Source: an uncultured Thermoleophilaceae bacterium (GTDB lineage: Bacteria > Actinomycetota > Thermoleophilia > Solirubrobacterales > Thermoleophilaceae). Taken from it: DNA of 40,000 nucleotides. Made by a program: the position numbers and the translations under genes. Below, one piece after another: positions 1-40,000 of the stretch. The DNA is taken from positions 539,388 to 579,387 of the forward strand of contig CAWEGB010000008.1 of assembly GCA_963808545.1 (NCBI GenBank), written 5' to 3'. A model generated the notes under the pieces. That model ran no database searches. It was given only the letters and a program-made list of their open reading frames with translations, and was not told the DNA's origin. Each line of letters starts with the position of its first letter. Within the stretch, counting starts at the first letter, position 1.

Positions 1-1
1 G

Positions 2-667
2 CACTCCGGACAGCTGCGTGAGGCGCTGAGCCAGGTGCGGTCGAACCCCGCCCTGCGCGTACCTCTGACCGCCATGGCCGTCGTCGGCACGTTGGCATTC
101 AACTTCCAGGTCGTGCTTCCGCTGATGGCTCGCTATGCCTTCGACGGAGGGGCCGGGACCTACGGCGCGCTCGCCGGAGCGATGGGCGCTGGTGCGATCC
201 TCGGCGCGGTGACCACGGCCGGACGCGGCAACCCGTCGCTGACCGGGCTCGGCGCGACCGCGCTGGCCTTCGGCGCCCTCCTGGCCGCCATAGCCGCGGC
301 GCCCACGCTGGGCCTTGCGCTCGCGGCACTGGTGCTGATGGGAGCCGCTGCCATCTCCTTCACCGCTACGACGAACTCACTGCTCCAGCTCGCTGCGCCG
401 ACCGCGATGCGCGGCCGGGTGATGGCGCTCTGGAGCGTCGTATATCTCGGCTCCACGTGTGTGGGCGGCCCGATCATCGGCTGGGTGTCCGAGCTCGCCG
501 GCCCCCGCGCCGGGCTTGCGCTTGGAGCGGTCGCCACGTTCGCGACCGGTGCCGGCCTGCTCATGGGTGCCGTCCGCCGGCAGCGTGCGGGCGAAGTACC
601 GGCCGCGCATGCCTCCTACGGCGCCTCCGGCGCTCAGACGCGCGCCGGGCGCTTCATCGTGCGATAG
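2..667 (+). CDS. MFS transporter, C-terminal part (5' end outside window)
   Basis: Frame 2 is open from nt 2 with no stop, so the gene starts upstream. The translation is about six Ala/Gly/Leu-rich hydrophobic helices, typical of the second half of a 12-TM MFS (EntS/DUF894-like) protein. Stop at 665-667. Confidence 0.7.
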   Translation, partial: HSGQLREALSQVRSNPALRVPLTAMAVVGTLAFNFQVVLPLMARYAFDGGAGTYGALAGAMGAGAILGAVTTAGRGNPSLTGLGATALAFGALLAAIAAAPTLGLALAALVLMGAAAISFTATTNSLLQLAAPTAMRGRVMALWSVVYLGSTCVGGPIIGWVSELAGPRAGLALGAVATFATGAGLLMGAVRRQRAGEVPAAHASYGASGAQTRAGRFIVR

Positions 668-1731
668 ACGAACTCGTCCGTCGGCCCCGACTCGCGTGCC
701 GAGACGACGCGGTCGTGATGCGGCGAGAACCGGCAGACCGGATCCGTGGCCGCCGCGTCGCCGGTGAGCCGCAGCGCCTGGCAGCGGCAACCGCCGAAGT
801 CCACCTCCTGGCGTCCGAGCGGGCACGTGCGGCATGGCTCCTGCATCCAGTCCGTCCCCCGGAAGCGGGCGAACGCGTCGGACTCGCTCCAGATCCACTC
901 AAGCGGATGCTCGCAAACGTTGGCGAACTCGAGCCCCGGGATCGTCGACGCCGCCTGGCAGGGCAACACATCGCCGTTCGGAGCGACCACAATCGCCGTC
1001 CGGCCCCAGCCACCCATGCATGGCTTCGGCAGGTCCTCATAGAAGTCCGGGAGCACCCAGAGGACGTCGACCTTGGGGCCGACCCGCTCGCGGAAGCGCC
1101 GGACCGCTTCCTCTGCGCGCCGCAGCTGCTCCCAAGATGGCATGAGCGCCTCCTGGTTTGGGACCGCCCAGCCGTAGTACTGCGTATTCGCGAGCTCGAG
1201 CCGCTGCGCCCCGAGATCGATTGCGAGATCGAGCAGCTCCTCGATCCGATCGAGGTTCTGCCTATGCAGCACGCAGTTAATCGTCAGCGGGAAGTCCAGC
1301 TCCTTGACGACGTGCGCGGCCGCGATTTTCTTCTCGAACGACCTGTTGCCGGCGATGCGGTCGTTCTCCGCCGCGTCCGGGCTCTGAATGGAGATCTGCA
1401 CGTGGTCTAGCCCGGCCGACTTCAGCGCCTCGGCGCGCTCGCGGGTGAAGTGGATCCCGGCGGTGATCAGCGACGAGTAGAGGCCGGCGTCGCGCGAACC
1501 CGAGCAGAGCTCGACCAGATCGCGGCGCAGCATCGGCTCACCGCCCGTGAGCGCGAGCTGAAGGACGCCGAGCGCGCGCGCCTGCCGGAAGGTGCGGGTC
1601 CAGTGCTCGGTCTCGAGTTCGCGGCGGTACTTCGCGGCGCCGATGTCGAGCGGGTTCGAGCAGTATGGGCAGTGAAGCGGGCACTGGTAGGACAGCTCGG
1701 CGATCAGCGTTGACGGCCTAAGCAGCTGCAT
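634..1731 (-). CDS. pqqE: PqqE, radical-SAM/SPASM peptide cyclase for PQQ biosynthesis
   Basis: 365-aa ORF starting at ATG 1731. N-terminal radical-SAM CxxxCxxC (CPLHCPYC), GGEP motif and C-terminal SPASM Cys cluster (CRTCP..GGCRCQA). Last gene of a pqqABCDE-ordered block, overlapping the pqqD end by 14 nt. Confidence 0.95.
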   Translation of the reverse strand: MQLLRPSTLIAELSYQCPLHCPYCSNPLDIGAAKYRRELETEHWTRTFRQARALGVLQLALTGGEPMLRRDLVELCSGSRDAGLYSSLITAGIHFTRERAEALKSAGLDHVQISIQSPDAAENDRIAGNRSFEKKIAAAHVVKELDFPLTINCVLHRQNLDRIEELLDLAIDLGAQRLELANTQYYGWAVPNQEALMPSWEQLRRAEEAVRRFRERVGPKVDVLWVLPDFYEDLPKPCMGGWGRTAIVVAPNGDVLPCQAASTIPGLEFANVCEHPLEWIWSESDAFARFRGTDWMQEPCRTCPLGRQEVDFGGCRCQALRLTGDAAATDPVCRFSPHHDRVVSARESGPTDEFVYRTMKRPARV

Positions 1732-1981
1732 CGACCACCAGGCCTCTCTGAGTCAGGCCGTCGACCAGCCCTTGAACGTCATCTCGTAGATCGGAGTCCT
1801 CGTAGCGCGCCGAGAGGGTGCCGACGATTTCGTCGACCGAGCGCTCCCCGTCGCACAGCTCAAGCACCGCCGCCGCTGTGGGGTTGAGCCGCACGGCCCC
1901 CTCGGGGACCAGCAGCACGTGCTCCTCGCGCACCTCGTCATATTGAAGCCGCGCGCCGGTGACGAGCCGGGGGCGGGTCAC
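1718..1981 (-). CDS. pqqD: PqqD, PQQ precursor-peptide chaperone
   Basis: This is the C-terminal 87 codons of the 341-aa track ORF. GTG at 1981 forms a GTGA overlap with the pqqC stop. The sequence (..[29 protein letters not shown]..) is PqqD-like. The upstream part of the track ORF is an alternate frame of pqqC. Confidence 0.85.
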
Positions 1982-2715
1982 GCGTCCGGCCCCGACGGCT
2001 GCGTCTCGCCGCGCTCGATGGCCTCGAGCTGTGCCCACAGCATCTCGGTCTTGAAGCGGAGCGCGGCGACGGCAGTCTCCTGCTGCTCGCGGGTTCGGCA
2101 GCGCTCGACGGTCAGGTCGAGGGCGTACTGCGCATCGCGTGGCGCCTGCACGAGCCGTGTGCGGAAGTACTCGAGCCCGGCGGGGTCGATCCAGTCGTAG
2201 TGCCTCTCGAGTGCGTCGAGCCGCACCCGGATCGCGGCCGGCCCGAAGAGCTCGGTGAGCGATGACGCGACCGCCTCGATCCACGGCTTCTGGCGCGCAA
2301 AGTTCACGTAGGCGTCGACCGCGTAGCGCACGGCGGGCAGCACGCGTCGCTCCGACAGCAGCTCCTCCCGCGAGACCCCGAGCGCCTCGCCGAGGCGTAG
2401 CCACGACTCGATACCCCCCTTTTCGTCGCTCCCGCCGTCGTGGTCGATGATGCGGCCCACCCACTCCCGCCTGACCTCGACGTCGGGGCAGTTTGACAGG
2501 ATCGCCGCATCCTTCAGCGGGATGCACTTCTGGTAGTAGAAGCGGTTCGCAACCCAGCGCTGGAGCTCCTCGCGCGTGAGCTCTCCCGCGTCCATTCGCC
2601 TGTGGAACGGGTGCAGGTTGTGGTAGCGCGTCCCCTGCGCGCGCAGCTGAGCGACGAACTCCGCGGGTGGCCAGGGCGCAGGCTCCGTCGTCGGTCTCGT
2701 CGCGGTCTCGCTCAT
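1978..2715 (-). CDS. pqqC: PqqC, pyrroloquinoline-quinone synthase
   Basis: 245-aa ORF with full-length resemblance to PqqC (..[44 protein letters not shown]..). ATGA overlap with the pqqB stop. Confidence 0.95.
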
Positions 2716-3608
2716 TGCTCGATCTCGAGGCCATCGTAGGCAACTTCCACGCCCGCGACTCGGACCGCCTCGCGCTCGGGGGAGTCCTCGAGCAGTATCG
2801 GGTTCGTATTGTTGATGTGGACGAGCACCGTGCGCGGTCGCTCGAGCCGCGCCAGCCCCTCGAGCGTCCCGCCCGGGCCCGAGAGCGGTAGGTGTCCCAT
2901 GTCGCGGGCGCTACGCGCCGAGATGCCGAGCCGGGCGAGCTCGTCGTCGCGCCAGAAGGTTCCGTCGACGAGCACGGCGTCGCTCGCGGCGAACCGGGTG
3001 AGCATGTCGGCGTCCAGGCGGGCGAGACCGGGAGCGTAGGTCACCACGCCGCCACTCGCTGCGTCGCGGAAGACGAACCCACTGGCCTGAAGCTCGACAT
3101 CCGACCCGTCCAGGTAGCGCGGCGCGTCGCCGCCAGTCTCGAACGGCTCGACCGTGAGGCTCGATCCTCCGAGCGGTCTAACCTGCCCCGGCTCCAGCGT
3201 CCGCCACTCGGCCCCGGAGTAGCGCTTCAGGATCGACAACACGGGATAGCCGCTCCGCAGCGCGCGCTCGACGCCCTCGGCTCCGTAGACGCACACGGGC
3301 GCCGCCGACTCACGCAGAAGCAGCAGCCCGGCGGTGTGGTCGATCTCGGCGTCGGTCAGGAGGACGCCCGCGATCGGGGGCGAGCGCACCCCCTCTGCCT
3401 GACCGGGCGCGAGCGCTTCGAGTTGCTGGCGCGCATCCGGCGAGGCGTTGACCAGAAACCACGGCCCCTCCTCACCGCGAATCGCGAGCGACGACTGCGT
3501 CCGAGGTCGCGCCCGTACACCCTCGCGCCCGGCCTCGCAGGTGCCGCAGCGACAGTTCCACTGCGGAAAGCCTCCGCCGGCGGCCGAGCCGAGAATGCGG
3601 ACGCGCAC
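2712..3608 (-). CDS. pqqB: PqqB, metallo-beta-lactamase-fold PQQ biosynthesis protein
   Basis: 298-aa ORF with a GTG start. The N-terminus [24 protein letters not shown] is characteristic of PqqB. Lies between pqqA and pqqC. Confidence 0.9.
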
Positions 3609-3629
3609 GTGGCGGAAGAACAGGTAGCC

Positions 3630-3646
3630 CCGGCGGGGGGGCGCCG
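3630..3646 (-). promoter_or_regulatory. GC-rich stem-loop between pqqA and pqqB (possible attenuator or transcript-stabilising hairpin)
   Basis: Perfect inverted repeat CCGGCG / CGCCGG with a 5-nt loop, 23 nt after the pqqA stop. No clear U-tract follows. Hairpins at this position are known in other pqq operons. Confidence 0.4.
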
Positions 3647-3668
3647 GAGGCTACGTCGGACTGCCGCT

Positions 3669-3809
3669 CTACCGGTGGTACATGTAGAGGGTGACCTCGC
3701 AACAGAGGTCGACGTACTCGAACTCGGGCTTGACCCACGTGGGACGGGTCTCCGAGGTGACCTCGGAAGAGAGGCCGACGAGCTCAAGCTCGGGCGTGAT
3801 CAACGTCAT
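3669..3809 (-). CDS. pqqA: PqqA, PQQ precursor peptide (46 codons; below the ORF-track size cutoff)
   Basis: Manual translation of the minus strand gives MTLITPELELVGLSSEVTSETRPTWVKPEFEYVDLCCEVTLYMYHR*. ATG at 3809 is preceded by GGAGGAG. The C-terminal E-V-T-L-Y is the conserved Glu-x3-Tyr PQQ core. Lies immediately upstream of pqqB. Confidence 0.8.
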   Translation of the reverse strand: MTLITPELELVGLSSEVTSETRPTWVKPEFEYVDLCCEVTLYMYHR

Positions 3810-3844
3810 GGAACTCCTCCTTTAGCGAATGATTCTCTTATCGA

Positions 3845-4357
3845 TCAACCAAGCAGTAGGAACACACCAGACGCCACGAGCAGAGCGACTCCGGCGAACC
3901 GGACCGCGACTGCTCGACTCTGCAGCGCCGGAACCACGCGCGGGAGCACCCCGGCCACGTACAGGCCGACAAGGGCAAGCAGCGCACTGGACAGCGCCTG
4001 CTCCGCGGCGTGCCCGACGAGCGAGCCCGAGTAGTCGCTCGCCACGCCATAGGCGAGGTTGTCCATCGTCAGGGCAAATGGCAACACCCAGACAGCCCAT
4101 GACGCCGTGACCAGTCGCGACCCGGCGGCGACGACGATCAGATAGTACGCCAGCACGGCCAGTGTCCCAACCGCCAGGAACCCGGTCACACTCTCCGAGA
4201 TCGTCCAACCGAGGCCCGCCCCGATCAGGAATGCGGCGCCGTCGGCGGCGGCGAAGAGCGCGGCGAGCGGCAGGCGCCACCGTCGCTCGACAAGCGCACC
4301 GATCGCGAGGCACGCGATAAAGCTGTCAATACCAAGAAGTAAGAAACCCATGCTCAA
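3845..4357 (-). CDS. Integral membrane protein, MntP/YtaF-like (DUF204 repeats)
   Basis: 170-aa ORF with about 5-6 predicted TM helices. Two copies of the DUF204-type motif (LLLGIDSFIACLAIG and FALTMDNLAYGVAS), as in the Mn efflux pump MntP. Lies between the dehydrogenase and pqqA. Confidence 0.55.
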   Translation of the reverse strand: MSMGFLLLGIDSFIACLAIGALVERRWRLPLAALFAAADGAAFLIGAGLGWTISESVTGFLAVGTLAVLAYYLIVVAAGSRLVTASWAVWVLPFALTMDNLAYGVASDYSGSLVGHAAEQALSSALLALVGLYVAGVLPRVVPALQSRAVAVRFAGVALLVASGVFLLLG

Positions 4358-4387
4358 CTCCAGACCCTGATTAGTGGCTTGTCGTTG

Positions 4388-6079
4388 TTACTCCTCCGGC
4401 AGCGCGAATACGAACAGGGAGCTTCCCTGACCCGCCCCGAGCATCCCGGGCAAAAACCCTTCCGTCCATGCGCCCCAACCGGTCGGCACGGCGATGTACT
4501 GCCTTCCGTCGATGCTGTAGGACGAGGGGCTGCTGTGGTGGCCGCTGCCACACTGGAAGTGCCACAGCAGCTCCCCGCTCTCGGCGTCGAGCGCGTTGAA
4601 CTCCCCGGTGGGCTCGCCGGCGAACACGAGGTTGCCGCCCGTGGTCAGCACCGATGAGCACATCGGTATGTCATTCGCCCAGCGCCAACGCTCCTCACCC
4701 GTGCGCGGATCGAAGGCGCTCACAGACCCCGCCATGTCCTCGAGGTCCACGGCGACTCCCGCTCCCCAGTACGGGATGCTCTCCTTGAACTCCCTGCGCC
4801 GCCGCGTGGCCGTCGCACCGACGTCCTGCACCGGGGCGTACAACAGCTCGGTGTTCGGGTTGTAGCACGCGTGCGTCCATTCCTTGGCGCCGGCCGGCCC
4901 CGGCCAGAAGTGGACCGGGTCGCCCTCCTTGTCGGGGTAGACCTTAGGCGTCACGTTGCCCTTCTCGTCGACCTCGCCCCAGTCGATGCGGTCGACGAAC
5001 GGCGCCACCCGGACCGGCTCCATGTTCGTGCGATCGAGGATGTAGAGGAACCCGTTCTTGTCGAAGTGCGCCGCCAGCTTCTGCCCGTCGAGGTCGAACA
5101 GGATGTGCTCCATCGTGGAGTCGTAGTCCCACAGGTCGTGCGGGGTGTACTGGAAGTGCGACCGGATCTCGCCGCTGTCAGCGTCCACGGCGACGCCGGA
5201 ATCGGTGTAGAGGTTGTCGCCCTCGCGGACGCCTCCGTCGAAGTCGGGACACGGGTTGCCGGTCCCGAAGTACAGAAGGTTCAGCTCCGGGTCGAAGGTG
5301 CTCGTGACCCAGCAGTTGCCGCCACCCCGCTGCCAGGCCTCGCCTTCGGGCCAGGTCTCGGAGCCCGGCTCTCCGGGCTTCGGCACCATGTAGCACCGCC
5401 ACACGCGCTCGCCGGTCTCGCGCTTGAACGCGTCGGCGTGGCCGCGCACCCCGAATTCCCCGCCGGAGCTCCCGACGATGACCATGTCCTTTACGACCAG
5501 GGGGGCGACCGTGGCGCTCTCGCCGGCCCGCACATCGCCGTACGTCTGGTCCCAGACCTTCTTACCGGTCTCGGCGTCAAGCGCGACGAGGTGGGCGTTC
5601 AGGGTGACGACGAAGACCTTTCCCTCGGCCACGGCGACCCCGCGATTCACGTTGCCGCAGCAGAGCGACACGTCGTACGGGATCGCATGCCTGTACTGCC
5701 ACAGTTGCTCTCCGGTCCGGGCGTCAAGGGCCCAGACCCAGCCATCCCAGCCTGAGACGAACATGGTTCCGTCCACGACGATCGGAGAGGCCTCGAACGA
5801 GTATGTCGATTTGCCCGAGTGCAGGCCCACTGAGCCGCACTGGAAGACCCATGCCGGGGCAAGCCGCTTGACGTTCTCCTTGTTGATCTGGTCTAGCGGG
5901 CTGTAGCGCTGCCCGTCGTAGGCGCCGTAGTAGGTGAGCCAGTTCTGCGGTTCCGAGCGGGCGTCGAGAATGCGCTCGTAGGTGACGTCCTTGGCCACCG
6001 GCGGCGCAATGCCTTTGATGGGGCTCAGAGTTGTGTTGTCGACGGCCTGCCCTGCGTCTACGTACTCCTCGGTTGCCAT
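4388..6079 (-). CDS. xoxF: PQQ-dependent dehydrogenase, methanol/ethanol family, XoxF-like (lanthanide-type signature), no signal peptide
   Basis: 563-aa ORF. ATG 6079 has AGGAG 6 nt upstream; the track start at 6082 is TTG, and an in-frame TAG lies 3 codons further up. Motifs present: vicinal Cys-Cys (SLCCGNVNRG), GGEFGVRG, WQRGGGNCW, GTGNP and HDLWDYDS (D-x-D). Family assignment is high confidence. The xoxF label and the substrate are inferred. Confidence 0.85.
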   Translation of the reverse strand: MATEEYVDAGQAVDNTTLSPIKGIAPPVAKDVTYERILDARSEPQNWLTYYGAYDGQRYSPLDQINKENVKRLAPAWVFQCGSVGLHSGKSTYSFEASPIVVDGTMFVSGWDGWVWALDARTGEQLWQYRHAIPYDVSLCCGNVNRGVAVAEGKVFVVTLNAHLVALDAETGKKVWDQTYGDVRAGESATVAPLVVKDMVIVGSSGGEFGVRGHADAFKRETGERVWRCYMVPKPGEPGSETWPEGEAWQRGGGNCWVTSTFDPELNLLYFGTGNPCPDFDGGVREGDNLYTDSGVAVDADSGEIRSHFQYTPHDLWDYDSTMEHILFDLDGQKLAAHFDKNGFLYILDRTNMEPVRVAPFVDRIDWGEVDEKGNVTPKVYPDKEGDPVHFWPGPAGAKEWTHACYNPNTELLYAPVQDVGATATRRRREFKESIPYWGAGVAVDLEDMAGSVSAFDPRTGEERWRWANDIPMCSSVLTTGGNLVFAGEPTGEFNALDAESGELLWHFQCGSGHHSSPSSYSIDGRQYIAVPTGWGAWTEGFLPGMLGAGQGSSLFVFALPEE

Positions 6080-6122
6080 CAAGTACTCCTATCCACGGTG
6101 GTGGTTGTGCCGAGCGGTCGAT

Positions 6123-6560
6123 CTACGGTTGCGGCTGCGGCGGGCGGTCCAGACGTGCCTCCGGCGGAGCGTCCCCTTGCACGACGATCGCCGCGGTCAA
6201 GCCGCGGCCCTCGTCGTTGCCGGTACGGGAGCCGTACCAGTAGTACCCCGGGCCGTCGAGGGTGAGGTTGGCCGTCCCGCGCGAATGGTTCACCAACCAG
6301 ATGAACTTGTAGTCACCGTTGCACGGCAGGACTGCGCAATGGGTGTTCTTGTCGTCGTTGAAGAACTCGATCTCGACCTCGCCTGCATGGGGCAGGACAA
6401 GGATCCCGGGCTCGAACACCAGCTCGTCCTCCAAGATCCGGACCGTGGCGCGCATCTTGCCGTCGGGTCCCTCCTCGGCCTCCCCGATGCTTCCCCGCCC
6501 GAGCATTCGACCCAACATCGCGCCATTTTGCTTATCCAACAACTCCGCAATCTTGGCCAC
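6123..6560 (-). CDS. Small cupredoxin-like protein lacking the canonical type-1 Cu ligand set
   Basis: 145-aa ORF. GTG start with GAGGA 5 nt upstream. Protein-like composition, unlike the Arg/Pro-rich shadow ORFs. GEVEIEFFNDDKNTHCAVLP and GYYWYGSRTGNDEGRGLTAAIVV resemble the first-His strand and the C-terminal strand of cupredoxin_1-type domains, but the C..H..M ligands are replaced. No signal peptide. Confidence 0.55.
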   Translation of the reverse strand: MAKIAELLDKQNGAMLGRMLGRGSIGEAEEGPDGKMRATVRILEDELVFEPGILVLPHAGEVEIEFFNDDKNTHCAVLPCNGDYKFIWLVNHSRGTANLTLDGPGYYWYGSRTGNDEGRGLTAAIVVQGDAPPEARLDRPPQPQP

Positions 6561-6596
6561 GGCGATCCTCGCTTTGGGTCGGATTTGGGCACGAGC

Positions 6597-7976
6597 CTAA
6601 CACTTTCTCTTGGGCCGCGCGGTCAGCCGCACGCGCTCCCGGCGCGGCTCCTCGAACGTCATGTAACCCCAGTCGAGGGGCGACTCCTGGCGGTAGTTTT
6701 TTCGCAGGGCGCGCGCGATCGTGGCCTTCATCAGCTCCTTCCCGAGGTAGAAGGCGTGCGTGGCCTCGTCGACCCCGAGCTGGTCGAAGATCTCGTTGAA
6801 GTCGGTGCCCTTGACGAACCGGTCGGCGTTGAAGACGTAGATCCAGTCGCTGTCGGCGAAGATGCGGAAATTCGGGTCGGTGACGTGCTCGTGCAGCTCG
6901 CGCAGCTCGGACTCCGCGTAGGGGCGGAGGTCCTCATCCTTCACCGTCAATAGCCGCCCGTCGACGTGCTTGGGGGGCGTGCCGTGCTCCTGCGCGAAGT
7001 GCATGAGCTGCGCCGCCAGCACCGCCTCTCGGACAGCGCCGCGCGCCCACTCGATGACCTCGGTGGTGAGCACGTTGCGGATGCCAAGCTCCTGGCAGAA
7101 GCCGATGAGCAGCGCGGTAACCCCGGTGCTGTCGGCCTCGGTCAGCTCGGTGAGGTTGCCGATCCCCATCAGCATCTCCGCCGCGGGATGACGCCGGCGC
7201 ACCTCCAGGTAGCGCCCGAGGCTGGCCGCGAACCCGATGCCTATCGGCTCGATGATCGGATCGACGAGGTATGGCTTGCCGAGCCGCTCGAGGTGGTCGA
7301 TCGTCGCCTCGAGGCTGCCGAGGTCCTCCGGCGTGTCCGGGATGAGCACGGGCGTCGCGCGCAGGCGCTCGGCAAGGTCGCGGTTGGACCCGTTGAGGCT
7401 GAGGACATAGTCAACGCCCGCCTCGTCGGCCATCAGGATCTCCTCGCGGTCCATCGTGTCGATGCTCAGGGCGAAGCCGCGTTCGCGCAGCTCGGCGATC
7501 ACCGCGGGGCCTTCGTCGAGCCAGCGGCGCTCGAGCGAAAGGCCGAGATCGATCACGTCGGCGCCGGCGTCGCGGTAGTAGCCCGCGAGCTCGAGGATGT
7601 GCTCGCGACTCAGCCTCGGGACGTGGTTGATCTCCGCGAACACGCGGATATCGCGCGGACCGTAGCTGGCGCGGGCGTCGGCCTGACCGAACCAACTCGG
7701 CAGTTGCTTGAGGTCGGCGGGGCCCTTCTCGACGGGGATTCCGAAGCGCTCGGCCAGCACGTCGGTCTCTCCCTCACAGAGGCCGGGGATCATGATCTTC
7801 GTGACCGCTTCGGGGAGTTCGAGGAAGCGCGCGATCCACGTCGTGGTCATCAGCGCGGCGACCGTGATCTTCATCACCGCGACCTCGTAGTCGAACGGCA
7901 GCTCGGTGCGGCCCAGCGTCTCACGCAGCGCCGGCGCGGCGAGCTTGCCGGTTACAAACAGGAGCCGCTCGGCCAC
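6597..7976 (-). CDS. Dihydropteroate-synthase-like protein of H4MPT biosynthesis (pterin-binding domain with N- and C-terminal extensions)
   Basis: 459-aa ORF with a GTG start. The central DAGADVIDLG.. pterin-binding (DHPS) motif region has flanking extra domains, as in the DHPS-like proteins found in methanopterin gene islands. Confidence 0.75.
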   Translation of the reverse strand: MAERLLFVTGKLAAPALRETLGRTELPFDYEVAVMKITVAALMTTTWIARFLELPEAVTKIMIPGLCEGETDVLAERFGIPVEKGPADLKQLPSWFGQADARASYGPRDIRVFAEINHVPRLSREHILELAGYYRDAGADVIDLGLSLERRWLDEGPAVIAELRERGFALSIDTMDREEILMADEAGVDYVLSLNGSNRDLAERLRATPVLIPDTPEDLGSLEATIDHLERLGKPYLVDPIIEPIGIGFAASLGRYLEVRRRHPAAEMLMGIGNLTELTEADSTGVTALLIGFCQELGIRNVLTTEVIEWARGAVREAVLAAQLMHFAQEHGTPPKHVDGRLLTVKDEDLRPYAESELRELHEHVTDPNFRIFADSDWIYVFNADRFVKGTDFNEIFDQLGVDEATHAFYLGKELMKATIARALRKNYRQESPLDWGYMTFEEPRRERVRLTARPKRKC

Positions 7977-8001
7977 GCGCGTGTCCGGGTGCGGCGCTGC
8001 T

Positions 8002-8376
8002 TTAGCGCGAGCCCTTGCTCACGACGAACTTGTTCGGCGTCCCCTCGAGCGCGCTGTCGGGCTCCGGCCGCCACAGCACGTGGTCCTCGATCTCGCGCGC
8101 CAGGGCGAAGTCCTTGTCGGTGATGCCACCGCTCGAGTGCGTCTGCAGCTTCACCCACACCTTGCCCCAGGTCACGGCCAGGTCGGGGTGATGGTAGGCC
8201 GCCTCGGACAGGTAGCCGACCGTGTTGACGAGCATGAGCGTTGTAGGCCAGCCGTCGGTGTTGTACTTGCGCCGCAGCCACCCGCCGTCGAGGTACCAAC
8301 CGTCGAGGCCGTCCTCCTGGATCTTGGCCTCGACCTCCTCGTCCGTGTACGGCTCGAGCTTTACATTCGTCTCCAC
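8002..8376 (-). CDS. Pterin-4a-carbinolamine dehydratase (PCD/DcoH) family protein
   Basis: 124 codons from GTG 8376, preceded by AAGGAGG 8 nt upstream. An alternative GTG at 8400 forms a TAGTG overlap with the SDR stop. The sequence ..GWPTTLMLVNTVGYLSEAAYHHPDLAVTWGKVWVKLQTH.. is PCD-like. The upstream part of the 194-aa track ORF is not coding. Confidence 0.75.
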   Translation of the reverse strand: METNVKLEPYTDEEVEAKIQEDGLDGWYLDGGWLRRKYNTDGWPTTLMLVNTVGYLSEAAYHHPDLAVTWGKVWVKLQTHSSGGITDKDFALAREIEDHVLWRPEPDSALEGTPNKFVVSKGSR

Positions 8377-8399
8377 TGCGATCGCCTCCTTCGAGGGCA

Positions 8400-9182
8400 C
8401 TACATCACAACGCCGCCGTTGACGTAGATGGCCTGACCGGTGACGAACGCGGCCTCGGGTGACGCGAGCCAGAGCGCGGCCGCGGCGACGTCCTCCGGCC
8501 GGCCCCAGCGTGCGAGCGGCGTGGACTCCGCGACCGAGCGGTGGAACTCGCGGTCGACCTCCCGCGCGAACTCGGTCTCGATCCACCCCGGGCAGAGCAC
8601 GTTGACGCGAACCAGGGGCGCTTGGCCACGCGCCAGGCTCTTGCTGAAGGCGAGCACGCCGCCTTTGACGGTGCTGAACAGCTCGGGGTTCTCGCCAGCC
8701 ATTCCAGCGAGCACGTGGTCCCAGCTCATGTTCACGATGGTCCCACCGGTGGGCTGCTCGCGCATCACCTCACCGGCGGCGTACGAGCACGCGACGGTCC
8801 CCTTGAGGTCGACCGCCAGCAGGAGGTCGAGCTTTCGCTCCCAGCCGCAGTCGGCTGCCTCGCCGGTCAGCACATCCGCGCCGGCGTTGTTCACCCACAC
8901 GTCGAGGCCGCCCAGCTGTTCCCGCGCATGCTCCACCAGCGCCTCGCAGGCGCCGCGGGTACTGAGATCCGCCTGGGCCAGTAGTGCGCGGCCACCGAGG
9001 CGCGCGATCCGCTCGGCGACCGCCGACGCCCCCTTCGCACTGTCCCGGTGCGTCACGAGCACGGCTGCGCCTGCGCCGCCGAACGCCTCGGCGATCGCGG
9101 CGCCGATGCCGCTGCTCGCGCCGGTGACCACGGCCCGCACCCCGTCGAGCCGGCGCCCGCCGATCTGGGCCACCTGGGTCAT
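8400..9182 (-). CDS. Short-chain dehydrogenase/reductase (SDR) with atypical active-site segment
   Basis: 260-aa ORF with TGASSGIGAAIA Rossmann motif, NNAG and IVNMS. Where YxxxK is expected the sequence reads F-S-T-V-K. First gene of the long minus-strand operon. Confidence 0.85.
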   Translation of the reverse strand: MTQVAQIGGRRLDGVRAVVTGASSGIGAAIAEAFGGAGAAVLVTHRDSAKGASAVAERIARLGGRALLAQADLSTRGACEALVEHAREQLGGLDVWVNNAGADVLTGEAADCGWERKLDLLLAVDLKGTVACSYAAGEVMREQPTGGTIVNMSWDHVLAGMAGENPELFSTVKGGVLAFSKSLARGQAPLVRVNVLCPGWIETEFAREVDREFHRSVAESTPLARWGRPEDVAAAALWLASPEAAFVTGQAIYVNGGVVM

Positions 9183-10110
9183 GAGCCTGCCCGACTATAC
9201 GATGCCCCAGATGCCGGTCAAGCAGGGCCCGCGCCGCAGCCCGGCCTCGACGGCCGGGGTCGCCCGTCTCGGCCCCGAGGACGTCGCGCGCGCCGCGCAG
9301 CTGGCCTGTGTGCTGGAGGCAAGCGCCGAGAAGCCGGGCAACATCACGCCGAGCCACGACTTCGATGACACCACGTACGAGGACATGCTGTACAGCGGGA
9401 TCGCGCTCGGCCCCGAGCTCGGCCGCGCGGGTGAGCGCGGAGTCGGCGAGACGGTGCTGGCCGCCGTTCGCGCCTCGCGCGACGCCGTCGGCGCCAACAC
9501 CAACCTCGGCATCGCGCTGCTGCTTGCTCCGCTCGCGCGAGCGGAGCTCGGAACGTGCGGCGGACCGCTGCGCGAGCGCCTCGCCAACGTGCTGCGTGCG
9601 CTGACCGTCGAGGACGCGCGAGACGCTTACGCCGCGATCCGCGTGGCGGGCCCCGGCGGCCTCGACGAGCCGGTCGAGCACGACGTGCGCGAGGACCCCC
9701 GCGTGACGCTGCGCGAGGCCATGGCGGCGGCGGCTCAGCGCGACACAATCGCGAGCGAGTACATCACCGACCACGCGGTCACCTTCGAGCTCGGGCTGCC
9801 CGCCCTCGCCAATTCGCTGGGCGACGGGCTGCGTCCGCGCGACGCAATCGTCGAGTTGGCCCTGTGCCTGGTCGCCGCCGTGCCCGACACGCTGATCGCC
9901 CGCAAGCGCGGCGCGGAAGCGGCGGGTCGAGTGTCGGCGGGAGCGCGGCGAGTGCTCGCCGCAGGTGGCGTGCGGAAGGCCGGAGGCTGGACCGCGTTGG
10001 CCGAATTCGACGCCTCGCTACGCGAGGACGGCAACGCGCTCAATCCGGGGACCACGGCCGATCTCGTGACCTCCGTGCTCTTCGTGGCGCTGCTGGAGGG
10101 CGTGCTCTGA
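9181..10110 (+). CDS. Triphosphoribosyl-dephospho-CoA synthase (CitG/MdcB) family protein, H4MPT/methylofuran-island type
   Basis: This is the C-terminal ~300 codons of the 556-aa track ORF. Motifs ..EKPGNITP.., GANTNLGIALLLAPL and NPGTTADL are CitG-like. Start is uncertain: ATG 9181, 9202 or 9211. The upstream part of the track ORF is antisense to the SDR gene. Confidence 0.75.
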   Translation: MSLPDYTMPQMPVKQGPRRSPASTAGVARLGPEDVARAAQLACVLEASAEKPGNITPSHDFDDTTYEDMLYSGIALGPELGRAGERGVGETVLAAVRASRDAVGANTNLGIALLLAPLARAELGTCGGPLRERLANVLRALTVEDARDAYAAIRVAGPGGLDEPVEHDVREDPRVTLREAMAAAAQRDTIASEYITDHAVTFELGLPALANSLGDGLRPRDAIVELALCLVAAVPDTLIARKRGAEAAGRVSAGARRVLAAGGVRKAGGWTALAEFDASLREDGNALNPGTTADLVTSVLFVALLEGVL

Positions 10111-10115
10111 GCCAC

Positions 10116-11273
10116 GTGGGTGAGCCGATCCTGCTGGTCTCGGTCAGCGCGCGCATGCTCGCCGAGCTGGGGGTGAGAGCCGGGCACGACGTCGTGGCGC
10201 TCGACCGCTTCGGAGACCTCGACCTGCAGCGGCTTTGCCCGACCGTGTCCGTGCTGCGCGACCTCGGCGGACGGGGCGGGATGGCGGCGCTGGTGGACGC
10301 GGCGGAGAAGATCCCCGCGCCGAGCGTGATCTACGGCGCGGGACTCGAGAACCGGCCGGATCTTGTCGCCCGGCTGGCTGCCGGCAGGCGGCTGCTCGGG
10401 TGTACCCGCGAGACGCTCGAGCGGGTGCGCGACCCTGCTGTGCTGGGCGCGTCCCTGCGCGCGGCCGGCCTCGCCTACCCGTTGACGTTCGGCGCTCGCG
10501 ACGCACCGCGGCGGGCGGAGCGCTCCCGCCGCTGGCTGCGCAAGCCGGTGCGCGGCGGCGGCGGACGCGGCGTTCGCGAGTGGCGCGGGGGGGCGCTGGA
10601 CCGGGAAGACATCGTGCAGGAGCACATCTCGGGACTCGCATGCTCGGCGGCGGCGGTCGCCGACGGGCGCTCCGCCATCGTGCTCGCTGTGAGCGAGCAG
10701 CTGATCGGGCACCGCGGGCTCGGCGCGCGCGGCTATGCGTGGTGCGGCAACCTCGTGCCGCCGCGGCTCGGAGAGGCGCAGCGACGCGCGCTGGCCGTCG
10801 CCGCGCGGACGATCTGCGCGCACCTGGCGCTCGCGTTCGGACTGCGCGGGCTGTTCGGCGTAGACCTCGTGTGGGACGGCCAGCGCGCCTGGGTCGTCGA
10901 GGTCAACCCGCGTCCGACGGCGTCGCTCGAATGCGTCGAGGAGGCGCACGAGGTCGGCGTCTTCGCCGCCCACCTGGAGGGTTGCGGCGGACGCCTGCCG
11001 TCGATCGCTTCCGCTCGAACACCGCGCCGGGCCGCCGGCAAGGCGATCCTCTTCGCCACGGAGGGCGTGCGCGTCGGTGACACCCGCGGCTGGCCGGCGC
11101 GCGGCATCCGCGACGTGCCTTACCCGCGCGAGCGGGTCGCCGCCGGTCACCCGATCTGCACCCTCGTCTCGATTCAGGAGTCCCCGGATGCGGTTCTCGC
11201 CGATCTCGAGGCGCGCGCCGCCGCGCTCCGCGCCGAGCTTCGTCAGTGCGCCGGGATCCGTGCCCCCGCCTGA
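10116..11273 (+). CDS. ATP-grasp domain protein (cofactor-biosynthesis ligase, MfnD/Orf17-like)
   Basis: GTG 10116 lies 5 nt after the preceding stop. 385 aa with ATP-grasp features (..LRKPVRGGGGRGV.., ..GLFGVDLVWDGQRAWVVEVNPRPTASLE..). The upstream 187 aa of the track ORF is an alternate frame of the CitG-like gene. Confidence 0.75.
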   Translation: MGEPILLVSVSARMLAELGVRAGHDVVALDRFGDLDLQRLCPTVSVLRDLGGRGGMAALVDAAEKIPAPSVIYGAGLENRPDLVARLAAGRRLLGCTRETLERVRDPAVLGASLRAAGLAYPLTFGARDAPRRAERSRRWLRKPVRGGGGRGVREWRGGALDREDIVQEHISGLACSAAAVADGRSAIVLAVSEQLIGHRGLGARGYAWCGNLVPPRLGEAQRRALAVAARTICAHLALAFGLRGLFGVDLVWDGQRAWVVEVNPRPTASLECVEEAHEVGVFAAHLEGCGGRLPSIASARTPRRAAGKAILFATEGVRVGDTRGWPARGIRDVPYPRERVAAGHPICTLVSIQESPDAVLADLEARAAALRAELRQCAGIRAPA

Positions 11274-11296
11274 CGGGCCTATGCTCACGCCGGACC

Positions 11297-12247
11297 GTGA
11301 CGCTCTCGCTCAACGATCGCGCCCAGGAGCTCGCCGACCGCCTCGCCGCCGAGGCCGACGCGCTGCGCTTGAACGTGACAACGCTGCCTGGCGGCACGCG
11401 GTTGATCGACTGCGGCAGCGAAGTTCCCGGCGGGCTCGAGGCAGGACGGCGCTTCGCCGAGATCAGCATGGCCGGCCTCGGCACGGTGTCGTTCGCCCCG
11501 CTCGTGCTCCAGGGCAGCTGGCTCCCGGGGCTCACGGTGGTAACCGATCGCCCTGCGCTCGCCTGTCTGGCGTCCCAGTACGCGGGCTGGCGCCTGGATC
11601 GCGACGAGTACTTCGCCATGGCCAGCGGGCCGGGCCGGGCGCTGATTCGGGCCGAGGAGCTCTACAGCGACCTCGAGGTCGACGAGCGCGCGCGGAGCGC
11701 GGTGCTGTGCCTCGAAACGCGCGAACCGCCGCCGGAGCCGGTCGCCGACTACGTGGCCGAGCGAGCCGGCCTGACGGCCGCGGATCTGACGCTGCTGTTC
11801 GCGCCGACCGCGAGCTTGGCGGGCGGCGTGCAGGTTGCCGCGCGCGTCGTCGAGACCGCGCTGCACAAGCTGCACGAGCTCGAATTCGACGTCGGGCGCG
11901 TGGTGAGCGGCTTCGGGAGTTGCCCGCTGCCGCCGGTCGCCAAGAAGGACCCCGAGGCGATCGGTCGGACGAACGACGCGGTGCTCTACGGCGGCCAGGT
12001 CGAGCTGACCATCGATGCCCCCGACGAAGAGCTCGAGGCGGTCGTGCCGCGCCTGCCGGCCTCGGCCTCGGACGATTACGGTGGGCCGTTTGGCGACGTA
12101 CTCGAGCGGGCGGACTGGGACTTCTACAAGATCGACCCGCTGCTCTTCAGTCCTGCCGAGGTGCGCCTCGTGAGCACGGCGAGCGGACGCAGCTTTCACG
12201 CCGGTGGCGTGGACATCGGGGTCCTCGAGCGGTCCTTTCGGGGATGA
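11297..12247 (+). CDS. mch: Methenyl-tetrahydromethanopterin cyclohydrolase
   Basis: About 316 aa from GTG 11297 (alternative GTG 11246). Full-length Mch resemblance (SLNDRAQELADRL.., ..LACLASQYAGW.., ..NDAVLYGG..). ATGA overlap with the next gene. Confidence 0.9.
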   Translation: MTLSLNDRAQELADRLAAEADALRLNVTTLPGGTRLIDCGSEVPGGLEAGRRFAEISMAGLGTVSFAPLVLQGSWLPGLTVVTDRPALACLASQYAGWRLDRDEYFAMASGPGRALIRAEELYSDLEVDERARSAVLCLETREPPPEPVADYVAERAGLTAADLTLLFAPTASLAGGVQVAARVVETALHKLHELEFDVGRVVSGFGSCPLPPVAKKDPEAIGRTNDAVLYGGQVELTIDAPDEELEAVVPRLPASASDDYGGPFGDVLERADWDFYKIDPLLFSPAEVRLVSTASGRSFHAGGVDIGVLERSFRG

Positions 12248-12825
12248 GGAGACGCCCGCCCGGGCTCGCGATCATCGAGACCGTCACGACGACGATCAAC
12301 CCGGACGGGACGGTGAACTGCGCCGCGATGGGAGTGGAGTGGGGCGACGAGGTCATCGTCATCAAGCCCTTCCGGACGACACGCACGCTGCGCAACCTAC
12401 GTGCGACCGGCGAGGCCGTGGTCAATCTCACCGACGACATACTGCTGTTCACAGAGGCTGCGCTCGGCGATCCGCACCCACCCACGCGGCCCGCGACCAC
12501 GGTAGCCGGCGCCGTGCTGGCGGATGCCTGCTCGTGGCGTGAGGTGACGGTCGAGGCGATCGACGCCAGCGGGCGGCGCGCGCGTGTGACGACGCAGATC
12601 GTGGCGAGCGGGAGCGGGCGCGAGTTCGTCGGCTTCAACCGCGCCTCTTCTGCCGTGCTCGAGGCATCGATCATCGCCTCGCGCTCGCGCTGGCTGGCCG
12701 CTGAGGAGATACGAACCGAGTTGGAGCGCCTCCAGGTGCTCGTCGACAAGACGGCGGGGCCGCAGGAGCGCGAGGCGATGAAGCTCGTGCGGCGTCACGT
12801 GCGCGCCGCGGTGGCCGGCGGATGA
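12244..12825 (+). CDS. DUF447 family protein (split-barrel, H4MPT-biosynthesis associated)
   Basis: 193 codons from ATG 12244, at the end of the 582-aa track ORF. The sequence ..TTINPDGTVNCAAMGVEW..VIKPFRTTRTLRNLRATGEAVVNLTDD.. resembles DUF447 proteins of methanopterin islands. ATGA overlaps on both sides. Confidence 0.65.
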   Translation: MRRRPPGLAIIETVTTTINPDGTVNCAAMGVEWGDEVIVIKPFRTTRTLRNLRATGEAVVNLTDDILLFTEAALGDPHPPTRPATTVAGAVLADACSWREVTVEAIDASGRRARVTTQIVASGSGREFVGFNRASSAVLEASIIASRSRWLAAEEIRTELERLQVLVDKTAGPQEREAMKLVRRHVRAAVAGG

Positions 12826-13763
12826 CGTCGGTTCGCGTGAAGGCGCCCGCGCGTCTGCACATGGGCATGCTTGACGCCGCCGGCGGCGGCGTCCGGCGCT
12901 TCGGCGGCCTCGGGGTCGCCCTCAGCCGCCCCGCCGCGGTCGTCGAGGCGAGCCCGAGCGACGACGTGACCGCCGAGGGCCCTGATGCCGAGCGCGCGCT
13001 CGCCATCGCCCGTCGCTCTAGGGAGGCGCTCGGGCTCTCGGGCGGCGCGCACGTGCGCGTGATGGAGGCGATCCCGCCTCATGTCGGCCTCGGCTCGGGG
13101 ACCAAGCTCGGGCTCGCCGTGGCGGCGGCCCTGGCGGCGCTGGCGGGGCAGACGGCGGAGCCCGAGACGATCGCCCGCGCGGCCGGGCGCGGCGCGCGCT
13201 CCGCGGTCGGCCTGTGGACATTCGTCCTCGGCGGACTGGTCGTGGAGGGCGGCCGGCGTCCCGGCGTGGAGCGCCCAGCCCCGCTGCTCACTCGTCATGC
13301 CATGCCCGGCGAATGGCGCTGCGTGCTCGTGATCCCAGACGCTGAGCCGGGACTCTCGGGGCGGGCGGAGGAGCAGGCGTTCGGGGAGCTGCGTCCCGAC
13401 CCCGACCGCGCCGCGCTGATCGCCCAGCTGGTGCTGACCTCGCTGCTCCCGGGGCTCGCCGAGGGCGGCCTCGCCGAGTTCGGGGACGCCCTCACACGTA
13501 TCCAGCGGCTTGTGGGTGAGTCGTTCGCCTCCGTTCAGGGGGGTGTGTTCCATCCGCGCGCGGGCGACGTTGTCGACACGCTGCTCCGCCTTGGGGCGGC
13601 GGGCGCGGGGCAGAGCTCGTGGGGACCCGCCGCTTACGGGATCGTCGAAGACGAGCCGGCGGGGCGCGAGCTTGCCCGCGGTATCGAGGCCGAGCTGGCC
13701 GGGCGCGGCCGCGTGGAGGTCGTGGGCTTCGACAATCGTGGCGCTCGAGTGGAGGCGGGATGA
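12822..13763 (+). CDS. Beta-ribofuranosylaminobenzene 5'-phosphate (beta-RFAP) synthase family protein, GHMP-kinase fold
   Basis: 313-aa ORF. GHMP motif PPHVGLGSGTKLGLAVAAA and N-terminus VKAPARLHMGMLD, as in archaeal-type beta-RFAP synthases (MptG). A paralogous kinase function cannot be excluded. Confidence 0.75.
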   Translation: MTSVRVKAPARLHMGMLDAAGGGVRRFGGLGVALSRPAAVVEASPSDDVTAEGPDAERALAIARRSREALGLSGGAHVRVMEAIPPHVGLGSGTKLGLAVAAALAALAGQTAEPETIARAAGRGARSAVGLWTFVLGGLVVEGGRRPGVERPAPLLTRHAMPGEWRCVLVIPDAEPGLSGRAEEQAFGELRPDPDRAALIAQLVLTSLLPGLAEGGLAEFGDALTRIQRLVGESFASVQGGVFHPRAGDVVDTLLRLGAAGAGQSSWGPAAYGIVEDEPAGRELARGIEAELAGRGRVEVVGFDNRGARVEAG

Positions 13764-14464
13764 GGCTGCTGGTGAGCGTCATCGACGCCGACGAGGCGCG
13801 CGTGGCCGTCGACGCGGGCGTCGACATCGTCGACGTCAAGAACCCCGCCGAGGGCTCGCTGGGCGCCCCCGCCCCCGGAGTGATCGAGCGAGTCCGGGAG
13901 GTCGTGCCGCCGGAGCACCCGGTCAGCGCCGCGATCGGCGACCTGCCAAACCTGCCCGGCACAGCCGCGCTCGCCGCGCTGGGCGCAGCGCGCTCCGGCG
14001 CCGCGTACGTGAAGGTCGGGCTGTGGGGGACGTCTACCACGGATGAGGCCGTGGCGGTCCTGCGCGCGGTGCGCGACGCGCTCGACGGCGGGGCGGCCGT
14101 GATCGCGGCCGCCTACGCCGACGCCGAGCGCGTGCCCGGCGGGCCTCTGCCGCCCGGGGCCGTCGTCGCGGCCGCACAGAGCGCGGGCGTAGGGGGCTGC
14201 CTGCTCGACACCGCGCTCAAGGACGGCCGCGGGCTGTTCGAATGGCTCACCCCGGAAGCGCTCGCGGCGCTGGTGGCCGAGGGGCACGCCGCGGACCTCG
14301 AGATGGCGCTCGCCGGAGCCCTGCACGCCGACGACCTGAGCGTTGTCCGGGGGACCGGCGCCGACATAGCCGGCGTTCGCTCGGCGGCCTGCCGCGACGG
14401 TCGGCGCACGGAGCCGCTCGACGCCGAGCGAATCGAGCGGCTGCGCGCCATGTGCCAGCGCTAA
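13760..14464 (+). CDS. (5-formylfuran-3-yl)methyl phosphate synthase (MfnB)/DUF556 family protein
   Basis: 234 codons from ATG 13760 (ATGA overlap). MRLLVSVIDADEARVAVDAGVDIVDVKNPAEGSLGA.. is typical of the MfnB family, which makes the furan moiety of methanofuran/methylofuran. Confidence 0.8.
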   Translation: MRLLVSVIDADEARVAVDAGVDIVDVKNPAEGSLGAPAPGVIERVREVVPPEHPVSAAIGDLPNLPGTAALAALGAARSGAAYVKVGLWGTSTTDEAVAVLRAVRDALDGGAAVIAAAYADAERVPGGPLPPGAVVAAAQSAGVGGCLLDTALKDGRGLFEWLTPEALAALVAEGHAADLEMALAGALHADDLSVVRGTGADIAGVRSAACRDGRRTEPLDAERIERLRAMCQR

Positions 14465-14504
14465 CCAGGCCCGGCGTTCCCGATCGGGTCCGTTGACGAC
14501 TCGG

Positions 14505-15437
14505 CTACGCGGCCACGTGCGGCTCGATGAGCCCGACCGCCGCCAGCCGGTGGTGACACATGTCCGCGATGTGCTCGCGCGTCGCATCCGTGACGGCGTC
14601 GCCCCAGACCGAGGCGGCCTCCTCGGCCCGCGCCAGCAGGTCGTCGATGAGCTCTCGGGAGGGCTGGGCCTCGATCAGGCAGCGCAGGCCGAAGCCGATG
14701 TGCCAGCGCTCGTCGAGCTCGACGCGCCGAACGCCCTCGCGTACCCCGGGCAGGGCGTCGTCGGCCAGGTCTTCGCGCAGCGCGTGATGCGCGGCGTCGA
14801 AGATGATCCCCTCGAGCACCATGTGGTAGAGGGCGATGCCCTCGCTCAGCCCGGCGCGCCCCGCAGAGAGCTCGGCGGCCAGCGCGGGCAGCCGCTCCTC
14901 AAAGAGCTCGAGCACGCCGGGGGGGACGTGGGCCCGCGCGGCGGCACGCCGCTTGGCCGGGGTGTCTCCGGGCACGCCGAGCACCTCGGCGGCAATGCGG
15001 TCGAAGAACCGCGCGTGGCGGTCCTCGTCGCGGCGCTGCAGGAAGAAGACCCAGGCCATCAGGCTCTCCTGGGAGGCCAAAGTCGCCTCCCTGGCCGCTT
15101 CGGCGAACGGCGTGATGTGCTCGGAGACCGCGTCCTCGGCCACGCAGAAGCCGGCGAGAAGAGTCATCAGGCGGCGGCGGCGCGCATCCGGAAGCTCCGG
15201 CCACGCGCGCGTGTCCTGGGTGAGGTCGATGGCCGCCGGATTCCACTGCAGGCGGGCCACGACCTTCGAGAAGAAGCTGGGCCAGAAGCTGCGCTTTGGG
15301 AGGACGAAGTGCCCGCCCACCGTACGCTCCCAGAACTGCTCGTCAGCCATGGCGGGCAAGGTACCAAGCGAGATCCGATGTTCCCAGATCTCGTCGAGCG
15401 GTTGCGCCCGTGTGCGGACGCTAACTAGGCGACGCAC
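14505..15437 (-). CDS. Ferritin-like diiron-carboxylate protein, ribonucleotide-reductase R2-like (R2lox/R2c-type, Phe at radical-Tyr position)
   Basis: 310-aa ORF (GTG 15437; alternative ATG 15350). R2 hallmarks: W-NPAAIDLTQD, ligand motifs CVAED, DEDRH (ExxH), VLEGIIF and DERWH (ExxH). The residue four after the first His is Phe (HARFF). No R1 subunit gene nearby. Confidence 0.75.
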   Translation of the reverse strand: MRRLVSVRTRAQPLDEIWEHRISLGTLPAMADEQFWERTVGGHFVLPKRSFWPSFFSKVVARLQWNPAAIDLTQDTRAWPELPDARRRRLMTLLAGFCVAEDAVSEHITPFAEAAREATLASQESLMAWVFFLQRRDEDRHARFFDRIAAEVLGVPGDTPAKRRAAARAHVPPGVLELFEERLPALAAELSAGRAGLSEGIALYHMVLEGIIFDAAHHALREDLADDALPGVREGVRRVELDERWHIGFGLRCLIEAQPSRELIDDLLARAEEAASVWGDAVTDATREHIADMCHHRLAAVGLIEPHVAA

Positions 15438-16131
15438 GCCCCCGGGTCGGCGCCGCCGCCCGTGGCGTCACGAGCGTCCCGTCGCTGCTGCCGTGCTCGA
15501 GCAGTGTCACGAGCCGAGCCGGCTCGCGGCCGTCGAGCACCCACGCCTCGACGCCGGCCGCGTGCAGCGCCTCCGGCAGGTGCTGGTCGACTCCCGCGGC
15601 TCGCCCCGCCGCGCGCAGCTCGGCGAGCTCGCCCACGCTCAGGCGGGCGAGCGGCTCGCCGTCCGCCGGCCAGTCGCGGTAGAGGCCGGCGACCGGCTTG
15701 AGGAGCACCAGGCGCGCGGCATGCCCGGTACCGGCCACCCAGGCGGCGATCGAGTCGGACGTGACCGTCCAAGAGGCGGGCAGGGGGTCCCCCGCGAGCA
15801 GTGCCGCCGGCAGGAGGATCGGCGTCCCCCCGCGCGCGGCGGCGGTGCGGGCTGCCTCGAGGTCCGTGCACCGAACCGCACCGGGGATTAGGTCGGAGAG
15901 GAGCCAGCCGAACTGATCCATCGCGAGGATCGCCATCCGGTGGGCCGTCGCGGCCCGCAGGGCGAAGCGGCTGTCGTGCTCGCGGACGGCGTCCGCGAAA
16001 GCCGCGCCGCCCGGCACGACGAGCAGCGGGTGGCGGGCTCCGGCGTCGCCGATCACGCGGCACAGCGTCCGCAGCGCGCCGCCGCCCGCTTCGCGGGCGA
16101 GCCCGCCGCCGACCTTGACGACGGTCAGCAC
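15421..16131 (-). CDS. Amino-acid kinase (aspartate/glutamate/uridylate kinase) family protein, cofactor-island type
   Basis: 236 codons from GTG 16131, overlapping the upstream gene stop by 7 nt. N-terminal VLTVVKVGGG.. and ..LLVVPGGAAFAD.. are AAK-fold motifs. The upstream 320 aa of the 556-aa track ORF is a Gly/Arg-rich shadow frame. Confidence 0.7.
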   Translation of the reverse strand: MLTVVKVGGGLAREAGGGALRTLCRVIGDAGARHPLLVVPGGAAFADAVREHDSRFALRAATAHRMAILAMDQFGWLLSDLIPGAVRCTDLEAARTAAARGGTPILLPAALLAGDPLPASWTVTSDSIAAWVAGTGHAARLVLLKPVAGLYRDWPADGEPLARLSVGELAELRAAGRAAGVDQHLPEALHAAGVEAWVLDGREPARLVTLLEHGSSDGTLVTPRAAAPTRGRASPS

Positions 16132-17141
16132 CGCGAGCGCAGCCGGCCGGCCAGGAGTTCGGCGAGCGCGGCGGCGGGCGCCGCGTCGCGTTCGGCCGCG
16201 CTCCACGGCAGCTCGGTGACAGCGCGCCCCAGGCGCTCGGCGGCGTCGCGCGCCAGGAACGCCCCCGCGCCCAACGGGACCACGGGCGGGTCGCCCTCGA
16301 AGCGCCCGCTCACCCGGCGAACCGCCGCCTCGACCTGGCGCACCTGCTCCGCGTGCAGGAATGCGGCGATCGCATCGATCTCCTCCGCGGTTATTTGCTC
16401 GGCGTCGGCGCACACGAGCCGCGCCACGCGCTCGCGCGCGAACTCGACGGTCGCGGGACGCCCGTCCGGGGTGGCGCAGCTGTACGCGCCGGGCGCGAGG
16501 TGGCCGAGGATCAGATGCACGTCGGCGCTGATCGCGAACAGCTCCGAGGCGACCGGGCAAGAGCTGTCGCGCACCGGCACCCTCGGCGCGATCGCCGCGA
16601 GGTTTGTGCGCAGCGCGCCGGTGTAAACGAGCTCGCCGGCCAACAGCCGGTCGAGGTCGGTGCGACCGGTGGCGGCCACCCGACCCGCGGCGATCGGAAC
16701 GACGTCCGCGGTCGTGCTGCCGACGTCGAGCATCAGGGCGTCGGGGTACAGCGCAGCCACCGCGAGCGCGCTGGCCATCCAGTTGGCGGCCGCGACTTCG
16801 TCTGCGCGCGCCCGCGCCTCCGGGAAGGGGACGACCTCCCCGGCGGTCGTGAAGGCGAGCAGCAGGGGGCCGCCGAACGCCTCCTCCGCGGCGTCGAGCA
16901 CGAATCCCACGCCCTCGCGCTTGCTGCGAAACGCGTCCGAGAGCTCCGCGGTCGTGGTCAGTGCCACCGCCTCCACAGGCCCCGGCGCAATGCCCGCGAC
17001 GACCTCGCGAAGCACCGCCGCGAGCGCCTCGCGGTCGCGCCAGACCTCGAAACGTCGCGAGACGGTGCGCCGCTCGACCCCGTTGCGCCACACCGCCTTC
17101 GTGTTGGCCCCGCCCACGTCGAGGCCGATCACGCCGCCCAT
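16125..17141 (-). CDS. Hydantoinase/oxoprolinase-like ASKHA protein (probable H4MPT-linked C1 transfer pathway protein)
   Basis: 338 codons from ATG 17141 with GGAGAGGG 6 nt upstream. MGGVIGLDVGGANTK.. and ..LMLDVGSTTADVVPI.. are ASKHA phosphate-binding motifs, as in the hydantoinase-like proteins of methanopterin islands. Confidence 0.75.
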   Translation of the reverse strand: MGGVIGLDVGGANTKAVWRNGVERRTVSRRFEVWRDREALAAVLREVVAGIAPGPVEAVALTTTAELSDAFRSKREGVGFVLDAAEEAFGGPLLLAFTTAGEVVPFPEARARADEVAAANWMASALAVAALYPDALMLDVGSTTADVVPIAAGRVAATGRTDLDRLLAGELVYTGALRTNLAAIAPRVPVRDSSCPVASELFAISADVHLILGHLAPGAYSCATPDGRPATVEFARERVARLVCADAEQITAEEIDAIAAFLHAEQVRQVEAAVRRVSGRFEGDPPVVPLGAGAFLARDAAERLGRAVTELPWSAAERDAAPAAALAELLAGRLRSRC

Positions 17142-17159
17142 GAGCGACCCTCTCCGGCC

Positions 17160-17885
17160 ATGCGAGTGATCCCGGTCATCGATCTCAAGAGTGGAGCCGC
17201 CGTGCACGCCGTGCGCGGGGAGCGCGAACGCTATCGCCCTTTGCGCAGCGAGATCGTCGCCGGCTCTGACCCCGTCCGGGTCACGCGCGCCGTCCGCGAT
17301 GCGCTCGGACTGGACGAAGTTTATGTCGCCGATCTCGACGCGATCGCCGGCGGACCGGCACAGCGCAGGGTCCTCGCCGCTCTCGGGCACGAGGCGGGAG
17401 TGATGGTCGATGCCGGCGTCGACGGAGTCGCAGCGGTCCGGCTGCTGCTCGAGCTGGGCGCGGCGCGCGTAGTGATCGGCACCGAGACGCTCCCGGACCA
17501 GTCCGCGCTCGAGCGGCTGCGAGCCGAGCTCCCGGACGCCCCGCTCGTGCTCAGCCTCGACCTCCGGGCGGGCCGCGTCCTCTCGCCCGACGCCGAGCTG
17601 GCTCGGCACGGAGCGGCGGAGGCGCTGGGCCGGCTGGCGCGCTCCGGCGTGAGGGAGGTGATCGTGCTCGACCTCGCGCGCGTTGGCGGCGGCGCGGGTC
17701 CGGATGTTGCCCTGGTGGGCGAGCTCTGCGCCCGCTTTCCCGAGCTCGAGCTGCTGGCCGGCGGCGGCGTGCGCGACGTCGCCGACCTGCGCGCCCTGGC
17801 CGAAGCCGGGGCGGCCGGCGCGCTCGTGGCCACCGCCCTGCACGGCAGTGCGATCGGACCCGACGAGTTGCGCGCGCTCGGGTGA
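17160..17885 (+). CDS. HisA/HisF-family TIM-barrel protein (cofactor-island type)
   Basis: 241 codons from ATG 17160. MRVIPVIDLKSGAAVHAVRG.. and ..LLAGGGVRDVADLRAL.. match the HisA/HisF fold. Only 18 bp from the divergent gene start at 17141. Confidence 0.75.
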   Translation: MRVIPVIDLKSGAAVHAVRGERERYRPLRSEIVAGSDPVRVTRAVRDALGLDEVYVADLDAIAGGPAQRRVLAALGHEAGVMVDAGVDGVAAVRLLLELGAARVVIGTETLPDQSALERLRAELPDAPLVLSLDLRAGRVLSPDAELARHGAAEALGRLARSGVREVIVLDLARVGGGAGPDVALVGELCARFPELELLAGGGVRDVADLRALAEAGAAGALVATALHGSAIGPDELRALG

Positions 17886-17897
17886 GCGCGGTGGACG

Positions 17898-18785
17898 TCA
17901 CCCGACGACCGTCTCCAAGTGCTCTGCGAGCGCGGCCGCCACGTCGACCCCCGTCGCGCGCTCGACGCCCTGCCAGCCGGGGATGCCGTTGACCTCGAGC
18001 ACGTAGTCGCGCCCGTCGCGCGTGCGCAGGAGGTCGACGCCGGCGTAGTCGGCGCCAAGGGCGGCCGCCGCCGCCACACACAGGCGCCCTTGTTGCGCGT
18101 CGAGCCGTACCGGGCGCGCTCGCCCACCGCGCGCGAGGTTCGTGCGCCAGCCTTCGCCCGTCCGCTCGATCGAGGCCGCCACCTGCTCGCCGACGACGAG
18201 CGCTCGCACGTCGCGGCCCGCGTGCGGCAGCGTTTCCTGCAGGTAGTACACGGCCCGTTCGAGCTCCAGCGCGCGGAACACCCGCTGCGCGACGTCGGGA
18301 TCGTCCACGCGCACCATGCCGACCCCCATCGAGCCGAACAGCGGCTTCACGATCACATCGCCGCCGAGCTCGGCGAACGCCTCCAGGGCGTCGGCGGGCC
18401 GCTCGCAGGCGATCGTGCGAGGGGTGGACAGGCCGGCGCGCGCCAGCAGGGTCGAGGCGAGGAACTTGTCGACGGTCCGCTCGATCGCGTGCGCGCTGTT
18501 AACCGCGCGCACGCCGCCGGCGGCAAGCGCGTGCAGCACGTCCACACGGAAGACGACCTGCTCGAGCGAGCCGCGCGGGATGCCGCGCACGAGCACCACG
18601 TCGCAGCCGTCGAGCGCCAGCTCGCGCGAGCGCACACCGAGGCCACCCTCGATGCGGCCCACCATCCGCGTCACCGGCGCGAAGCGGCACTCGTGGCCGC
18701 GCGCCGTCAGAGCTCGTTTCAGCCGACCAGCGTGCCAGCCGCCGGTCGAGCCCAGGACCGCGACGCGCAGCCGCCGCTCGCTCAC
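17898..18785 (-). CDS. RimK-type ATP-grasp ligase, tetrahydromethanopterin:alpha-L-glutamate ligase (MptN)-like
   Basis: 295 codons from GTG 18785. RimK-family features: ..DKFLASTLLARAGLSTPRT.., ..VIVKPLFGSMGVGM.., ..AGVDLL..YVLEVNGIPGW... The remainder of the 724-aa track ORF is antisense to pabAB. Confidence 0.8.
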   Translation of the reverse strand: MSERRLRVAVLGSTGGWHAGRLKRALTARGHECRFAPVTRMVGRIEGGLGVRSRELALDGCDVVLVRGIPRGSLEQVVFRVDVLHALAAGGVRAVNSAHAIERTVDKFLASTLLARAGLSTPRTIACERPADALEAFAELGGDVIVKPLFGSMGVGMVRVDDPDVAQRVFRALELERAVYYLQETLPHAGRDVRALVVGEQVAASIERTGEGWRTNLARGGRARPVRLDAQQGRLCVAAAAALGADYAGVDLLRTRDGRDYVLEVNGIPGWQGVERATGVDVAAALAEHLETVVG

Positions 18786-18806
18786 TGGCGCCCCGCAGGC
18801 GCAAGA

Positions 18807-20945
18807 ATGTGGGCTGGGATGCGCACGCTGTTGATCGACAACTACGACTCCTACACGTTCAACCTCTTCCATCTCTTGGGCGAGGTCAACGACAACGAGC
18901 CGGTGGTCGTCCGCAACGACGAGCTTACGTGGGACGAGCTCGCCGCCCTGGATGCGGACAACGTGGTGATCTCGCCCGGTCCCGGCCGACCGGAGCACAC
19001 TCGCGACGTCGGTGTCTCCCTGGATGCGCTCTGTCGCGCAGAGGTGCCGGTGCTCGGCGTCTGCCTGGGCCACCAGGCTCTTGCCCACGTGGCGGGCGGC
19101 ACGGTCGAACACGCGCTCGAGGTGATGCACGGGCGCCTCAGCCCGATCCAGCACGACGAGAGCGCGCTCTTCGCCGGGCTCCCGCAGGACTTCCTTGCGG
19201 TGCGCTACCACTCGCTGGTGGTCGGAGCCGTCCCCGCAGAGCTGAGGGTCAGCGCCTGGACGCCCGACGGCGTGGTCATGGGGCTGGAGCACAAGGAGAG
19301 GCCTCTGTTCGGCGTGCAGTTCCATCCCGAGTCGGTGAGCACCCGTCACGGCCGCCGGCTCATCGAGAACTTCCGCGACCTCACCCGCGCGCGGGGCGCG
19401 CCGGCCCCGAGCCGGTTCGCCCGGCCGCGGCGCCCTGCGAAGGGCTACGCCGAGGGCCCCGCCCAGGCGGGCGTGCGCGTCCACCATCGGCGGCTCGAGA
19501 CCTGGTGCGAGCCCGAGGCGGTGTTCGAGGCGCTCTACAGCGACCATGACCACGCGGTCTGGCTCGACAGCGCGACCGAGGGCCCGGGCTTGGGGCGGTT
19601 CTCGTTCGTCGGCGCCCCCGACGGGCCGCTCGGCGAGGTCGTGCGCTACGACGTCGAGACGCGATCGCTCGCGGTCGAGCGCCAGTCGGGGCGGGAGCTC
19701 CGAAGCGAGAGCGTGCTCGATTACTGCCGTGACCGGCTCGCTCGCCTGCAGACCGATGCCCCTGAGCTGCCCTTCGACTTCACCTGCGGCTTCGCCGGCT
19801 ATCTCGGTTTCGAGCTCAAGGCCGAGTGCGGGGCCCGGCCGGTGCACGCCTCCGCGCTGCCGGACGCGGCGCTGATGCTCTGCGACCGGCTGATCGCCTT
19901 CGACCACGCCGAGCGCCACGTCTACCCGCTCGCACTCGCCGACCCCTCCGGCACGGATGCGGCCTGCGCCTGGCTTGCCACATGCGCGGAGCGGTTGGGC
20001 GAGATCGCGTGCGAGCCGCCGCCGCTGCCACCGCCCCCAGCTTCGCCCGGCACGCTCCGTTTCGAGCTCCATGACTCCCCGGAGGCGTACTTGGCCAACA
20101 TTGCGGCCTGCCGACGCGAGATCATCGAGGGCGAGACCTACGAGGTCTGCTTGACCACCGAGCTCCGCAGCGACGAAAGCCTCGACCCGCTGCGGGCCTA
20201 CCGTGCGCTGAGGGCGCGGAACCCGGCGCCCTTCGCTGCGCTACTGCGGCTCGGCGAGCAGTCGGTGCTGAGCTCCTCGCCCGAGCGCTTCCTCCGAGTG
20301 GACAGGGATGGCGTCGTCGAGTCGCGCCCGATGAAGGGGACGGCGGCTCGGGCGGCGGAGCCCTTCGAGGACGCCTGCCGGGCGGCCGAGCTCCGCCGCG
20401 ACAGGAAGACCCGGGCGGAGAACCTGATGATCGCGGACCTCGTGCGCAACGACCTCGGCCGGGTCTCCGCGCTGGGCACCGTCGAGGTCCCGGCGCTGAT
20501 GTCCGTGGAGCCGTACGCCACGGTCCACCAGATGGTGACCGTGGTGCGCGGCCGCCTACGCGAGGGCTGCGATGCGATCGACTGTGTGCGTGCCGCGTTC
20601 CCACCCGGATCGATGACGGGTGCGCCGAAGCTCCGCACGCTGGAGATCCTCGACCGCCTCGAAGACCGTCCGCGCGGCGTCTACTCCGGCGCGCTTGGGT
20701 TCTTCGCCGTGAACGGCACCGCCGACCTCAACGTCGTGATACGCACGCTGGTGGCGTCCTCGGATGGCCTCAGCGTCGGCGCCGGCGGAGCGATCGTGGC
20801 AGCGTCCGATCCCGAGGCGGAGCTCGAGGAGATGCTGCTGAAGGCGCGTTCGGTGCTCGCGACCGTCGGCGGTCAGCGGTCGGCTTCAAGGATCAGGATC
20901 TCGCCGCGCCGCAGCTCGAGGCCGTCGCCGCTCCAGCGCGCGTAG
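18807..20945 (+). CDS. pabAB: Fused aminodeoxychorismate synthase PabA-PabB (glutamine amidotransferase + component I)
   Basis: About 712 aa from ATG 18807 (alternative ATG 18819). N-terminal GATase (LLIDNYDSYTFNL.., GVCLGHQAL, FHPES). C-terminal chorismate-binding domain (..SSSPERFLRV..RPMKGTA.., ..FPPGSMTGAPK..). The first stop in frame is at 20943-20945, which gives a 73-nt convergent overlap with fhcC. Confidence 0.85.
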   Translation: MWAGMRTLLIDNYDSYTFNLFHLLGEVNDNEPVVVRNDELTWDELAALDADNVVISPGPGRPEHTRDVGVSLDALCRAEVPVLGVCLGHQALAHVAGGTVEHALEVMHGRLSPIQHDESALFAGLPQDFLAVRYHSLVVGAVPAELRVSAWTPDGVVMGLEHKERPLFGVQFHPESVSTRHGRRLIENFRDLTRARGAPAPSRFARPRRPAKGYAEGPAQAGVRVHHRRLETWCEPEAVFEALYSDHDHAVWLDSATEGPGLGRFSFVGAPDGPLGEVVRYDVETRSLAVERQSGRELRSESVLDYCRDRLARLQTDAPELPFDFTCGFAGYLGFELKAECGARPVHASALPDAALMLCDRLIAFDHAERHVYPLALADPSGTDAACAWLATCAERLGEIACEPPPLPPPPASPGTLRFELHDSPEAYLANIAACRREIIEGETYEVCLTTELRSDESLDPLRAYRALRARNPAPFAALLRLGEQSVLSSSPERFLRVDRDGVVESRPMKGTAARAAEPFEDACRAAELRRDRKTRAENLMIADLVRNDLGRVSALGTVEVPALMSVEPYATVHQMVTVVRGRLREGCDAIDCVRAAFPPGSMTGAPKLRTLEILDRLEDRPRGVYSGALGFFAVNGTADLNVVIRTLVASSDGLSVGAGGAIVAASDPEAELEEMLLKARSVLATVGGQRSASRIRISPRRSSRPSPLQRA

Positions 20946-21694
20946 CGACCCTCGACCTGCCCGTCGGCCAGCGATAGGCCCAGCCCGCGCAGATGGCGCA
21001 GGTACAGGCGCAGGAAGGGCGGCCGGTACGAGCACGCGAAGGTGAAGGTGGGCAGCAGCGTCACCTCCGACATGGCCACGATCGTGCCACGCCGCATACC
21101 GGCCCCCGGCACGGCGCCGAGCGGGCCGAGAGCGACGATCGTGCCGGCCAGCATGCTCAGCCCCGCGGCATCGCCCATGCGCCCCGCGACGGCGATCAGG
21201 CCACGCCGCAGGCCGGCGCCGACCTGGTCGCCGGCGTCGCCCTGAACGAGGATCTCGCCGCCGCGCATCCCTGCTCGCTCGCCCGGCAACGCTCCGCCGA
21301 GCTGGTGCCCGGCGGAGCCCCCCACGACGAGCCGGCCGCCGCGCATGCCCGTGCCCGCGAAATCCCCGACGTCTCCTTCCACCACCAGCTCGCCTCCGCG
21401 CATCTCCGCGCCGGTGTGCATACCCGCGTCGCCCGTGACGGTCAGTCGGCCGGCCGTCATGCCCGCCCCGATGAACTTGACGCTCCGCAGGTTGCCCTCG
21501 ACCCGCACGTCGCCGTCGCCGTCGCCGTCGCCCGAGACGGTGAAGAAGTCCGCCAGCTGCGCCCGCCGGTTGCCATGCCAGACCGGGTGCGCCTCAACCT
21601 CAGCGGGGCGAAGACCGGCGAGGCGGTCCGGGCTCAGGCCCTCGGCCTCGAGCGGCACCGTCGGCTGCTCGCGCAGGCTGAGGGTTAGCGGCAT
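20873..21694 (-). CDS. fhcC: Formyltransferase/hydrolase complex subunit C (FwdC/FmdC homologue)
   Basis: 273 codons from ATG 21694 (TGATG junction with the fhcD stop). Repeated G-x-x-M-x-G-G beta-helix repeats (GAEMRGGELVV, GTGMRGGRLVV, RAGMRGGEILV) are typical of subunit C. Confidence 0.85.
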   Translation of the reverse strand: MPLTLSLREQPTVPLEAEGLSPDRLAGLRPAEVEAHPVWHGNRRAQLADFFTVSGDGDGDGDVRVEGNLRSVKFIGAGMTAGRLTVTGDAGMHTGAEMRGGELVVEGDVGDFAGTGMRGGRLVVGGSAGHQLGGALPGERAGMRGGEILVQGDAGDQVGAGLRRGLIAVAGRMGDAAGLSMLAGTIVALGPLGAVPGAGMRRGTIVAMSEVTLLPTFTFACSYRPPFLRLYLRHLRGLGLSLADGQVEGRYARWSGDGLELRRGEILILEADR

Positions 21695-22593
21695 CAGTCC
21701 CTCAAGCCGCGCACGAGCCCGCGCAGCTGGATGTGGTGCGGTCCCAGATTGCCCCCGTAGTTGCCGGCCGTCACCTGGCTGGCGCCCGCCGCGGCGGCGG
21801 CCTCGAGGCCTCGCGCCATCGCTTCGCGCACGGCCTCGACCGTCAGGCCGTCGATGACGATCTCGAACACCGAGCCGATGTCCGGCGGAACGTCGCTGTG
21901 CGGGACCTGCGCGCGCAGCGTGGGGCACAGCACGTCGTTGGTCGAGGCGATCAGACCGCTGTAGCGGGAACCGACCTTGCTGCCGCTGCGGGTGATGCCG
22001 CCCGGGAAGGGCAGGATCATGTCGCGGACCGCCCGCATCGCGGCCGCCGCCTCCTCGGCCGCGTGCAGGGCCACGGCGACGTCGCGGCCGAGGATGACGA
22101 TGTTGCCGCCGGCGACTCCCTCGGCCACGGCGAAGCGCTCCTCGACCAGGAACTCGCCCTCCATCACCGGCACCCGCCAGTAGCGGCGCCCGTCGAGCAC
22201 CTTGCTGGCCTGGTAGCCGTCGCCAAAGAAGCGCAGCTGCCCACCGACGTCAACCGTCTTCTCACTGTCGAGCCCGTTGAAGCAGGCCGTCGTGGGACAT
22301 GTGAGCACGCTCTGGCCGACGCGCTCCACCAGCCGTTTCGCCAGCCCCTCGCGATCGTTGGCGAACAGCAGCGCGCTGGTCCCGGGCCGTCCGTCGGGGG
22401 TCTCGTCGGGATCGAGCTCGCGCTCGATGCCGGCCTCGCACTTGCAGCCGATCACCGACGTGGCGAAGCCGGTCAGCGAGCGGGCGGCCTCGTGTGCCCA
22501 GGCGGGGCTTTCGGCGGTGATGACGATCCGCGCTCCCCACATCGGGAACGCCTCCGCGAAGGTGTCGACGACCTCGGTGCCGTTCAGCCTCAT
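21694..22593 (-). CDS. fhcD: Formylmethanofuran:tetrahydromethanopterin formyltransferase (Ftr/FhcD)
   Basis: 299 codons from ATG 22593 (ATGA overlap with the fhcA stop). MRLNGTEVVDTFAEAFPMWGARIVITA.. is Ftr-like along the full length. Confidence 0.9.
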   Translation of the reverse strand: MRLNGTEVVDTFAEAFPMWGARIVITAESPAWAHEAARSLTGFATSVIGCKCEAGIERELDPDETPDGRPGTSALLFANDREGLAKRLVERVGQSVLTCPTTACFNGLDSEKTVDVGGQLRFFGDGYQASKVLDGRRYWRVPVMEGEFLVEERFAVAEGVAGGNIVILGRDVAVALHAAEEAAAAMRAVRDMILPFPGGITRSGSKVGSRYSGLIASTNDVLCPTLRAQVPHSDVPPDIGSVFEIVIDGLTVEAVREAMARGLEAAAAAGASQVTAGNYGGNLGPHHIQLRGLVRGLRD

Positions 22594-24233
22594 CGCCCGT
22601 TCCCGTTGCGCCGGGCGGCGATCCGGCGGGCGGGCTCCAGCAGCCACGGCTCGCGGACCGGGTAGTTCGCGAACTTCACGCTGTAGAGCTCGTCGAAGAG
22701 CGGTCGCAGGGTGCGCTCGATCGCCTCGTCGTGATCGGCCGCCACCCGGAGGAGCTCCCCGGCCGGCGTCTCGCGCAGCTCGCCCTCTTCGACGATCACG
22801 CGTCCGCTCTTGATGACGTAGCGCGGCGTGGCGAACATCTCCTCGACGTCCTCGCGCTCCCGGTAGACCGTCACGTCGGCGTCGGCACCTACCCCGAGAT
22901 GGCCCTTGTCGGTCAGCCCGAGCAGTCGCGCGGGCCCGGCACGGGTGATGATCGCAATCTCGCCAAGCGTGTACTCACGCTCGAGGTCGTCGCGAAGCAC
23001 GGTGCGCCCGATCGCCTTCTGGTTGACGCGCCCGATCTGCTCGTTTCGGAACTCGCGGTCCATCAGCAGGCGGATCAGCCGCGGGTAGCTCAGGAACGAG
23101 CCGCCGTTGGGGTGGTCGGTCGAGAGCACGACCCGCCATGGGTCGCGGCTGAGCAGGAACAGCTCCAGGCCGATCCCCCACTGCAGCGCGTGAACGTAGT
23201 TGCGTTCGCGGTACTCGAAGGGCACGATGCCGCAGCCGGTCTCAGCCTCGAGATCGGCGTTCACCCACTTGCCGCCGGTGACCTCGCGCAGCACCGCGGA
23301 GACGGGCGCGTCGGCGGTCATCGTCGTCGCCGCCCCGAACATCACCTGGCCGATGTCGGCGCTGTGCTCGGGGTGCGCGTCGAGGTGCTCGGCCAGCTCC
23401 GGCGCGCGCGAGCGCGGCCGTTTGCCAGGCGTCCCGCCGTAGGCGTGGAACTGCAGGTGAGCGAGGTGCGCCCGCCGGCCCTGCAGGGCGTCGAGCGTGT
23501 CGAGCGTGGTGCGCCAGTTCCCCGCGACCCCGAGGTTGTTGCAATGGACGTGGACGGGGTGAGGCAGGCCGAGCTCGTCGACGGAGCCGGCGATCGCCTC
23601 CAGCACGCGGCGCGGCGTGACGCCCAGCCCCTCCACCTCGTCGTCCAGCGCCGTGACATTGCCGTTGCCGTGCTTCCACATCTCGACGCCGCCCGGGTTG
23701 ACCAGCTTGACGCCATAGCCGCCGGTCGCCTCCAGGAACCAGGCCACGGCCTCGGTCACGGGGCCACCTTCGCGGATGAGCTTGAACAGCGGCAGGTTGT
23801 TGCCCATCAGCACGAGGAAGGCGGCGTCGACAATCGGTGTGTCCCGCAGCTCTGCGAGCGTGTGGCGCGCGGCGAGCGGCGGGGTGGCGGCGTCGACGAC
23901 GGTCGTGTAGCCGAGGAGCGCGTAGCGGTATCCGGTCGCGAAGGTCGACGGCACCGTCCCGCCCGTTCCCGAGCGCGTGAGCGCGGTGCGATCGATCACG
24001 TCGGCCCGGTGCTCCTCCGGGGCGAGCTTGCGCGCGGCGTTGACCGCCGGACCGGCGATGTGGGAGTGGATGTCCACCCCGCCCGGCATCACGACCATGC
24101 CGCTTGCATCGATGCGCGGGGCGTGCGACGGCAGCTCATCGACCACCTTGCCGCCGTCCAGGCAGACGTCCCGCACCTCGCCGTCGATCCCGTTGGCCGG
24201 GTCGTAGACGCGCCCTTGCGCGATGCGCAGCAT
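22590..24233 (-). CDS. fhcA: Formyltransferase/hydrolase complex subunit A (FwdA-like amidohydrolase)
   Basis: 547-aa ORF starting at ATG 24233. Amidohydrolase motif ..MPGGVDIHSHIAGP.. and full-length FwdA/FhcA resemblance. Confidence 0.9.
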   Translation of the reverse strand: MLRIAQGRVYDPANGIDGEVRDVCLDGGKVVDELPSHAPRIDASGMVVMPGGVDIHSHIAGPAVNAARKLAPEEHRADVIDRTALTRSGTGGTVPSTFATGYRYALLGYTTVVDAATPPLAARHTLAELRDTPIVDAAFLVLMGNNLPLFKLIREGGPVTEAVAWFLEATGGYGVKLVNPGGVEMWKHGNGNVTALDDEVEGLGVTPRRVLEAIAGSVDELGLPHPVHVHCNNLGVAGNWRTTLDTLDALQGRRAHLAHLQFHAYGGTPGKRPRSRAPELAEHLDAHPEHSADIGQVMFGAATTMTADAPVSAVLREVTGGKWVNADLEAETGCGIVPFEYRERNYVHALQWGIGLELFLLSRDPWRVVLSTDHPNGGSFLSYPRLIRLLMDREFRNEQIGRVNQKAIGRTVLRDDLEREYTLGEIAIITRAGPARLLGLTDKGHLGVGADADVTVYREREDVEEMFATPRYVIKSGRVIVEEGELRETPAGELLRVAADHDEAIERTLRPLFDELYSVKFANYPVREPWLLEPARRIAARRNGNGR

Positions 24234-24239
24234 CGCCGG

Positions 24240-25472
24240 CTAGCCCCCCTCGTCCCCGGCGATGCGTCCCTGGATCGCGGCGAGCACTTCGCCGTCCCCG
24301 ACGCGTTCGGATACGAGCGGCGCGCGCAGCGTCAGGGGCACGCCGTCCATCCGATGCGCGGTGGCCTCACGCTGTACTCCGGCGGCGGCCGTGGCGAACG
24401 CGACGCGGGCCACCGAGGCGGTCTCGGTGGCGCGCGGGTCGACGACCACCATGGGGATCCGGCGAAGGTTGTCGGCCGCGCGCGGCGGGAGCTGGCGCAG
24501 CGCGTCGAAGCCCACGATCAGCGCGGCGTCCGGCTCGCCGCGCTCCAGCAGGCCGGCGGCACTGAACTCCCCGGACCGCGCCCGCGGATGACCTCGCGCG
24601 AAGCTCACGGCTGCCGGGTACCCGGTCTGCCACGCCAGCACGTCCTCGGCTCCGCGCGCATTGCCCTCCCGCCGCAGCGGCAGAGCGACCACGTGGGCGA
24701 CGCGCGCCAGATCGCGCACGAGGGCGAGCAGCGCCAGCGAGTTCGCGTACCCGGCGGGACCGTGCAGCACCACGCCGTAGCTGCTTGCGCGCAGACGGGC
24801 CGCGAGCTGCGCGAGGGCGTCGAGCGGCAACCGCGCCGCGAGATCGCGCTCGAGCGGGATCTCGCGCGCGAGCGCTCGCAGCGCCCATAGCGCCTCGAAG
24901 TCGAGCTCGGGTGCGACCTCGATGAACTCGTCGGCCTCCGCGGCGGTTGCGCTGCGCTGTTCATCGACGACCACCAGCGTGCGCTCGGCCGCCCGCGCCG
25001 CGTGATCGAGCCGCAGGCGCGGAAGCAGCCGCGGATTGGACGAGACCGGGTCGGCGCGCCAGGCGACGACGAGATCGGCCCGGTCGCGGACGTCGCCGAA
25101 TGTTGCAGTGCTGACCCCTAGGGTCTGCGAGGCCGCTGCGACACCGTCCGAGGGGTCGATCACGGCGCCGAGCGCCTCGGCCAGGGCCACGGCGGCGCGC
25201 TGGCTCTCACAGTCGGTCCCCCCGAGGCCGCAGAACAGCGGCAGCCGGGCCTCGCCGAGGATCGCGGCCGACGCCTCGACGGCGTCTGCGAGGTCCACCT
25301 CGCGGCCGTCGACGCGGGCCAGCGGAGGAGCCTCGGCCGTCCGTTCGGCAAGCCACGCGTCGCCCAGTGGGCAGGTGCCGGTCGCGCCCTCGAGCGCTCC
25401 GGCGGCAACCGCGACCTCGATGTCGTCACATCCACATCCGCAGCCGCCACAGGTCGCTGCGTACTCAGGCAT
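24240..25472 (-). CDS. fhcB: Formyltransferase/hydrolase complex subunit B (FwdB-like)
   Basis: 410-aa ORF starting at ATG 25472. N-terminal Cys cluster ([12 protein letters not shown]) and molybdopterin-oxidoreductase-like body, as in FhcB. First gene of the fhcB-A-D-C block. Confidence 0.85.
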
Positions 25473-25584
25473 CCGCGCGCCGGAGCATACCCAGCCGAGG
25501 ACGGTGACCCGCTCTGCGCCGGACCGCTACGCCGCGCTAGACTCGCGCCCCCCTCACGCAGACCCGAGAGAGAGGTGCGCACAC

Positions 25585-26097
25585 ATGGCCAAGACCCTGT
25601 CCGTCGGAGAGTCACTGGTGGGTGACGGCAACGAGGTCGCTCACATCGATCTGTTGATCGGATCCAAGGATGGGCCGGTCGGCGAGGCGTTCGCCGGCGC
25701 TCTCCTGAACCAGAAGGAAGGCCACACGAACCTGCTCGCCGTGGTCGCGCCGAACCTCCCGGCCAAGCCCGACACGATCATGGCCAACAAGGTGACGATC
25801 AAGGGTGAGAAGCAGGTGGGGCAGATGTTCGGGCCCGCCCAGGCGGCGGTGGCACGAGCCGTCGTCGACTCGGTGCGTGACGGTGTGATCTCGGAGGCGG
25901 AGGCCGACGATCTCTGCATCATCGTCGGCGTCTTCATCCACTGGCTGGCCGAGGACGACAAGAAAGTCTTCGACTGGAACTACCAGGCGACGAAGGAGTC
26001 AATCGCGCGCGCGATGGCCGGCGAGCCCGCCGCGGGGACCGTGGCCGAGCAGGCGGCCGAGGCGCGCCACCCGTTCGCCGGGGGCGTGGAGGTCTAG
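25585..26097 (+). CDS. fae: Formaldehyde-activating enzyme (5,6,7,8-tetrahydromethanopterin hydro-lyase)
   Basis: 170 codons from ATG 25585, preceded by GAGAGAGAGG. ..[45 protein letters not shown].. is unmistakably Fae. The upstream part of the 353-aa track ORF is antisense to fhcB. Confidence 0.93.
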
Positions 26098-26124
26098 CCG
26101 GACGCCGGGCCGCAGGCCCAGGCC

Positions 26125-26988
26125 GTGAAGAAGGTTCTCCTACAGCTCGACACCGATCAACACCCGAGCCCGTTCGACGCCATCGTGGCCCAGGACGCGG
26201 GGGTTGATGTCCTGCTCAGCCACGGCAGCGTGGCTCCGGAGGCGGTGCGCGGGCTTGTGCAGGGAGCCTTCTTTACACGCGCCCCCGGTGACTCCTCGAT
26301 GGCCGTGTGGGTCGGCGGCTCTGACGTGGCGGACGGCGAGAAGCTTCTCGACGAGGTGCAGGCTTCGTACTTCGGCCCATTCCGCCTGTCGACGATGCTC
26401 GACTCCGACGGCTGCAACACGACGGCGGCCACCGCCATCGCGCTACTCGCAAAGGATCGCGACCTGGGCGGCCGCCGCGCGGTGATCTTGGGGCTGGGAC
26501 CTGTCGGGCTGCGCTCCGCGGCGCTCCTGATCCAGGAGGGCTGCGAGGTACTTGCGGTGACGATCCCGGCCGACGTCCTGGGCACGGACTCCTACCGTCG
26601 GCCGCGGGGCTTCGCGGTCGCCGAGCGACTCGGAATCTACGCTCGCGAGGTGGCCGACCGGGCAGAGATGGAGGCGGCGCTTGAGGAGGCGAACATCGTC
26701 GTGGCCGCGGGGCCTGCCGGCGTGCAGCTGCTGGGGAAGGAGGTGTGGAGCGCCAATCCCACCATCGAGCTGCTGGTCGACTACAACGCGGCCGACCCGC
26801 TCGGGGTCGAGGGCATCGAGGCCGGGGACGTCCTCGTCGAGCGGGAGGAGAAGCTGGTTATCGGCGCGCTGGGCGTCGGCGGCTGGAAGATGAAGACGCA
26901 CAAGGCCTGCGTGCGCCAGCTCTTCGAGCGTAACGACCTCGTGCTCAACGCCGATGGCGTCTACGCCGTGGCCCAAGAGATCGTCTGA
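26125..26988 (+). CDS. mtdB: NAD(P)-dependent methylene-tetrahydromethanopterin dehydrogenase, MtdA/MtdB family
   Basis: 287-aa ORF with a GTG start. MKKVLLQLDTDQHPSPFD.. and a Rossmann segment AVILGLGPVGLRSA match the Mtd family. MtdA and MtdB cannot be separated by eye. Confidence 0.85.
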   Translation: MKKVLLQLDTDQHPSPFDAIVAQDAGVDVLLSHGSVAPEAVRGLVQGAFFTRAPGDSSMAVWVGGSDVADGEKLLDEVQASYFGPFRLSTMLDSDGCNTTAATAIALLAKDRDLGGRRAVILGLGPVGLRSAALLIQEGCEVLAVTIPADVLGTDSYRRPRGFAVAERLGIYAREVADRAEMEAALEEANIVVAAGPAGVQLLGKEVWSANPTIELLVDYNAADPLGVEGIEAGDVLVEREEKLVIGALGVGGWKMKTHKACVRQLFERNDLVLNADGVYAVAQEIV

Positions 26989-27007
26989 GTCGACGCCCGG
27001 TCCGCGG

Positions 27008-28084
27008 GTGGCCGGCGTCGACCCCGGGACCGTGTCCATCGACGTGTGCGCGCTCGACGGCGGAGAGGTGCTGCTCGACGAGAGCTTCCGGTCGGCCGAT
27101 CTGGCGCTCGACCCGGCACCGCTCGTCGATGCTCTCGTTGCCCACCGCCCCTTCGACCTCGTGCTCGGTCCCGCCGGCTACGGGCTGCCGCTCGTTCCGG
27201 GCGAGCGGGTCGGTGAGCGCGAGTTGGCCCTCATGCTGCTCCTGCGGAGCGATCAAGCAGGCGCGCGCGCCGGCATCGGCGGCATGCGCGCGATGATCCG
27301 CGCGCTCATCGGCGCCGGGCTGCCACTTGTCTTCGGCCCGGGAGCGATCCACCTGCCTACGGTCCCGGAGTACCGCAAGTGGAACCGCATCGACCTCGGG
27401 ACCGCGGACAAGGTCGCCAGCGCGGCGCTGTGCATCGTGGACCAGGCCAGCCGGCTTGGTCTGGCCTACGAGGAGACCTCATTCATCATGCTCGAGCTCG
27501 GCGGCGCCTTCAGCGCCGCGCTCGCGATCGAGCGCGGGCGGATCGTTGACGGGCTCGGCGGCTCCTGCGCCCCAATCGGGGCTCGCTCATGCGGGGCGCT
27601 CGACGCGGAGGCGGCCTACCTGCTGGGCGCGGGACTGTCCAAGGAGACCGTCTTCAGCGGCGGGGCGCTCGACCCGCGCGGGGACCTAGACCTTTCGGCG
27701 CCCGGGGCGCTCGAGGCGTTGCGCGGCGATCCCCGTCACCGCGACGGATGGCTCGCTCTCGAGGAGGGCGCGGTGAAGGCTGCGCTCGCCCTGACGGTCT
27801 CGGTTTCCGCGCCGCGCGAGATCCTCGTCGCCGGCCGCCTGGCGGGCGCTCCCGGCCTGCTCGACGCGCTGACCGAACGGCTCGCCGGTGTGGCAACCGT
27901 CCGCGCCGCCAACGGGCTGGGCACGCGCGCCAAGACGGCAGCGGAGGGCGCGGCGCTGCTCGCGGACGGCCTGGCCGGGGGGCGCTACGCACCGCTCGTC
28001 GAGCTGCTGCGCCTGAGCGAGGCGAGCGGCACCGCGCTGGACCACCTGCGCATGCACGGCGCCGGGAGCATCCGCCTTGCCTAG
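27008..28084 (+). CDS. ASKHA-fold protein, DUF1464/butyrate-kinase-like
   Basis: About 358 codons from GTG 27008 (the track ORF starts at 26954, inside the mtd 3' end). VAGVDPGTVSIDVCAL.. phosphate-1-like motif, ..LELGGAFSAALAIERGRIVDG... Family call is from pattern memory only. Confidence 0.55.
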   Translation: MAGVDPGTVSIDVCALDGGEVLLDESFRSADLALDPAPLVDALVAHRPFDLVLGPAGYGLPLVPGERVGERELALMLLLRSDQAGARAGIGGMRAMIRALIGAGLPLVFGPGAIHLPTVPEYRKWNRIDLGTADKVASAALCIVDQASRLGLAYEETSFIMLELGGAFSAALAIERGRIVDGLGGSCAPIGARSCGALDAEAAYLLGAGLSKETVFSGGALDPRGDLDLSAPGALEALRGDPRHRDGWLALEEGAVKAALALTVSVSAPREILVAGRLAGAPGLLDALTERLAGVATVRAANGLGTRAKTAAEGAALLADGLAGGRYAPLVELLRLSEASGTALDHLRMHGAGSIRLA

Positions 28085-29447
28085 CCTCTTCCAGGTGCAA
28101 CCCGACCTCGGCCCCGCCGGCGGGGAATTCACCACCCAAGGCCCGACCGGCACGCCGGTGACGTCGATCCGCGTGCTCTACCCCGATCTCCACGGCATCG
28201 CCCGCGGCAAGGAAGTCCCTATCGCGCAGTTCGACGACGTCATCGAGAAGGGTCTGTGCTTCTGCGCGGCGGTGATGGGCACCGACCTGCGCCACACGCC
28301 CGTGGTCGGCCGCGACGAAGGCTATCCGGACTTCATCGCCCGTCCCGACACGTCGACTATGACGACGCTCCCCTGGGAGCCGGGGGTGGCGAGCTGCCTG
28401 GCGAATCTCGAGCCGGCCGCCGGAGGAGCGCCCATCCCGGACCCGCGCGGGAGGCTGCGCCAGGCCGTGGAGAACCTGAGGGCGATCGGTTTGGACCCGA
28501 TCGTCGGCCCTGAGCTCGAGTTCTTCCTGGTCCAGCTCGATTCGGCCGAAGCAAACGGCATCCGGCGGCGCGTCGACCAACCGAGCATGGTCTACACGGT
28601 CGGGGCACAGGCGGATCCCGATGGCATCGTGCGGGGCATGACCGAGGGGTTGACGCAGCTTGGGGTGGAGGTACTCGCCTTCAACCACGAGTTCATGAAC
28701 AGCCAGTACGAGATCAACCTGCGCCACACCGATGCGCTGCAGGCCGCCGATCGAGCGTTCCGCCTGAAGTCGGCCGTCAAGGACATCGCGGTGCAGCACG
28801 GCGTCGTGGCCACGTTCATGGGTAAGCCCTTCAACGACCAGGGTGGCTCGGGCACCCATCTCCACGTCTCACTGAACCGGGGCGAGCGCAACGCGTTCGA
28901 CGCGCCGGGGCAGGAGGACGGCGTCAGCGCCGAGTTGCGCGCGTTCACGGCCGGCGCGCTCGCCCACTCCGCCGGGCTGATGGCGGTCCTCAACCCCACC
29001 ATCAACGCCTACCGGCGGATCCGGCCTGACTCGCTGGCGCCCACGCACGCGAACTGGGGCTGGGACAACCGGGGTACGTTCATCCGCATCCCGCCGGAGC
29101 GCGGCGGCGCCACGCGCATCGAGATCCGGGTCGCCGACGGCGCCGCGAACCCGTATCTGGCGATCGCCGCAGTGCTGGCCGCCGGTGCGCACGGCGTGCG
29201 AGAGGGCCTGACCCCGCCCCCGCCCGTCGACGGCGACGCATACCGCGCGGACCGGGAGCTGATCGGCCCGCCGCTGCCCGCCTCCCTGGACGCCGCCCTC
29301 GAAGCGCTCGAGCGCGACGCCGTCCTGTGCCGAGCGCTCGGCCCGCAGATCATCAATACGTTCCTGGCGGTCAAGCGCTTCGAGATCGAGCGCCACCGCG
29401 CCTGGGTCTCGGATTGGGAGATCGCCGAGTACCTGCATCACCTCTGA
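28077..29447 (+). CDS. Glutamine-synthetase-family gamma-glutamyl ligase (GlnA3/PuuA/GmaS-like)
   Basis: 456-aa ORF. TTG 28077 overlaps the previous stop by 8 nt (alternative GTG 28095). GS catalytic-domain motifs present: ..GPELEFFL.., ..NHEFMNSQYEINL.., ..KPFNDQGGSGTHLHVSL.., ..NAYRRI... The amine substrate cannot be inferred. Confidence 0.8.
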   Translation: MPSLFQVQPDLGPAGGEFTTQGPTGTPVTSIRVLYPDLHGIARGKEVPIAQFDDVIEKGLCFCAAVMGTDLRHTPVVGRDEGYPDFIARPDTSTMTTLPWEPGVASCLANLEPAAGGAPIPDPRGRLRQAVENLRAIGLDPIVGPELEFFLVQLDSAEANGIRRRVDQPSMVYTVGAQADPDGIVRGMTEGLTQLGVEVLAFNHEFMNSQYEINLRHTDALQAADRAFRLKSAVKDIAVQHGVVATFMGKPFNDQGGSGTHLHVSLNRGERNAFDAPGQEDGVSAELRAFTAGALAHSAGLMAVLNPTINAYRRIRPDSLAPTHANWGWDNRGTFIRIPPERGGATRIEIRVADGAANPYLAIAAVLAAGAHGVREGLTPPPPVDGDAYRADRELIGPPLPASLDAALEALERDAVLCRALGPQIINTFLAVKRFEIERHRAWVSDWEIAEYLHHL

Positions 29448-29751
29448 CCCGGAGCCCCAGCCATGTCGCAGACCACCGAGTTCACCGACCTCGACGCGGT
29501 ACGAGGACACCGCCGCGTTCACCGCGGTGTGGACGTCTCAGCTCGAGCTGCGCAATACGCTCTGACGCCGGTCGCCTCGACTCTCGGGCGCTGGCGCCAT
29601 TCAGCGGCGAGCTGACTCAGCGAGCGCTGAGCAGCAGGCCGGCTGACGCAAGTGCGCAGCTCTTGCGGCAGGCGCGCCTCTCTTCCCTGTGCCTGCGCAG
29701 AATTGACCGCCGGATTTGCCTCGCGGCCCACTCGATATCGTTGGTTGCGCC

Positions 29752-30759
29752 ATGACCCAGCCAACTACGCGGGACCGCGTGGATGTCCAGGCGCGTCGAC
29801 CCGCCACCCACCTGAGCCTCTCTCGAGTGGGCGTGACGGGCGTCGAGAAGGTCGTCCGCGTCCGCTCGAACGGGATTGAGCAGCTCTTCTACGCGGAGCT
29901 CGAGTGCTTCGTCGAATTGGGCCCCGAGCAAAAGGGGGCTCACATGTCGCGCTTCGAGGAGATCGTGAACGAAGCGATCGACGAGGTCATCCTCGGCGAG
30001 GCCTTCAAGGCGGAGACGCTGGCGTCGCACATCGCCGAGCGCGTACGCGACCGCCAGGACGGCCGGCGCGCCGAGGTCGCGATCGCCGCCAGGTACCCGG
30101 AGCACAAGCAGACCCCGGTGTCGGGTCTGCCAACACAGGAGATCTACACCCTCTTCGGCTCGGCGGTGGCGTCGGCGCGCGGGACCCGCCGCCTCGTCGG
30201 AGTCGAGGCGCAGGGCATGACGGCGTGCCCGTGCGCGCAGGAGCTTGTGATGGAGCGCTCACAGGAGCGCCTGCGCGAGGGCGGCTTTACAGGCGACGAG
30301 ATCGCGCGCGTGTTCGAGTCGGTGCCAGTGGCCACGCACAATCAGCGCGGCATCGGGACCCTCCACATCGGCTGCCCCGAGAGCGTCAGCGAGGCGCTCG
30401 AGGCAGAGTCACTGCTCGAGATCGTCGAGACCGCGATGAGCTCCGAGATCTACGCGCTGATGAAGCGCTCGGATGAGGTCGAGGTGGTCGAGAAGGCGCA
30501 CCTGCGGCCGCGCTTCGTGGAGGACTGCGTGCGCGAGATGATCCGCATGGCCATTGAGCGCTTCGGCGCGCTCGATGCGGGCACCTTCGTCTCGGCTCGC
30601 CAGGAGAACCTCGAGACGATCCACAAGCACAACGTGGTCGCCGAGCGCTATGGGTTGCTGGGCGATCTGCGCCAAGAAGTCGGCTTCAGCGAGCAGGTGC
30701 GCCACCACGTGACGAAGCGTGAGTGGCTCGAGGACGCTCCGAGCCCCGAGCGCCTTTGA
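29752..30759 (+). CDS. GTP cyclohydrolase of the FolE2/MptA (DUF198) family
   Basis: 335 codons from ATG 29752. ..KGAHMSRF.., ..QGMTACPCAQEL.. and ..ATHNQRG.. match the type IB / MptA family. Preceded by a 304-bp untranslated gap. Confidence 0.85.
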   Translation: MTQPTTRDRVDVQARRPATHLSLSRVGVTGVEKVVRVRSNGIEQLFYAELECFVELGPEQKGAHMSRFEEIVNEAIDEVILGEAFKAETLASHIAERVRDRQDGRRAEVAIAARYPEHKQTPVSGLPTQEIYTLFGSAVASARGTRRLVGVEAQGMTACPCAQELVMERSQERLREGGFTGDEIARVFESVPVATHNQRGIGTLHIGCPESVSEALEAESLLEIVETAMSSEIYALMKRSDEVEVVEKAHLRPRFVEDCVREMIRMAIERFGALDAGTFVSARQENLETIHKHNVVAERYGLLGDLRQEVGFSEQVRHHVTKREWLEDAPSPERL

Positions 30760-30894
30760 CCAGGGTCTCGCCGAGGCTCAGACTCGACGCTCGACCCCGC
30801 GGCCGTCGCCCGTCAACCCGCACTCTGCCTAATGGCTCGTTTTGCGGCGGTTCTCGGCCGCTCGTGCCCGCTCGAGCCGGCCCTTCACACGGCG

Positions 30895-30943
30895 GAGCAC
30901 GACTCATATCGTGAGGTCGGTGGTTCGAATCCACCCGGAGCTA
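30895..30943 (+). pseudogene. tRNA-Met(CAU)-like 3' fragment (anticodon-arm-like hairpin, variable loop, T-arm, 3' acceptor strand); no matching 5' half
   Basis: Canonical T-arm GGTGG-TTCGAAT-CCACC at 30919-30935, preceded by AGGTC. A CACGA/TCGTG hairpin carries CTCATA, a 6-nt loop one nt short of canonical. The 3' strand is CGGAGCT. I found no complementary AGCTCCG or D-arm at the expected distance upstream. Confidence 0.5.
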
Positions 30944-31716
30944 TGCCAGTTCCGCAGCGAAAGCGGTTTGTCGCGATCGTCGCAAGATGTCGAGCCGCAG
31001 CCCATCTTGTCGTGCGCTCGTCGACACGCTGCTCTTCCACGTGCAGAGCGGGAACGGACTCCGCGCCGCACGCCTGATTAACCCCTTCGAGGGTCCACCA
31101 CGGGTCCACAACGGAGCCCACTCGCGGCGAAGCGCGGAGTGCGCCGCACAACCGCAATCCGTGCAACCGATGAGGATGCGGACTTAAGCTTTCGGCTGGC
31201 CCGCCGGCGCCGGCACCCACCATGATCAAGCGCTCATCGTTGCCGCCGGCAAGACGTCCAGCGCGCTGGGGGCCGCCGAGTTCCGCCCAGGCATCCACTG
31301 GCGGATCATCCCCGAGGCCGCGGGCGCCCGAGCTTGGCGCCGCTTGGCGACAGGCGGCACGGCCCATAGAACCGGTGACGCGGCGCCACAGCGCCCACGA
31401 CCGTCGGCGGCCAGACGATGACCCACGTAATCAGTGGGCGCACCGGTCCGAGCCGCGCGAACGCGTCGGCGTAGGCGAGTTGCGTGCGCGAGCCCTCTGG
31501 GTGGCCATCGGCCACCGAGTTGCAGCCACACTGCGATGGCACGCCGATTATCCGCTCGCTGCTGCGCCTCAGTGGCGGATCCCGCTCTCAAGCGGCACGA
31601 GGACGCACATCACGGTCCTACTCGTGGGGTCGACGTCCACCTCGCCTCTACACCCGCGCCCACTCAGGGCAACCAGGGATGCGACGGCCGGGCGGTCTGG
31701 GGGCGCATATCATTAT

Positions 31717-32550
31717 TCATGGAGCCACGCCTCGCACCGAGTCGCCGTGGGCGACAAGCACCTCGAGGAGCTGCTCGAAGCGGCGTCGGACCGTGCCGTC
31801 GAGGAAGGCGCGACGCTCTTCGGGTGGCATGCGCACGCTCTCCTTCCACAGTGATCGGCCGGCGATAAAGCCTGCAGCGCCGCCCCCTACCGACGCGGTG
31901 AGCTGGTCGCAGAATTCCTCGTGATCCACGCCGGCCGACAGCACGGCCCACGGCGTGGAGATCGCCGAGGACACTGCCTCGCAGGCGGCGAGCGAGCCCG
32001 GGTACTCGAGCTTGAGCAGCTTTGCGCCGCACTCCGCGAGGAAGACCGCGCTGTCTCGGATGAGATCTCCCCGCCGAGCCGCGAACGCCGCCGGCGTCTC
32101 GTCATCCAGGCGGTAGGTCATCGCCTCGATGACGCACAGGAGGTGCTCCCTGCCGCAGTCCTCGAGCGCCGCACGGACCAACTGCGCCGTGTAGCCGTCG
32201 AGGTCCTCACGATCCGGCCGGACGAAGACCATGACCTTGGCCGCCGTTGCGCCGCGTTCACGTGCCCCCGCCGCGCCGAGGCCGTCGATCAACCGCGACC
32301 GGCGCAGCCCGCCGACGGTGTCGAAGCCGTCAGACTCGATCCTGACGAGGAGCCCCACATCGCGGGCCAGCGCCCGGCGCTCGACGATGTCCACCACCGA
32401 AACGTCGGGGTCGAGGAGCACCGCGCTCGCCTCGCGCCCTACGGTGTCGACGATGTCGTACTTGATCGCGCGCTGCGCCTCGGCGTCGGCGGAAAGCCCG
32501 GCTGCCTCGAGCATCTCGACGAGCGGGTCGCCGTGGTCGACGGCGATCAC
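31717..32550 (-). CDS. Class I aldolase, tagatose-1,6-bisphosphate aldolase (LacD)/DeoC-like
   Basis: 277-aa ORF from GTG 32550. ..VIAVDHG.., ..AAKVMVFV.., ..KLLKLEYPG.., ..WAVLSAGV.. are LacD-like. The conserved-looking N-terminal region continues upstream in frame without a canonical start codon. Confidence 0.7.
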   Translation of the reverse strand: MIAVDHGDPLVEMLEAAGLSADAEAQRAIKYDIVDTVGREASAVLLDPDVSVVDIVERRALARDVGLLVRIESDGFDTVGGLRRSRLIDGLGAAGARERGATAAKVMVFVRPDREDLDGYTAQLVRAALEDCGREHLLCVIEAMTYRLDDETPAAFAARRGDLIRDSAVFLAECGAKLLKLEYPGSLAACEAVSSAISTPWAVLSAGVDHEEFCDQLTASVGGGAAGFIAGRSLWKESVRMPPEERRAFLDGTVRRRFEQLLEVLVAHGDSVRGVAP

Positions 32551-32676
32551 GGAGAGCCGTCCGCTGGAGTCGGCGATCCGCGCCAGCGCGCCGATCTCGG
32601 CTGTCGTGAGGGCAGCGGTGATCGAGGCAGCATCGCAACTTTGTGCTGAAAGAATGCGCGGGAGGTGACCGCGAGG

Positions 32677-33621
32677 GTGCGAGGGAAGCCGAATGCCCGC
32701 CAGCCCGACCCGGTTGTCGTCATCGTCGGGTCCGTCAACGTCGACCTGGTGGTAGCCACGGAGCGCCTACCGCGCCGCGGCGAGACCGTGCTGGGCAGCC
32801 GCCTCGAACGCTACGGCGGCGGCAAGGGGGCCAACGCGGCGGTCGCCGCGGCACGACTGGGCGCCGAGGCGCGGCTCGTCGCCGCCGTGGGCGACGATGC
32901 TCTGGGCCAGGACGCGCTCACGGAGCTGGCCCACGAGGGGGTCGACATCGAGGGGGTGACCACGGTGTCCGAGGAGGCGACGGGCGCGGCGCTCATCGTG
33001 GTCGATGCGAGCGGTGACAATCAGATCGCCGTTGGAGCTGGTGCCAACTCCGCGCTCGCGCCCGATCGTGTTCGGCGCGCGCTCGAAGGAGCTTTGAATC
33101 GATCCGGATGCCTGCTCGTCAGCCTCGAAGTCCCGCACGAGGCCGTGCGCGCCGCCGTCGCCGCGGGGCGAGAGCGCGGCATTCCGGTCGTCGTCAACCC
33201 GGCGCCGGCCCGCCCGCCGGCTCTCGAGCTCGCCGCCCTCAAGCCGATCTTCACACCCAACGCGCGCGAGGCTCGCCAGCTGACCGGGGAGACGGACAAG
33301 CGGCGGGCGGCGGCCGTGCTCGCGCGACAAACCGGCGCGCCCGTCATCGTCACCGACGGCTCAGACGGAGCCCTGTTACTCGAGGAGCCCGGCGCCGAAG
33401 CGCTTGCCTTGCCCTCGCCGCCGGGTGTGACGGTAGTGGACACCACGGGCGCGGGCGACACGTTCTCCGGCGCGTTGGCCACCCGCATCGCCGCCGGCGA
33501 CCACTTGCGCGCGGCCGCGGGCTTCGCGGTGGCGGCCGGCGCCTGTGCGGTACGCGCCCGTGGCGCGCGCGCAAGCATGCCGACGGAGACGGAGGTCCAT
33601 GCAGTCCTCGGCCGGAGTTAG
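32677..33621 (+). CDS. rbsK: Ribokinase (PfkB family)
   Basis: GTG 32677 has GGGAGG upstream; the track start is GTG 32665. ..VVVIVGSVNVDLV..GGKGANAAVAAARLG.. and the C-terminal ..DTTGAGDTFSGAL.. are ribokinase signatures. Confidence 0.85.
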   Translation: MRGKPNARQPDPVVVIVGSVNVDLVVATERLPRRGETVLGSRLERYGGGKGANAAVAAARLGAEARLVAAVGDDALGQDALTELAHEGVDIEGVTTVSEEATGAALIVVDASGDNQIAVGAGANSALAPDRVRRALEGALNRSGCLLVSLEVPHEAVRAAVAAGRERGIPVVVNPAPARPPALELAALKPIFTPNAREARQLTGETDKRRAAAVLARQTGAPVIVTDGSDGALLLEEPGAEALALPSPPGVTVVDTTGAGDTFSGALATRIAAGDHLRAAAGFAVAAGACAVRARGARASMPTETEVHAVLGRS

Positions 33622-33675
33622 ACTGCCCGGACGGCGCGCGAGTCATGCGCCAGCTGACGAGGAGGAGCTGCAGCC

Positions 33676-34449
33676 ATGCCCGAGCCTGTGCTGGAGGCGC
33701 GCCAGATCGTAAAGCGCTTTGGTCGCGTGCGGGCGTTGCGAGGTGCGAACCTCACTGTCTACCCGCAGGAGGTCGTCGCCCTCGTGGGCGACAACGGCGC
33801 GGGCAAGAGCACCTTGGTGAAGACGGTGGTCGGCGTCCATCCTCCCGACGACGGCGAGATCCTCTTCGAGGGTAGGCCTGTGGCGGTCAACACGCCGCAT
33901 GACGCCAGGGATCTGGGCATCGAGACCGTCTATCAGGACCTCGCGCTGGCGGCGGAGGTCGACCCGGCGGCGAACATGTTCCTGGGCCGCGAGATCCTGC
34001 GCCCCGGGCTGCTCGGCAAGCTCGGCTTCCTGGACAAGCCGGAGATGCGACGGCGCAGCGACGAGGCGTTCGGCACGCTCGGCGTCAGGATCCAGGACAC
34101 GAGTGCGCGGGTGGCCAACATGTCCGGCGGCCAGCGCCAGGGCATCGCCATCTCCCGCGCGGTCACCTGGGCGAGCAAGATCGTCTTCATGGACGAGCCG
34201 ACGGCGGCGCTCGGCGTCGTGCAGACGCGCAACGTGCTCGACCACATCCGGCGCGTGCGCGAGCAGGGGCTATCGGTCGTCCTGATCAGCCACAACATGC
34301 CGGAGGTGTTCGAGGTCGCCGACCGCATCGAGGTGCTGCGGCTCGGGGAGCGCGTCGCGCGCCTGAAGCCGACGGACGTGTCGATGGAGGACGTGGTGGC
34401 CGCGATGACCGGCGCGCTGACCTTCCACGAGGAGGAGGACGGGGGGTGA
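33676..34449 (+). CDS. Sugar ABC transporter ATP-binding protein (single NBD, FrcA-like)
   Basis: 257-aa ORF preceded by GAGGAGGAG. Walker A GDNGAGKST, signature MSGGQRQ and Walker B VFMDEPTAAL. Confidence 0.9.
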   Translation: MPEPVLEARQIVKRFGRVRALRGANLTVYPQEVVALVGDNGAGKSTLVKTVVGVHPPDDGEILFEGRPVAVNTPHDARDLGIETVYQDLALAAEVDPAANMFLGREILRPGLLGKLGFLDKPEMRRRSDEAFGTLGVRIQDTSARVANMSGGQRQGIAISRAVTWASKIVFMDEPTAALGVVQTRNVLDHIRRVREQGLSVVLISHNMPEVFEVADRIEVLRLGERVARLKPTDVSMEDVVAAMTGALTFHEEEDGG

Positions 34450-35480
34450 GCACGCCCCCGACGCCGACCGACGAGGTCGAACTCGAGGAGCTGCTCGCGG
34501 AGGAGCGGGAGCCGTGGTGGCAGCGGCTCGTCACGGGCCAGAGCACGGCGATCGCCCTGATCCTGGTAGGGCTGATCGCCGTCTTCTCGTTCCTGCGGCC
34601 CGAGGAGTTCCTCGACGTCAATAACGCCCGCAACATTGCGACCGACGCCGCGGTCCTGCTCGTGCTCGCGGTCGGCCTGACCTTCGTAATCATCACAGCA
34701 GGCATCGACCTCTCTGTCGGCGCGGTGCTCGTCTTCTCCGGTGTCGTGGCGGCGAAGCTCATGAACGAGATCGGCGGCGACAACTGGGGCGTGATCCTCG
34801 CCGGCCTCGGGGTCGCGCTAGCGTCCGGACTGGGATGGGGCCTGCTGAACGGCTTCCTGGTCGCCAAGGCGAAGATTCCGGCGTTCATCGTCACGCTGGG
34901 CACGCTGGGCATGGCGCTCGGCTCGGCGCTTCTGATCACGGGTGGCGTCGACCAGCGCGACGTGCCCTTCAAGCTCATCGACACGGTCGGCAGCGGGCGG
35001 GCGTTCGACGAGATCCCCTACCTCGTCCTGATCGCTGCGGCCGTGGCGCTCGTGTTCGGCATCATCCTGGCCGCAACCCGCTTCGGCCGCTACACGTACG
35101 CGATCGGCTCGAACGAGGAGGCGGTGCGGCGCGCCGGCGTCAACGTGGACGCGCACCTCATCAAGGTGTATGCGATCGGCGGGACGCTCGCCGGGCTCGC
35201 CGGCTTCATGTCGCTCGCGCGCTTCGGTACCACAACGATCGGCGGCCACTCGACCGACAACCTCGACGCGATCTCTGCGGTCGTCATCGGCGGCACGAGC
35301 CTCTTCGGCGGCATTGGCACGATGATCGGCACTGTCGTCGGCGTCTTCATCCCTGCCGTTCTACGGAACGGCTTCGTAATCGTCGGCGTCCAGCCGTTCT
35401 GGCAGCAGGTGGCGGTGGGCGCCGTGCTGATCGTGGCGGTCTACCTCGACCAGCTGCGCCGGGCTCGCTACCGGCGCTGA
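34446..35480 (+). CDS. Sugar ABC transporter permease (RbsC/FrcC-like)
   Basis: 344-aa ORF with a GTGA overlap with the ATPase gene. Multi-TM, with ..IDLSVGAV.. and ..AIGSNEEAVRRAGVNV.. motifs typical of the carbohydrate uptake transporter-2 (CUT2) family of sugar permeases. Confidence 0.9.
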   Translation: MSTPPTPTDEVELEELLAEEREPWWQRLVTGQSTAIALILVGLIAVFSFLRPEEFLDVNNARNIATDAAVLLVLAVGLTFVIITAGIDLSVGAVLVFSGVVAAKLMNEIGGDNWGVILAGLGVALASGLGWGLLNGFLVAKAKIPAFIVTLGTLGMALGSALLITGGVDQRDVPFKLIDTVGSGRAFDEIPYLVLIAAAVALVFGIILAATRFGRYTYAIGSNEEAVRRAGVNVDAHLIKVYAIGGTLAGLAGFMSLARFGTTTIGGHSTDNLDAISAVVIGGTSLFGGIGTMIGTVVGVFIPAVLRNGFVIVGVQPFWQQVAVGAVLIVAVYLDQLRRARYRR

Positions 35481-35511
35481 TCAAGTTGGCCCAACAACAG
35501 GAGGAGATCTG

Positions 35512-36513
35512 ATGTCAAGCACAGCACGAGGCCCGCGGTGGCGGCTCGCATTCATCGCCGTGCTCGCGCTCTCGGCAGCCCTGCTCGTCGCTGCCTGTGG
35601 TGACGACGATGACGATGGAGGAGGCGGGGGCGGTGGTGGCGGCGACGGCTACACGATGACCCTCATCGCCGGCGTCCGCGGGGACGAGTTCTACATCACG
35701 ATGAACTGCGGCGCCCAGGAGGAGGCCCGAAAGCAGGGAGTCGAGCTCGACTTCCAGGGGCCCGACGAGTTCGACGCCTCACAGCAGACGCCGATCGTCA
35801 ACGCGGTGACGCAGAAGAAGCCCGACGCGATCCTGGTCGCGCCGACCGACACCAAGGCGATGTATGTCCCGATCAAGGCTGCCGCCGACGCCGGCATAAC
35901 GATCGTGCTCGTGGACACCACGCTCGAGCAGGCCGACCTTGCCGTTTCGCAGATCGCGTCGGACAACGAGGCCGGCGGCCGCGAGGCCGCCAAGGCGCTA
36001 GCCGACCTGATCGGCGGCGAGGGCAAGGTCTTCGTCAACAACGTGAAGCCCGGCATCTCGACCACCGACGCACGCGCCCAGGGATTCGAGGACGAGGCCA
36101 AGAACCTCGGCCTCGAGTACGTCGGCATGGAGTACAACGACGACGACCCGGCCAAGGCGGCCACCATCGCCAAGGCACAGCTCGCGAAGAACCCCGATCT
36201 CGCGGGCATCTTCGGGACCAACCTGTTCTCGGCCGAGGGTTCGGCGACCGGCGTGCGCGAGGCCGGCAAGAGCGGCGACGTCAAGATCGTGGGATTCGAC
36301 GCCGGCCCCAAGCAGATGGAGGATCTCGACAGCGGGCTCGTCCAGGCGCTCGTCGCCCAGAAGCCTGCCGACATCGGCAGGCTCGGCGTTCAGCAGGCGG
36401 TGGCCGCGCTGGACGACAAGCCCACCAAGAAGCAGATCGGCACCGACTCGGTGACGCTCACAAAGGACAATCTCGAGGAGAACCCGGACATCCCCTACAA
36501 GTCGGAGTGCTAG
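35512..36513 (+). CDS. Sugar ABC transporter substrate-binding lipoprotein (periplasmic-binding-protein type I)
   Basis: 333-aa ORF preceded by AGGAGGAG. Signal peptide with lipobox LLVAAC, then an Asp5-Gly9-Asp-Gly linker. RbsB-like body (..ILVAPTD.., ..VVLVDT.., ..KIVGFDAGP..). Confidence 0.88.
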   Translation: MSSTARGPRWRLAFIAVLALSAALLVAACGDDDDDGGGGGGGGGDGYTMTLIAGVRGDEFYITMNCGAQEEARKQGVELDFQGPDEFDASQQTPIVNAVTQKKPDAILVAPTDTKAMYVPIKAAADAGITIVLVDTTLEQADLAVSQIASDNEAGGREAAKALADLIGGEGKVFVNNVKPGISTTDARAQGFEDEAKNLGLEYVGMEYNDDDPAKAATIAKAQLAKNPDLAGIFGTNLFSAEGSATGVREAGKSGDVKIVGFDAGPKQMEDLDSGLVQALVAQKPADIGRLGVQQAVAALDDKPTKKQIGTDSVTLTKDNLEENPDIPYKSEC

Positions 36514-36524
36514 CCACCCGCGCC

Positions 36525-36554
36525 GCGGGGTGCGGCCTGAAGGCCGCGCCCCGC
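36525..36554. terminator. Strong GC-rich hairpin between convergent genes (probable bidirectional terminator)
   Basis: 13-bp stem (GCGGGGTGCGGCC / GGCCGCGCCCCGC, one G-U pair) with tetraloop TGAA. Sits between the SBP stop (36513) and the FGGY kinase stop (36572). No U-tract. Confidence 0.6.
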
Positions 36555-36571
36555 CGTGGCAGGGGCTGACC

Positions 36572-37933
36572 TCAGCGCGACGCCCCACTCGACTCTGGCG
36601 AGAGCACGGACGGAAGGTCGTCGACGCTCTCGAAGAGGCCCGCGGCGACGCCGGCGAGGAGCCCCGCGCCGCGGGCGCCGGCCTCGACGACCGAAGGGAC
36701 CTCCACGGCGCCGAAGCGGCCCTTCGACGCACGCACCGCCTCGTCTTGTGCCCAGCCCCCGGTGACGACGATACGCCGGTGCCGGCCGGCGACCTCCTCG
36801 GTCGCCCGCAGCAGCGAGTCGACCTCGGCCGCCACGGCGTCGATTGCCGCTCGCCAGATGCGCTCCGCCGGCACGCCGGCCGGTAGGCGCAGCGGGCGGC
36901 GGTCGAGCGAGTGCAACTCGAGCCCGAGCGCGGGAACCTCGCCCGGAGCGGTGGCGAGCGCGCCTGCGGCGAGCTCGGAGCGGCCTGCGGGGTCGACACC
37001 GAGGCGGTCGAGAACTTCCTGCAGGGCGATGCCGGACCAGAGGCCGGCAAGCAGCGCCTGGCGGCCCTCGGACACGTGGAACCCGACGGTCACTCCTCCG
37101 GCCACGCTGCGGAGGACCTCCTCCGGCCGAAGCGGCGGCGCGACAACACGGACGAGCGCCTCGGCCGTGCCGCAGGAGTCGAGCACGTCGCCGGGGGCGA
37201 CCACCCCCACCCCGACGCCGGCGCAGAGGTGGTCGTGGCCGGCAACGGTAAGGGCGGCGCCCCGCACCTGCGGCAACGCCGCGCCGTCGGCGGCGCCGGC
37301 CGGCGTCCCGGCGAGCACGAGCTCGGGCAGCAGGTCGTCCGGCATCTCAGCCCACGCAACGGCGTCGGCGAAGGGCGCCTTCGCAGCCAGGTCGAGCAGC
37401 CCCGTGCGCGATGACAGCGACAACTCGGCCACGTCGCGGCCGCCAAGCCGGCGGACGACCCACTCTCCGACGTTCAGCCAGCGGCGCGCGGCGCGCGCCG
37501 GTGGATGATGGTCGACTAGCCAGCGCAGCTTCGCCAACGTGCACAGCGGACTGGCGGCCAGACCGGTGCGCTCGCTGAAACGCTCCGCGCCCAGTTCGGC
37601 GGCGATCCGTTCCGCCTCGCTTGCGCCCCGCGCGTCGTGCCAGGCGATGGCGGGATGCAGCACCCGGTTCTCCCCGTCGAGCAGCACACCGGCCTCGGCC
37701 ATGCTGGTCACGCCGACACCCCGCACGCGGCCCTCGGGAGCGGCGGCGACGGCCGCACGCGCGGCCTCCACCGCTGCGCCGAACAGCGCCTCGGGGTCAG
37801 CCTCGGCGCCGGTTGGCACCTGCCGCCACGGGGTCGGCGCCTTGCCATGGGCGAGCTCGCGCCCGTCCTCGTCCACAACCGCCGCCTTGCAGGCGGACGT
37901 GCCGACGTCGATGCCGACGAGCAGGGCGGTCAA
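36572..37933 (-). CDS. FGGY-family carbohydrate kinase (xylulokinase/rhamnulokinase-like)
   Basis: About 453 codons from TTG 37933, which forms a TTGA overlap with the upstream gene stop (the track start at 38005 is less likely). ..LLVGIDVGTSACKAAVVDEDG.. and a C-terminal FGGY_C-like ..IVVTGGWAQDEAV... Confidence 0.8.
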   Translation of the reverse strand: MTALLVGIDVGTSACKAAVVDEDGRELAHGKAPTPWRQVPTGAEADPEALFGAAVEAARAAVAAAPEGRVRGVGVTSMAEAGVLLDGENRVLHPAIAWHDARGASEAERIAAELGAERFSERTGLAASPLCTLAKLRWLVDHHPPARAARRWLNVGEWVVRRLGGRDVAELSLSSRTGLLDLAAKAPFADAVAWAEMPDDLLPELVLAGTPAGAADGAALPQVRGAALTVAGHDHLCAGVGVGVVAPGDVLDSCGTAEALVRVVAPPLRPEEVLRSVAGGVTVGFHVSEGRQALLAGLWSGIALQEVLDRLGVDPAGRSELAAGALATAPGEVPALGLELHSLDRRPLRLPAGVPAERIWRAAIDAVAAEVDSLLRATEEVAGRHRRIVVTGGWAQDEAVRASKGRFGAVEVPSVVEAGARGAGLLAGVAAGLFESVDDLPSVLSPESSGASR

Positions 37934-38949
37934 ACACCGGCTCCGTTCGCAACGGACGCAGGCGGACGGCACACGATAAGCACGACCTCGCCGCTCGCGC
38001 GGCACGCCCCAGCGCCGTGCGGCAGGAGCACTGTTTGGCCCCGGCGCAGCGCGAGCGGCTCACCGTCCTCGGGCGCGAGCGTCCCGTCACCCTCCAAGAC
38101 GACGAGGACCGCGAAGCCGGGGGAGATCTCGGCCGCCGGAGCGGGCACGACCCGCTCAGCGCGGAAGAACGAATCGGCCTCGACAGGCAGCAGCCGGGCG
38201 ACCGGGCCCTCGGGCCGCGGACCTCGCAGGGTCGCGATGTCTTGTCCTGAACGGTCGACGCACTCGAGGGCACTCTCCCAACTCAGGCCGAGGCTGGCCT
38301 CACGCGGGTCGTCGATGCCGAAGCCCTGCCACTCGAGCAGCACCGAGAGGTCACTCGGCTCCTGCAGCTCGACGATCAGTAGTCCCTTGCCAATGGCATG
38401 AGGTACGCCGCTCGGCACGAACAAGGTGTCCCCCGGCTCTACCGCGCAGGGGTTGAGCGCACCGAGGAGGGCGGCGCCGTCCTGCTCATCGACCCAGCGC
38501 TCGAGCGTCTCGGGCGGCACGTCCTCGCGGAAGCCGATGTACACGGTCGCGTCCGGCACGGTCGCGCCGACGACTATCCAGGCCTCGGTCTTGCCGTATG
38601 GCACGCCGAGCGTGGCCCGTGCGAACGGCCCGTCGGGATGAACGTGGACAGGCAGCCGCTGGCCGGCGTCCAGGAGCTTGACGAGCAGCGCGGGATCGGC
38701 CCCTCGCCGGGCGGCATGGCCTCCACCCAGGAAGCCGACCGGATCGGCGGCGATCGCATCGCGCAGCAGCTCACCGCTCGGCAGGCGGCTCAGCCCCAAC
38801 TTTTGCTCGCCGAAGACCGTCGTCGTGGAGCCCACCCAGTCCTCGGGCACATGCGCACCCTGCGGCTGGGTGCCGCGGAGCGCCGCGATTGCGGGCCCAC
38901 CGCGATAGAAGCGCTCTATGCCGTTGGGCGGCAGGACCACCGGCCTCAC
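37930..38949 (-). CDS. manA: Mannose-6-phosphate isomerase, class I (cupin)
   Basis: 339 codons from GTG 38949 (GTGA overlap with the pfkB-like stop). ..LLVKLLDAGQRLPVHVHP.., ..GKTEAWIVV.. and ..FVPSGVPHAIG.. are class I phosphomannose isomerase (PMI) metal-site motifs. The upstream 204 aa of the track ORF is an Arg/Gly-rich shadow frame. Confidence 0.75.
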   Translation of the reverse strand: MRPVVLPPNGIERFYRGGPAIAALRGTQPQGAHVPEDWVGSTTTVFGEQKLGLSRLPSGELLRDAIAADPVGFLGGGHAARRGADPALLVKLLDAGQRLPVHVHPDGPFARATLGVPYGKTEAWIVVGATVPDATVYIGFREDVPPETLERWVDEQDGAALLGALNPCAVEPGDTLFVPSGVPHAIGKGLLIVELQEPSDLSVLLEWQGFGIDDPREASLGLSWESALECVDRSGQDIATLRGPRPEGPVARLLPVEADSFFRAERVVPAPAAEISPGFAVLVVLEGDGTLAPEDGEPLALRRGQTVLLPHGAGACRASGEVVLIVCRPPASVANGAGV

Positions 38950-39899
38950 GGCGCCCGCACCTCCCTCCTCGCGAGCTCCCCCACCCGGAAGAGGTCGACC
39001 GCGCCGGCCTTCGCTGTCTCGACGCTGGCCGCGGCGGTCGCGAGACCGAGCGCGAGCGCGCTGTCGAGCGTCTCGCCGTGCTCGAGCCCGACGCACAGGC
39101 CGCCGACGAGCGCGTCGCCTGCGCCTATTGGGTTTTGGACCTCCGCGCGCGGCGCCGCGTGCCAGCGCGGCTCGCCGCCCTCGACGACCACCGCGGCGCC
39201 CGCCGCACCCGCGGTGACGATCGCCGTCCGCGCGCCGCGGGCGACGAGCCCCGCCGCCGCGCTGGCCGCTCGCTGCCGAACCTCGGCCGGGTCGCCGGCC
39301 TCGACCGTCTCGTCGGCACGTCCGAGCAGTAGCCCCTCCGCCTCGGCGAGGTTCGGCGTGACGAAGTCGGGCCGCGCGCCCAGCGCCGCGGCGAGCGGCG
39401 GCCCGTTTGCATCGACCAGGGCCAGCGCGCGATGCTCGCGCGCCAGCACGATTAGCCGGGCATAGCCATCGTCGGGCGCACCCGGCGGCGCACTGCCACT
39501 GCACGCCAGTACCGCATGGCTTTCCAGCCGCGCGGCGACCGCGCGCTCGTAGCGTTCCCAATCGCCAGCCAGGAGGCGCGGTCCGGGCTCGTTCATGACC
39601 GTCACGCGACCGCCACGTTCGAGCACGACCGCGGTCGACCGCAGCTCTCCGCCGATCGGGACAGCGTCAATGTCCAGTCCCTCGTCGGCGAGCAGCCACG
39701 CCACGGCTTGTCCCGTCCGCCCCGGGGCGAAGCCGACGAGGAGAGCCGACGCATCCAGCGCCCGCGCGACCCGGGCGACGTTGACGCCCTTGCCGCCGGG
39801 CGTTACCGCGACGTCATCGAACCGCAGCACCTCGCCGGGCCGCAGCTCGTCGATTGTGAGCGTACGGTCGATCGTGAGGTTCGGGCCGGCGATGAGCAT
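38946..39899 (-). CDS. PfkB-family sugar-phosphate kinase (1-phosphofructokinase/tagatose-6-phosphate kinase-like)
   Basis: 317-aa ORF starting at ATG 39899. ..TPGGKGVNVARV.. and the C-terminal ..NPIGAGDALVGG.. match the FruK/LacC subfamily. Confidence 0.8.
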   Translation of the reverse strand: MLIAGPNLTIDRTLTIDELRPGEVLRFDDVAVTPGGKGVNVARVARALDASALLVGFAPGRTGQAVAWLLADEGLDIDAVPIGGELRSTAVVLERGGRVTVMNEPGPRLLAGDWERYERAVAARLESHAVLACSGSAPPGAPDDGYARLIVLAREHRALALVDANGPPLAAALGARPDFVTPNLAEAEGLLLGRADETVEAGDPAEVRQRAASAAAGLVARGARTAIVTAGAAGAAVVVEGGEPRWHAAPRAEVQNPIGAGDALVGGLCVGLEHGETLDSALALGLATAAASVETAKAGAVDLFRVGELARREVRAP

Positions 39900-40000
39900 G
39901 CGATGTGGTGCAAGCTACCCCTCGGCCGCGCGTGTCGCGTCGAACCGAGTCCTGCCAGCCGCGATGCGACCGCGGAGGCGGTGCGGAGGACGAGCGTCCT

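Follow-up and report, generated by a model that had tools for sequence, protein, structure and literature searches.

Gram-positive methylotrophs have cytoplasmic methanol dehydrogenases of their own: in Bacillus methanolicus an NAD-dependent enzyme, Mdh, and in Mycobacterium and Amycolatopsis an NDMA-dependent one, Mno. Both are nicotinoproteins of folds unrelated to that of the PQQ enzyme described here, and the likeness lies in methanol oxidation within a monoderm cytoplasm. Actinomycetes of the Mno type process formaldehyde via mycothiol-dependent or RuMP routes, not via H4MPT.

Some H4MPT genes have been stated for ‘Actinomycetes’ (PMC5020050), and Gram-positives are not expected to have XoxF (PMC10875860). 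Mycobacterium smegmatis carries a cassette of PQQ biosynthesis genes and a single methanol/ethanol-family dehydrogenase (PMC3023750, PMC6529628); under the conditions tested, its growth on ethanol needs mycofactocin and not PQQ (PMC6529628), which we count against the module proposed below. H4MPT genes have been seen clustered with a methanol dehydrogenase before: a published Gemmatimonadetes soil contig holds xoxF, H4MPT biosynthesis, fae, mtdB, fhc and mch genes together (Butterfield et al., 2016; PMC5103831). No all-cytoplasmic module of this kind was found described in the searchable literature, in keeping with an earlier note on this DNA, which had supposed that a PQQ/lanthanide plus H4MPT module would be poorly described in actinobacteria.

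Host lineage, composition and gene organization

The window (the whole stretch of 40,000 nt that was analyzed) is a metagenome contig and derives from the chromosome of a soil-dwelling, uncultured member of the actinobacterial class Thermoleophilia (Solirubrobacterales-type). Positions 634–30759 encode pqqABCDE, a PQQ dehydrogenase, fae, mtd, mch and fhcBADC, together with about a dozen genes for H4MPT/methanofuran biosynthesis; this gene content is present as the earlier note described it, with matching family profiles. The dehydrogenase has 77–93% identity to those of 80 species representatives, nearly all labeled Solirubrobacteraceae, Thermoleophilaceae or Solirubrobacterales, which upholds the actinobacterial host suggested previously. 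The most syntenic related locus is L007.

The earlier note had called the block an island and proposed comparing its composition with that of the genome. Run against the flank, this comparison gave GC3 values of 0.893 (cluster) and 0.879 (flank) and a tetranucleotide correlation of 0.98–0.99; because its composition equals that of the flank, the cluster is native to the lineage. It is highly improbable that the block was acquired recently from a foreign source (e.g., Proteobacteria or Gemmatimonadota) or that the contig is chimeric or mis-binned. The dehydrogenase region is slightly lower in G+C (0.65–0.69 vs. 0.72–0.75), and the dehydrogenase has 77–79% identity across two actinobacterial classes compared with 42–61% for the neighboring pqq genes, a difference that might stem from transfer of the pair between members of the phylum; however, the same segment recurs in several independent assemblies (among them contigs of 650 kb and 872 kb), homologous clusters occur in dozens of Thermoleophilia species, and the linkage is conserved across the order. 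The term island, in the sense of foreign origin, is therefore not appropriate.

The genes fall into eight strand-runs rather than the five transcription units counted before. The tight coupling by start/stop overlaps is real, with ATGA five times and GTGA, GTGCTGA, TTGCCTAG and a 14-nt overlap once each; the start codons of the 32 genes are ATG (15), GTG (13) and TTG (4). One minus-strand run with gaps of at most 60 bp comprises the genes for the SDR, PCD, DHPS-like protein, partner, dehydrogenase and membrane protein, followed by pqqA–E. One promoter-like site lies upstream of this run, at 9221–9194 (minus strand), and no intergenic terminator-like site was found within it. Two long ORFs of the earlier note were corrected. 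The ‘572-aa MfnF’ consists of a true MfnF of 335 aa, the remainder being antisense of a HisA/HisF-like gene (17160–17885, plus strand); the 1008-aa ORF at 17919–20945 is antisense of a RimK-like gene (17898–18785, minus strand), followed by a 712-aa PabA–PabB fusion (18807–20945). Neither a formate dehydrogenase nor an assimilation cycle was identified in the window, as noted before, or in a further 10 kb on each side, which weighs against the module proposed below.

The PQQ dehydrogenase and its cupredoxin-like partner

The PQQ synthesis genes, the dehydrogenase and the two genes adjoining it are as follows (all minus strand):

634..1731, minus: pqqE, radical SAM/SPASM PqqA peptide cyclase (TIGR02109, 500 bits vs. 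cut-off 381; Pfam Radical_SAM and SPASM)
1718..1981, minus: pqqD (Pfam PqqD, 65 bits)
1978..2715, minus: pqqC (Pfam TENA/THI-4/PQQC, 186 bits)
2712..3608, minus: pqqB (TIGR02108, 353 bits vs. cut-off 245)
3669..3809, minus: pqqA, 46 aa (Pfam PqqA, 26.4 bits vs. cut-off 21.1)
3845..4357, minus: membrane protein, 168–170 aa, conserved LLLGxDS and DNLxYG motifs, weakly MntP-like
4388..6079, minus: PQQ-dependent alcohol dehydrogenase, 563 aa, methanol/ethanol family (TIGR03075, 613 bits vs. cut-off 480)
6123..6560, minus: MSMEG_3727-family partner, 145 aa, cupredoxin fold, no signal peptide (TIGR04339, 245 bits)

PqqA is a tandem-duplicated precursor, the first copy of which lacks the Tyr of the E-X3-Y core when compared with the 24-aa PqqA of relatives. 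The membrane protein adjoins the dehydrogenase in about 28 related loci and is possibly a metal transporter; the window copy gave no family match in profile searches, and one of 13 homologues matches Pfam Mntp (E = 1.4e-4). It does not belong to DUF2231.

The best solved relative of the dehydrogenase is PedH (6ZCW; 378 bits), ahead of XoxF (293 bits) and MxaF (about 250 bits), which places the enzyme outside the XoxF clade to which it had been assigned. The enzyme's motifs for metal and PQQ (GGEFG, GTGNP and WDYD) line up with those of PedH, and the second Asp of WDYD, the mark of lanthanide enzymes, is kept, which is consistent with a lanthanide as the metal. The substrate would be a small alcohol, most probably methanol; that PedH is an ethanol-type enzyme counts against a firm assignment to methanol. 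The vicinal Cys-Cys pair is also retained, and such a disulfide would be unexpected in a reducing cytoplasm.

The earlier note had remarked on the lack of signal peptides on the C1 enzymes as a hint to taxonomy. The observation holds, and applies likewise to the dehydrogenase in all 80 homologues; we regard it as the main biological point of the locus. Only two codons precede the first possible start codon (TTG) of the dehydrogenase ORF, and all 80 homologues start with a MAT(E/D)YVDAG-like sequence, have a 12-residue hydropathy maximum of no more than 1.6, and share strongly conserved, non-hydrophobic N-terminal 30 residues. Across these 80 related loci neither the dehydrogenase nor the partner has a signal peptide (the partner being detected in 77, in each directly upstream of the dehydrogenase), and no twin-arginine motif is present. 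By comparison, the 16 next-nearest full-length relatives retrieved from a library of 1.84 billion proteins all carry hydrophobic N-terminal signals, including P0122 (63% identity, with a lipobox). We infer that the dehydrogenase is located in the cytoplasm.

The AlphaFold2 model of the partner (pLDDT 79) has auracyanin, Cupredoxin_1, CupA and CuA domains as its top Foldseek matches. The partner retains only one of the four type-1 copper ligands and has Ser, Asp and Leu where the exported sister has Cys, His and Met: exported partners have the pattern His...Cys-X4-His-X4-Met (120/120), and those of the cytoplasmic type have His...Ser-X4-Asp-X4-Leu (120/120). This joint split in signals and copper ligands would be expected from a move of the pair into the cytoplasm. 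The closest sister group outside the cluster is an exported pair of Gemmatimonadota (L094–L096, so labeled where named), which has the same gene order of partner followed by dehydrogenase, 63% identity in the dehydrogenase (P0122), 38% identity in a gapless alignment of the partner, and a C-terminal EA(K/R)LDRP tail common to both partners. Unlike the window pair, the sister dehydrogenase and partner are both lipoproteins, and all four copper ligands of a cupredoxin (His/Cys/His/Met) are still present in the sister partner. A DUF2231 membrane protein comes next after the sister pair, with TonB-dependent receptors adjoining. No H4MPT genes were found within 10 kb of the sister pair in the two long Gemmatimonadota loci examined.

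The dehydrogenase and partner might still be extracytoplasmic, working like the Gemmatimonadota pair after non-classical export, either by hitch-hiking on a signal-bearing protein or by a type VII-like system. The retained Cys-Cys pair, which is normally a disulfide, would fit this, the conserved N-terminal 30 residues could be a recognition sequence, and the cassette has an MFS transporter and a small membrane protein as neighbors. We nevertheless consider such export improbable, given that the signals were lost together in both proteins, that three of four copper ligands are gone from every partner examined, and that there is no twin-arginine motif and no signal-bearing candidate carrier in the conserved neighborhood.

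With the dehydrogenase placed in the cytoplasm, the acceptor of electrons from PQQH2 could be the MSMEG_3727-family protein with a different metal, an R2lox-like di-metal protein, or the membrane. The R2lox-like gene is present in 35 of 54 Thermoleophilia-labeled loci, and the protein occurs in a rubredoxin-fused form in L088 and L051.

From formaldehyde to formate: C1 enzymes and cofactor genes

The window encodes the following enzymes for the oxidation of formaldehyde:

11297..12247, plus: mch, methenyl-H4MPT cyclohydrolase (Pfam MCH, 390 bits)
20873..21694, minus: fhcC (TIGR03122, 257 bits vs. cut-off 131)
21694..22593, minus: fhcD, formyltransferase (Pfam FTR and FTR_C)
22590..24233, minus: fhcA, amidohydrolase subunit (TIGR03121, 681 bits vs. 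cut-off 393)
24240..25472, minus: fhcB (TIGR03129, 297 bits vs. cut-off 328)
25585..26097, plus: fae, formaldehyde-activating enzyme (Pfam Fae, 230 bits; 202 bits to M. extorquens Fae 1Y5Y)
26125..26988, plus: mtd, MtdA-like methylene-H4MPT dehydrogenase (Pfam Mpt_N, 89 bits; 217 bits to MtdA 1LU9)

The cofactor biosynthesis and accessory genes are:

6597..7976, minus: dihydropteroate-synthase-like (DHPS-like) H4MPT biosynthesis protein (Pfam DUF6513 and pterin-binding; TIGR00284, 165 bits, below cut-off)
8002..8400, minus: pterin-4a-carbinolamine dehydratase-like (PCD-like) protein (Pfam Pterin_4a, 84 bits; NF002017, 84 bits)
8400..9182, minus: short-chain dehydrogenase/reductase (SDR), first gene of the long minus-strand unit (Pfam adh_short_C2, 181 bits)
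9181..10110, plus: CitG-like protein of H4MPT-linked clusters (Pfam CitG, 223 bits; start per public 309-aa call)
10116..11273, plus: ATP-grasp ligase, candidate MfnD-type (Pfam ATP-grasp_3, 85 bits)
12244..12825, plus: DUF447 protein, split-barrel flavoprotein-like (Pfam DUF447_N and DUF447_C)
12822..13763, plus: beta-ribofuranosylaminobenzene 5'-phosphate synthase, MptG type (TIGR00144, 151 bits vs. cut-off 113.5)
13760..14464, plus: MfnB, 4-HFC-P synthase of methanofuran biosynthesis (Pfam 4HFCP_synth, 236 bits)
14505..15437, minus: R2lox-like di-metal carboxylate protein, both EXXH motifs (nearest solved structures 4HR0 and 3EE4, R2-like ligand-binding oxidases, at E about 1e-14)
15421..16131, minus: MfnE-like kinase (Pfam AA_kinase; NF040622, 100 bits, below cut-off)
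16125..17132, minus: MfnF-like H4MPT-linked C1 transfer pathway protein, 335 aa, corrected start (TIGR03123, 305 bits vs. cut-off 244; Pfam Hydantoinase_A)
17160..17885, plus: HisA/HisF-like TIM-barrel gene (Pfam His_biosynth, 132 bits; also called in L092; missed by the longest-ORF rule)
17898..18785, minus: RimK-like ATP-grasp glutamate ligase, MptN type (Pfam RimK, 112 bits; public gene call agrees)
18807..20945, plus: PabA–PabB fusion, aminodeoxychorismate synthase, 712 aa (Pfam GATase, Anth_synt_I_N and Chorismate_bind; TIGR00553, 342 bits)
27008..28084, plus: DUF1464 protein of H4MPT-linked clusters (Pfam DUF1464, 259 bits)
28077..29447, plus: glutamine-synthetase-like (GS-like) ligase (Pfam Gln-synt_C, 336 bits; below every NCBIfam equivalog cut-off), possibly a gamma-glutamyl ligase for a cofactor side chain
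29752..30759, plus: MptA, GTP cyclohydrolase of H4MPT biosynthesis (TIGR00294, 281 bits vs. cut-off 220; start per public 335-aa call)

MfnA, MfnC, MptB, MptE, PabC and a recognizable dihydromethanopterin reductase were not found in the window. The earlier description of the block as self-contained, with essentially the whole cofactor gene set, was thus an overstatement; in the balance of that note, gene content, host and the absence of export signals and downstream carbon genes stand, and the unit count, two long ORFs and XoxF label do not.

FhcB is closer to archaeal FwdB (206 bits to 5T5I) than to M. extorquens FhcB (54 bits to 6S6Y), and in a residue-level alignment it keeps the N-terminal 4-Cys motif, with the Cys-His W/Mo ligand segment deleted. 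This deletion, the missing copper ligands of the partner, and the fragmented mtd, DUF1464 and GS-like genes of the L001 assembly might together be read as signs of decaying remnants without function. We find that scarcely credible: a parallel to the FhcB change is known from the non-redox Fhc of methylotrophs, the genes fragmented in L001 are intact in the 650-kb contig, and no window ORF is disrupted, GC3 being about 0.89 and the pathway genes scoring above or close to curated cut-offs. Selection is indicated, because the altered residues do not vary among 120 homologues.

From the gene content we predict a complete, native, all-cytoplasmic lanthanide/PQQ module for the conversion of an alcohol, probably methanol, to formate, a reading that we favor with some reserve. 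PqqABCDE would make PQQ in the cytoplasm, where the lanthanide-type dehydrogenase, lacking an export signal, and its copper-less cupredoxin-like partner would generate formaldehyde. Fae would join formaldehyde to H4MPT, the MtdA-like dehydrogenase and Mch would convert the product to formyl-H4MPT, and FhcABCD would move the formyl group onto a methanofuran-type cofactor and release it by hydrolysis as formate. About fifteen further genes would provide the building blocks of the two cofactors: the pterin, the furan part and the part derived from p-aminobenzoate. This suggests that abundant Gram-positive soil bacteria may oxidize methanol wholly inside the cell.

Conservation of the linkage and comparison with known systems

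At least three H4MPT/methanofuran markers lie within 10 kb of the dehydrogenase (and partner) in 37 of 54 Thermoleophilia-labeled loci, in at least three gene orders, and the dehydrogenase often follows H4MPT genes immediately, in the same orientation. The other 17 loci, some of which are short contigs, have no H4MPT genes nearby. The dehydrogenase–partner–pqq cassette also occurs in loci of the class Actinomycetes (Saccharopolyspora, Allosalinactinospora and others; also L072), with H4MPT genes within 10 kb in none of 11; the dehydrogenase thus does not need the H4MPT route. These unlinked loci would suit a general alcohol/aldehyde (ethanol-type) quinoprotein outside C1 metabolism, as would the closest solved relative being an ethanol dehydrogenase and the JGI annotation, which calls cluster members no more than ‘alcohol dehydrogenase (cytochrome c)’. 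The H4MPT module would then detoxify formaldehyde from, e.g., demethylations, and co-location would stem from shared regulation or history. We regard this as a serious but less probable explanation, as the linkage survives at least three rearranged gene orders and the window dehydrogenase shares its strand-run with genes of H4MPT biosynthesis; chance or pure history is disfavored, since the linkage is preserved across dozens of species.

The proposed methanol-to-formate module has a close counterpart in the route of Methylorubrum extorquens (MxaFI/XoxF, Fae, MtdA/B, Mch, FhcABCD, and islands for H4MPT and methylofuran biosynthesis), with which it shares a PQQ-dependent alcohol step, the same enzyme families for every step from formaldehyde to formate, and the accessory families (DHPS-like, PCD-like, CitG-like, DUF447, DUF1464, beta-RFAP synthase, MfnB/E/F and ATP-grasp ligases). 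In contrast to M. extorquens, the window dehydrogenase lies outside the MxaF/XoxF clade and has no signal peptide, the window has no cytochrome cL/XoxG, XoxJ/MxaJ or small subunit, FhcB is archaeal FwdB-like with the 4-Cys motif kept, and all genes are in one 30-kb block of a monoderm actinobacterium.

Among the lanthanide PQQ ethanol dehydrogenases of the PedH (Pseudomonas putida)/ExaF type, PedH aligns with the window enzyme over residues 33–563 (6ZCW, 378 bits) and has the metal-binding Glu, Asn and Asp-X-Asp and the Cys-Cys pair in common with it. PedH is periplasmic, with a Sec signal and electron transfer to a c-type cytochrome, whereas the window enzyme has a conserved 30-residue N-terminal extension, no signal peptide and a cupredoxin-fold partner. 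The partner family is named after MSMEG_3727 of the M. smegmatis cassette (MSMEG_3721–3727), which, compared by its published description, matches the architecture of the Saccharopolyspora loci; no H4MPT linkage has been reported for it. The Gemmatimonadetes contig (PMC5103831), likened here by description, likewise combines an alcohol dehydrogenase, the H4MPT pathway and cofactor genes on one contig of an uncultured soil bacterium, although its host is diderm and its enzyme periplasmic.

Gene content and C1 pathway of the cluster

With a G+C content of approximately 71%, the window contains 185 ORFs of at least 80 aa and the longest-ORF rule is unreliable; genes were called using a codon-usage model trained on high-GC3 ORFs, and were then annotated with Pfam and NCBIfam. 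All of the genes named in an earlier note, made from the sequence without database searches, were found by Pfam and NCBIfam to be present and intact within 634–30759. The PQQ synthesis genes comprise the full pqqA-E set (pqqE, D, C, B, A), and those of the C1 pathway comprise mch, fhcC, D, A and B, fae, and an MtdA-like dehydrogenase. The families of tetrahydromethanopterin (H4MPT) and methanofuran biosynthesis are DHPS-like, PCD-like and CitG-like proteins, two ATP-grasp ligases, DUF447, beta-RFAP synthase, MfnB, MfnE, MfnF, PabA-PabB, DUF1464, and MptA. An SDR, a glutamine-synthetase-like ligase, and an R2lox-like di-metal protein are further members of the block.

Features of the window discussed in the text (coordinates, strand, description)
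2–667 (+), MFS transporter (MFS_3/EntS-like) adjoining pqqE
3669–3809 (−), pqqA, 46 aa
3845–4357 (−), conserved 170-aa membrane protein between the dehydrogenase and pqqA
4388–6079 (−), PQQ alcohol dehydrogenase of the methanol/ethanol family, 563 aa ("the dehydrogenase")
6123–6560 (−), MSMEG_3727-family protein, 145 aa ("the partner")
9221–9194 (−), sigma-70-like site, TTGACC-16-TATAGT
14505–15437 (−), R2lox-like di-metal protein with both EXXH motifs
17160–17885 (+), HisA/HisF-like gene
24240–25472 (−), FhcB
28077–29447 (+), glutamine-synthetase-like ligase

Six-frame inspection with Pfam removed two long ORFs. A 572-aa "MfnF" (within 16125–17885), given by the longest-ORF rule and by public gene calls, was rejected in favor of a real MfnF of 335 aa; the first ~238 residues of the ORF are the antisense of the HisA/HisF-like gene (His_biosynth, 132 bits), which is also called in a related locus (L092). 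The 572-aa call is a typical high-GC annotation artefact that probably recurs in many deposited MAGs. A 1008-aa "Pab" ORF (17919–20945) was resolved into two parts, a stretch antisense to a RimK-like gene and, after it, a PabA-PabB fusion of 712 aa. ARAGORN calls of tRNA-Ser/tRNA-Pro at 16239–16327 (−) and 33996–34089 (+) lie within coding sequences, have no Rfam match at the gathering threshold, and are probably false positives. The ~960 bp at 30760–31716 hold no confident gene and no Rfam match, and the overlapping ORFs at 30885–31367 (−) and 31222–31854 (+) have no family match.

The tight coupling of genes by 4-nt and similar overlaps that had been described is evident, but strand runs define eight units instead of the five proposed. 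The dehydrogenase belongs to a single minus-strand run from the SDR gene to pqqE with gaps of at most 60 bp. Promoter and terminator scans, which are weak evidence, gave a single sigma-70-like site in 500–9400, upstream of this run, and no terminator-like sites in its intergenic gaps. The SDR and CitG-like genes lie on opposite strands with starts only a few bases apart (9173–9221), and the sigma-70-like site falls within the 5' end of the CitG-like gene, such that the SDR leader would be very short or absent. The pqqA product resembles a tandem duplication, in which the E-X3-Y core lacks its Tyr in the first copy (PELELVGLSSEVTSE) and the second copy is canonical; the duplicated form also occurs in five related loci (L007, L032, L041, L052, and L058), and most relatives have a normal 24-aa PqqA. 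An MFS transporter adjoins pqqE in the window, and another lies directly upstream of the partner gene in Saccharopolyspora spinosa (L072:7190–9007); possible cargoes of such a transporter are PQQ, a metal chelator, and the substrate.

The full set of Fae, methylene-H4MPT dehydrogenase, Mch, and FhcA/B/C/D is present (Fae, 230 bits; Mpt_N, 89 bits; MCH, 390 bits; FTR and FTR_C matched; TIGR03121 for fhcA, 681 bits; TIGR03122 for fhcC, 257 bits), with FhcB scoring 297 bits on TIGR03129, just below the cut-off of 328. Pseudogenization of the C1 genes, considered in the earlier note, was not seen in any of them between 634 and 30759. FhcB is intermediate between archaeal FwdB and the FhcB of proteobacteria, although by score far nearer to FwdB (206 bits) than to the FhcB of Methylorubrum extorquens (54 bits). 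As stated previously, genes for formate dehydrogenase, the serine cycle, RuMP, and CBB are absent from the window, and also from the adjoining 10 kb on each side; the left-hand side contains a formiminotransferase-cyclodeaminase gene. A redox-active formylmethanofuran dehydrogenase would explain the missing formate dehydrogenase. However, in alignment with FwdB (5T5I), FhcB keeps the N-terminal four-Cys iron-sulfur motif and has a deletion of the segment bearing the W/Mo-pterin (tungsten) ligands Cys118-His119, and no FwdD was found; on these grounds the redox-active reading was rejected, and the Fhc complex is best read as a formyltransferase/hydrolase that would release formate.

The cofactor set is less complete than the essentially whole complement originally described. 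MptA, a DHPS-like protein, beta-RFAP synthase, a RimK-like ligase, MfnB, MfnE, MfnF, and an ATP-grasp ligase are encoded, but MfnA, MfnC, MptB, MptE, PabC, and a recognized dihydromethanopterin reductase were not found in the window; these may be encoded elsewhere in the genome or have non-homologous replacements. The glutamine-synthetase-like ligase, encoded in the fae unit with an 8-nt overlap with the end of the DUF1464 gene, falls under every NCBIfam equivalog cut-off, and is a possible candidate for the gamma-glutamyl ligase of a methanofuran-type cofactor.

Host affiliation and conserved gene linkage

Identical copies of the Fae, PqqE, FhcA, and dehydrogenase sequences are present on several contigs from a single ENA soil-metagenome study, including one of 650 kb, and on an NCBI record of up to 872 kb. 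When one genome per GTDB species was scanned, the dehydrogenase had 569 relatives; the 80 best are 77–93% identical and come almost entirely from MAGs labelled Solirubrobacteraceae, Thermoleophilaceae, Solirubrobacterales, Baekduia, or Paraconexibacteraceae, with a few from cultured Actinomycetes-class genomes (Saccharopolyspora, Allosalinactinospora). Solirubrobacteraceae and Thermoleophilaceae both belong to class Thermoleophilia within the Actinomycetota. The most syntenic locus (L007) has the gene order of the window, with 76–100% identity across 21 proteins. An actinobacterial host, as suggested from coding style, is borne out by the Solirubrobacterales-type labels of almost all of these 80 relatives and by this synteny. 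Although described as an island, the block does not stand out from its surroundings: GC3 is 0.893 in the block and 0.879 in the flank, with tetranucleotide correlations of r = 0.98–0.99. The composition of the block matches that of its flank, and a foreign origin is therefore rejected; the block is a native gene cluster. The right flank encodes ordinary sugar catabolism with a lipoprotein solute-binding protein.

Three loci from the ENA study shared with the window (L088, L005, and L001) differ from it as strain or assembly variants. In L088, pqqE is identical and a rubredoxin-R2lox gene stands beside the partner where the window has H4MPT biosynthesis genes; L005 departs from the window after the glutamine-synthetase-like gene; and in L001, mtd, the DUF1464 gene, and the glutamine-synthetase-like gene are in fragments, probably through assembly indels.

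Linkage was surveyed across all fetched loci by tblastn with 34 proteins of the window. The region within 10 kb of the dehydrogenase contains three or more H4MPT/methanofuran markers in 37 of the 54 Thermoleophilia-labelled loci, compared with none of the 11 Actinomycetes-class loci. There are at least three kinds of gene order around the dehydrogenase: that of the window, with DHPS-like, PCD, and SDR genes upstream and pqq downstream; a second with DUF447, RFAP synthase, MfnB, R2lox, MfnE, MfnF, and PabAB upstream; and a third with fhcA, fhcB, fae, mtd, and DUF1464 upstream and pqq not nearby. This linkage survives rearrangement, which argues for functional coupling of the dehydrogenase to the H4MPT pathway.

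The R2lox-like protein accompanies the dehydrogenase in 35/54 Thermoleophilia loci versus 0/11 Actinomycetes-class loci, and carries an N-terminal rubredoxin-like domain in two related loci (L088, at 4060–5034, and L051). It might be an oxidase that takes electrons from the dehydrogenase, or a cofactor-tailoring enzyme.

The dehydrogenase and its partner protein

The dehydrogenase has the eight-bladed propeller of methanol/ethanol-family PQQ enzymes, with 613 bits on TIGR03075 (cut-off 480) and 296 bits on Pfam PQQ. The XoxF label applied to it in the earlier note is not upheld. Among all solved structures the top match is the lanthanide-dependent ethanol dehydrogenase PedH (378 bits), followed by quinohaemoprotein alcohol dehydrogenases (316 and 311 bits) and ExaA (303 bits), with lower scores for four XoxF structures (244–293 bits) and for MxaF (226–251 bits); this order of pairwise scores to solved structures places the dehydrogenase outside the XoxF clade. 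Residue-level alignment identified active-site residues common to PedH and the dehydrogenase, namely the vicinal Cys-Cys, the Glu of GGEFG, and the Asn of GTGNP, and aligned WDYD of the dehydrogenase with WDFD of PedH, such that the extra Asp (D-x-D) is present. The second Asp of D-x-D, two residues past the catalytic Asp, coordinates the lanthanide and is the accepted signature of lanthanide enzymes. The WDYD motif served as the conserved peptide across the 569 relatives. Sequence affinity and active-site residues are both consistent with a PedH/ExaF-type assignment. Methanol or other alcohols are candidate substrates.

The absence of a signal peptide, also reported previously, is confirmed for the dehydrogenase: only two codons precede the first possible start codon (TTG) in the ORF, and the N-terminus (MATEEYVDAG) is hydrophilic, with conservation of this start in all 80 homologues (maximum 12-residue hydropathy ≤1.6). 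A profile-free search of 1.84 billion representative proteins isolated this clade, with the next full-length relatives at 63% identity and further ones at ≤46%; all 16 of the next-nearest full-length relatives that were fetched have hydrophobic N-terminal signals.

When Thermoleophilia are compared with Pseudonocardiaceae (L054, L072, and other Saccharopolyspora), identity is 77–79% for the dehydrogenase but only 42–61% for the adjoining pqqB, C, D, and E. Either constraint is unusually strong, or the partner–dehydrogenase pair was transferred laterally within the phylum.

The partner belongs to the MSMEG_3727 family (TIGR04339/PF23509, 245 bits against a cut-off of 75), and is encoded directly upstream of the dehydrogenase wherever detected (77 of 80 related loci). 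It is 79–94% identical among 32 aligned sequences, with invariant His58, His74, and Cys75, an invariant loop (GSRTGNDEGRGL), and an invariant C-terminal EA(R/K)LDRPPQP tail. At 90% identity, the family gave approximately 2,000 clusters, and metagenome sources account for the majority of those listed. An AlphaFold2 model (pLDDT 79) has the cupredoxin beta-sandwich fold, matched by Foldseek at probability 1.0 to auracyanin, Cupredoxin_1, CuA domains, and pseudoazurin, with CupA also among the top matches (TM-score 0.5–0.57 query-normalized, up to 0.77 target-normalized).

This fold fits a blue-copper electron carrier, but three of the four copper ligands are replaced, and such a role was rejected in its simple form. 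The 63%-identical sister dehydrogenase (P0122), which is exported and has a lipobox, likewise has an MSMEG_3727-type gene upstream, and that protein has a lipoprotein signal and the type-1 copper ligands His...Cys-X4-His-X4-Met. In a gapless alignment with it (38% identity), the window partner retains only the first His (H74), and has Ser111 for Cys, Asp116 for His, and Leu121 for Met, substitutions that are invariant in its 120 nearest homologues. None of these 120 has a signal peptide or the Cys/His/Met ligands; by contrast, all 120 nearest homologues of the exported partner keep the ligands, nearly all with a hydrophobic N-terminus and at least 91 with a lipobox. The few named sources of the exported type are Gemmatimonadota, and the copper-less loop is also found in copies from Saccharopolyspora, Nocardioides, and Streptosporangiales.

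In the exported pairs, a DUF2231 membrane protein is next in order and TonB-dependent receptors are nearby. The 170-aa membrane protein of the window was rejected as a counterpart of this DUF2231 protein (hhalign probability 4%). The window copy has no family match; the protein is weakly MntP-like, in that Pfam Mntp matches one homologue (E = 1.4e-4) and MntP-type metal transporters have motifs similar to its LLLGxDS and DNLxYG.

Neither a cytochrome c, such as the cytochrome cL of xoxG, nor a XoxJ-like binding protein was found in the window or the related loci examined, and no conserved electron acceptor was found in S. spinosa or the long Thermoleophilia contigs.

A putative cytoplasmic quinoprotein system

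On the simplest reading of these sequences, Actinomycetota have brought a formerly periplasmic dehydrogenase/blue-copper pair into the cytoplasm. The fuller proposal is that a clade of lanthanide-type PQQ dehydrogenases moved into the cytoplasm together with its cupredoxin partners, with loss of the lipoprotein signals and the copper site, and was wired to the H4MPT pathway in Thermoleophilia with an electron outlet of an undescribed kind; we advance this tentatively, with rather less than even confidence. The observation made in the earlier note is real, with corrections, and its interpretation was right in part.

If this is correct, the system would be the first in which a quinoprotein oxidizes alcohol in the cytoplasm. 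It would also pose a testable biochemical problem, namely how PQQH2 is re-oxidized there when neither cytochrome c nor a blue-copper center is available. The behavior of the retained Cys-Cys pair at the proposed location is a further question. Few fluxes of volatile carbon from plants are larger than that of methanol, which soils consume; its consumers are usually sought using mxaF/xoxF markers, with PQQ methanol dehydrogenases assumed to be periplasmic, and so absent from Gram-positives. Thermoleophilia/Solirubrobacterales are among the commonest soil Actinobacteria. The very abundant soil Solirubrobacterales would then be an unrecognized, lanthanide-using methanol sink, missed both by xoxF/mxaF surveys and by the periplasmic-only assumption. 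Monoderm bacteria would also enter the census of soil methylotrophs and the range of organisms known to use rare earths.

The earlier expectation that such a combination would be poorly described holds for the full texts searched, which gave no account of such a system and no description of a signal-less PQQ dehydrogenase, a copper-less cupredoxin partner, or H4MPT linkage in Thermoleophilia. A PQQ-containing cytoplasmic methanol dehydrogenase was reportedly described in Nocardia sp. 239 by Duine and colleagues in the 1980s, a claim said to have been set aside later. This organism is an actinomycete of the family in which the PQQ dehydrogenase–partner cassette also occurs, and we regard the report as a lead and not as evidence.

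"Actinomycetes" have been listed among phyla with some H4MPT genes, from unpublished genomes (Chistoserdova, 2016; PMC5020050), and the M. smegmatis cassette MSMEG_3721-3727 has been mentioned without an assigned function (Haft, 2011, PMC3023750; Krishnamoorthy et al., 2019, PMC6529628). XoxF is periplasmic, and hence unexpected in Gram-positives (Voutsinos et al., 2024; PMC10875860), and a Gemmatimonadetes contig unites xoxF with H4MPT genes (Butterfield et al., 2016; PMC5103831). Loci L094–L096 carry the exported dehydrogenase–partner pair of Gemmatimonadota. Fae (202 bits) and Mtd (217 bits) of the window are close to the enzymes of M. extorquens. Based on gene content and sequence affinity, the cluster appears to be the known PQQ and H4MPT module for the conversion of methanol to formate, rebuilt for a cell without a periplasm.

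Follow-up and report, generated by a model that had tools for sequence, protein, structure and literature searches.

To our knowledge, all characterised homologues of the alcohol dehydrogenase described here are active outside the cytoplasm. The lanthanide-dependent subgroup (XoxF, ExaF and PedH) is marked by an extra Asp two residues beyond the catalytic Asp, and in the periplasmic enzymes a vicinal Cys pair forms a disulfide near PQQ, which would be awkward in a reducing cytoplasm. Quinoproteins can pass electrons to cupredoxins, methylamine dehydrogenase to amicyanin and quinohaemoprotein alcohol dehydrogenase to azurin. PedH of Pseudomonas putida KT2440 is periplasmic and carries a cleaved signal peptide (PMC5487730, PMC6839425). 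On the rule that such enzymes are periplasmic, Gram-positive bacteria are assumed to be without lanthanide methanol dehydrogenases; a 2024 paper states that XoxF is periplasmic and that its absence from Gram-positive MAGs is hence unsurprising (PMC10875860). In Mycolicibacterium smegmatis, MSMEG_3726 is a lone PQQ alcohol dehydrogenase inside a PQQ biosynthesis cassette (PMC3023750). The MSMEG_3721-3727 cluster is known from genome analysis only, and neither a function nor a metal, a localisation or an electron acceptor is reported for it; M. smegmatis did not grow on methanol and its growth on ethanol had no PQQ-linked component, in a study whose accessible text does not mention added lanthanides (PMC6529628). 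A Gemmatimonadetes PQQ methanol dehydrogenase (PQQ-MDH) with H4MPT genes upstream is among the most abundant soil proteins (Butterfield et al. 2016, PMC5103831), and Solirubrobacteraceae are among the taxa labelled by 13C-methanol (PMC9258066). In the openly accessible literature covered by full-text search, a leaderless or cytoplasmic actinobacterial PQQ alcohol dehydrogenase is not described.

The window, which is the whole 40,000-nucleotide stretch of DNA analysed here, encodes such a leaderless dehydrogenase (ADH) directly behind a small cupredoxin-fold protein (the partner).

4388..6079, minus strand: leaderless PQQ-dependent alcohol dehydrogenase of the methanol/ethanol family, 563 aa (TIGR03075, PF01011, translation)
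6086..6091, minus strand: AGGAG ribosome-binding site (6090-6086) and an in-frame TAG (6091-6089) that shares bases with it, as seen in the sequence itself
6123..6560, minus strand: leaderless MSMEG_3727-family PQQ-associated protein with a cupredoxin fold, 145 aa (TIGR04339, PF23509)

Translation of 4388-6082 on the minus strand gives L-MATEEYVDAGQAVDNTTLSPIKGIAPPVAKDVTYERIL... The bases ahead of the ADH read GGA TAG GAG TAC TTG ATG, with the TTG at 6082-6080 and the ATG at 6079-6077, and the in-frame TAG is located four codons 5' of the ATG and three before the TTG. The AGGAG is spaced 6 nt from the ATG and only 3 nt from the TTG, indicating that the ATG is the likely start. A gap of 43 nt separates the end of the partner gene (6123) from the ATG. 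Thus, the stop codon and the spacer leave no space for a leader in any frame, and a leader in another frame or a fusion with the preceding gene is ruled out. The N-terminus has no h-region, with a maximal 9-residue Kyte-Doolittle mean of 1.03 in the first 40 residues, and is acidic (no Lys or Arg and four Asp or Glu among residues 1-15). Examination for an N-terminal signal peptide found none in the window ADH, in 115 homologues or in 80 loci. The hydrophobicity maxima of the full-length leaderless-clade enzymes (n=115) are all ≤1.69, and those of the full-length outgroup enzymes are ≥1.9 in 45 of 48. A sugar-binding lipoprotein in the same window (35512-36513), taken as a control, has a textbook signal ending in LVAAC with a value of 3.14. 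The sequence-only reading of this locus had described an N-terminus without a hydrophobic export signal and a reading frame that cannot be extended; the first agrees with the low maximum, the acidity and the upstream stop codon, and the second held when the TAG, AGGAG and TTG/ATG context was reread on the minus strand.

The same N-terminus recurs among the relatives of the ADH. A protein identical to the window ADH is encoded on three independent contigs, nearly all homologues among the 120 listed have 561-566 aa, and the alignment of the ADHs from 80 related loci starts at residue 1 or close to it. The N-terminal YVDAG of the motif MATE-YVDAG is present in 78 of 82 loci, which come from various assemblies and sequencing projects, and many orthologues have a stop codon 0-12 codons 5' of the same MAT start. 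The actino-type partner is encoded in at least 592 GTDB species genomes, the ADH is directly downstream of the partner in all 80 best loci, and a Streptomyces plasmid carries the same leaderless pair. The leaderless pair is conserved over hundreds of Actinomycetota species. Since 115 close homologues, 80 species-level genomes and the Streptomyces plasmid all have this N-terminus, the missing leader is not an artefact. A frameshift that restores an upstream leader was looked for and none was found in the window locus, with stop codons upstream in many orthologous loci as well, and the orthologues are uniformly without a signal. Broken ADH reading frames were observed in the related long-read MAG loci L018, L034, L043, L046 and L057.

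The ADH matches TIGR03075 with 613.4 bits (cut-off 480) over profile positions 3-530 of 530, and also matches PF01011. Its best solved relative is the lanthanide-dependent PedH (E 1e-111, about 39% identity), with which Cys140-Cys141, Glu208 (GGEFG), Asn275 (GTGNP) and Asp318 align. HDLWDYD of the ADH is aligned to HDGWDFD of PedH, so that the extra Asp falls two residues past the catalytic Asp. The DYD is present in 76 of the 76 motifs detected among related loci and the vicinal Cys-Cys in all 115 clade members. Conservation of the metal and PQQ motifs is strong, with a mean column identity of 87%. The earlier statement that the motifs are intact was confirmed in the translation, where HDLWDYD, SLCCGN, GGEFGVRG, WQRGGGNCW and GTGNP were all found. 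The catalytic apparatus is complete as judged from these residues, and the Asp-x-Asp marker, the basis of the assignment, suggests that the ADH is probably lanthanide dependent. The AF2 model (pTM 0.81) is an eight-bladed beta-propeller with a Foldseek TM of 0.81 to PedH and of 0.75-0.81 to ExaA, XoxF and MxaF; residues 1-14 are of low confidence and modelled as disordered, although the YVDAG within them is conserved. Bit scores are 304-378 for PedH, ExaA and quinohaemoprotein ADHs (PedH 378), 244-293 for XoxF and about 226-251 for MxaF. The enzymes of the leaderless clade have a median of nine cysteines, and the signal-bearing relatives a median of four. Several of these positions alternate among Cys, Ala, Ser and Thr within the clade. 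The clade-specific extra cysteines of the window ADH are Cys256, Cys277, Cys474 and Cys510, of which Cys474 replaces the Trp of the PedH APLWGG motif. The four are located beside active-site motifs.

The partner matches TIGR04339 with 244.9 bits (cut-off 75) and also PF23509. Its AF2 model (pLDDT 68.6) matches 4HCF, FtrB, CuA domains and auracyanin with a probability of 1.0. Of the type-1 copper ligands only His74 is kept; Ser111, Asp116 and Leu121 occupy the positions of Cys, His and Met. Thus, the window partner cannot be a classical blue-copper carrier. Ser, Asp and Leu are found at these positions in 120 of 120 actino-type homologues and in 81 of 82 loci, and neither a lipobox nor an h-region was found in any of the 120 actino-type partners. 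The former copper pocket is lined by the invariant residues His74/Cys75, Ser111, Asn115/Asp116/Glu117 and Asp69/Asp70. Among the Gemmatimonadota-type partners, Cys, His and Met are present in 117 of 120 and a lipobox in 106 of 120. The C-terminal tail PPEA-LDRP is common to the Actinomycetota and the Gemmatimonadota versions.

The window ADH belongs to a discrete clade, 63% identical to a Gemmatimonadota sister and ≤46% to everything else. The 63% identical enzyme of Gemmatimonadota (P0242, locus L084) has the lipobox LVAGC and a Cys417/Cys446 pair that is absent from the window ADH; in its partner, the lipobox is LLASC and the copper loop reads FGCPVANHAGRGM. In a neighbour-joining tree built without curated XoxF1-5 and ExaF/PedH reference sequences, both clades are nested among signal-bearing enzymes, indicating that the signal loss is the derived state. 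The soil Gemmatimonadetes methanol dehydrogenase (PMC5103831) presumably belongs to this sister clade.

Downstream of the ADH and further along the window, the following genes were assigned, those at 6597..16000 and 20873..26988 by the Pfam families of the genes called on the identical contig.

3845..4351, minus strand: polytopic membrane protein, 168 aa, a divergent MntP/DUF204-like putative metal-ion transporter
3669..3809, minus strand: pqqA precursor peptide, 46 aa, with the end CCEVTLYMYHR and a Glu-x3-Tyr motif (faint PF08042 match)
2712-3608, minus strand: pqqB, PQQ biosynthesis
1978-2715, minus strand: pqqC (TENA_THI-4 match)
about 1718-1982, minus strand: pqqD, PQQ biosynthesis
634-1731, minus strand: pqqE, PQQ biosynthesis
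6597..16000: tetrahydromethanopterin and methanofuran cofactor biosynthesis genes
about 11297-12247, plus strand: Mch, methenyl-H4MPT cyclohydrolase
20873..26988: H4MPT-linked formaldehyde oxidation genes, namely the next six
20873-21694, minus strand: Fhc subunit, GXGXG
21694-22593, minus strand: Fhc subunit, FTR
22590-24233, minus strand: Fhc subunit, amidohydrolase
24240-25472, minus strand: 410-aa protein
25585-26097, plus strand: Fae
26125-26988, plus strand: MtdB (Mpt_N)

The partner, the ADH, the MntP-like gene and pqqABCDE are all co-oriented in an operon-like arrangement, in which the MntP-like gene starts 36 nt past the ADH stop. In the pqq region (634..3608), the cut-offs of TIGR02108, TIGR03859 and TIGR02109 are all exceeded. 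The presence of pqqABCDE in the same operon suggests that the ADH binds PQQ and oxidises an alcohol. Pfam gave no match for the window MntP-like protein alone, even at E 10; among its aligned orthologues, 3 of 18 match PF02659 (Mntp; best E 3.3e-24), and Asp9 and Asp97-Asn98 are invariant. Of about 80 loci, 58 have the gene downstream of the ADH; the Streptomyces plasmid locus is without it. The MntP proteins characterised to date act as exporters. The families at 6597..16000 are DUF6513/pterin-binding, pterin-4a dehydratase, SDR, CitG-like, ATP-grasp, DUF447, GHMP-kinase-like and 4HFCP synthase, together with a TIGR00284 dihydropteroate-synthase-like match. Clustering of all ORFs within ±7 kb of about 80 loci showed that the only recurring neighbours are the partner, the MntP-like protein, the pqq genes and H4MPT-pathway genes, and Fae, MtdB, Mch and Fhc accompany many other loci. 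No Pfam match to cytochrome c, XoxG or the XoxJ-type solute-binding family was found over about 37 kb of the window, and neither cytochrome c nor XoxJ is among the conserved neighbour clusters of the related loci; the absence of such genes from the window is consistent with the earlier expectation of an acceptor other than cytochrome cL. Tat hitch-hiking was rejected, with no signal-bearing gene conserved near the pair in the ±7 kb survey. Targeting to a microcompartment or encapsulin by the N-terminus was also rejected, with no shell or encapsulin family among the Pfam matches of the window; in relation to this idea, the conserved C-terminal tail of the partner is also present in the exported Gemmatimonadota version.

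The ADH and its partner lack an export signal and the partner also lacks the copper site, so the normally periplasmic enzyme is probably intracellular. The favoured explanation, with a probability of roughly 0.65, is that the ADH is a methanol dehydrogenase, probably dependent on a lanthanide, that monoderm bacteria keep in the cytoplasm, here a monoderm actinobacterium of the Thermoleophilia/Solirubrobacterales. The sequence-only reading had proposed a cytoplasmic or unconventionally exported lanthanide-type quinoprotein, a proposal strengthened by the leaderless orthologues and the leaderless partner without a copper site. In the mechanism envisaged, the ADH/partner system would have entered a lineage without a periplasm, after which both signals would have been lost. 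PQQ, itself synthesised in the cytoplasm, and a lanthanide ion would be inserted into the ADH in that compartment. The substrate of the ADH is most likely methanol, which would be oxidised to formaldehyde for Fae and the H4MPT pathway to take over in the same compartment. The MntP-like membrane protein would handle the metal ion. The partner would no longer be a blue-copper electron carrier and may be a docking subunit or hold a new site at His74, Cys75, His58 and Asp116/Glu117. If the ADH is cytoplasmic, its electron acceptor cannot be a c-type cytochrome. A bolder form of this explanation is rather unlikely: the ADH would be the first cytoplasmic quinoprotein dehydrogenase, soil Actinomycetota of at least about 590 species would be unrecognised lanthanide users and methanol oxidisers, and the partner would have been repurposed. 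In this form, the partner could be a chaperone delivering a hard cation (a lanthanide) to the apo-enzyme, or a redox adaptor of a new kind to an acceptor that is neither a cytochrome nor a copper protein, and Cys256, Cys277, Cys474 and Cys510 might be part of a new electron outlet.

Several observations speak against placing the ADH in the cytoplasm. A protein without a recognisable signal need not be retained, and an unrecognised targeting function is conceivable for the conserved residues 1-14, which are modelled as disordered. The clade strictly conserves the vicinal Cys-Cys, the copper site of the partner is gone with nothing else redox-active conserved nearby, and an MntP exporter would equally suit the metallation of an extracytoplasmic enzyme. 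In an unlikely alternative, the ADH and the partner are exported without an N-terminal Sec, Tat or lipoprotein signal and the enzyme is active on the outer face of the membrane. Export might then proceed by hitch-hiking on a signal-bearing protein, by a type VII-like system or by another non-classical system reading MATE-YVDAG, with the MntP-like exporter supplying metal outside. The near invariance of YVDAG (78 of 82 loci) in a segment modelled as disordered, the conserved Cys-Cys, the MntP-family protein encoded behind the ADH at 58 of some 80 loci and the extracytoplasmic action of all characterised homologues, as far as we know, would fit such a route. However, neither a signal-peptide gene nor a secretion-system gene is conserved around the pair, the Streptomyces locus has no MntP-like gene, the same genome has ordinary lipoprotein signals, and the clade has gained many variable cysteines. 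Moreover, loss of the partner's lipobox was accompanied by loss of three of its four copper ligands, which speaks against export because an enzyme donating electrons outside would be expected to keep them.

It is quite unlikely that the ADH, wherever it is located, is something other than a lanthanide methanol dehydrogenase, using Ca2+, Mn2+ or another cation, acting on ethanol, other alcohols or aldehydes, or being degenerate and non-catalytic. Mn2+ is conceivable given the MntP-like neighbour, and the bit scores are nearer to PedH, ExaA and quinohaemoprotein ADHs than to XoxF or MxaF; the Trp of PedH APLWGG is Cys474 here, and M. smegmatis did not grow on methanol (PMC6529628). Against this, the Asp-x-Asp is present in all 76 detected motifs as in PedH, all metal and PQQ motifs are intact at a mean column identity of 87%, the PQQ biosynthesis genes are in the operon of the ADH, and Fae, MtdB, Mch and Fhc are neighbours here and in many loci. 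The presumed sister, the Gemmatimonadetes PQQ-MDH, is an abundant soil methanol dehydrogenase (PMC5103831). The chance that the missing leader reflects a misassigned start, a frameshift or a misassembly is practically negligible: broken ADH frames do occur in some related long-read MAG loci, but the in-frame TAG four codons before the ATG, the 43 nt to the preceding gene, the identical protein on three contigs, the length of 561-566 aa in nearly all listed homologues and the N-terminal motif in 78 of 82 loci, often directly preceded by a stop codon, all point the other way.

An intracellular methanol dehydrogenase of this kind would challenge the working rule by which PQQ dehydrogenases are treated as periplasmic. 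The leaderless system is widespread in soil Actinomycetota, where its neighbours are the genes for PQQ synthesis and for a complete pathway of formaldehyde oxidation; methanol consumption and lanthanide use by monoderm soil bacteria may therefore be underestimated in surveys that screen for XoxF clades with a signal. The system raises the questions of the route of the lanthanide to a cytoplasmic active site, the need for the vicinal disulfide and the destination of the electrons. It is also a natural relocation experiment, in which a redox module has signals and a copper site in Gemmatimonadota and is without both in Actinomycetota. The tractable M. smegmatis carries the cluster, which makes the system testable.

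Comparison with PedH (6ZCW/6ZCV) showed a common propeller, vicinal Cys-Cys, Glu and Asn ligands, and catalytic and lanthanide Asp residues. The window ADH differs in having about 30 acidic, non-hydrophobic residues ahead of the start of mature PedH, extra cysteines, no cytochrome neighbour and an obligate pairing with a cupredoxin-fold protein. The XoxF enzymes of M. fumariolicum SolV (4MAE), M. buryatense (6DAM) and M. extorquens (6OC5) have the family and the Asp-x-Asp in common with the window ADH and likely the same role, the conversion of methanol to formaldehyde for the H4MPT pathway. However, the ADH is less similar to them than to PedH and is without xoxG, xoxJ and a signal peptide. 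The MSMEG_3721-3727 cluster of M. smegmatis is the namesake of the family of the window partner (Haft 2011; TIGR04339, PF23509). The cupredoxin acceptors amicyanin and azurin have the fold of the partner, with a complete type-1 site in the Gemmatimonadota version, whereas the window partner has Ser, Asp and Leu where Cys, His and Met are expected. The Gemmatimonadota PQQ methanol dehydrogenase is encoded in the same two-gene module and has the same Asp-x-Asp as the window ADH, with fewer cysteines and one extra Cys pair. Both proteins of the Gemmatimonadota pair carry lipoprotein signals, whereas neither of the window pair does. The window partner keeps only the His of the type-1 ligands, whereas the Gemmatimonadota partner keeps His/Cys/His/Met and thus looks like a genuine blue-copper electron acceptor.

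The dehydrogenase gene belongs to a minus-strand run with intergenic gaps of 35-60 nt, from the small MSMEG_3727-family protein encoded directly upstream (the partner) through the pqq genes:

6123-6560, minus strand, MSMEG_3727-family protein (partner)
4388-6079, minus strand, PQQ dehydrogenase
3845-4351, minus strand, 168-residue membrane protein, between the dehydrogenase and pqqA
3669-3809, minus strand, pqqA (...CCEVTLYMYHR)
after pqqA in minus-strand order, minus strand, pqqB, pqqC, pqqD and pqqE

The sequence-only reading had placed the gene at 4388-6082 and left the strand unstated; the coordinates were borne out on the minus strand, where they translate as L-MATEEYVDAGQAVDNTTLSPIKGIAPPVAKDVTYERILDARSEPQNWLTYYG... 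The upstream context it had described was recovered there as ...CGT GGA TAG GAG TAC TTG ATG GCA, in which the following elements were read from the sequence:

6091-6089, minus strand, in-frame TAG
6090-6086, minus strand, AGGAG
6082-6080, minus strand, TTG
6079-6077, minus strand, ATG

The AGGAG lies 6 nt from the ATG and 3 nt from the TTG, which makes the ATG the probable start codon. With the preceding gene ending at 6123, the 43-nt spacer leaves no room for a leader in another frame. The translation contains the motifs reported earlier (HDLWDYD, SLCCGN, GGEFGVRG, WQRGGGNCW and GTGNP) and, as had been claimed, no h-region: the maximum of the 9-residue Kyte-Doolittle averages over the first 40 residues is 1.03, and residues 1-15 include four Asp/Glu and no Lys/Arg. 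By this measure, a sugar-binding lipoprotein encoded elsewhere in the window (35512-36513, MSSTARGPRWRLAFIAVLALSAALLVAAC...) reaches 3.14, and 45 of 48 full-length relatives outside the leaderless clade reach at least 1.9. Four PQQ dehydrogenase representatives outside the clade (P0248, P0304, P0328 and P0377) seemingly lack a hydrophobic N terminus; their starts may have been mis-called, or these may be additional leaderless lineages.

It is extremely improbable that the missing leader is an artefact. The sequence-only reading had allowed for a frameshift hiding a leader, and none was found given the spacer, the upstream TAG and the conserved N terminus. The identical protein occurs on three independent metagenome contigs, and the 120 closest homologues listed are 80-95% identical and nearly all 561-566 residues long, their named sources being Solirubrobacterales, Solirubrobacteraceae, Baekduia or Solirubrobacter. 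With the partner as bait, a scan of GTDB at one genome per species found relatives in at least 592 species. In all of the 80 best loci among these, from Thermoleophilia, Streptosporangiaceae and Actinomadura, the dehydrogenase lies directly downstream of the partner, and its alignment starts at or close to residue 1. Orthologues uniformly carrying signal peptides had also been considered earlier; these 80 loci share the leaderless start MAT(E/D)-YVDAG-A----LS---G-APPV, and YVDAG is present in 78 of 82 loci. A stop codon often stands 0-12 codons before the start in related loci. A 1.56-Mb linear plasmid of Streptomyces sp. NBC_01483 (NZ_CP109439.1, 61172-85600) also has the leaderless pair, with pqq genes after it and a catalase-peroxidase-like ORF alongside; this stretch is unannotated in the PLSDB gene table. 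In six long-read MAG loci (L018, L032, L034, L043, L046 and L057), the dehydrogenase (region ~10430-12170) matches only piecewise across frames, with an internal stop in L034, reflecting either sequencing indels or pseudogenes.

Among solved structures, the lanthanide-dependent ethanol dehydrogenase PedH comes nearest (E 1e-111). Residue 3 of mature PedH is matched to residue 32, so ~30 residues occupy the place of the PedH signal peptide. The two enzymes share the GGEFG Glu, the GTGNP Asn, the catalytic Asp and, two residues further, the extra Asp (HDGWDFD in PedH, HDLWDYD here). The AlphaFold model (pTM 0.81) has a TM of 0.81 to PedH and low confidence at residues 1-14. By bit score, the dehydrogenase is nearer to ethanol-type enzymes (PedH 378, quinohaemoprotein ADHs 288-316, ExaA 304) than to XoxF (244-293) or MxaF (~226-251). 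A search of 1.84 billion representatives showed a discrete clade with one neighbour cluster 63% identical and the rest at most 46%.

This neighbour (P0242, 586 residues) begins with a lipoprotein signal, MNRIGNFAARAGLLWGLVAGC... The gene upstream on its contig again encodes a PF23509 protein, with a lipobox in its N-terminal part (...AAVASAAILLASC) and a full type-1 copper ligand set formed by FGCPVANHAGRGM and an upstream His. A search with this protein returned 1255 clusters, and the few with an organism name are Gemmatimonadota. The partner model has a cupredoxin fold.

Partner features in the Gemmatimonadota-type and the leaderless Actinomycetota (actino-type) versions
Copper-ligand positions: Gemmatimonadota-type, Cys/His/Met in 117/120; actino-type, Ser/Asp/Leu in 120/120
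Lipobox: Gemmatimonadota-type, 106/120; actino-type, 0/120
Hydrophobic N terminus: Gemmatimonadota-type, 113/120; actino-type, 0/120

Ser/Asp/Leu was also found in 81 of 82 loci, and the actino-type partner is no longer able to bind blue copper. A neighbour-joining tree showed the leaderless and lipoprotein clades as sisters nested among signal-bearing enzymes; thus, the loss of the signals and the copper site is the derived state. Joint signal loss in two interacting proteins, together with the loss from one of them of a metal centre used for extracellular electron transfer, looks like relocation rather than annotation noise.

In the sister system (Gemmatimonadota-type metagenome contig L084, partner 2469-3023, dehydrogenase 3056-4816), a lipoprotein PQQ dehydrogenase with the lanthanide signature accompanies a lipoprotein cupredoxin with a full type-1 site. 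This suggests that the abundant Gemmatimonadota methanol dehydrogenase passes its electrons to a blue-copper protein, not to a cytochrome cL/XoxG. A 2016 paper called a gene adjoining that dehydrogenase a 'maturation protein'; this may or may not be the PF23509 partner. The partner C-terminal tail (6123-6164, minus strand; PPEA(R/K)LDRP-QP(R)P) is common to Actinomycetota and Gemmatimonadota, kept though the N termini and metal sites differ, and is probably a docking element for the dehydrogenase. The former copper site of the actino-type partner (residues 58-117) has newly invariant polar or acidic residues (His58, Asp69-Asp70, His74-Cys75, Asp83, Ser111 and Asn115-Asp116-Glu117), a set that would be better matched to a hard cation than to copper.

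Outside the operon, the window encodes Mch along with H4MPT and methanofuran biosynthesis and, farther on, Fae, MtdB and Fhc subunits; in other genomes, neighbours of the pair come from the same pathway (Fae, MtdB, DUF1464 and a ferritin-like protein). Such surroundings favour the oxidation of methanol to formaldehyde as the reaction. Discussion of H4MPT-linked C1 islands usually centres on Proteobacteria, Planctomycetes and Gemmatimonadota; the Thermoleophilia island is complete (~6600-30000), and its biosynthesis genes include 4HFCP synthase, an archaeal-type GTP cyclohydrolase (PF02649, GCHY-1) and a PabB-like fusion. The ferritin-like, ribonucleotide-reductase-R2-like protein (weak PF00268 match) is often encoded directly upstream of the partner elsewhere (L027:8939-9814, with similar positions in ~26-35 loci; window homologue near 14505-15350) and is possibly a synthase of an H4MPT precursor (pABA-type). 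The methanol reading agrees with field reports of a Gemmatimonadetes PQQ-MDH, with H4MPT genes upstream, that ranked with the most abundant proteins in soil (PMC5103831), and of Solirubrobacteraceae among 13C-methanol-labelled taxa (PMC9258066).

The sequence-only reading had proposed a cytoplasmic or unconventionally exported enzyme, and these are the best explanation and its main rival here, the joint losses in the partner supporting relocation. We infer, with a probability of about 0.65, that the enzyme stays in the cytoplasm, where it would be loaded with lanthanide and with the PQQ made by the neighbouring pathway, oxidise methanol and, within that one compartment, pass formaldehyde on to Fae and the H4MPT pathway. 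The median cysteine count is 9 in leaderless enzymes and 4 in signal-bearing relatives. Cys256, Cys474 and Cys510 are invariant in the leaderless clade and Cys277 is present in 90%; at several other positions the residue varies between Cys, Ala, Ser and Thr. A Cys417/Cys446 pair of the Gemmatimonadota enzyme is absent from the leaderless one. This pattern fits a reducing compartment, if weakly. The four named cysteines are clade-specific and lie beside active-site motifs (GGGNC-W beside a conserved Trp, GNPC beside the metal-ligand Asn, and FQCGSG); Cys474 replaces the Trp of PedH's APLWGG motif.

Non-classical export is unlikely, though several points count against the cytoplasmic reading: the strict conservation of the vicinal Cys-Cys, the lack of an identifiable acceptor, the nearly invariant YVDAG segment, which is disordered in the model and could be an unrecognised targeting signal, and the exporter role of characterised MntP proteins. 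A cytoplasmic enzyme could not use a c-type cytochrome as acceptor, since the maturation of these cytochromes is extracytoplasmic; the gene families listed around the pair in the window or other genomes include no cytochrome c, XoxG or XoxJ. The membrane protein itself has no Pfam match; 3 of 18 aligned orthologues match PF02659 (MntP; best E 3.3e-24), Asp9 and Asp97-Asn98 are invariant, and these alignments suggest a strongly divergent MntP/DUF204-like protein. Its gene follows the dehydrogenase in 58 of ~80 loci and not in the Streptomyces plasmid locus. It is a candidate transporter of lanthanide or another cation, for either import or export, so its presence cannot tell the two models apart. 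A different metal or substrate, a question largely independent of localisation, is somewhat less probable still than export, given the PedH-like metal site and the C1 context.

The dehydrogenase family, the lanthanide marker and the actinobacterial PQQ cluster with its 'MSMEG_3727 family' neighbour were already on record, in databases and in PMC3023750 (Haft 2011); the M. smegmatis cluster was noted with no function found (PMC6529628). In the full-text literature, no paper was found on the absence of an export signal in the actinobacterial enzyme, its contrast with the Gemmatimonadota lipoprotein/blue-copper version or the partner's copper-ligand loss. The leaderless system is widespread in soil, and a cytoplasmic enzyme would surprise specialists. 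A 2024 paper describes XoxF as periplasmic and hence not expected in Gram-positive genomes (PMC10875860).

Follow-up and report, generated by a model that had tools for sequence, protein, structure and literature searches.

Gene content of the locus

The window, meaning the whole 40-kb stretch of DNA that was analysed, is a methylotrophy island in which pqqABCDE accompany an H4MPT/methanofuran pathway (genes for Fae, an MtdB-like protein, Mch, Fhc subunits and H4MPT/methanofuran biosynthesis). The gene under study encodes a 145-aa protein and lies just upstream of a PQQ-dependent dehydrogenase gene (Table 1). Its codon bias (GC3 0.86, GC2 0.43) supports a real gene, and the sequence stretches quoted in the original prediction are all found in its translation.

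Table 1. Features of the locus (window coordinates)
Feature	Coordinates	Strand	Description	Basis
MSMEG_3727-family PQQ-associated protein gene	6123-6560	-	145 aa; GTG start; stop codon 6123-6125	ORF translation; PF23509 and TIGR04339 matches
Conserved N-terminal segment	6492-6539	-	residues 8-23 (LDKQNGAMLGRMLGRG); low-confidence helix in model; candidate docking element	
Cupredoxin-type beta-sandwich core	6180-6488	-	residues 25-127	AF2 model, Foldseek, family profile
His74 and Cys75 codons	6336-6341	-	His74 is the first copper-ligand position, kept	alignment of both branches
Former copper-ligand loop	6198-6230	-	residues 111-121 (SRTGNDEGRGL)	family alignment
Conserved proline-rich C-terminal tail	6126-6167	-	residues 132-145 (PPEARLDRPPQPQP); candidate docking peptide	
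Methanol/ethanol-family PQQ-dependent dehydrogenase	4388-6079	-	lanthanide-type signature; no signal peptide	TIGR03075
Six-helix membrane protein	3845-4351	-	168 aa; unnamed family; directly downstream of dehydrogenase	
PQQ biosynthesis genes	634-3809	-	pqqA 3669-3809, pqqB 2712-3608, pqqC 1978-2715, pqqD about 1718-1990, pqqE 634-1731	
Upstream pterin-type genes	6597-9182	-	dihydropteroate-synthase-like 6597-7976; pterin-4a-carbinolamine-dehydratase-like 8002-8586; SDR 8400-9182	Pfam/NCBIfam

PqqB, PqqC, PqqD and PqqE have NCBIfam equivalog matches above cut-off, and pqqA was assigned solely by its E-x3-Y motif (...CEVTLY...), with no HMM match. The dehydrogenase is the sole PQQ enzyme of the island, and its gene forms one co-oriented string with the partner gene and pqqABCDE. 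The dehydrogenase ORF spans 4388-6082; the likely start is the ATG at 6079, which AGGAG precedes, leaving a gap of 43 bp to the co-oriented partner gene (40 bp from the TTG start). TIGR03075 matches the enzyme with 613 bits (cut-off 480). It has a vicinal Cys-Cys at 5657-5662 and WDYD at 5120-5131. With this D-x-D signature, an extra Asp two residues past the catalytic Asp, the dehydrogenase is predicted to be lanthanide-type and XoxF-like.

The membrane protein gene that follows the dehydrogenase has the same position and strand in 56 of 80 actinobacterial loci. In Streptosporangiaceae-type loci it is not directly after the dehydrogenase, which is followed by pqqB about 250 bp on, and in one locus from the copper-retaining branch of the family, described below, a TonB-dependent receptor gene takes its place. 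Its approximately 797 homologues are all annotated 'hypothetical' and none has a Pfam domain; Asp is invariant in helices 1, 2 and 4. An MntP-like identity was considered and set aside, there being no Pfam match even at E <= 1 and a lone YtaF match at E 0.01; a search of PDB sequences gave no match, nor did Foldseek below E 0.1 (AF2 pLDDT 67). Assignment as an MntP-like protein or a transporter is therefore a weak lead.

The genes upstream of the pair are probably tetrahydromethanopterin-related, and pterin-type genes lie near the pair in about 44 of 80 loci, in two arrangements. The promoter-like site upstream of them (9221-9194) is a consensus match only. These neighbours prompted the idea of a pterin redox cycle as electron sink, which was rejected because the window and related loci carry Fae, MtdB-like, Mch, Fhc and MptA-like genes; the pterin-type neighbours belong to tetrahydromethanopterin/methanofuran C1 metabolism. 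A 517-aa minus-strand ORF at 9735-11288 is probably no gene, CitG-like and ATP-grasp proteins being encoded there on the plus strand.

The island had been described as lacking a CxxCH cytochrome, xoxJ/mxaJ and mxaI, and this description held. A six-frame scan of the 40 kb gave two CxxCH matches, neither in a plausible gene (one is antisense to the dehydrogenase and one spans a stop), and the motif is absent from the 145-aa protein. Among the window genes scanned with Pfam and NCBIfam, none matched MxaI or a family-3 binding protein of the XoxJ/MxaJ type (about 30.8-31.7 and 38.0-38.9 kb lay outside the scan).

Family membership

The 145-aa protein is a full-length, typical member of the 'MSMEG_3727 family PQQ-associated protein' family, modelled as TIGR04339 and PF23509. 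It scores 244.9 bits against TIGR04339 (cut-off 75, E 2.3e-73, model positions 11-151 of 151) and 242.7 bits against PF23509 (curated cut-off 27, E 1.3e-72, full-length), the latter being its single Pfam match at E <= 0.01. The protein does not constitute a novel family, since the family is already curated and already named PQQ-associated. The TIGR04339 model is of the type 'hypoth_equivalog', and database names for members are 'PQQ-associated' or 'PQQ system protein'.

The namesake is a gene of Mycobacterium smegmatis; its cluster there, MSMEG_3721-3727, has appeared in earlier papers (PMC3023750, PMC6529628) and places the family gene among PQQ biosynthesis genes, as in the window. For ethanol growth of M. 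smegmatis in standard medium the PQQ genes can be dispensed with (PMC6529628). The characteristic position of the family gene, immediately 5' of a TIGR03075 dehydrogenase, is also that of the window gene, and we saw no difference between this gene and the family. No experimental work on the family was found in the literature searched. Homologues of the protein number about 2000 at 90% clustering, and the pair of partner and dehydrogenase genes is found in about 300 species-level genomes, mostly of soil Thermoleophilia/Solirubrobacterales.

Fold of the protein

The fold is predicted to be cupredoxin-like, as had been proposed from the sequence of the core. In the AF2 model, block-mean pLDDT is 78-92 across residues 21-100, drops to 54-70 over the final strand and the loop that once carried the ligands (below 50 at residues 115-118, within this key loop), and is below 50 for residues 1-19 and the C-terminal tail. 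All 50 of the Foldseek PDB matches listed for this model are copper or cupredoxin-type proteins or domains, with probability 1.00, E down to 1.2e-5 and a query-normalised TM of about 0.5 when the disordered termini are counted; they include auracyanin (6kol, E 1.2e-5), a Cupredoxin_1 protein (4hcf), CupA (4f2e, E 6.1e-5) and the CuA domain of N2O reductase. The family profile aligns with the type-1 domain of Cu nitrite reductase (4.5e-5) and with pseudoazurin (4.8e-4), with the ligand columns in register. Copper-retaining members of the family have weak Cupredoxin_1, Cu-oxidase_2 and Copper-bind matches; no cupredoxin or other metal-site HMM matched the window protein itself. Four multi-repeat matches from the search of representatives (P0207, P0228, P0236 and P0244) were discarded as Ig-like/cadherin repeat proteins, that is, generic beta-sandwich noise.

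Two branches and the copper site

The family divides into two branches, both of which pass the TIGR04339 cut-off. Proteins of the lipoprotein branch (Gemmatimonadota, Acidobacteriota) have His/Cys/His/Met at the ligand positions in 120 of 120 sequences and lipobox signal peptides (L-x-G/S-C). Those of the actinobacterial branch, which includes the window gene, have His/Ser/Asp/Leu in 120 of 120 and no signal peptide. When the loop of the window protein is aligned with that of copper-retaining members (YWFGCPVANHAGRGM versus YWYGSRTGNDEGRGL), the Cys ligand becomes Ser111, the second His becomes Asp116 and the axial Met becomes Leu121, each replacement being present in all 120 sequences of the branch. 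This agrees with the earlier observation of a retained first His and a replaced Cys/His/Met loop, although the replacing residues are now read from the alignment as Ser, Asp and Leu. Since three of the four type-1 copper ligands are gone throughout its branch, the window protein cannot serve as an ordinary blue-copper electron carrier, and the copper electron-acceptor role suggested for it becomes untenable. Such a role fits the lipoprotein branch, where all four ligands are kept.

His74, in the column of the His ligand, is invariant (120/120 in each branch). Cys75 is present in 120 of 120 close actinobacterial homologues; copper-branch proteins have M, I or A here, and two remoter copper-less representatives (P0127 and P0131) have lost the Cys. 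An H-C-x4-C motif had also been noted: H74-C75-x4-C80 is present in the window protein, but it is not a conserved unit, position 80 being Cys in 90 and Ser in 30 of 120 close homologues.

Certain other residues are conserved across both branches. In the loop N115, G118, R119 and G120 are invariant; in the N-terminal segment N12 is invariant and D9 and G23 nearly so; in the C-terminal tail P132, A135, D138, R139 and P140 are invariant, and Q142 and P145 nearly so. Cross-branch invariant residues thus cluster in the ligand loop and at both termini, the very termini that the AF2 monomer leaves disordered. Among close homologues S111, D116, E117, D69, N72, H58 and C75 are also invariant, and the invariant replacement residues would fit a re-tooled metal- or ligand-binding site as well as a purely structural role. 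Because the tight actinobacterial branch is invariant at about 46% of its positions (67 positions, 45 sequences), invariance of the site residues is weakly informative.

Partner and dehydrogenase

Co-occurrence of the family with the dehydrogenase, put forward in the original prediction as a check on the pairing, proved very strong. The dehydrogenase gene is directly downstream on the same strand in 77 of 80 actinobacterial loci, and the same holds in other phyla for each of the three copper-branch proteins examined (six loci; Gemmatimonadota, Acidobacteriota), where lipoprotein-type dehydrogenases follow copper-type family members. Between the branches the dehydrogenases share 59-60% identity, and both types have WDYD and Cys-Cys; WDYD was found in 53 of 53 orthologues associated with the actinobacterial branch. 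Across loci the partner is 72-93% identical, versus 71-92% for the dehydrogenase and 44-86% for PqqB, and the partner ORF is intact in 80 of 80. Purifying selection on the partner is strong, and it is as conserved as the enzyme. No fusion of partner and dehydrogenase was found among longer family matches; these were rejected as Rosetta-stone evidence, being fragments or chimeras with Chorismate_bind or DUF4142.

Neither protein of the window pair has a signal peptide, as had been noted. An in-frame stop lies ahead of the partner ORF, which opens at the next start codon and so leaves no space for an N-terminal signal peptide; the Kyte-Doolittle maximum of its first 70 aa is 1.06 (19-residue window). 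The dehydrogenase likewise has no room for a signal peptide, with a hydropathy maximum of 0.25. This absence of signals is what suggests a cytoplasmic location for both proteins. Dehydrogenases of the actinobacterial branch also have more cysteines, in variable number (median 9 versus 3-5), as would be expected in a reducing compartment.

Proposed role

We propose, at a probability of roughly 0.55, that the 145-aa protein is a copper-less, cupredoxin-derived accessory subunit and the obligate partner of a cytoplasmic lanthanide/PQQ methanol dehydrogenase. Among the lanthanide-type PQQ methanol/ethanol dehydrogenases, a single clade would have proteins of this family as its dedicated partners. 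Those of diderm phyla are lipoproteins with a complete type-1 copper site and would replace cytochrome cL in taking electrons from the dehydrogenase. In Actinomycetota the partner probably docks on the dehydrogenase by the face that formerly held copper, with the N-terminal segment and the proline-rich C-terminal tail clamping it in place, and the enzyme would depend on it for stability, activity or electron output. A hydrogen-bond network of His74, Ser111 and Asp116 may fill the place of the metal, AF2 confidence being lowest in this loop. The cytoplasmic dehydrogenase would then feed formaldehyde to the H4MPT pathway encoded alongside. Counting against this reading, a cofactor-less subunit leaves the re-oxidation of a cytoplasmic PQQ enzyme unexplained.

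Alternative roles

The protein might instead be a metallochaperone or metal-insertion factor, its scaffold binding a hard cation (Ln3+ or Ca2+) and handing it to the dehydrogenase in the cytoplasm. Soft Cys/His/Met ligands have been swapped for the oxygen donors Ser111 and Asp116, with Glu117, Asp69, Asp70 and Asn115 nearby, and the metal would perhaps be received from the membrane protein encoded after the dehydrogenase. Acidic and amide residues are indeed invariant at the former metal site, the lanthanide-type motif is present in every one of the 53 orthologous dehydrogenases, and CupA, among the Foldseek matches, is a precedent for a cupredoxin-fold metallochaperone. The six-helix protein with its invariant intramembrane Asp (56/80 loci) and the TonB-dependent receptor of the copper-branch locus would both suit metal supply, but the transporter assignment is weak and the gene is displaced in Streptosporangiaceae-type loci. 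Further, N68 and D70 are kept in the copper branch too and are therefore ancestral structural residues, and it is not obvious why a chaperone should need docking elements in common with that branch. Ln3+ is usually coordinated by 7-9 oxygens (bioRxiv preprint), for which 3-4 protein ligands are few. We regard this role as unlikely.

A related and doubtful arrangement is a three-part module of Actinomycetota, composed of a lanthanide/PQQ dehydrogenase in the cytoplasm or at its membrane face, a re-tooled cupredoxin acting either as a hard-metal/lanthanide binding or loading subunit or as an adaptor, and the six-helix membrane protein. In the adaptor version the membrane protein would be a metal transporter or a quinone-linked anchor. 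Were such a module to exist, it would include the first cupredoxin to serve a quinoprotein as a functional partner without copper, and would allow PQQ-dependent methanol oxidation without periplasm or c-type cytochrome.

It is likewise improbable that the protein is still an electron acceptor, by way of some other redox centre at His74, Cys75, Asp116 and Ser111 (e.g. mononuclear Fe or non-blue Cu) or of an organic cofactor. The gene sits exactly where its copper-type, acceptor-like relatives sit, the window encodes nothing else that is an obvious electron acceptor, and His74 is kept while Cys75 has been gained in all 120 close homologues. Cys75 is nevertheless gone in P0127 and P0131, position 80 is either Cys or Ser, and the protein itself lacks any cupredoxin or metal-site HMM match. 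A His/Asp/Ser site on the cupredoxin scaffold is not known from any redox-protein family.

Still poorer in prospect is a PQQ-handling factor that takes PQQ from cytoplasmic biosynthesis and loads it into the dehydrogenase or retains it there. Such a factor would be at home beside pqqABCDE and the island's single PQQ enzyme, with which its gene forms a co-oriented string, and would justify the database names; however, in about 30 of 80 loci the pair stands with no pqq gene inside 10 kb, no PQQ-binding motif of a known kind was seen in the partner, and the exported copper-branch lipoproteins with their intact copper site point to ancestral electron transfer.

That the protein is a decaying, functionless copper-protein relic, as the missing signal peptide and the loss of three ligands out of four might suggest, is effectively refuted by the conservation data (72-93% identity across Thermoleophilia families and other Actinomycetota, 67 positions invariant among 45 sequences, ORFs intact in 80 of 80 loci, strong codon bias and about 2000 homologues at 90% clustering).

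Relation to known systems and significance

PQQ alcohol and methanol dehydrogenases are periplasmic and pass electrons to a dedicated c-type cytochrome. The window pair departs from this textbook scheme, with no export signals, no cytochrome, and a partner cupredoxin minus its copper site. In proteobacterial systems the 'accessory gene next to xoxF' is XoxG/MxaG, XoxJ/MxaJ or MxaI; the window gene occupies that position, but its product has no CxxCH and no match to family-3 solute-binding proteins or MxaI, and its fold is unrelated.

Type-1 copper cupredoxins are known to accept electrons from quinoproteins, amicyanin from methylamine dehydrogenase and azurin or pseudoazurin from some alcohol and amine dehydrogenases. 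The window protein resembles these in its beta-sandwich fold and in being a small protein encoded beside a dehydrogenase. The complete His/Cys/His/Met site of the amicyanin/azurin type is shared by the lipoprotein branch of the family, whereas the window protein has Ser/Asp/Leu at three ligands and no export signal. Its conserved N- and C-terminal peptides are atypical of soluble cupredoxins.

Two other cupredoxin-fold systems are comparable. CyoA, subunit II of the cytochrome bo3 quinol oxidase, has a cupredoxin module that lost its copper ligands after a change of redox partner and was kept in the complex. The window protein is alike, by analogy, as a copper-less cupredoxin; CyoA differs in that the module is a domain of a membrane oxidase subunit, has no link to a PQQ enzyme and belongs to another sequence family. 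CupA of Streptococcus pneumoniae, a Cu(I) chaperone and a structural match to the window protein at 15% sequence identity, puts its cupredoxin fold to use in handling metal, not in electron transfer. Working on the cytoplasmic side, CupA binds Cu(I) by Cys and Met, and the window protein differs in having no equivalent Cys/Met cluster.

While the family itself is already catalogued, its split into copper and copper-less branches, and the tie of this split to compartment, appear to be undescribed. For Gemmatimonadota and Acidobacteria, the copper-bearing sister branch supplies a directly testable candidate blue-copper protein that would stand in for cytochrome cL. Knowing what the copper-less partner does would reveal how lanthanide/PQQ chemistry works in monoderm bacteria and by what PQQ is re-oxidised within the cell.

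Gene and family

The gene under study begins with a GTG, the first start codon past an in-frame stop, so no signal peptide is hidden upstream of its 145 codons. Its codon bias is that of a real gene (GC3 0.86 and GC2 0.43, in sequence of ~70% GC), and the N-terminus is non-hydrophobic (maximum Kyte-Doolittle 1.06). The product, here called the partner, matches two models along their entire length, Pfam PF23509 (MSMEG_3727_PQQ-assoc; 1.3e-72) and NCBIfam TIGR04339 ('MSMEG_3727 family PQQ-associated protein', typed hypoth_equivalog; 2.3e-73). Clustered at 90%, its homologues number about 2,000, many of them named 'PQQ system protein'. By sequence the partner is a member of this family and not an orphan; the gene was already catalogued, and the 'novel' of the original prediction is not supported. 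MSMEG_3726 is the lone PQQ alcohol dehydrogenase inside a PQQ biosynthesis cassette (Haft 2011, PMC3023750). The M. smegmatis cluster MSMEG_3721-3727 was remarked on by Krishnamoorthy et al. (2019, PMC6529628), in whose work growth on ethanol depended on mycofactocin and not on these genes. In the literature searched, only the M. smegmatis cluster comes up, and no experiments on family members were found.

Fold

The AF2 model, for which 45 family sequences were used, averages pLDDT 70.5. Block means are 78-92 across residues 21-100 and drop to 54-70 where the former ligand loop and the last strand lie; both termini are disordered in this monomer. Every one of the 50 listed PDB matches from Foldseek has a cupredoxin fold, as a whole protein or in a domain (best E-value 1.2e-5, probability 1.00), among them auracyanin, CueO/laccase domains, Cupredoxin_1 (4hcf), CupA, FtrB, AcoP and the CuA domain of N2O reductase. 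Evidence independent of AF2 and Foldseek is provided by the family sequence profile, which matches Geobacillus nitrite reductase at its type-1 copper domain (4.5e-5), pseudoazurin (4.8e-4) and plastocyanins, with the ligand columns in register. Both lines agree with the cupredoxin fold first proposed.

Two branches and their copper ligands

The search for representatives was exhaustive, and distinct full-length clusters were few. They include a second branch (P0150, P0151, P0157, P0190 and P0224), whose members start with a lipoprotein signal peptide and have the ligand loop YWFGCPVANHAGRGM. Seeding a search with P0150 brought up about 1,100 proteins, from Gemmatimonadaceae, Thermoanaerobaculia and other groups, and PF23509 matches every one of them; P0359 from locus L083, the sole member tested, exceeds the TIGR04339 cut-off. 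With 120 sequences counted per branch, positions 74, 111, 116 and 121 are His, Cys, His and Met in 120/120 lipoproteins, the pattern of a textbook type-1 copper site, and His, Ser, Asp and Leu in 120/120 actinobacterial proteins, bearing out the reported loss of the C-terminal Cys/His/Met ligands. The partner thus has a cupredoxin fold with neither a type-1 site nor an export signal.

Every motif originally quoted is present. At position 75 all 120 close actinobacterial homologues have Cys; the copper branch has Met/Ile/Ala there, and remoter copper-less representatives have lost this Cys. C80 is Cys in 90 of those 120 and Ser in 30, so H-C-x4-C is no conserved unit. Two representatives with a lipobox are exported yet have other ligand sets (P0178, Ser/Gln/Met; P0194, Asp/His/Met), so altered or missing copper ligands do not strictly go together with a missing signal peptide. 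Invariant in both branches, or nearly so in the case of D9, G23, Q142 and P145, are D9, N12 and G23 in the N-terminal segment, H74, the loop residues N115, G118, R119 and G120, and P132, A135, D138, R139, P140, Q142 and P145 in the C-terminal tail. In Gemmatimonadaceae loci (L081:7448-8582, L082:2086-3268), the dehydrogenase is preceded by two PF23509 paralogues in tandem (180-196 aa and 193 aa); the upstream L081 copy has weak Cupredoxin_1 and Cu-oxidase_2 matches.

Linkage to the dehydrogenase

Downstream of the partner, on the same strand and 40-43 bp away, comes a gene with a likely ATG preceded by AGGAG, confirming the arrangement first described, of a 145-aa soluble, signal-less protein co-oriented with a dehydrogenase across a 40-bp gap. 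The enzyme scores 613 bits against TIGR03075 (methanol/ethanol family; cut-off 480) and has vicinal cysteines and a WDYD motif, the second Asp of which is the lanthanide-type signature in the literature. Room for a signal peptide was looked for in this enzyme and none was found.

A relative occurs in 303 species-level genomes, and the best 80 loci, mostly from Thermoleophilaceae, Solirubrobacterales and other Actinomycetota, were fetched. The dehydrogenase starts ~430-490 nt past the partner start, on the same strand, in 77 of these 80; the exceptions are one 2.6-kb contig and two loci with no dehydrogenase match spanning at least half of the query. Identities across these loci are 72-93% for the partner, 71-92% for the enzyme and 44-86% for PqqB, so the partner is as conserved as the dehydrogenase and more so than PqqB. 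The proposed link stands: association with a lanthanide-type PQQ dehydrogenase is obligate and purifying selection strong, and this conservation rules out a decaying relic.

In the copper branch, 3/3 proteins looked up (six loci) lie directly upstream of a PQQ dehydrogenase. These enzymes have lipoprotein signal peptides, share WDYD and Cys-Cys with the window enzyme and are 59-60% identical to it; a pair found in both branches at this identity must be ancient. Export signals are absent from partner and dehydrogenase together in the actinobacterial branch, whose dehydrogenases have a median of 9 cysteines versus 3-5. Most are variable (Cys/Ala/Thr), apart from C510 (53/53) and C256 (51/53), which are absent from exported orthologues; this surplus would agree with a reducing compartment.

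Gene neighbourhood

The whole window (1-40000) is a methylotrophy island of a Thermoleophilia-like genome (see table). The partner lies in a single co-oriented minus-strand string: SDR, pterin-4a-carbinolamine-dehydratase-like, dihydropteroate-synthase-like, partner, dehydrogenase, 168-aa membrane protein, pqqA, pqqB, pqqC, pqqD and pqqE. A promoter-like consensus match just upstream of the SDR gene could drive the entire string.

Features of the methylotrophy island, in window positions
Feature	Position	Strand	Remark
168-aa membrane protein	3845-4351	-	six helices
PQQ dehydrogenase	4388-6082	-	likely ATG at 6079
Partner	6123-6560	-	GTG start
Promoter-like site	9221-9194	-	sigma-70-like TTGACC-16-TATAGT, 10/12; consensus match only
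Mch	11246-12247		
4-HFC-P synthase	13619-14464		
Ferritin-like di-iron protein	14505-15437	-	resembles R2-like ligand-binding oxidase, NCBIfam 3e-22, below cut-off
Aminodeoxychorismate-synthase-like (PabB-like)	17919-20945		
FhcC/D/A-like genes	20873-24233		possibly to 25472
Fae	about 25510-26097		
MtdB-like gene	26125-26988		
folE2-type GTP cyclohydrolase	29716-30759		

Other window genes are CitG-like, ATP-grasp, GHMP-kinase-like, RimK-like ligase and DUF1464. The folE2-type cyclohydrolase, 4-HFC-P synthase, PabB-like and ATP-grasp ligase genes are predicted to serve tetrahydromethanopterin/methanofuran biosynthesis. Given this context, the window enzyme would yield formaldehyde from methanol within reach of the H4MPT pathway. 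The first claim on missing genes holds: a six-frame scan of all 40 kb found no CxxCH in any plausible gene, and neither an XoxJ/MxaJ-type binding protein nor MxaI turned up when the candidate genes examined were scanned for domains.

Homologues of the ferritin-like protein occur in 26/80 loci, just upstream of the partner in Solirubrobacteraceae-type ones (e.g. L017:8870-9715). In Solirubrobacterales-type loci (e.g. L060:5559-7463), the pterin dehydratase gene runs in the opposite direction, and a single 634-aa ORF takes in both the DUF6513 and the pterin-binding parts of the dihydropteroate-synthase-like gene; its N-terminal ~190 residues lie in the region matched by the window SDR in tblastn.

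In 56/80 actinobacterial loci (e.g. L060:12318-12830, L053:12319-12834) the gene directly after the dehydrogenase encodes the membrane protein. About 800 proteins make up its family, none of them named or with a Pfam domain, and an Asp is invariant in helices 1, 2 and 4 (GIDS, ADG and DN motifs). Pfam, PDB and structure searches gave no fold assignment; there was a single weak match to YtaF (MntP-like; E 0.01). Cation transport is one possible role, anchoring the dehydrogenase to the membrane another. In a copper-branch Thermoanaerobaculia-type locus this slot holds a TonB-dependent receptor (L083:10312-12102, L084:5044-6834), and each may reflect a supply of metal to its enzyme's compartment.

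Proposed function

Cupredoxins dock redox partners by the face around the His ligand. We propose that what the family has conserved at its core is docking to the dehydrogenase through this face, the termini clamping it in place. Copper-branch proteins would accept electrons from their dehydrogenase, replacing cytochrome cL; their best functional analogy may be quinoprotein-cupredoxin pairs such as methylamine dehydrogenase and amicyanin. The actinobacterial branch would have kept docking and lost copper, becoming an accessory subunit that may contribute stability, gating or coupling to another acceptor. His74, Ser111 and Asp116, probably at the point where the ligands converge, could stand in for the metal by hydrogen bonds. 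For this branch, the cupredoxin domain of quinol oxidase subunit II, also without copper, is perhaps the best functional analogy.

Rival roles for the partner are a chaperone for a hard metal (lanthanide or calcium), an electron carrier with a different centre and a PQQ-handling factor. The partner shares the fold of type-1 copper cupredoxins but lacks three of their four ligands and their export signal; classing it as a blue-copper protein would be wrong. With XoxG, XoxJ and MxaI it has no relationship. The original observation is thus confirmed and its interpretation supported in part, 'redox partner' being unsupported for a copper-less protein with three type-1 ligands gone.

That one branch of the family is exported and has copper while the other has no signal peptide and no copper is seemingly undescribed, as is the consequence that these actinobacterial PQQ dehydrogenases lack a cytochrome as well as a working cupredoxin acceptor.

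Follow-up and report, generated by a model that had tools for sequence, protein, structure and literature searches.

Structures of R2lox proteins have been available since 2009, yet these proteins are without a known substrate, partner or physiological role (PMC9314684). The locus described here raises the question of what an R2lox-like protein does when its gene lies among the genes of C1 metabolism. The window (the whole stretch of DNA that was analysed, 40,000 nucleotides) is a methylotrophy island from a MAG of Thermoleophilaceae type. The island opens with pqqABCDE, followed by genes for an MntP-like membrane protein, a signal-less XoxF/PedH-type PQQ alcohol dehydrogenase (PQQ-ADH) and its partner of the MSMEG_3727 family. 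Next come DHPS-like, SDR, CitG-like and ATP-grasp genes, mch, a DUF447 gene and an RFAP-synthase-like gene; then mfnB, the R2lox-like gene and the mfnE-like, mfnF-like and HisA-like genes; and finally mptN, pabAB, the fhc genes, mtd and mptA. The coordinates of the features discussed below are given in Table 1.

The original prediction was that the R2lox-like protein is translationally coupled to genes of H4MPT and methylofuran biosynthesis and performs an oxidative step in the synthesis of methanopterin, methylofuran or a pABA/furan precursor. Comparison of about 170 related loci corrects this assignment, which was tempting but weak. We tentatively favour a different answer, in which we place somewhat less than even confidence: that the gene product is a cytoplasmic di-metal protein that activates O2 and belongs to a separate subfamily derived from R2lox, and that this protein is a partner-fed oxidase which reduces O2 or peroxide and serves a cytoplasmic PQQ-ADH/PQQ module.

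Table 1. Positions of the R2lox-like gene, its upstream region and the genes of the island that bear on its function.
Feature	Position	Strand	Basis or remark
pqqA-B-C-D-E operon	634..3809	-	ORFs and motifs; TIGR02111 PqqC in own genome
Signal-less XoxF/PedH-type PQQ alcohol dehydrogenase	4388-6082	-	N-terminus without hydrophobic leader
MSMEG_3727-family PQQ-associated protein	6123-6560	-	Precedes ADH; TIGR04339 245 bits
mfnB (4-HFC-P synthase)	13760..14464	+	PF04476 235.8 bits; convergent with R2lox-like gene, 40-nt gap
R2lox-like di-metal oxidase gene	14505..15350	-	281 aa from most likely start, ATG 15350
Conserved upstream block	15351..15386	-	-10-like TACCTT 15358-15363, 7 nt before ATG; candidate own promoter
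In-frame extension to alternative GTG start	15387..15437	-	17-nt overlap with mfnE if started at GTG 15437; translation improbable
mfnE-like amino-acid-kinase-family gene, upstream neighbour	15421..16131	-	PF00696 63.5 bits; NCBIfam MfnE 99.8 bits, below cut-off; GTG 16131
mfnF-like / TIGR03123 H4MPT-linked C1 transfer pathway protein	16125..17141	-	306.7 bits, above cut-off

The open reading frame 14505-15437(-) is present in the window. Nearly all of its 120 closest homologues align with it from the 30th codon onwards and are 281-295 amino acids long, with a start equivalent to ATG 15350. Since the homologues have this length and cover this part of the reading frame, the gene is likely to start at ATG 15350, which sits 70 nt past mfnE. 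The overlap with mfnE that had suggested coupling would require the alternative GTG, a start that neither the lengths nor the starts of the homologues support, and the arrangement of mfnE and the R2lox-like gene in the window is probably not a translational coupling. The 7-nt overlap predicted further upstream does stand, between the stop codon of the mfnF-like gene (TGA 16125-16127) and the start codon of the mfnE-like gene.

The 36 nt situated 5' of the ATG are nearly identical in another locus (L018), in which the R2lox-like gene stands alone and is convergent with pqqE, and most of 13 aligned loci, with differing upstream genes, have a GGnTACCyTT box at a distance of 6-9 nt from the ATG. 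Because this block is conserved whatever the neighbouring gene, the R2lox-like gene in the window most likely has its own promoter, a putative one proposed solely from that conservation; scans of 14300-15700 for consensus sigma-70 promoters and terminators gave no match. The gene would have moved together with this promoter, and because TANNNT -10 boxes and frequent leaderless mRNAs are known in Actinobacteria, its mRNA may be leaderless or nearly so. In the window, the gene would probably be expressed from this leaderless mRNA of its own, being simply parked downstream of mfnFE.

The protein is of the R2lox type and forms a subfamily of its own. Residues are numbered in the 281-aa form, and were compared in alignments of 18, 32 and 165 sequences. 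All six R2-type metal ligands that had been predicted are present (E72, E109/H112, E180 and E214/H217), and they are invariant among 162 relatives except for E72D in 13 of them. The N-terminal R2 signature (W36 and D46) and the phenylalanine in the place of the class Ia radical tyrosine (F116), both of which had likewise been predicted, are invariant or nearly so in the same 162 relatives. In R2lox, a valine and a tyrosine form an ether cross-link, and this pair is responsible for the preference of site 1 for manganese. The pair is kept as V75 (161/162 relatives) and Y175 (160/162), in a register (V72/Y162 in Geobacillus kaustophilus R2lox, GkR2lox) that was taken from the HMMER alignment to 4HR0/6F65. 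The metals are probably Mn/Fe.

The score of the protein against PF00268 is 29.4 bits, under the gathering score of 33.6. The best of the NCBIfam R2lox models (NF006200) gives 79.3 bits against a cut-off of 194, and the others give 44-76 bits against cut-offs of 274-346, which is one of the points that set the protein apart from canonical R2lox. Its best sequence matches in the PDB are variants of Geobacillus R2loxI and other R2lox (E 1e-14 to 1e-10), true R2 proteins appearing only at E > 0.09. An AF2 model (pLDDT 89.2, pTM 0.87), compared with the PDB by Foldseek, has R2lox structures at all of ranks 1-33 (TM 0.68-0.74), after which come those of Chlamydia R2c. In the tree, a quick LG+G4 search with SH-aLRT support only, a long and fully supported branch separates the subfamily from the canonical paralogues. 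The family is small, comprising 66 clusters among 1.84 billion library representatives at E <= 1e-30, a level at which the profile also catches canonical R2lox paralogues; the family threshold itself is about 1e-60 (1e-45 for named genomes).

With the solved R2lox proteins (G. kaustophilus R2loxI, 4HR0; M. tuberculosis Rv0233, 3EE4/4AC8; S. erythraea, 7QBP; Sulfolobus, 6QRZ/7QBK), the protein shares the ferritin/R2 fold, the E/ExxH/E/ExxH ligand set, the valine and tyrosine positions of the cross-link and the phenylalanine at the radical site. It differs from them in sequence (about 22-25% identity), in the shorter length of its family (250-281 aa), in the recurrent PQQ-ADH/pqq/methylotrophy-island context, and in having Phe or Leu for Ala171 and Trp for Arg in the DERWH motif. 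The wall of the fatty-acid tunnel of GkR2lox includes Ala171, a residue that R2lox proteins conserve and that is Phe in all R2 groups; in the A171F mutant, the fatty acid is kept away from the metals (PMC6399176). The corresponding tunnel position, four residues after E180, is F184 in the protein of the window. Its clade has Phe in 87/101 sequences and Leu in 14/101, the sister and basal rows have Leu in 45/61 and Phe in 16/61, and all three canonical R2lox paralogues of the same genome have Ala. W216 in DERWH, beside the ligand histidine, is invariant, whereas canonical R2lox, including these three paralogues, has Arg there.

With regard to gene neighbourhoods, the association of the gene with the island is borne out: within Solirubrobacterales it lies almost always inside a C1/methylotrophy island. 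An orthologue (>= 70% identity) occurs in 12/41 related genomes and Mch also in 12/41, with 11 genomes shared, these genomes being samples and the MAGs among them incomplete. The place of the gene inside the island differs even within a genus. Neighbours were tallied over 80 species-level genome loci of the order by tblastn with the genes of the window, so that genes outside the window are visible only where scanned. The commonest immediate neighbour is pqqE (39/80 loci), in 26 of them as the same-strand upstream gene and in 13 as a convergent one. In 16-17 of the 80 loci, mfnE lies upstream on the same strand; xoxF or the MSMEG_3727-like partner is the neighbour in about 10, mptA in nine, divergent mfnF or the HisA-like gene in three, and mtd or orf26894 in another three, with no island gene within 1 kb in six. 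The position next to mfnE is one of at least six arrangements. Where it belongs to an operon, that of either pqqE or mfnE, the R2lox-like gene is the last cistron, and its start overlaps the stop of pqqE by 1 nt in six loci and that of mfnE by 8 nt in seven. The lineages in which the gene is tightly coupled to mfnE, by this 8-nt overlap, are others than that of the window. In the tree, the protein of the window belongs to a subclade of stand-alone genes situated between mptA and pqqE.

The sister clade, 41-49% identical (both clades have an aLRT of 100), was sampled from 80 metagenome loci, and its hosts are Pseudonocardia species and Nocardioidaceae. Its recognisable neighbours are xoxF, MSMEG_3727-like and pqq genes only, with no H4MPT or Mfn genes in flanks of up to 10 kb; also nearby are genes for an S9 peptidase, an MntP-like protein, a Zn-ADH and a protein resembling an acetate transporter. 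The P. broussonetiae locus (CP053564) reads, in order, S9 peptidase, M75, DyP, DUF1232, rubredoxin, the R2lox-like gene, one unknown gene, MSMEG_3727-like, PQQ-ADH, pqqA-E and Na_Ca_ex, and neither Mch nor MfnB was found in the complete 7.3-Mb genome of this species. In 29 of the 59 sister-clade or basal loci that have upstream DNA, the gene immediately upstream, on the same strand, encodes a rubredoxin; in the window's own clade, a rubredoxin gene is adjacent in only 2/121 loci. Adjacency to xoxF, MSMEG_3727 and pqq genes is found in independent lineages, i.e., in the window's clade (Solirubrobacterales) and in the sister clade (Pseudonocardia, Nocardioidaceae). Some basal members of the family, among them those of four genomes passing the family threshold (G145, G419, G383 and G423), occur in unrelated contexts.

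Because this association holds across both clades and two classes, the role of the protein is tied here to the PQQ-ADH/pqq module; and because the tunnel is plugged, an invariant tryptophan lies by a ligand histidine and a rubredoxin is the proposed partner, the buried site is read as one that exchanges electrons, not one that binds a fatty acid. The protein would not oxidise a metal-bound fatty acid. It would take electrons from, or give them to, a protein partner, and would reduce O2 or peroxide at the buried site. In the Pseudonocardia sister clade, this partner would most likely be the rubredoxin encoded directly upstream. The role would most likely be that of an oxidising outlet, or of a protective oxidase, for the actinobacterial cytoplasmic module of PQQ-ADH and PQQ synthesis. 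The electron donor and the reaction in this scheme, as well as the metals and the promoter, are putative. Rubrerythrin and the alternative oxidase are di-iron carboxylate proteins that pass electrons from rubredoxin or quinol to peroxide or O2, and the likeness to them, in the working principle proposed here, is that of a di-metal carboxylate site that is buried and takes its electrons from a small redox partner. The analogy is one of function alone, and it differs in that the rubredoxin of the R2lox-like loci is encoded by a separate gene, which is mostly absent from the window's clade.

Such a role would bear on the disposal of electrons by a PQQ dehydrogenase that has apparently been moved into the cytoplasm. 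The subfamily can be recognised by its sequence signature and by a genomic context that recurs (PQQ-ADH, pqq genes and, for some members of the family, rubredoxin), and its carriers include cultured Pseudonocardia species and Solirubrobacter pratensis URHD0082; its function is therefore directly testable by genetics and biochemistry. Several observations weigh against an oxidase of the PQQ module. The scarcity of adjacent rubredoxin genes in the window's own clade is one, and the loci with tight coupling to mfnE are another, as are the unrelated contexts of the basal members. The Phe/Leu plug still leaves room for a smaller substrate, and the sister clade, only about 44% identical, could differ in role. 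To our knowledge, no R2lox has been shown to carry out catalytic turnover of any sort.

A further observation of this kind comes from genomes that have the module and lack the gene. A search of 331 genomes from the phylum found the gene of the MSMEG_3727 family (TIGR04339) in G000, G031 and seven genomes from a different family (f24). None of these seven has an R2lox-like gene at E <= 1e-45. Five of them were tested further, and PqqC was present in every one (5/5) and Mch in none (0/5); the four clusters that were fetched show the same ADH/partner/pqq cluster and signal-less ADH N-terminus, without rubredoxin or an R2lox-like gene. Because seven genomes carry the ADH/pqq module without it, the R2lox-like protein is, as judged from gene content, an optional accessory of the PQQ module and not a core part, and it would be dispensable in this family both for PQQ synthesis and for the ADH. 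When genomes with pqq and R2lox-like genes were checked for a missing ADH partner, TIGR04339 was found nearby in 4/5, a result that does not separate PQQ synthesis from partnership with the ADH.

A role in PQQ synthesis is the reading that survives best among the alternatives, although we consider it unlikely. Here, the protein would be an extra enzyme of PQQ biogenesis, catalysing, for example, an added O2-dependent oxidation or hydroxylation of a PqqA-derived intermediate with electrons from rubredoxin. In the 26 loci where the gene comes last after pqqABCDE on the same strand, mostly overlapping its neighbour by 1 nt or lying no more than 40 nt from it, its position speaks for such an enzyme, as does its position between the ADH and pqqB in four others (L140, L148, L158 and L176). 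Where it is convergent with pqqE, it is not co-transcribed with it, which speaks against; moreover, the seven genomes described above have pqq and the ADH without the gene, and genome G407 has PqqC and no R2lox-like gene. We know of no oxidative step that is missing from PQQ biogenesis. A substitute for PqqC or PqqB was considered as well and rejected: the window has all five genes, pqqA to pqqE, in intact form, and the presence of the full set also counts against an extra enzyme.

The preferred reading of an oxidase serving the PQQ-ADH/PQQ module can be taken one step further, to a more specific form that we regard as decidedly doubtful. In this form, the R2lox-like protein would be the missing oxidising partner of the signal-less lanthanide-type PQQ-ADH of Actinobacteria and, with rubredoxin where this is encoded, would complete a soluble cytoplasmic alcohol:O2 oxidoreductase chain. 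If true, this would be the first physiological reaction for an R2lox-type protein. A literature search found no paper linking R2lox to methanol dehydrogenase or PQQ and nothing relevant on Pseudonocardia, xoxF and MSMEG_3727, and the paper on Solirubrobacter and xoxF makes no mention of an R2lox-like gene.

The oxidative step in the synthesis of dephospho-H4MPT, methylofuran or a pABA/furan precursor, which had first been predicted for this locus, now appears improbable. The survey of neighbourhoods upheld the linkage in part. The gene does follow mfnFE here and mfnE in the loci counted above, seven of them with the 8-nt overlap; mptA is adjacent in nine; and the window's clade occurs almost only in genomes with the combined island. 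The linkage is weakened in that pqqE is the commoner neighbour, that the position of the gene varies within one genus, that the nearest relatives of the window's protein are encoded by stand-alone genes, and that the sister clade is found in PQQ-ADH/pqq clusters without H4MPT or Mfn genes, one of its carriers, P. broussonetiae, having neither Mch nor MfnB in its genome. Phyletic distribution argues in the same direction. Mch was found in 40/401 genomes of the class, and 37 of these 40, from families f7, f8 and f10, yield no hit with the family profile at E <= 1e-30 and have no PqqC; of these 37, the five that were tested all have the mfnF-like gene (TIGR03123). For this reason, the H4MPT and methylofuran gene sets would appear to be independent of the R2lox-like protein and to work without it.

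The case for pABA chemistry can draw on CADD, the self-sacrificing Fe/Mn pABA synthase of Chlamydia, and on AurF, which are likewise di-metal, O2-activating proteins tied to pABA. CADD has a haem-oxygenase-like fold, and neither CADD nor AurF showed similarity to the R2lox-like protein in the PDB sequence and Foldseek searches. The present case is also unlike theirs in that pabAB is already present in the window and that a carrier without H4MPT genes (Mch, MfnB) exists. We know of no O2-dependent step in the H4MPT, methylofuran or pABA pathways.

No more probable than a step in cofactor synthesis is that the protein is an ordinary R2lox with lipids or hydrocarbons as its substrates, its gene being a passenger of the island. 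The nearest relatives with solved structures are hydroxy-fatty-acid-binding R2lox proteins, and these genomes are rich in R2lox paralogues, that of the window having three more. A mere passenger would have to be reconciled with the association with xoxF and pqq in two clades from two classes, and an ordinary R2lox with the long, fully supported branch, the F/L184 and W216 signature of the subfamily and the blocked tunnel position.

Finally, a class Ic-type small subunit of ribonucleotide reductase working with an R1 elsewhere in the genome can be dismissed with near certainty: Chlamydia-type R2c (Chlamydia trachomatis NrdB, 1SYY/4D8F) does share the Mn/Fe-type ligand set and Phe at both the radical and the cavity-closing tunnel positions, and ranks right behind R2lox in the fold search, but the protein of the window has the conserved Val/Tyr pair and falls under the gathering cut-off of PF00268, and its genome has no class I R1. 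As predicted, there is no R1 gene nearby, and a cognate R1 elsewhere was sought without success in the 95.7%-complete genome, where the one PF02867 match is a class II B12-dependent NrdJ (NF005122, 1369 bits against a cut-off of 859). Because NrdJ is the only large subunit of this genome, the R2lox-like protein, judged by gene content, is not a subunit of ribonucleotide reductase. The same genome has three further weak matches to PF00268, and the two of these that were scanned score 125-144 bits on the NCBIfam R2lox models.

A gene for a 69-aa rubredoxin precedes the R2lox-like gene in Pseudonocardia-type clusters, as in Pseudonocardia broussonetiae (CP053564, locus L193), and 11 nt separate its end from the start of the R2lox-like gene. 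The same gene order is seen in L121, L130, L140, L162 and other loci; a rubredoxin gene is present in 29 of the 59 sister-clade or basal loci that have upstream DNA. In the window's clade it is found at two loci, L071 and L073, out of 121. A third actinobacterial lineage, family f24 (L194-L197; genomic GC ~60-64%), has the same cluster of signal-less alcohol dehydrogenase (ADH), MSMEG_3727 and pqq genes, without Mch, R2lox-like gene or rubredoxin. This lineage is a natural control, useful for determining what the accessory oxidase adds.

Several other genes recur in these neighbourhoods (see table). Upstream of the R2lox/ADH/pqq cluster, at a distance of a few kb, Pseudonocardia-type loci repeatedly have a DPP-IV/S9 prolyl-oligopeptidase gene, whose product could be the PqqA-trimming protease where the organism lacks pqqF/G. 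Membrane proteins resembling metal transporters (MntP and Na_Ca_ex/CaCA families) are repeatedly encoded within or adjoining the ADH/pqq clusters of both clades, and are candidates for handling Mn, Ca or lanthanide for the cytoplasmic enzyme set. In the pqqE-coupled arrangement, a conserved small ORF (63-80 aa, MKYLTDGIHLYEIADQRTV...) is directly 3' of the R2lox-like gene. A 255-aa protein that has no Pfam match on record is encoded convergently to the R2lox-like gene in several Pseudonocardia-type clusters; a weak relative is found in L052.

The mch matches in genomes G031, G018 and G207 are each in two to four adjoining pieces in different frames, being either frameshifted pseudogenes or assembly errors. 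The window's own genome (G000) has three canonical R2lox paralogues, of which that on contig C11 lies inside a 614-codon open frame whose N-terminal ~330 residues do not resemble R2 and could represent a fused domain of the carrier type.

Coordinates of neighbouring genes, split mch matches and canonical R2lox paralogues
Feature	Location	Strand
Rubredoxin	L193:9780-9989	
S9 peptidase	L121:6952-9246	
S9 peptidase	L130:5334-7793	
S9 peptidase	L193:4316-6421	
MntP or Na_Ca_ex/CaCA	window 3845-4357	(-)
MntP or Na_Ca_ex/CaCA	L121:5741-6322	
MntP or Na_Ca_ex/CaCA	L130:18828-19403	
MntP or Na_Ca_ex/CaCA	L193:17464-18528	
MntP or Na_Ca_ex/CaCA	L070:11124-12047	
Small ORF	L081:10857-11048	
Small ORF	L096:11146-11388	
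255-aa protein	L193:10749-11516	(-)
255-aa protein	L130:10827-11567	(-)
255-aa protein	L140:255-992	(-)
Split mch	G031 C4:421331-422264	
Split mch	G018 C1:21128-22062	
Split mch	G207 C12:37810-38763	
R2lox paralogue	G000 C11:456780-458621	(-)
R2lox paralogue	G000 C6:168008-168967	
R2lox paralogue	G000 C2:61827-62804
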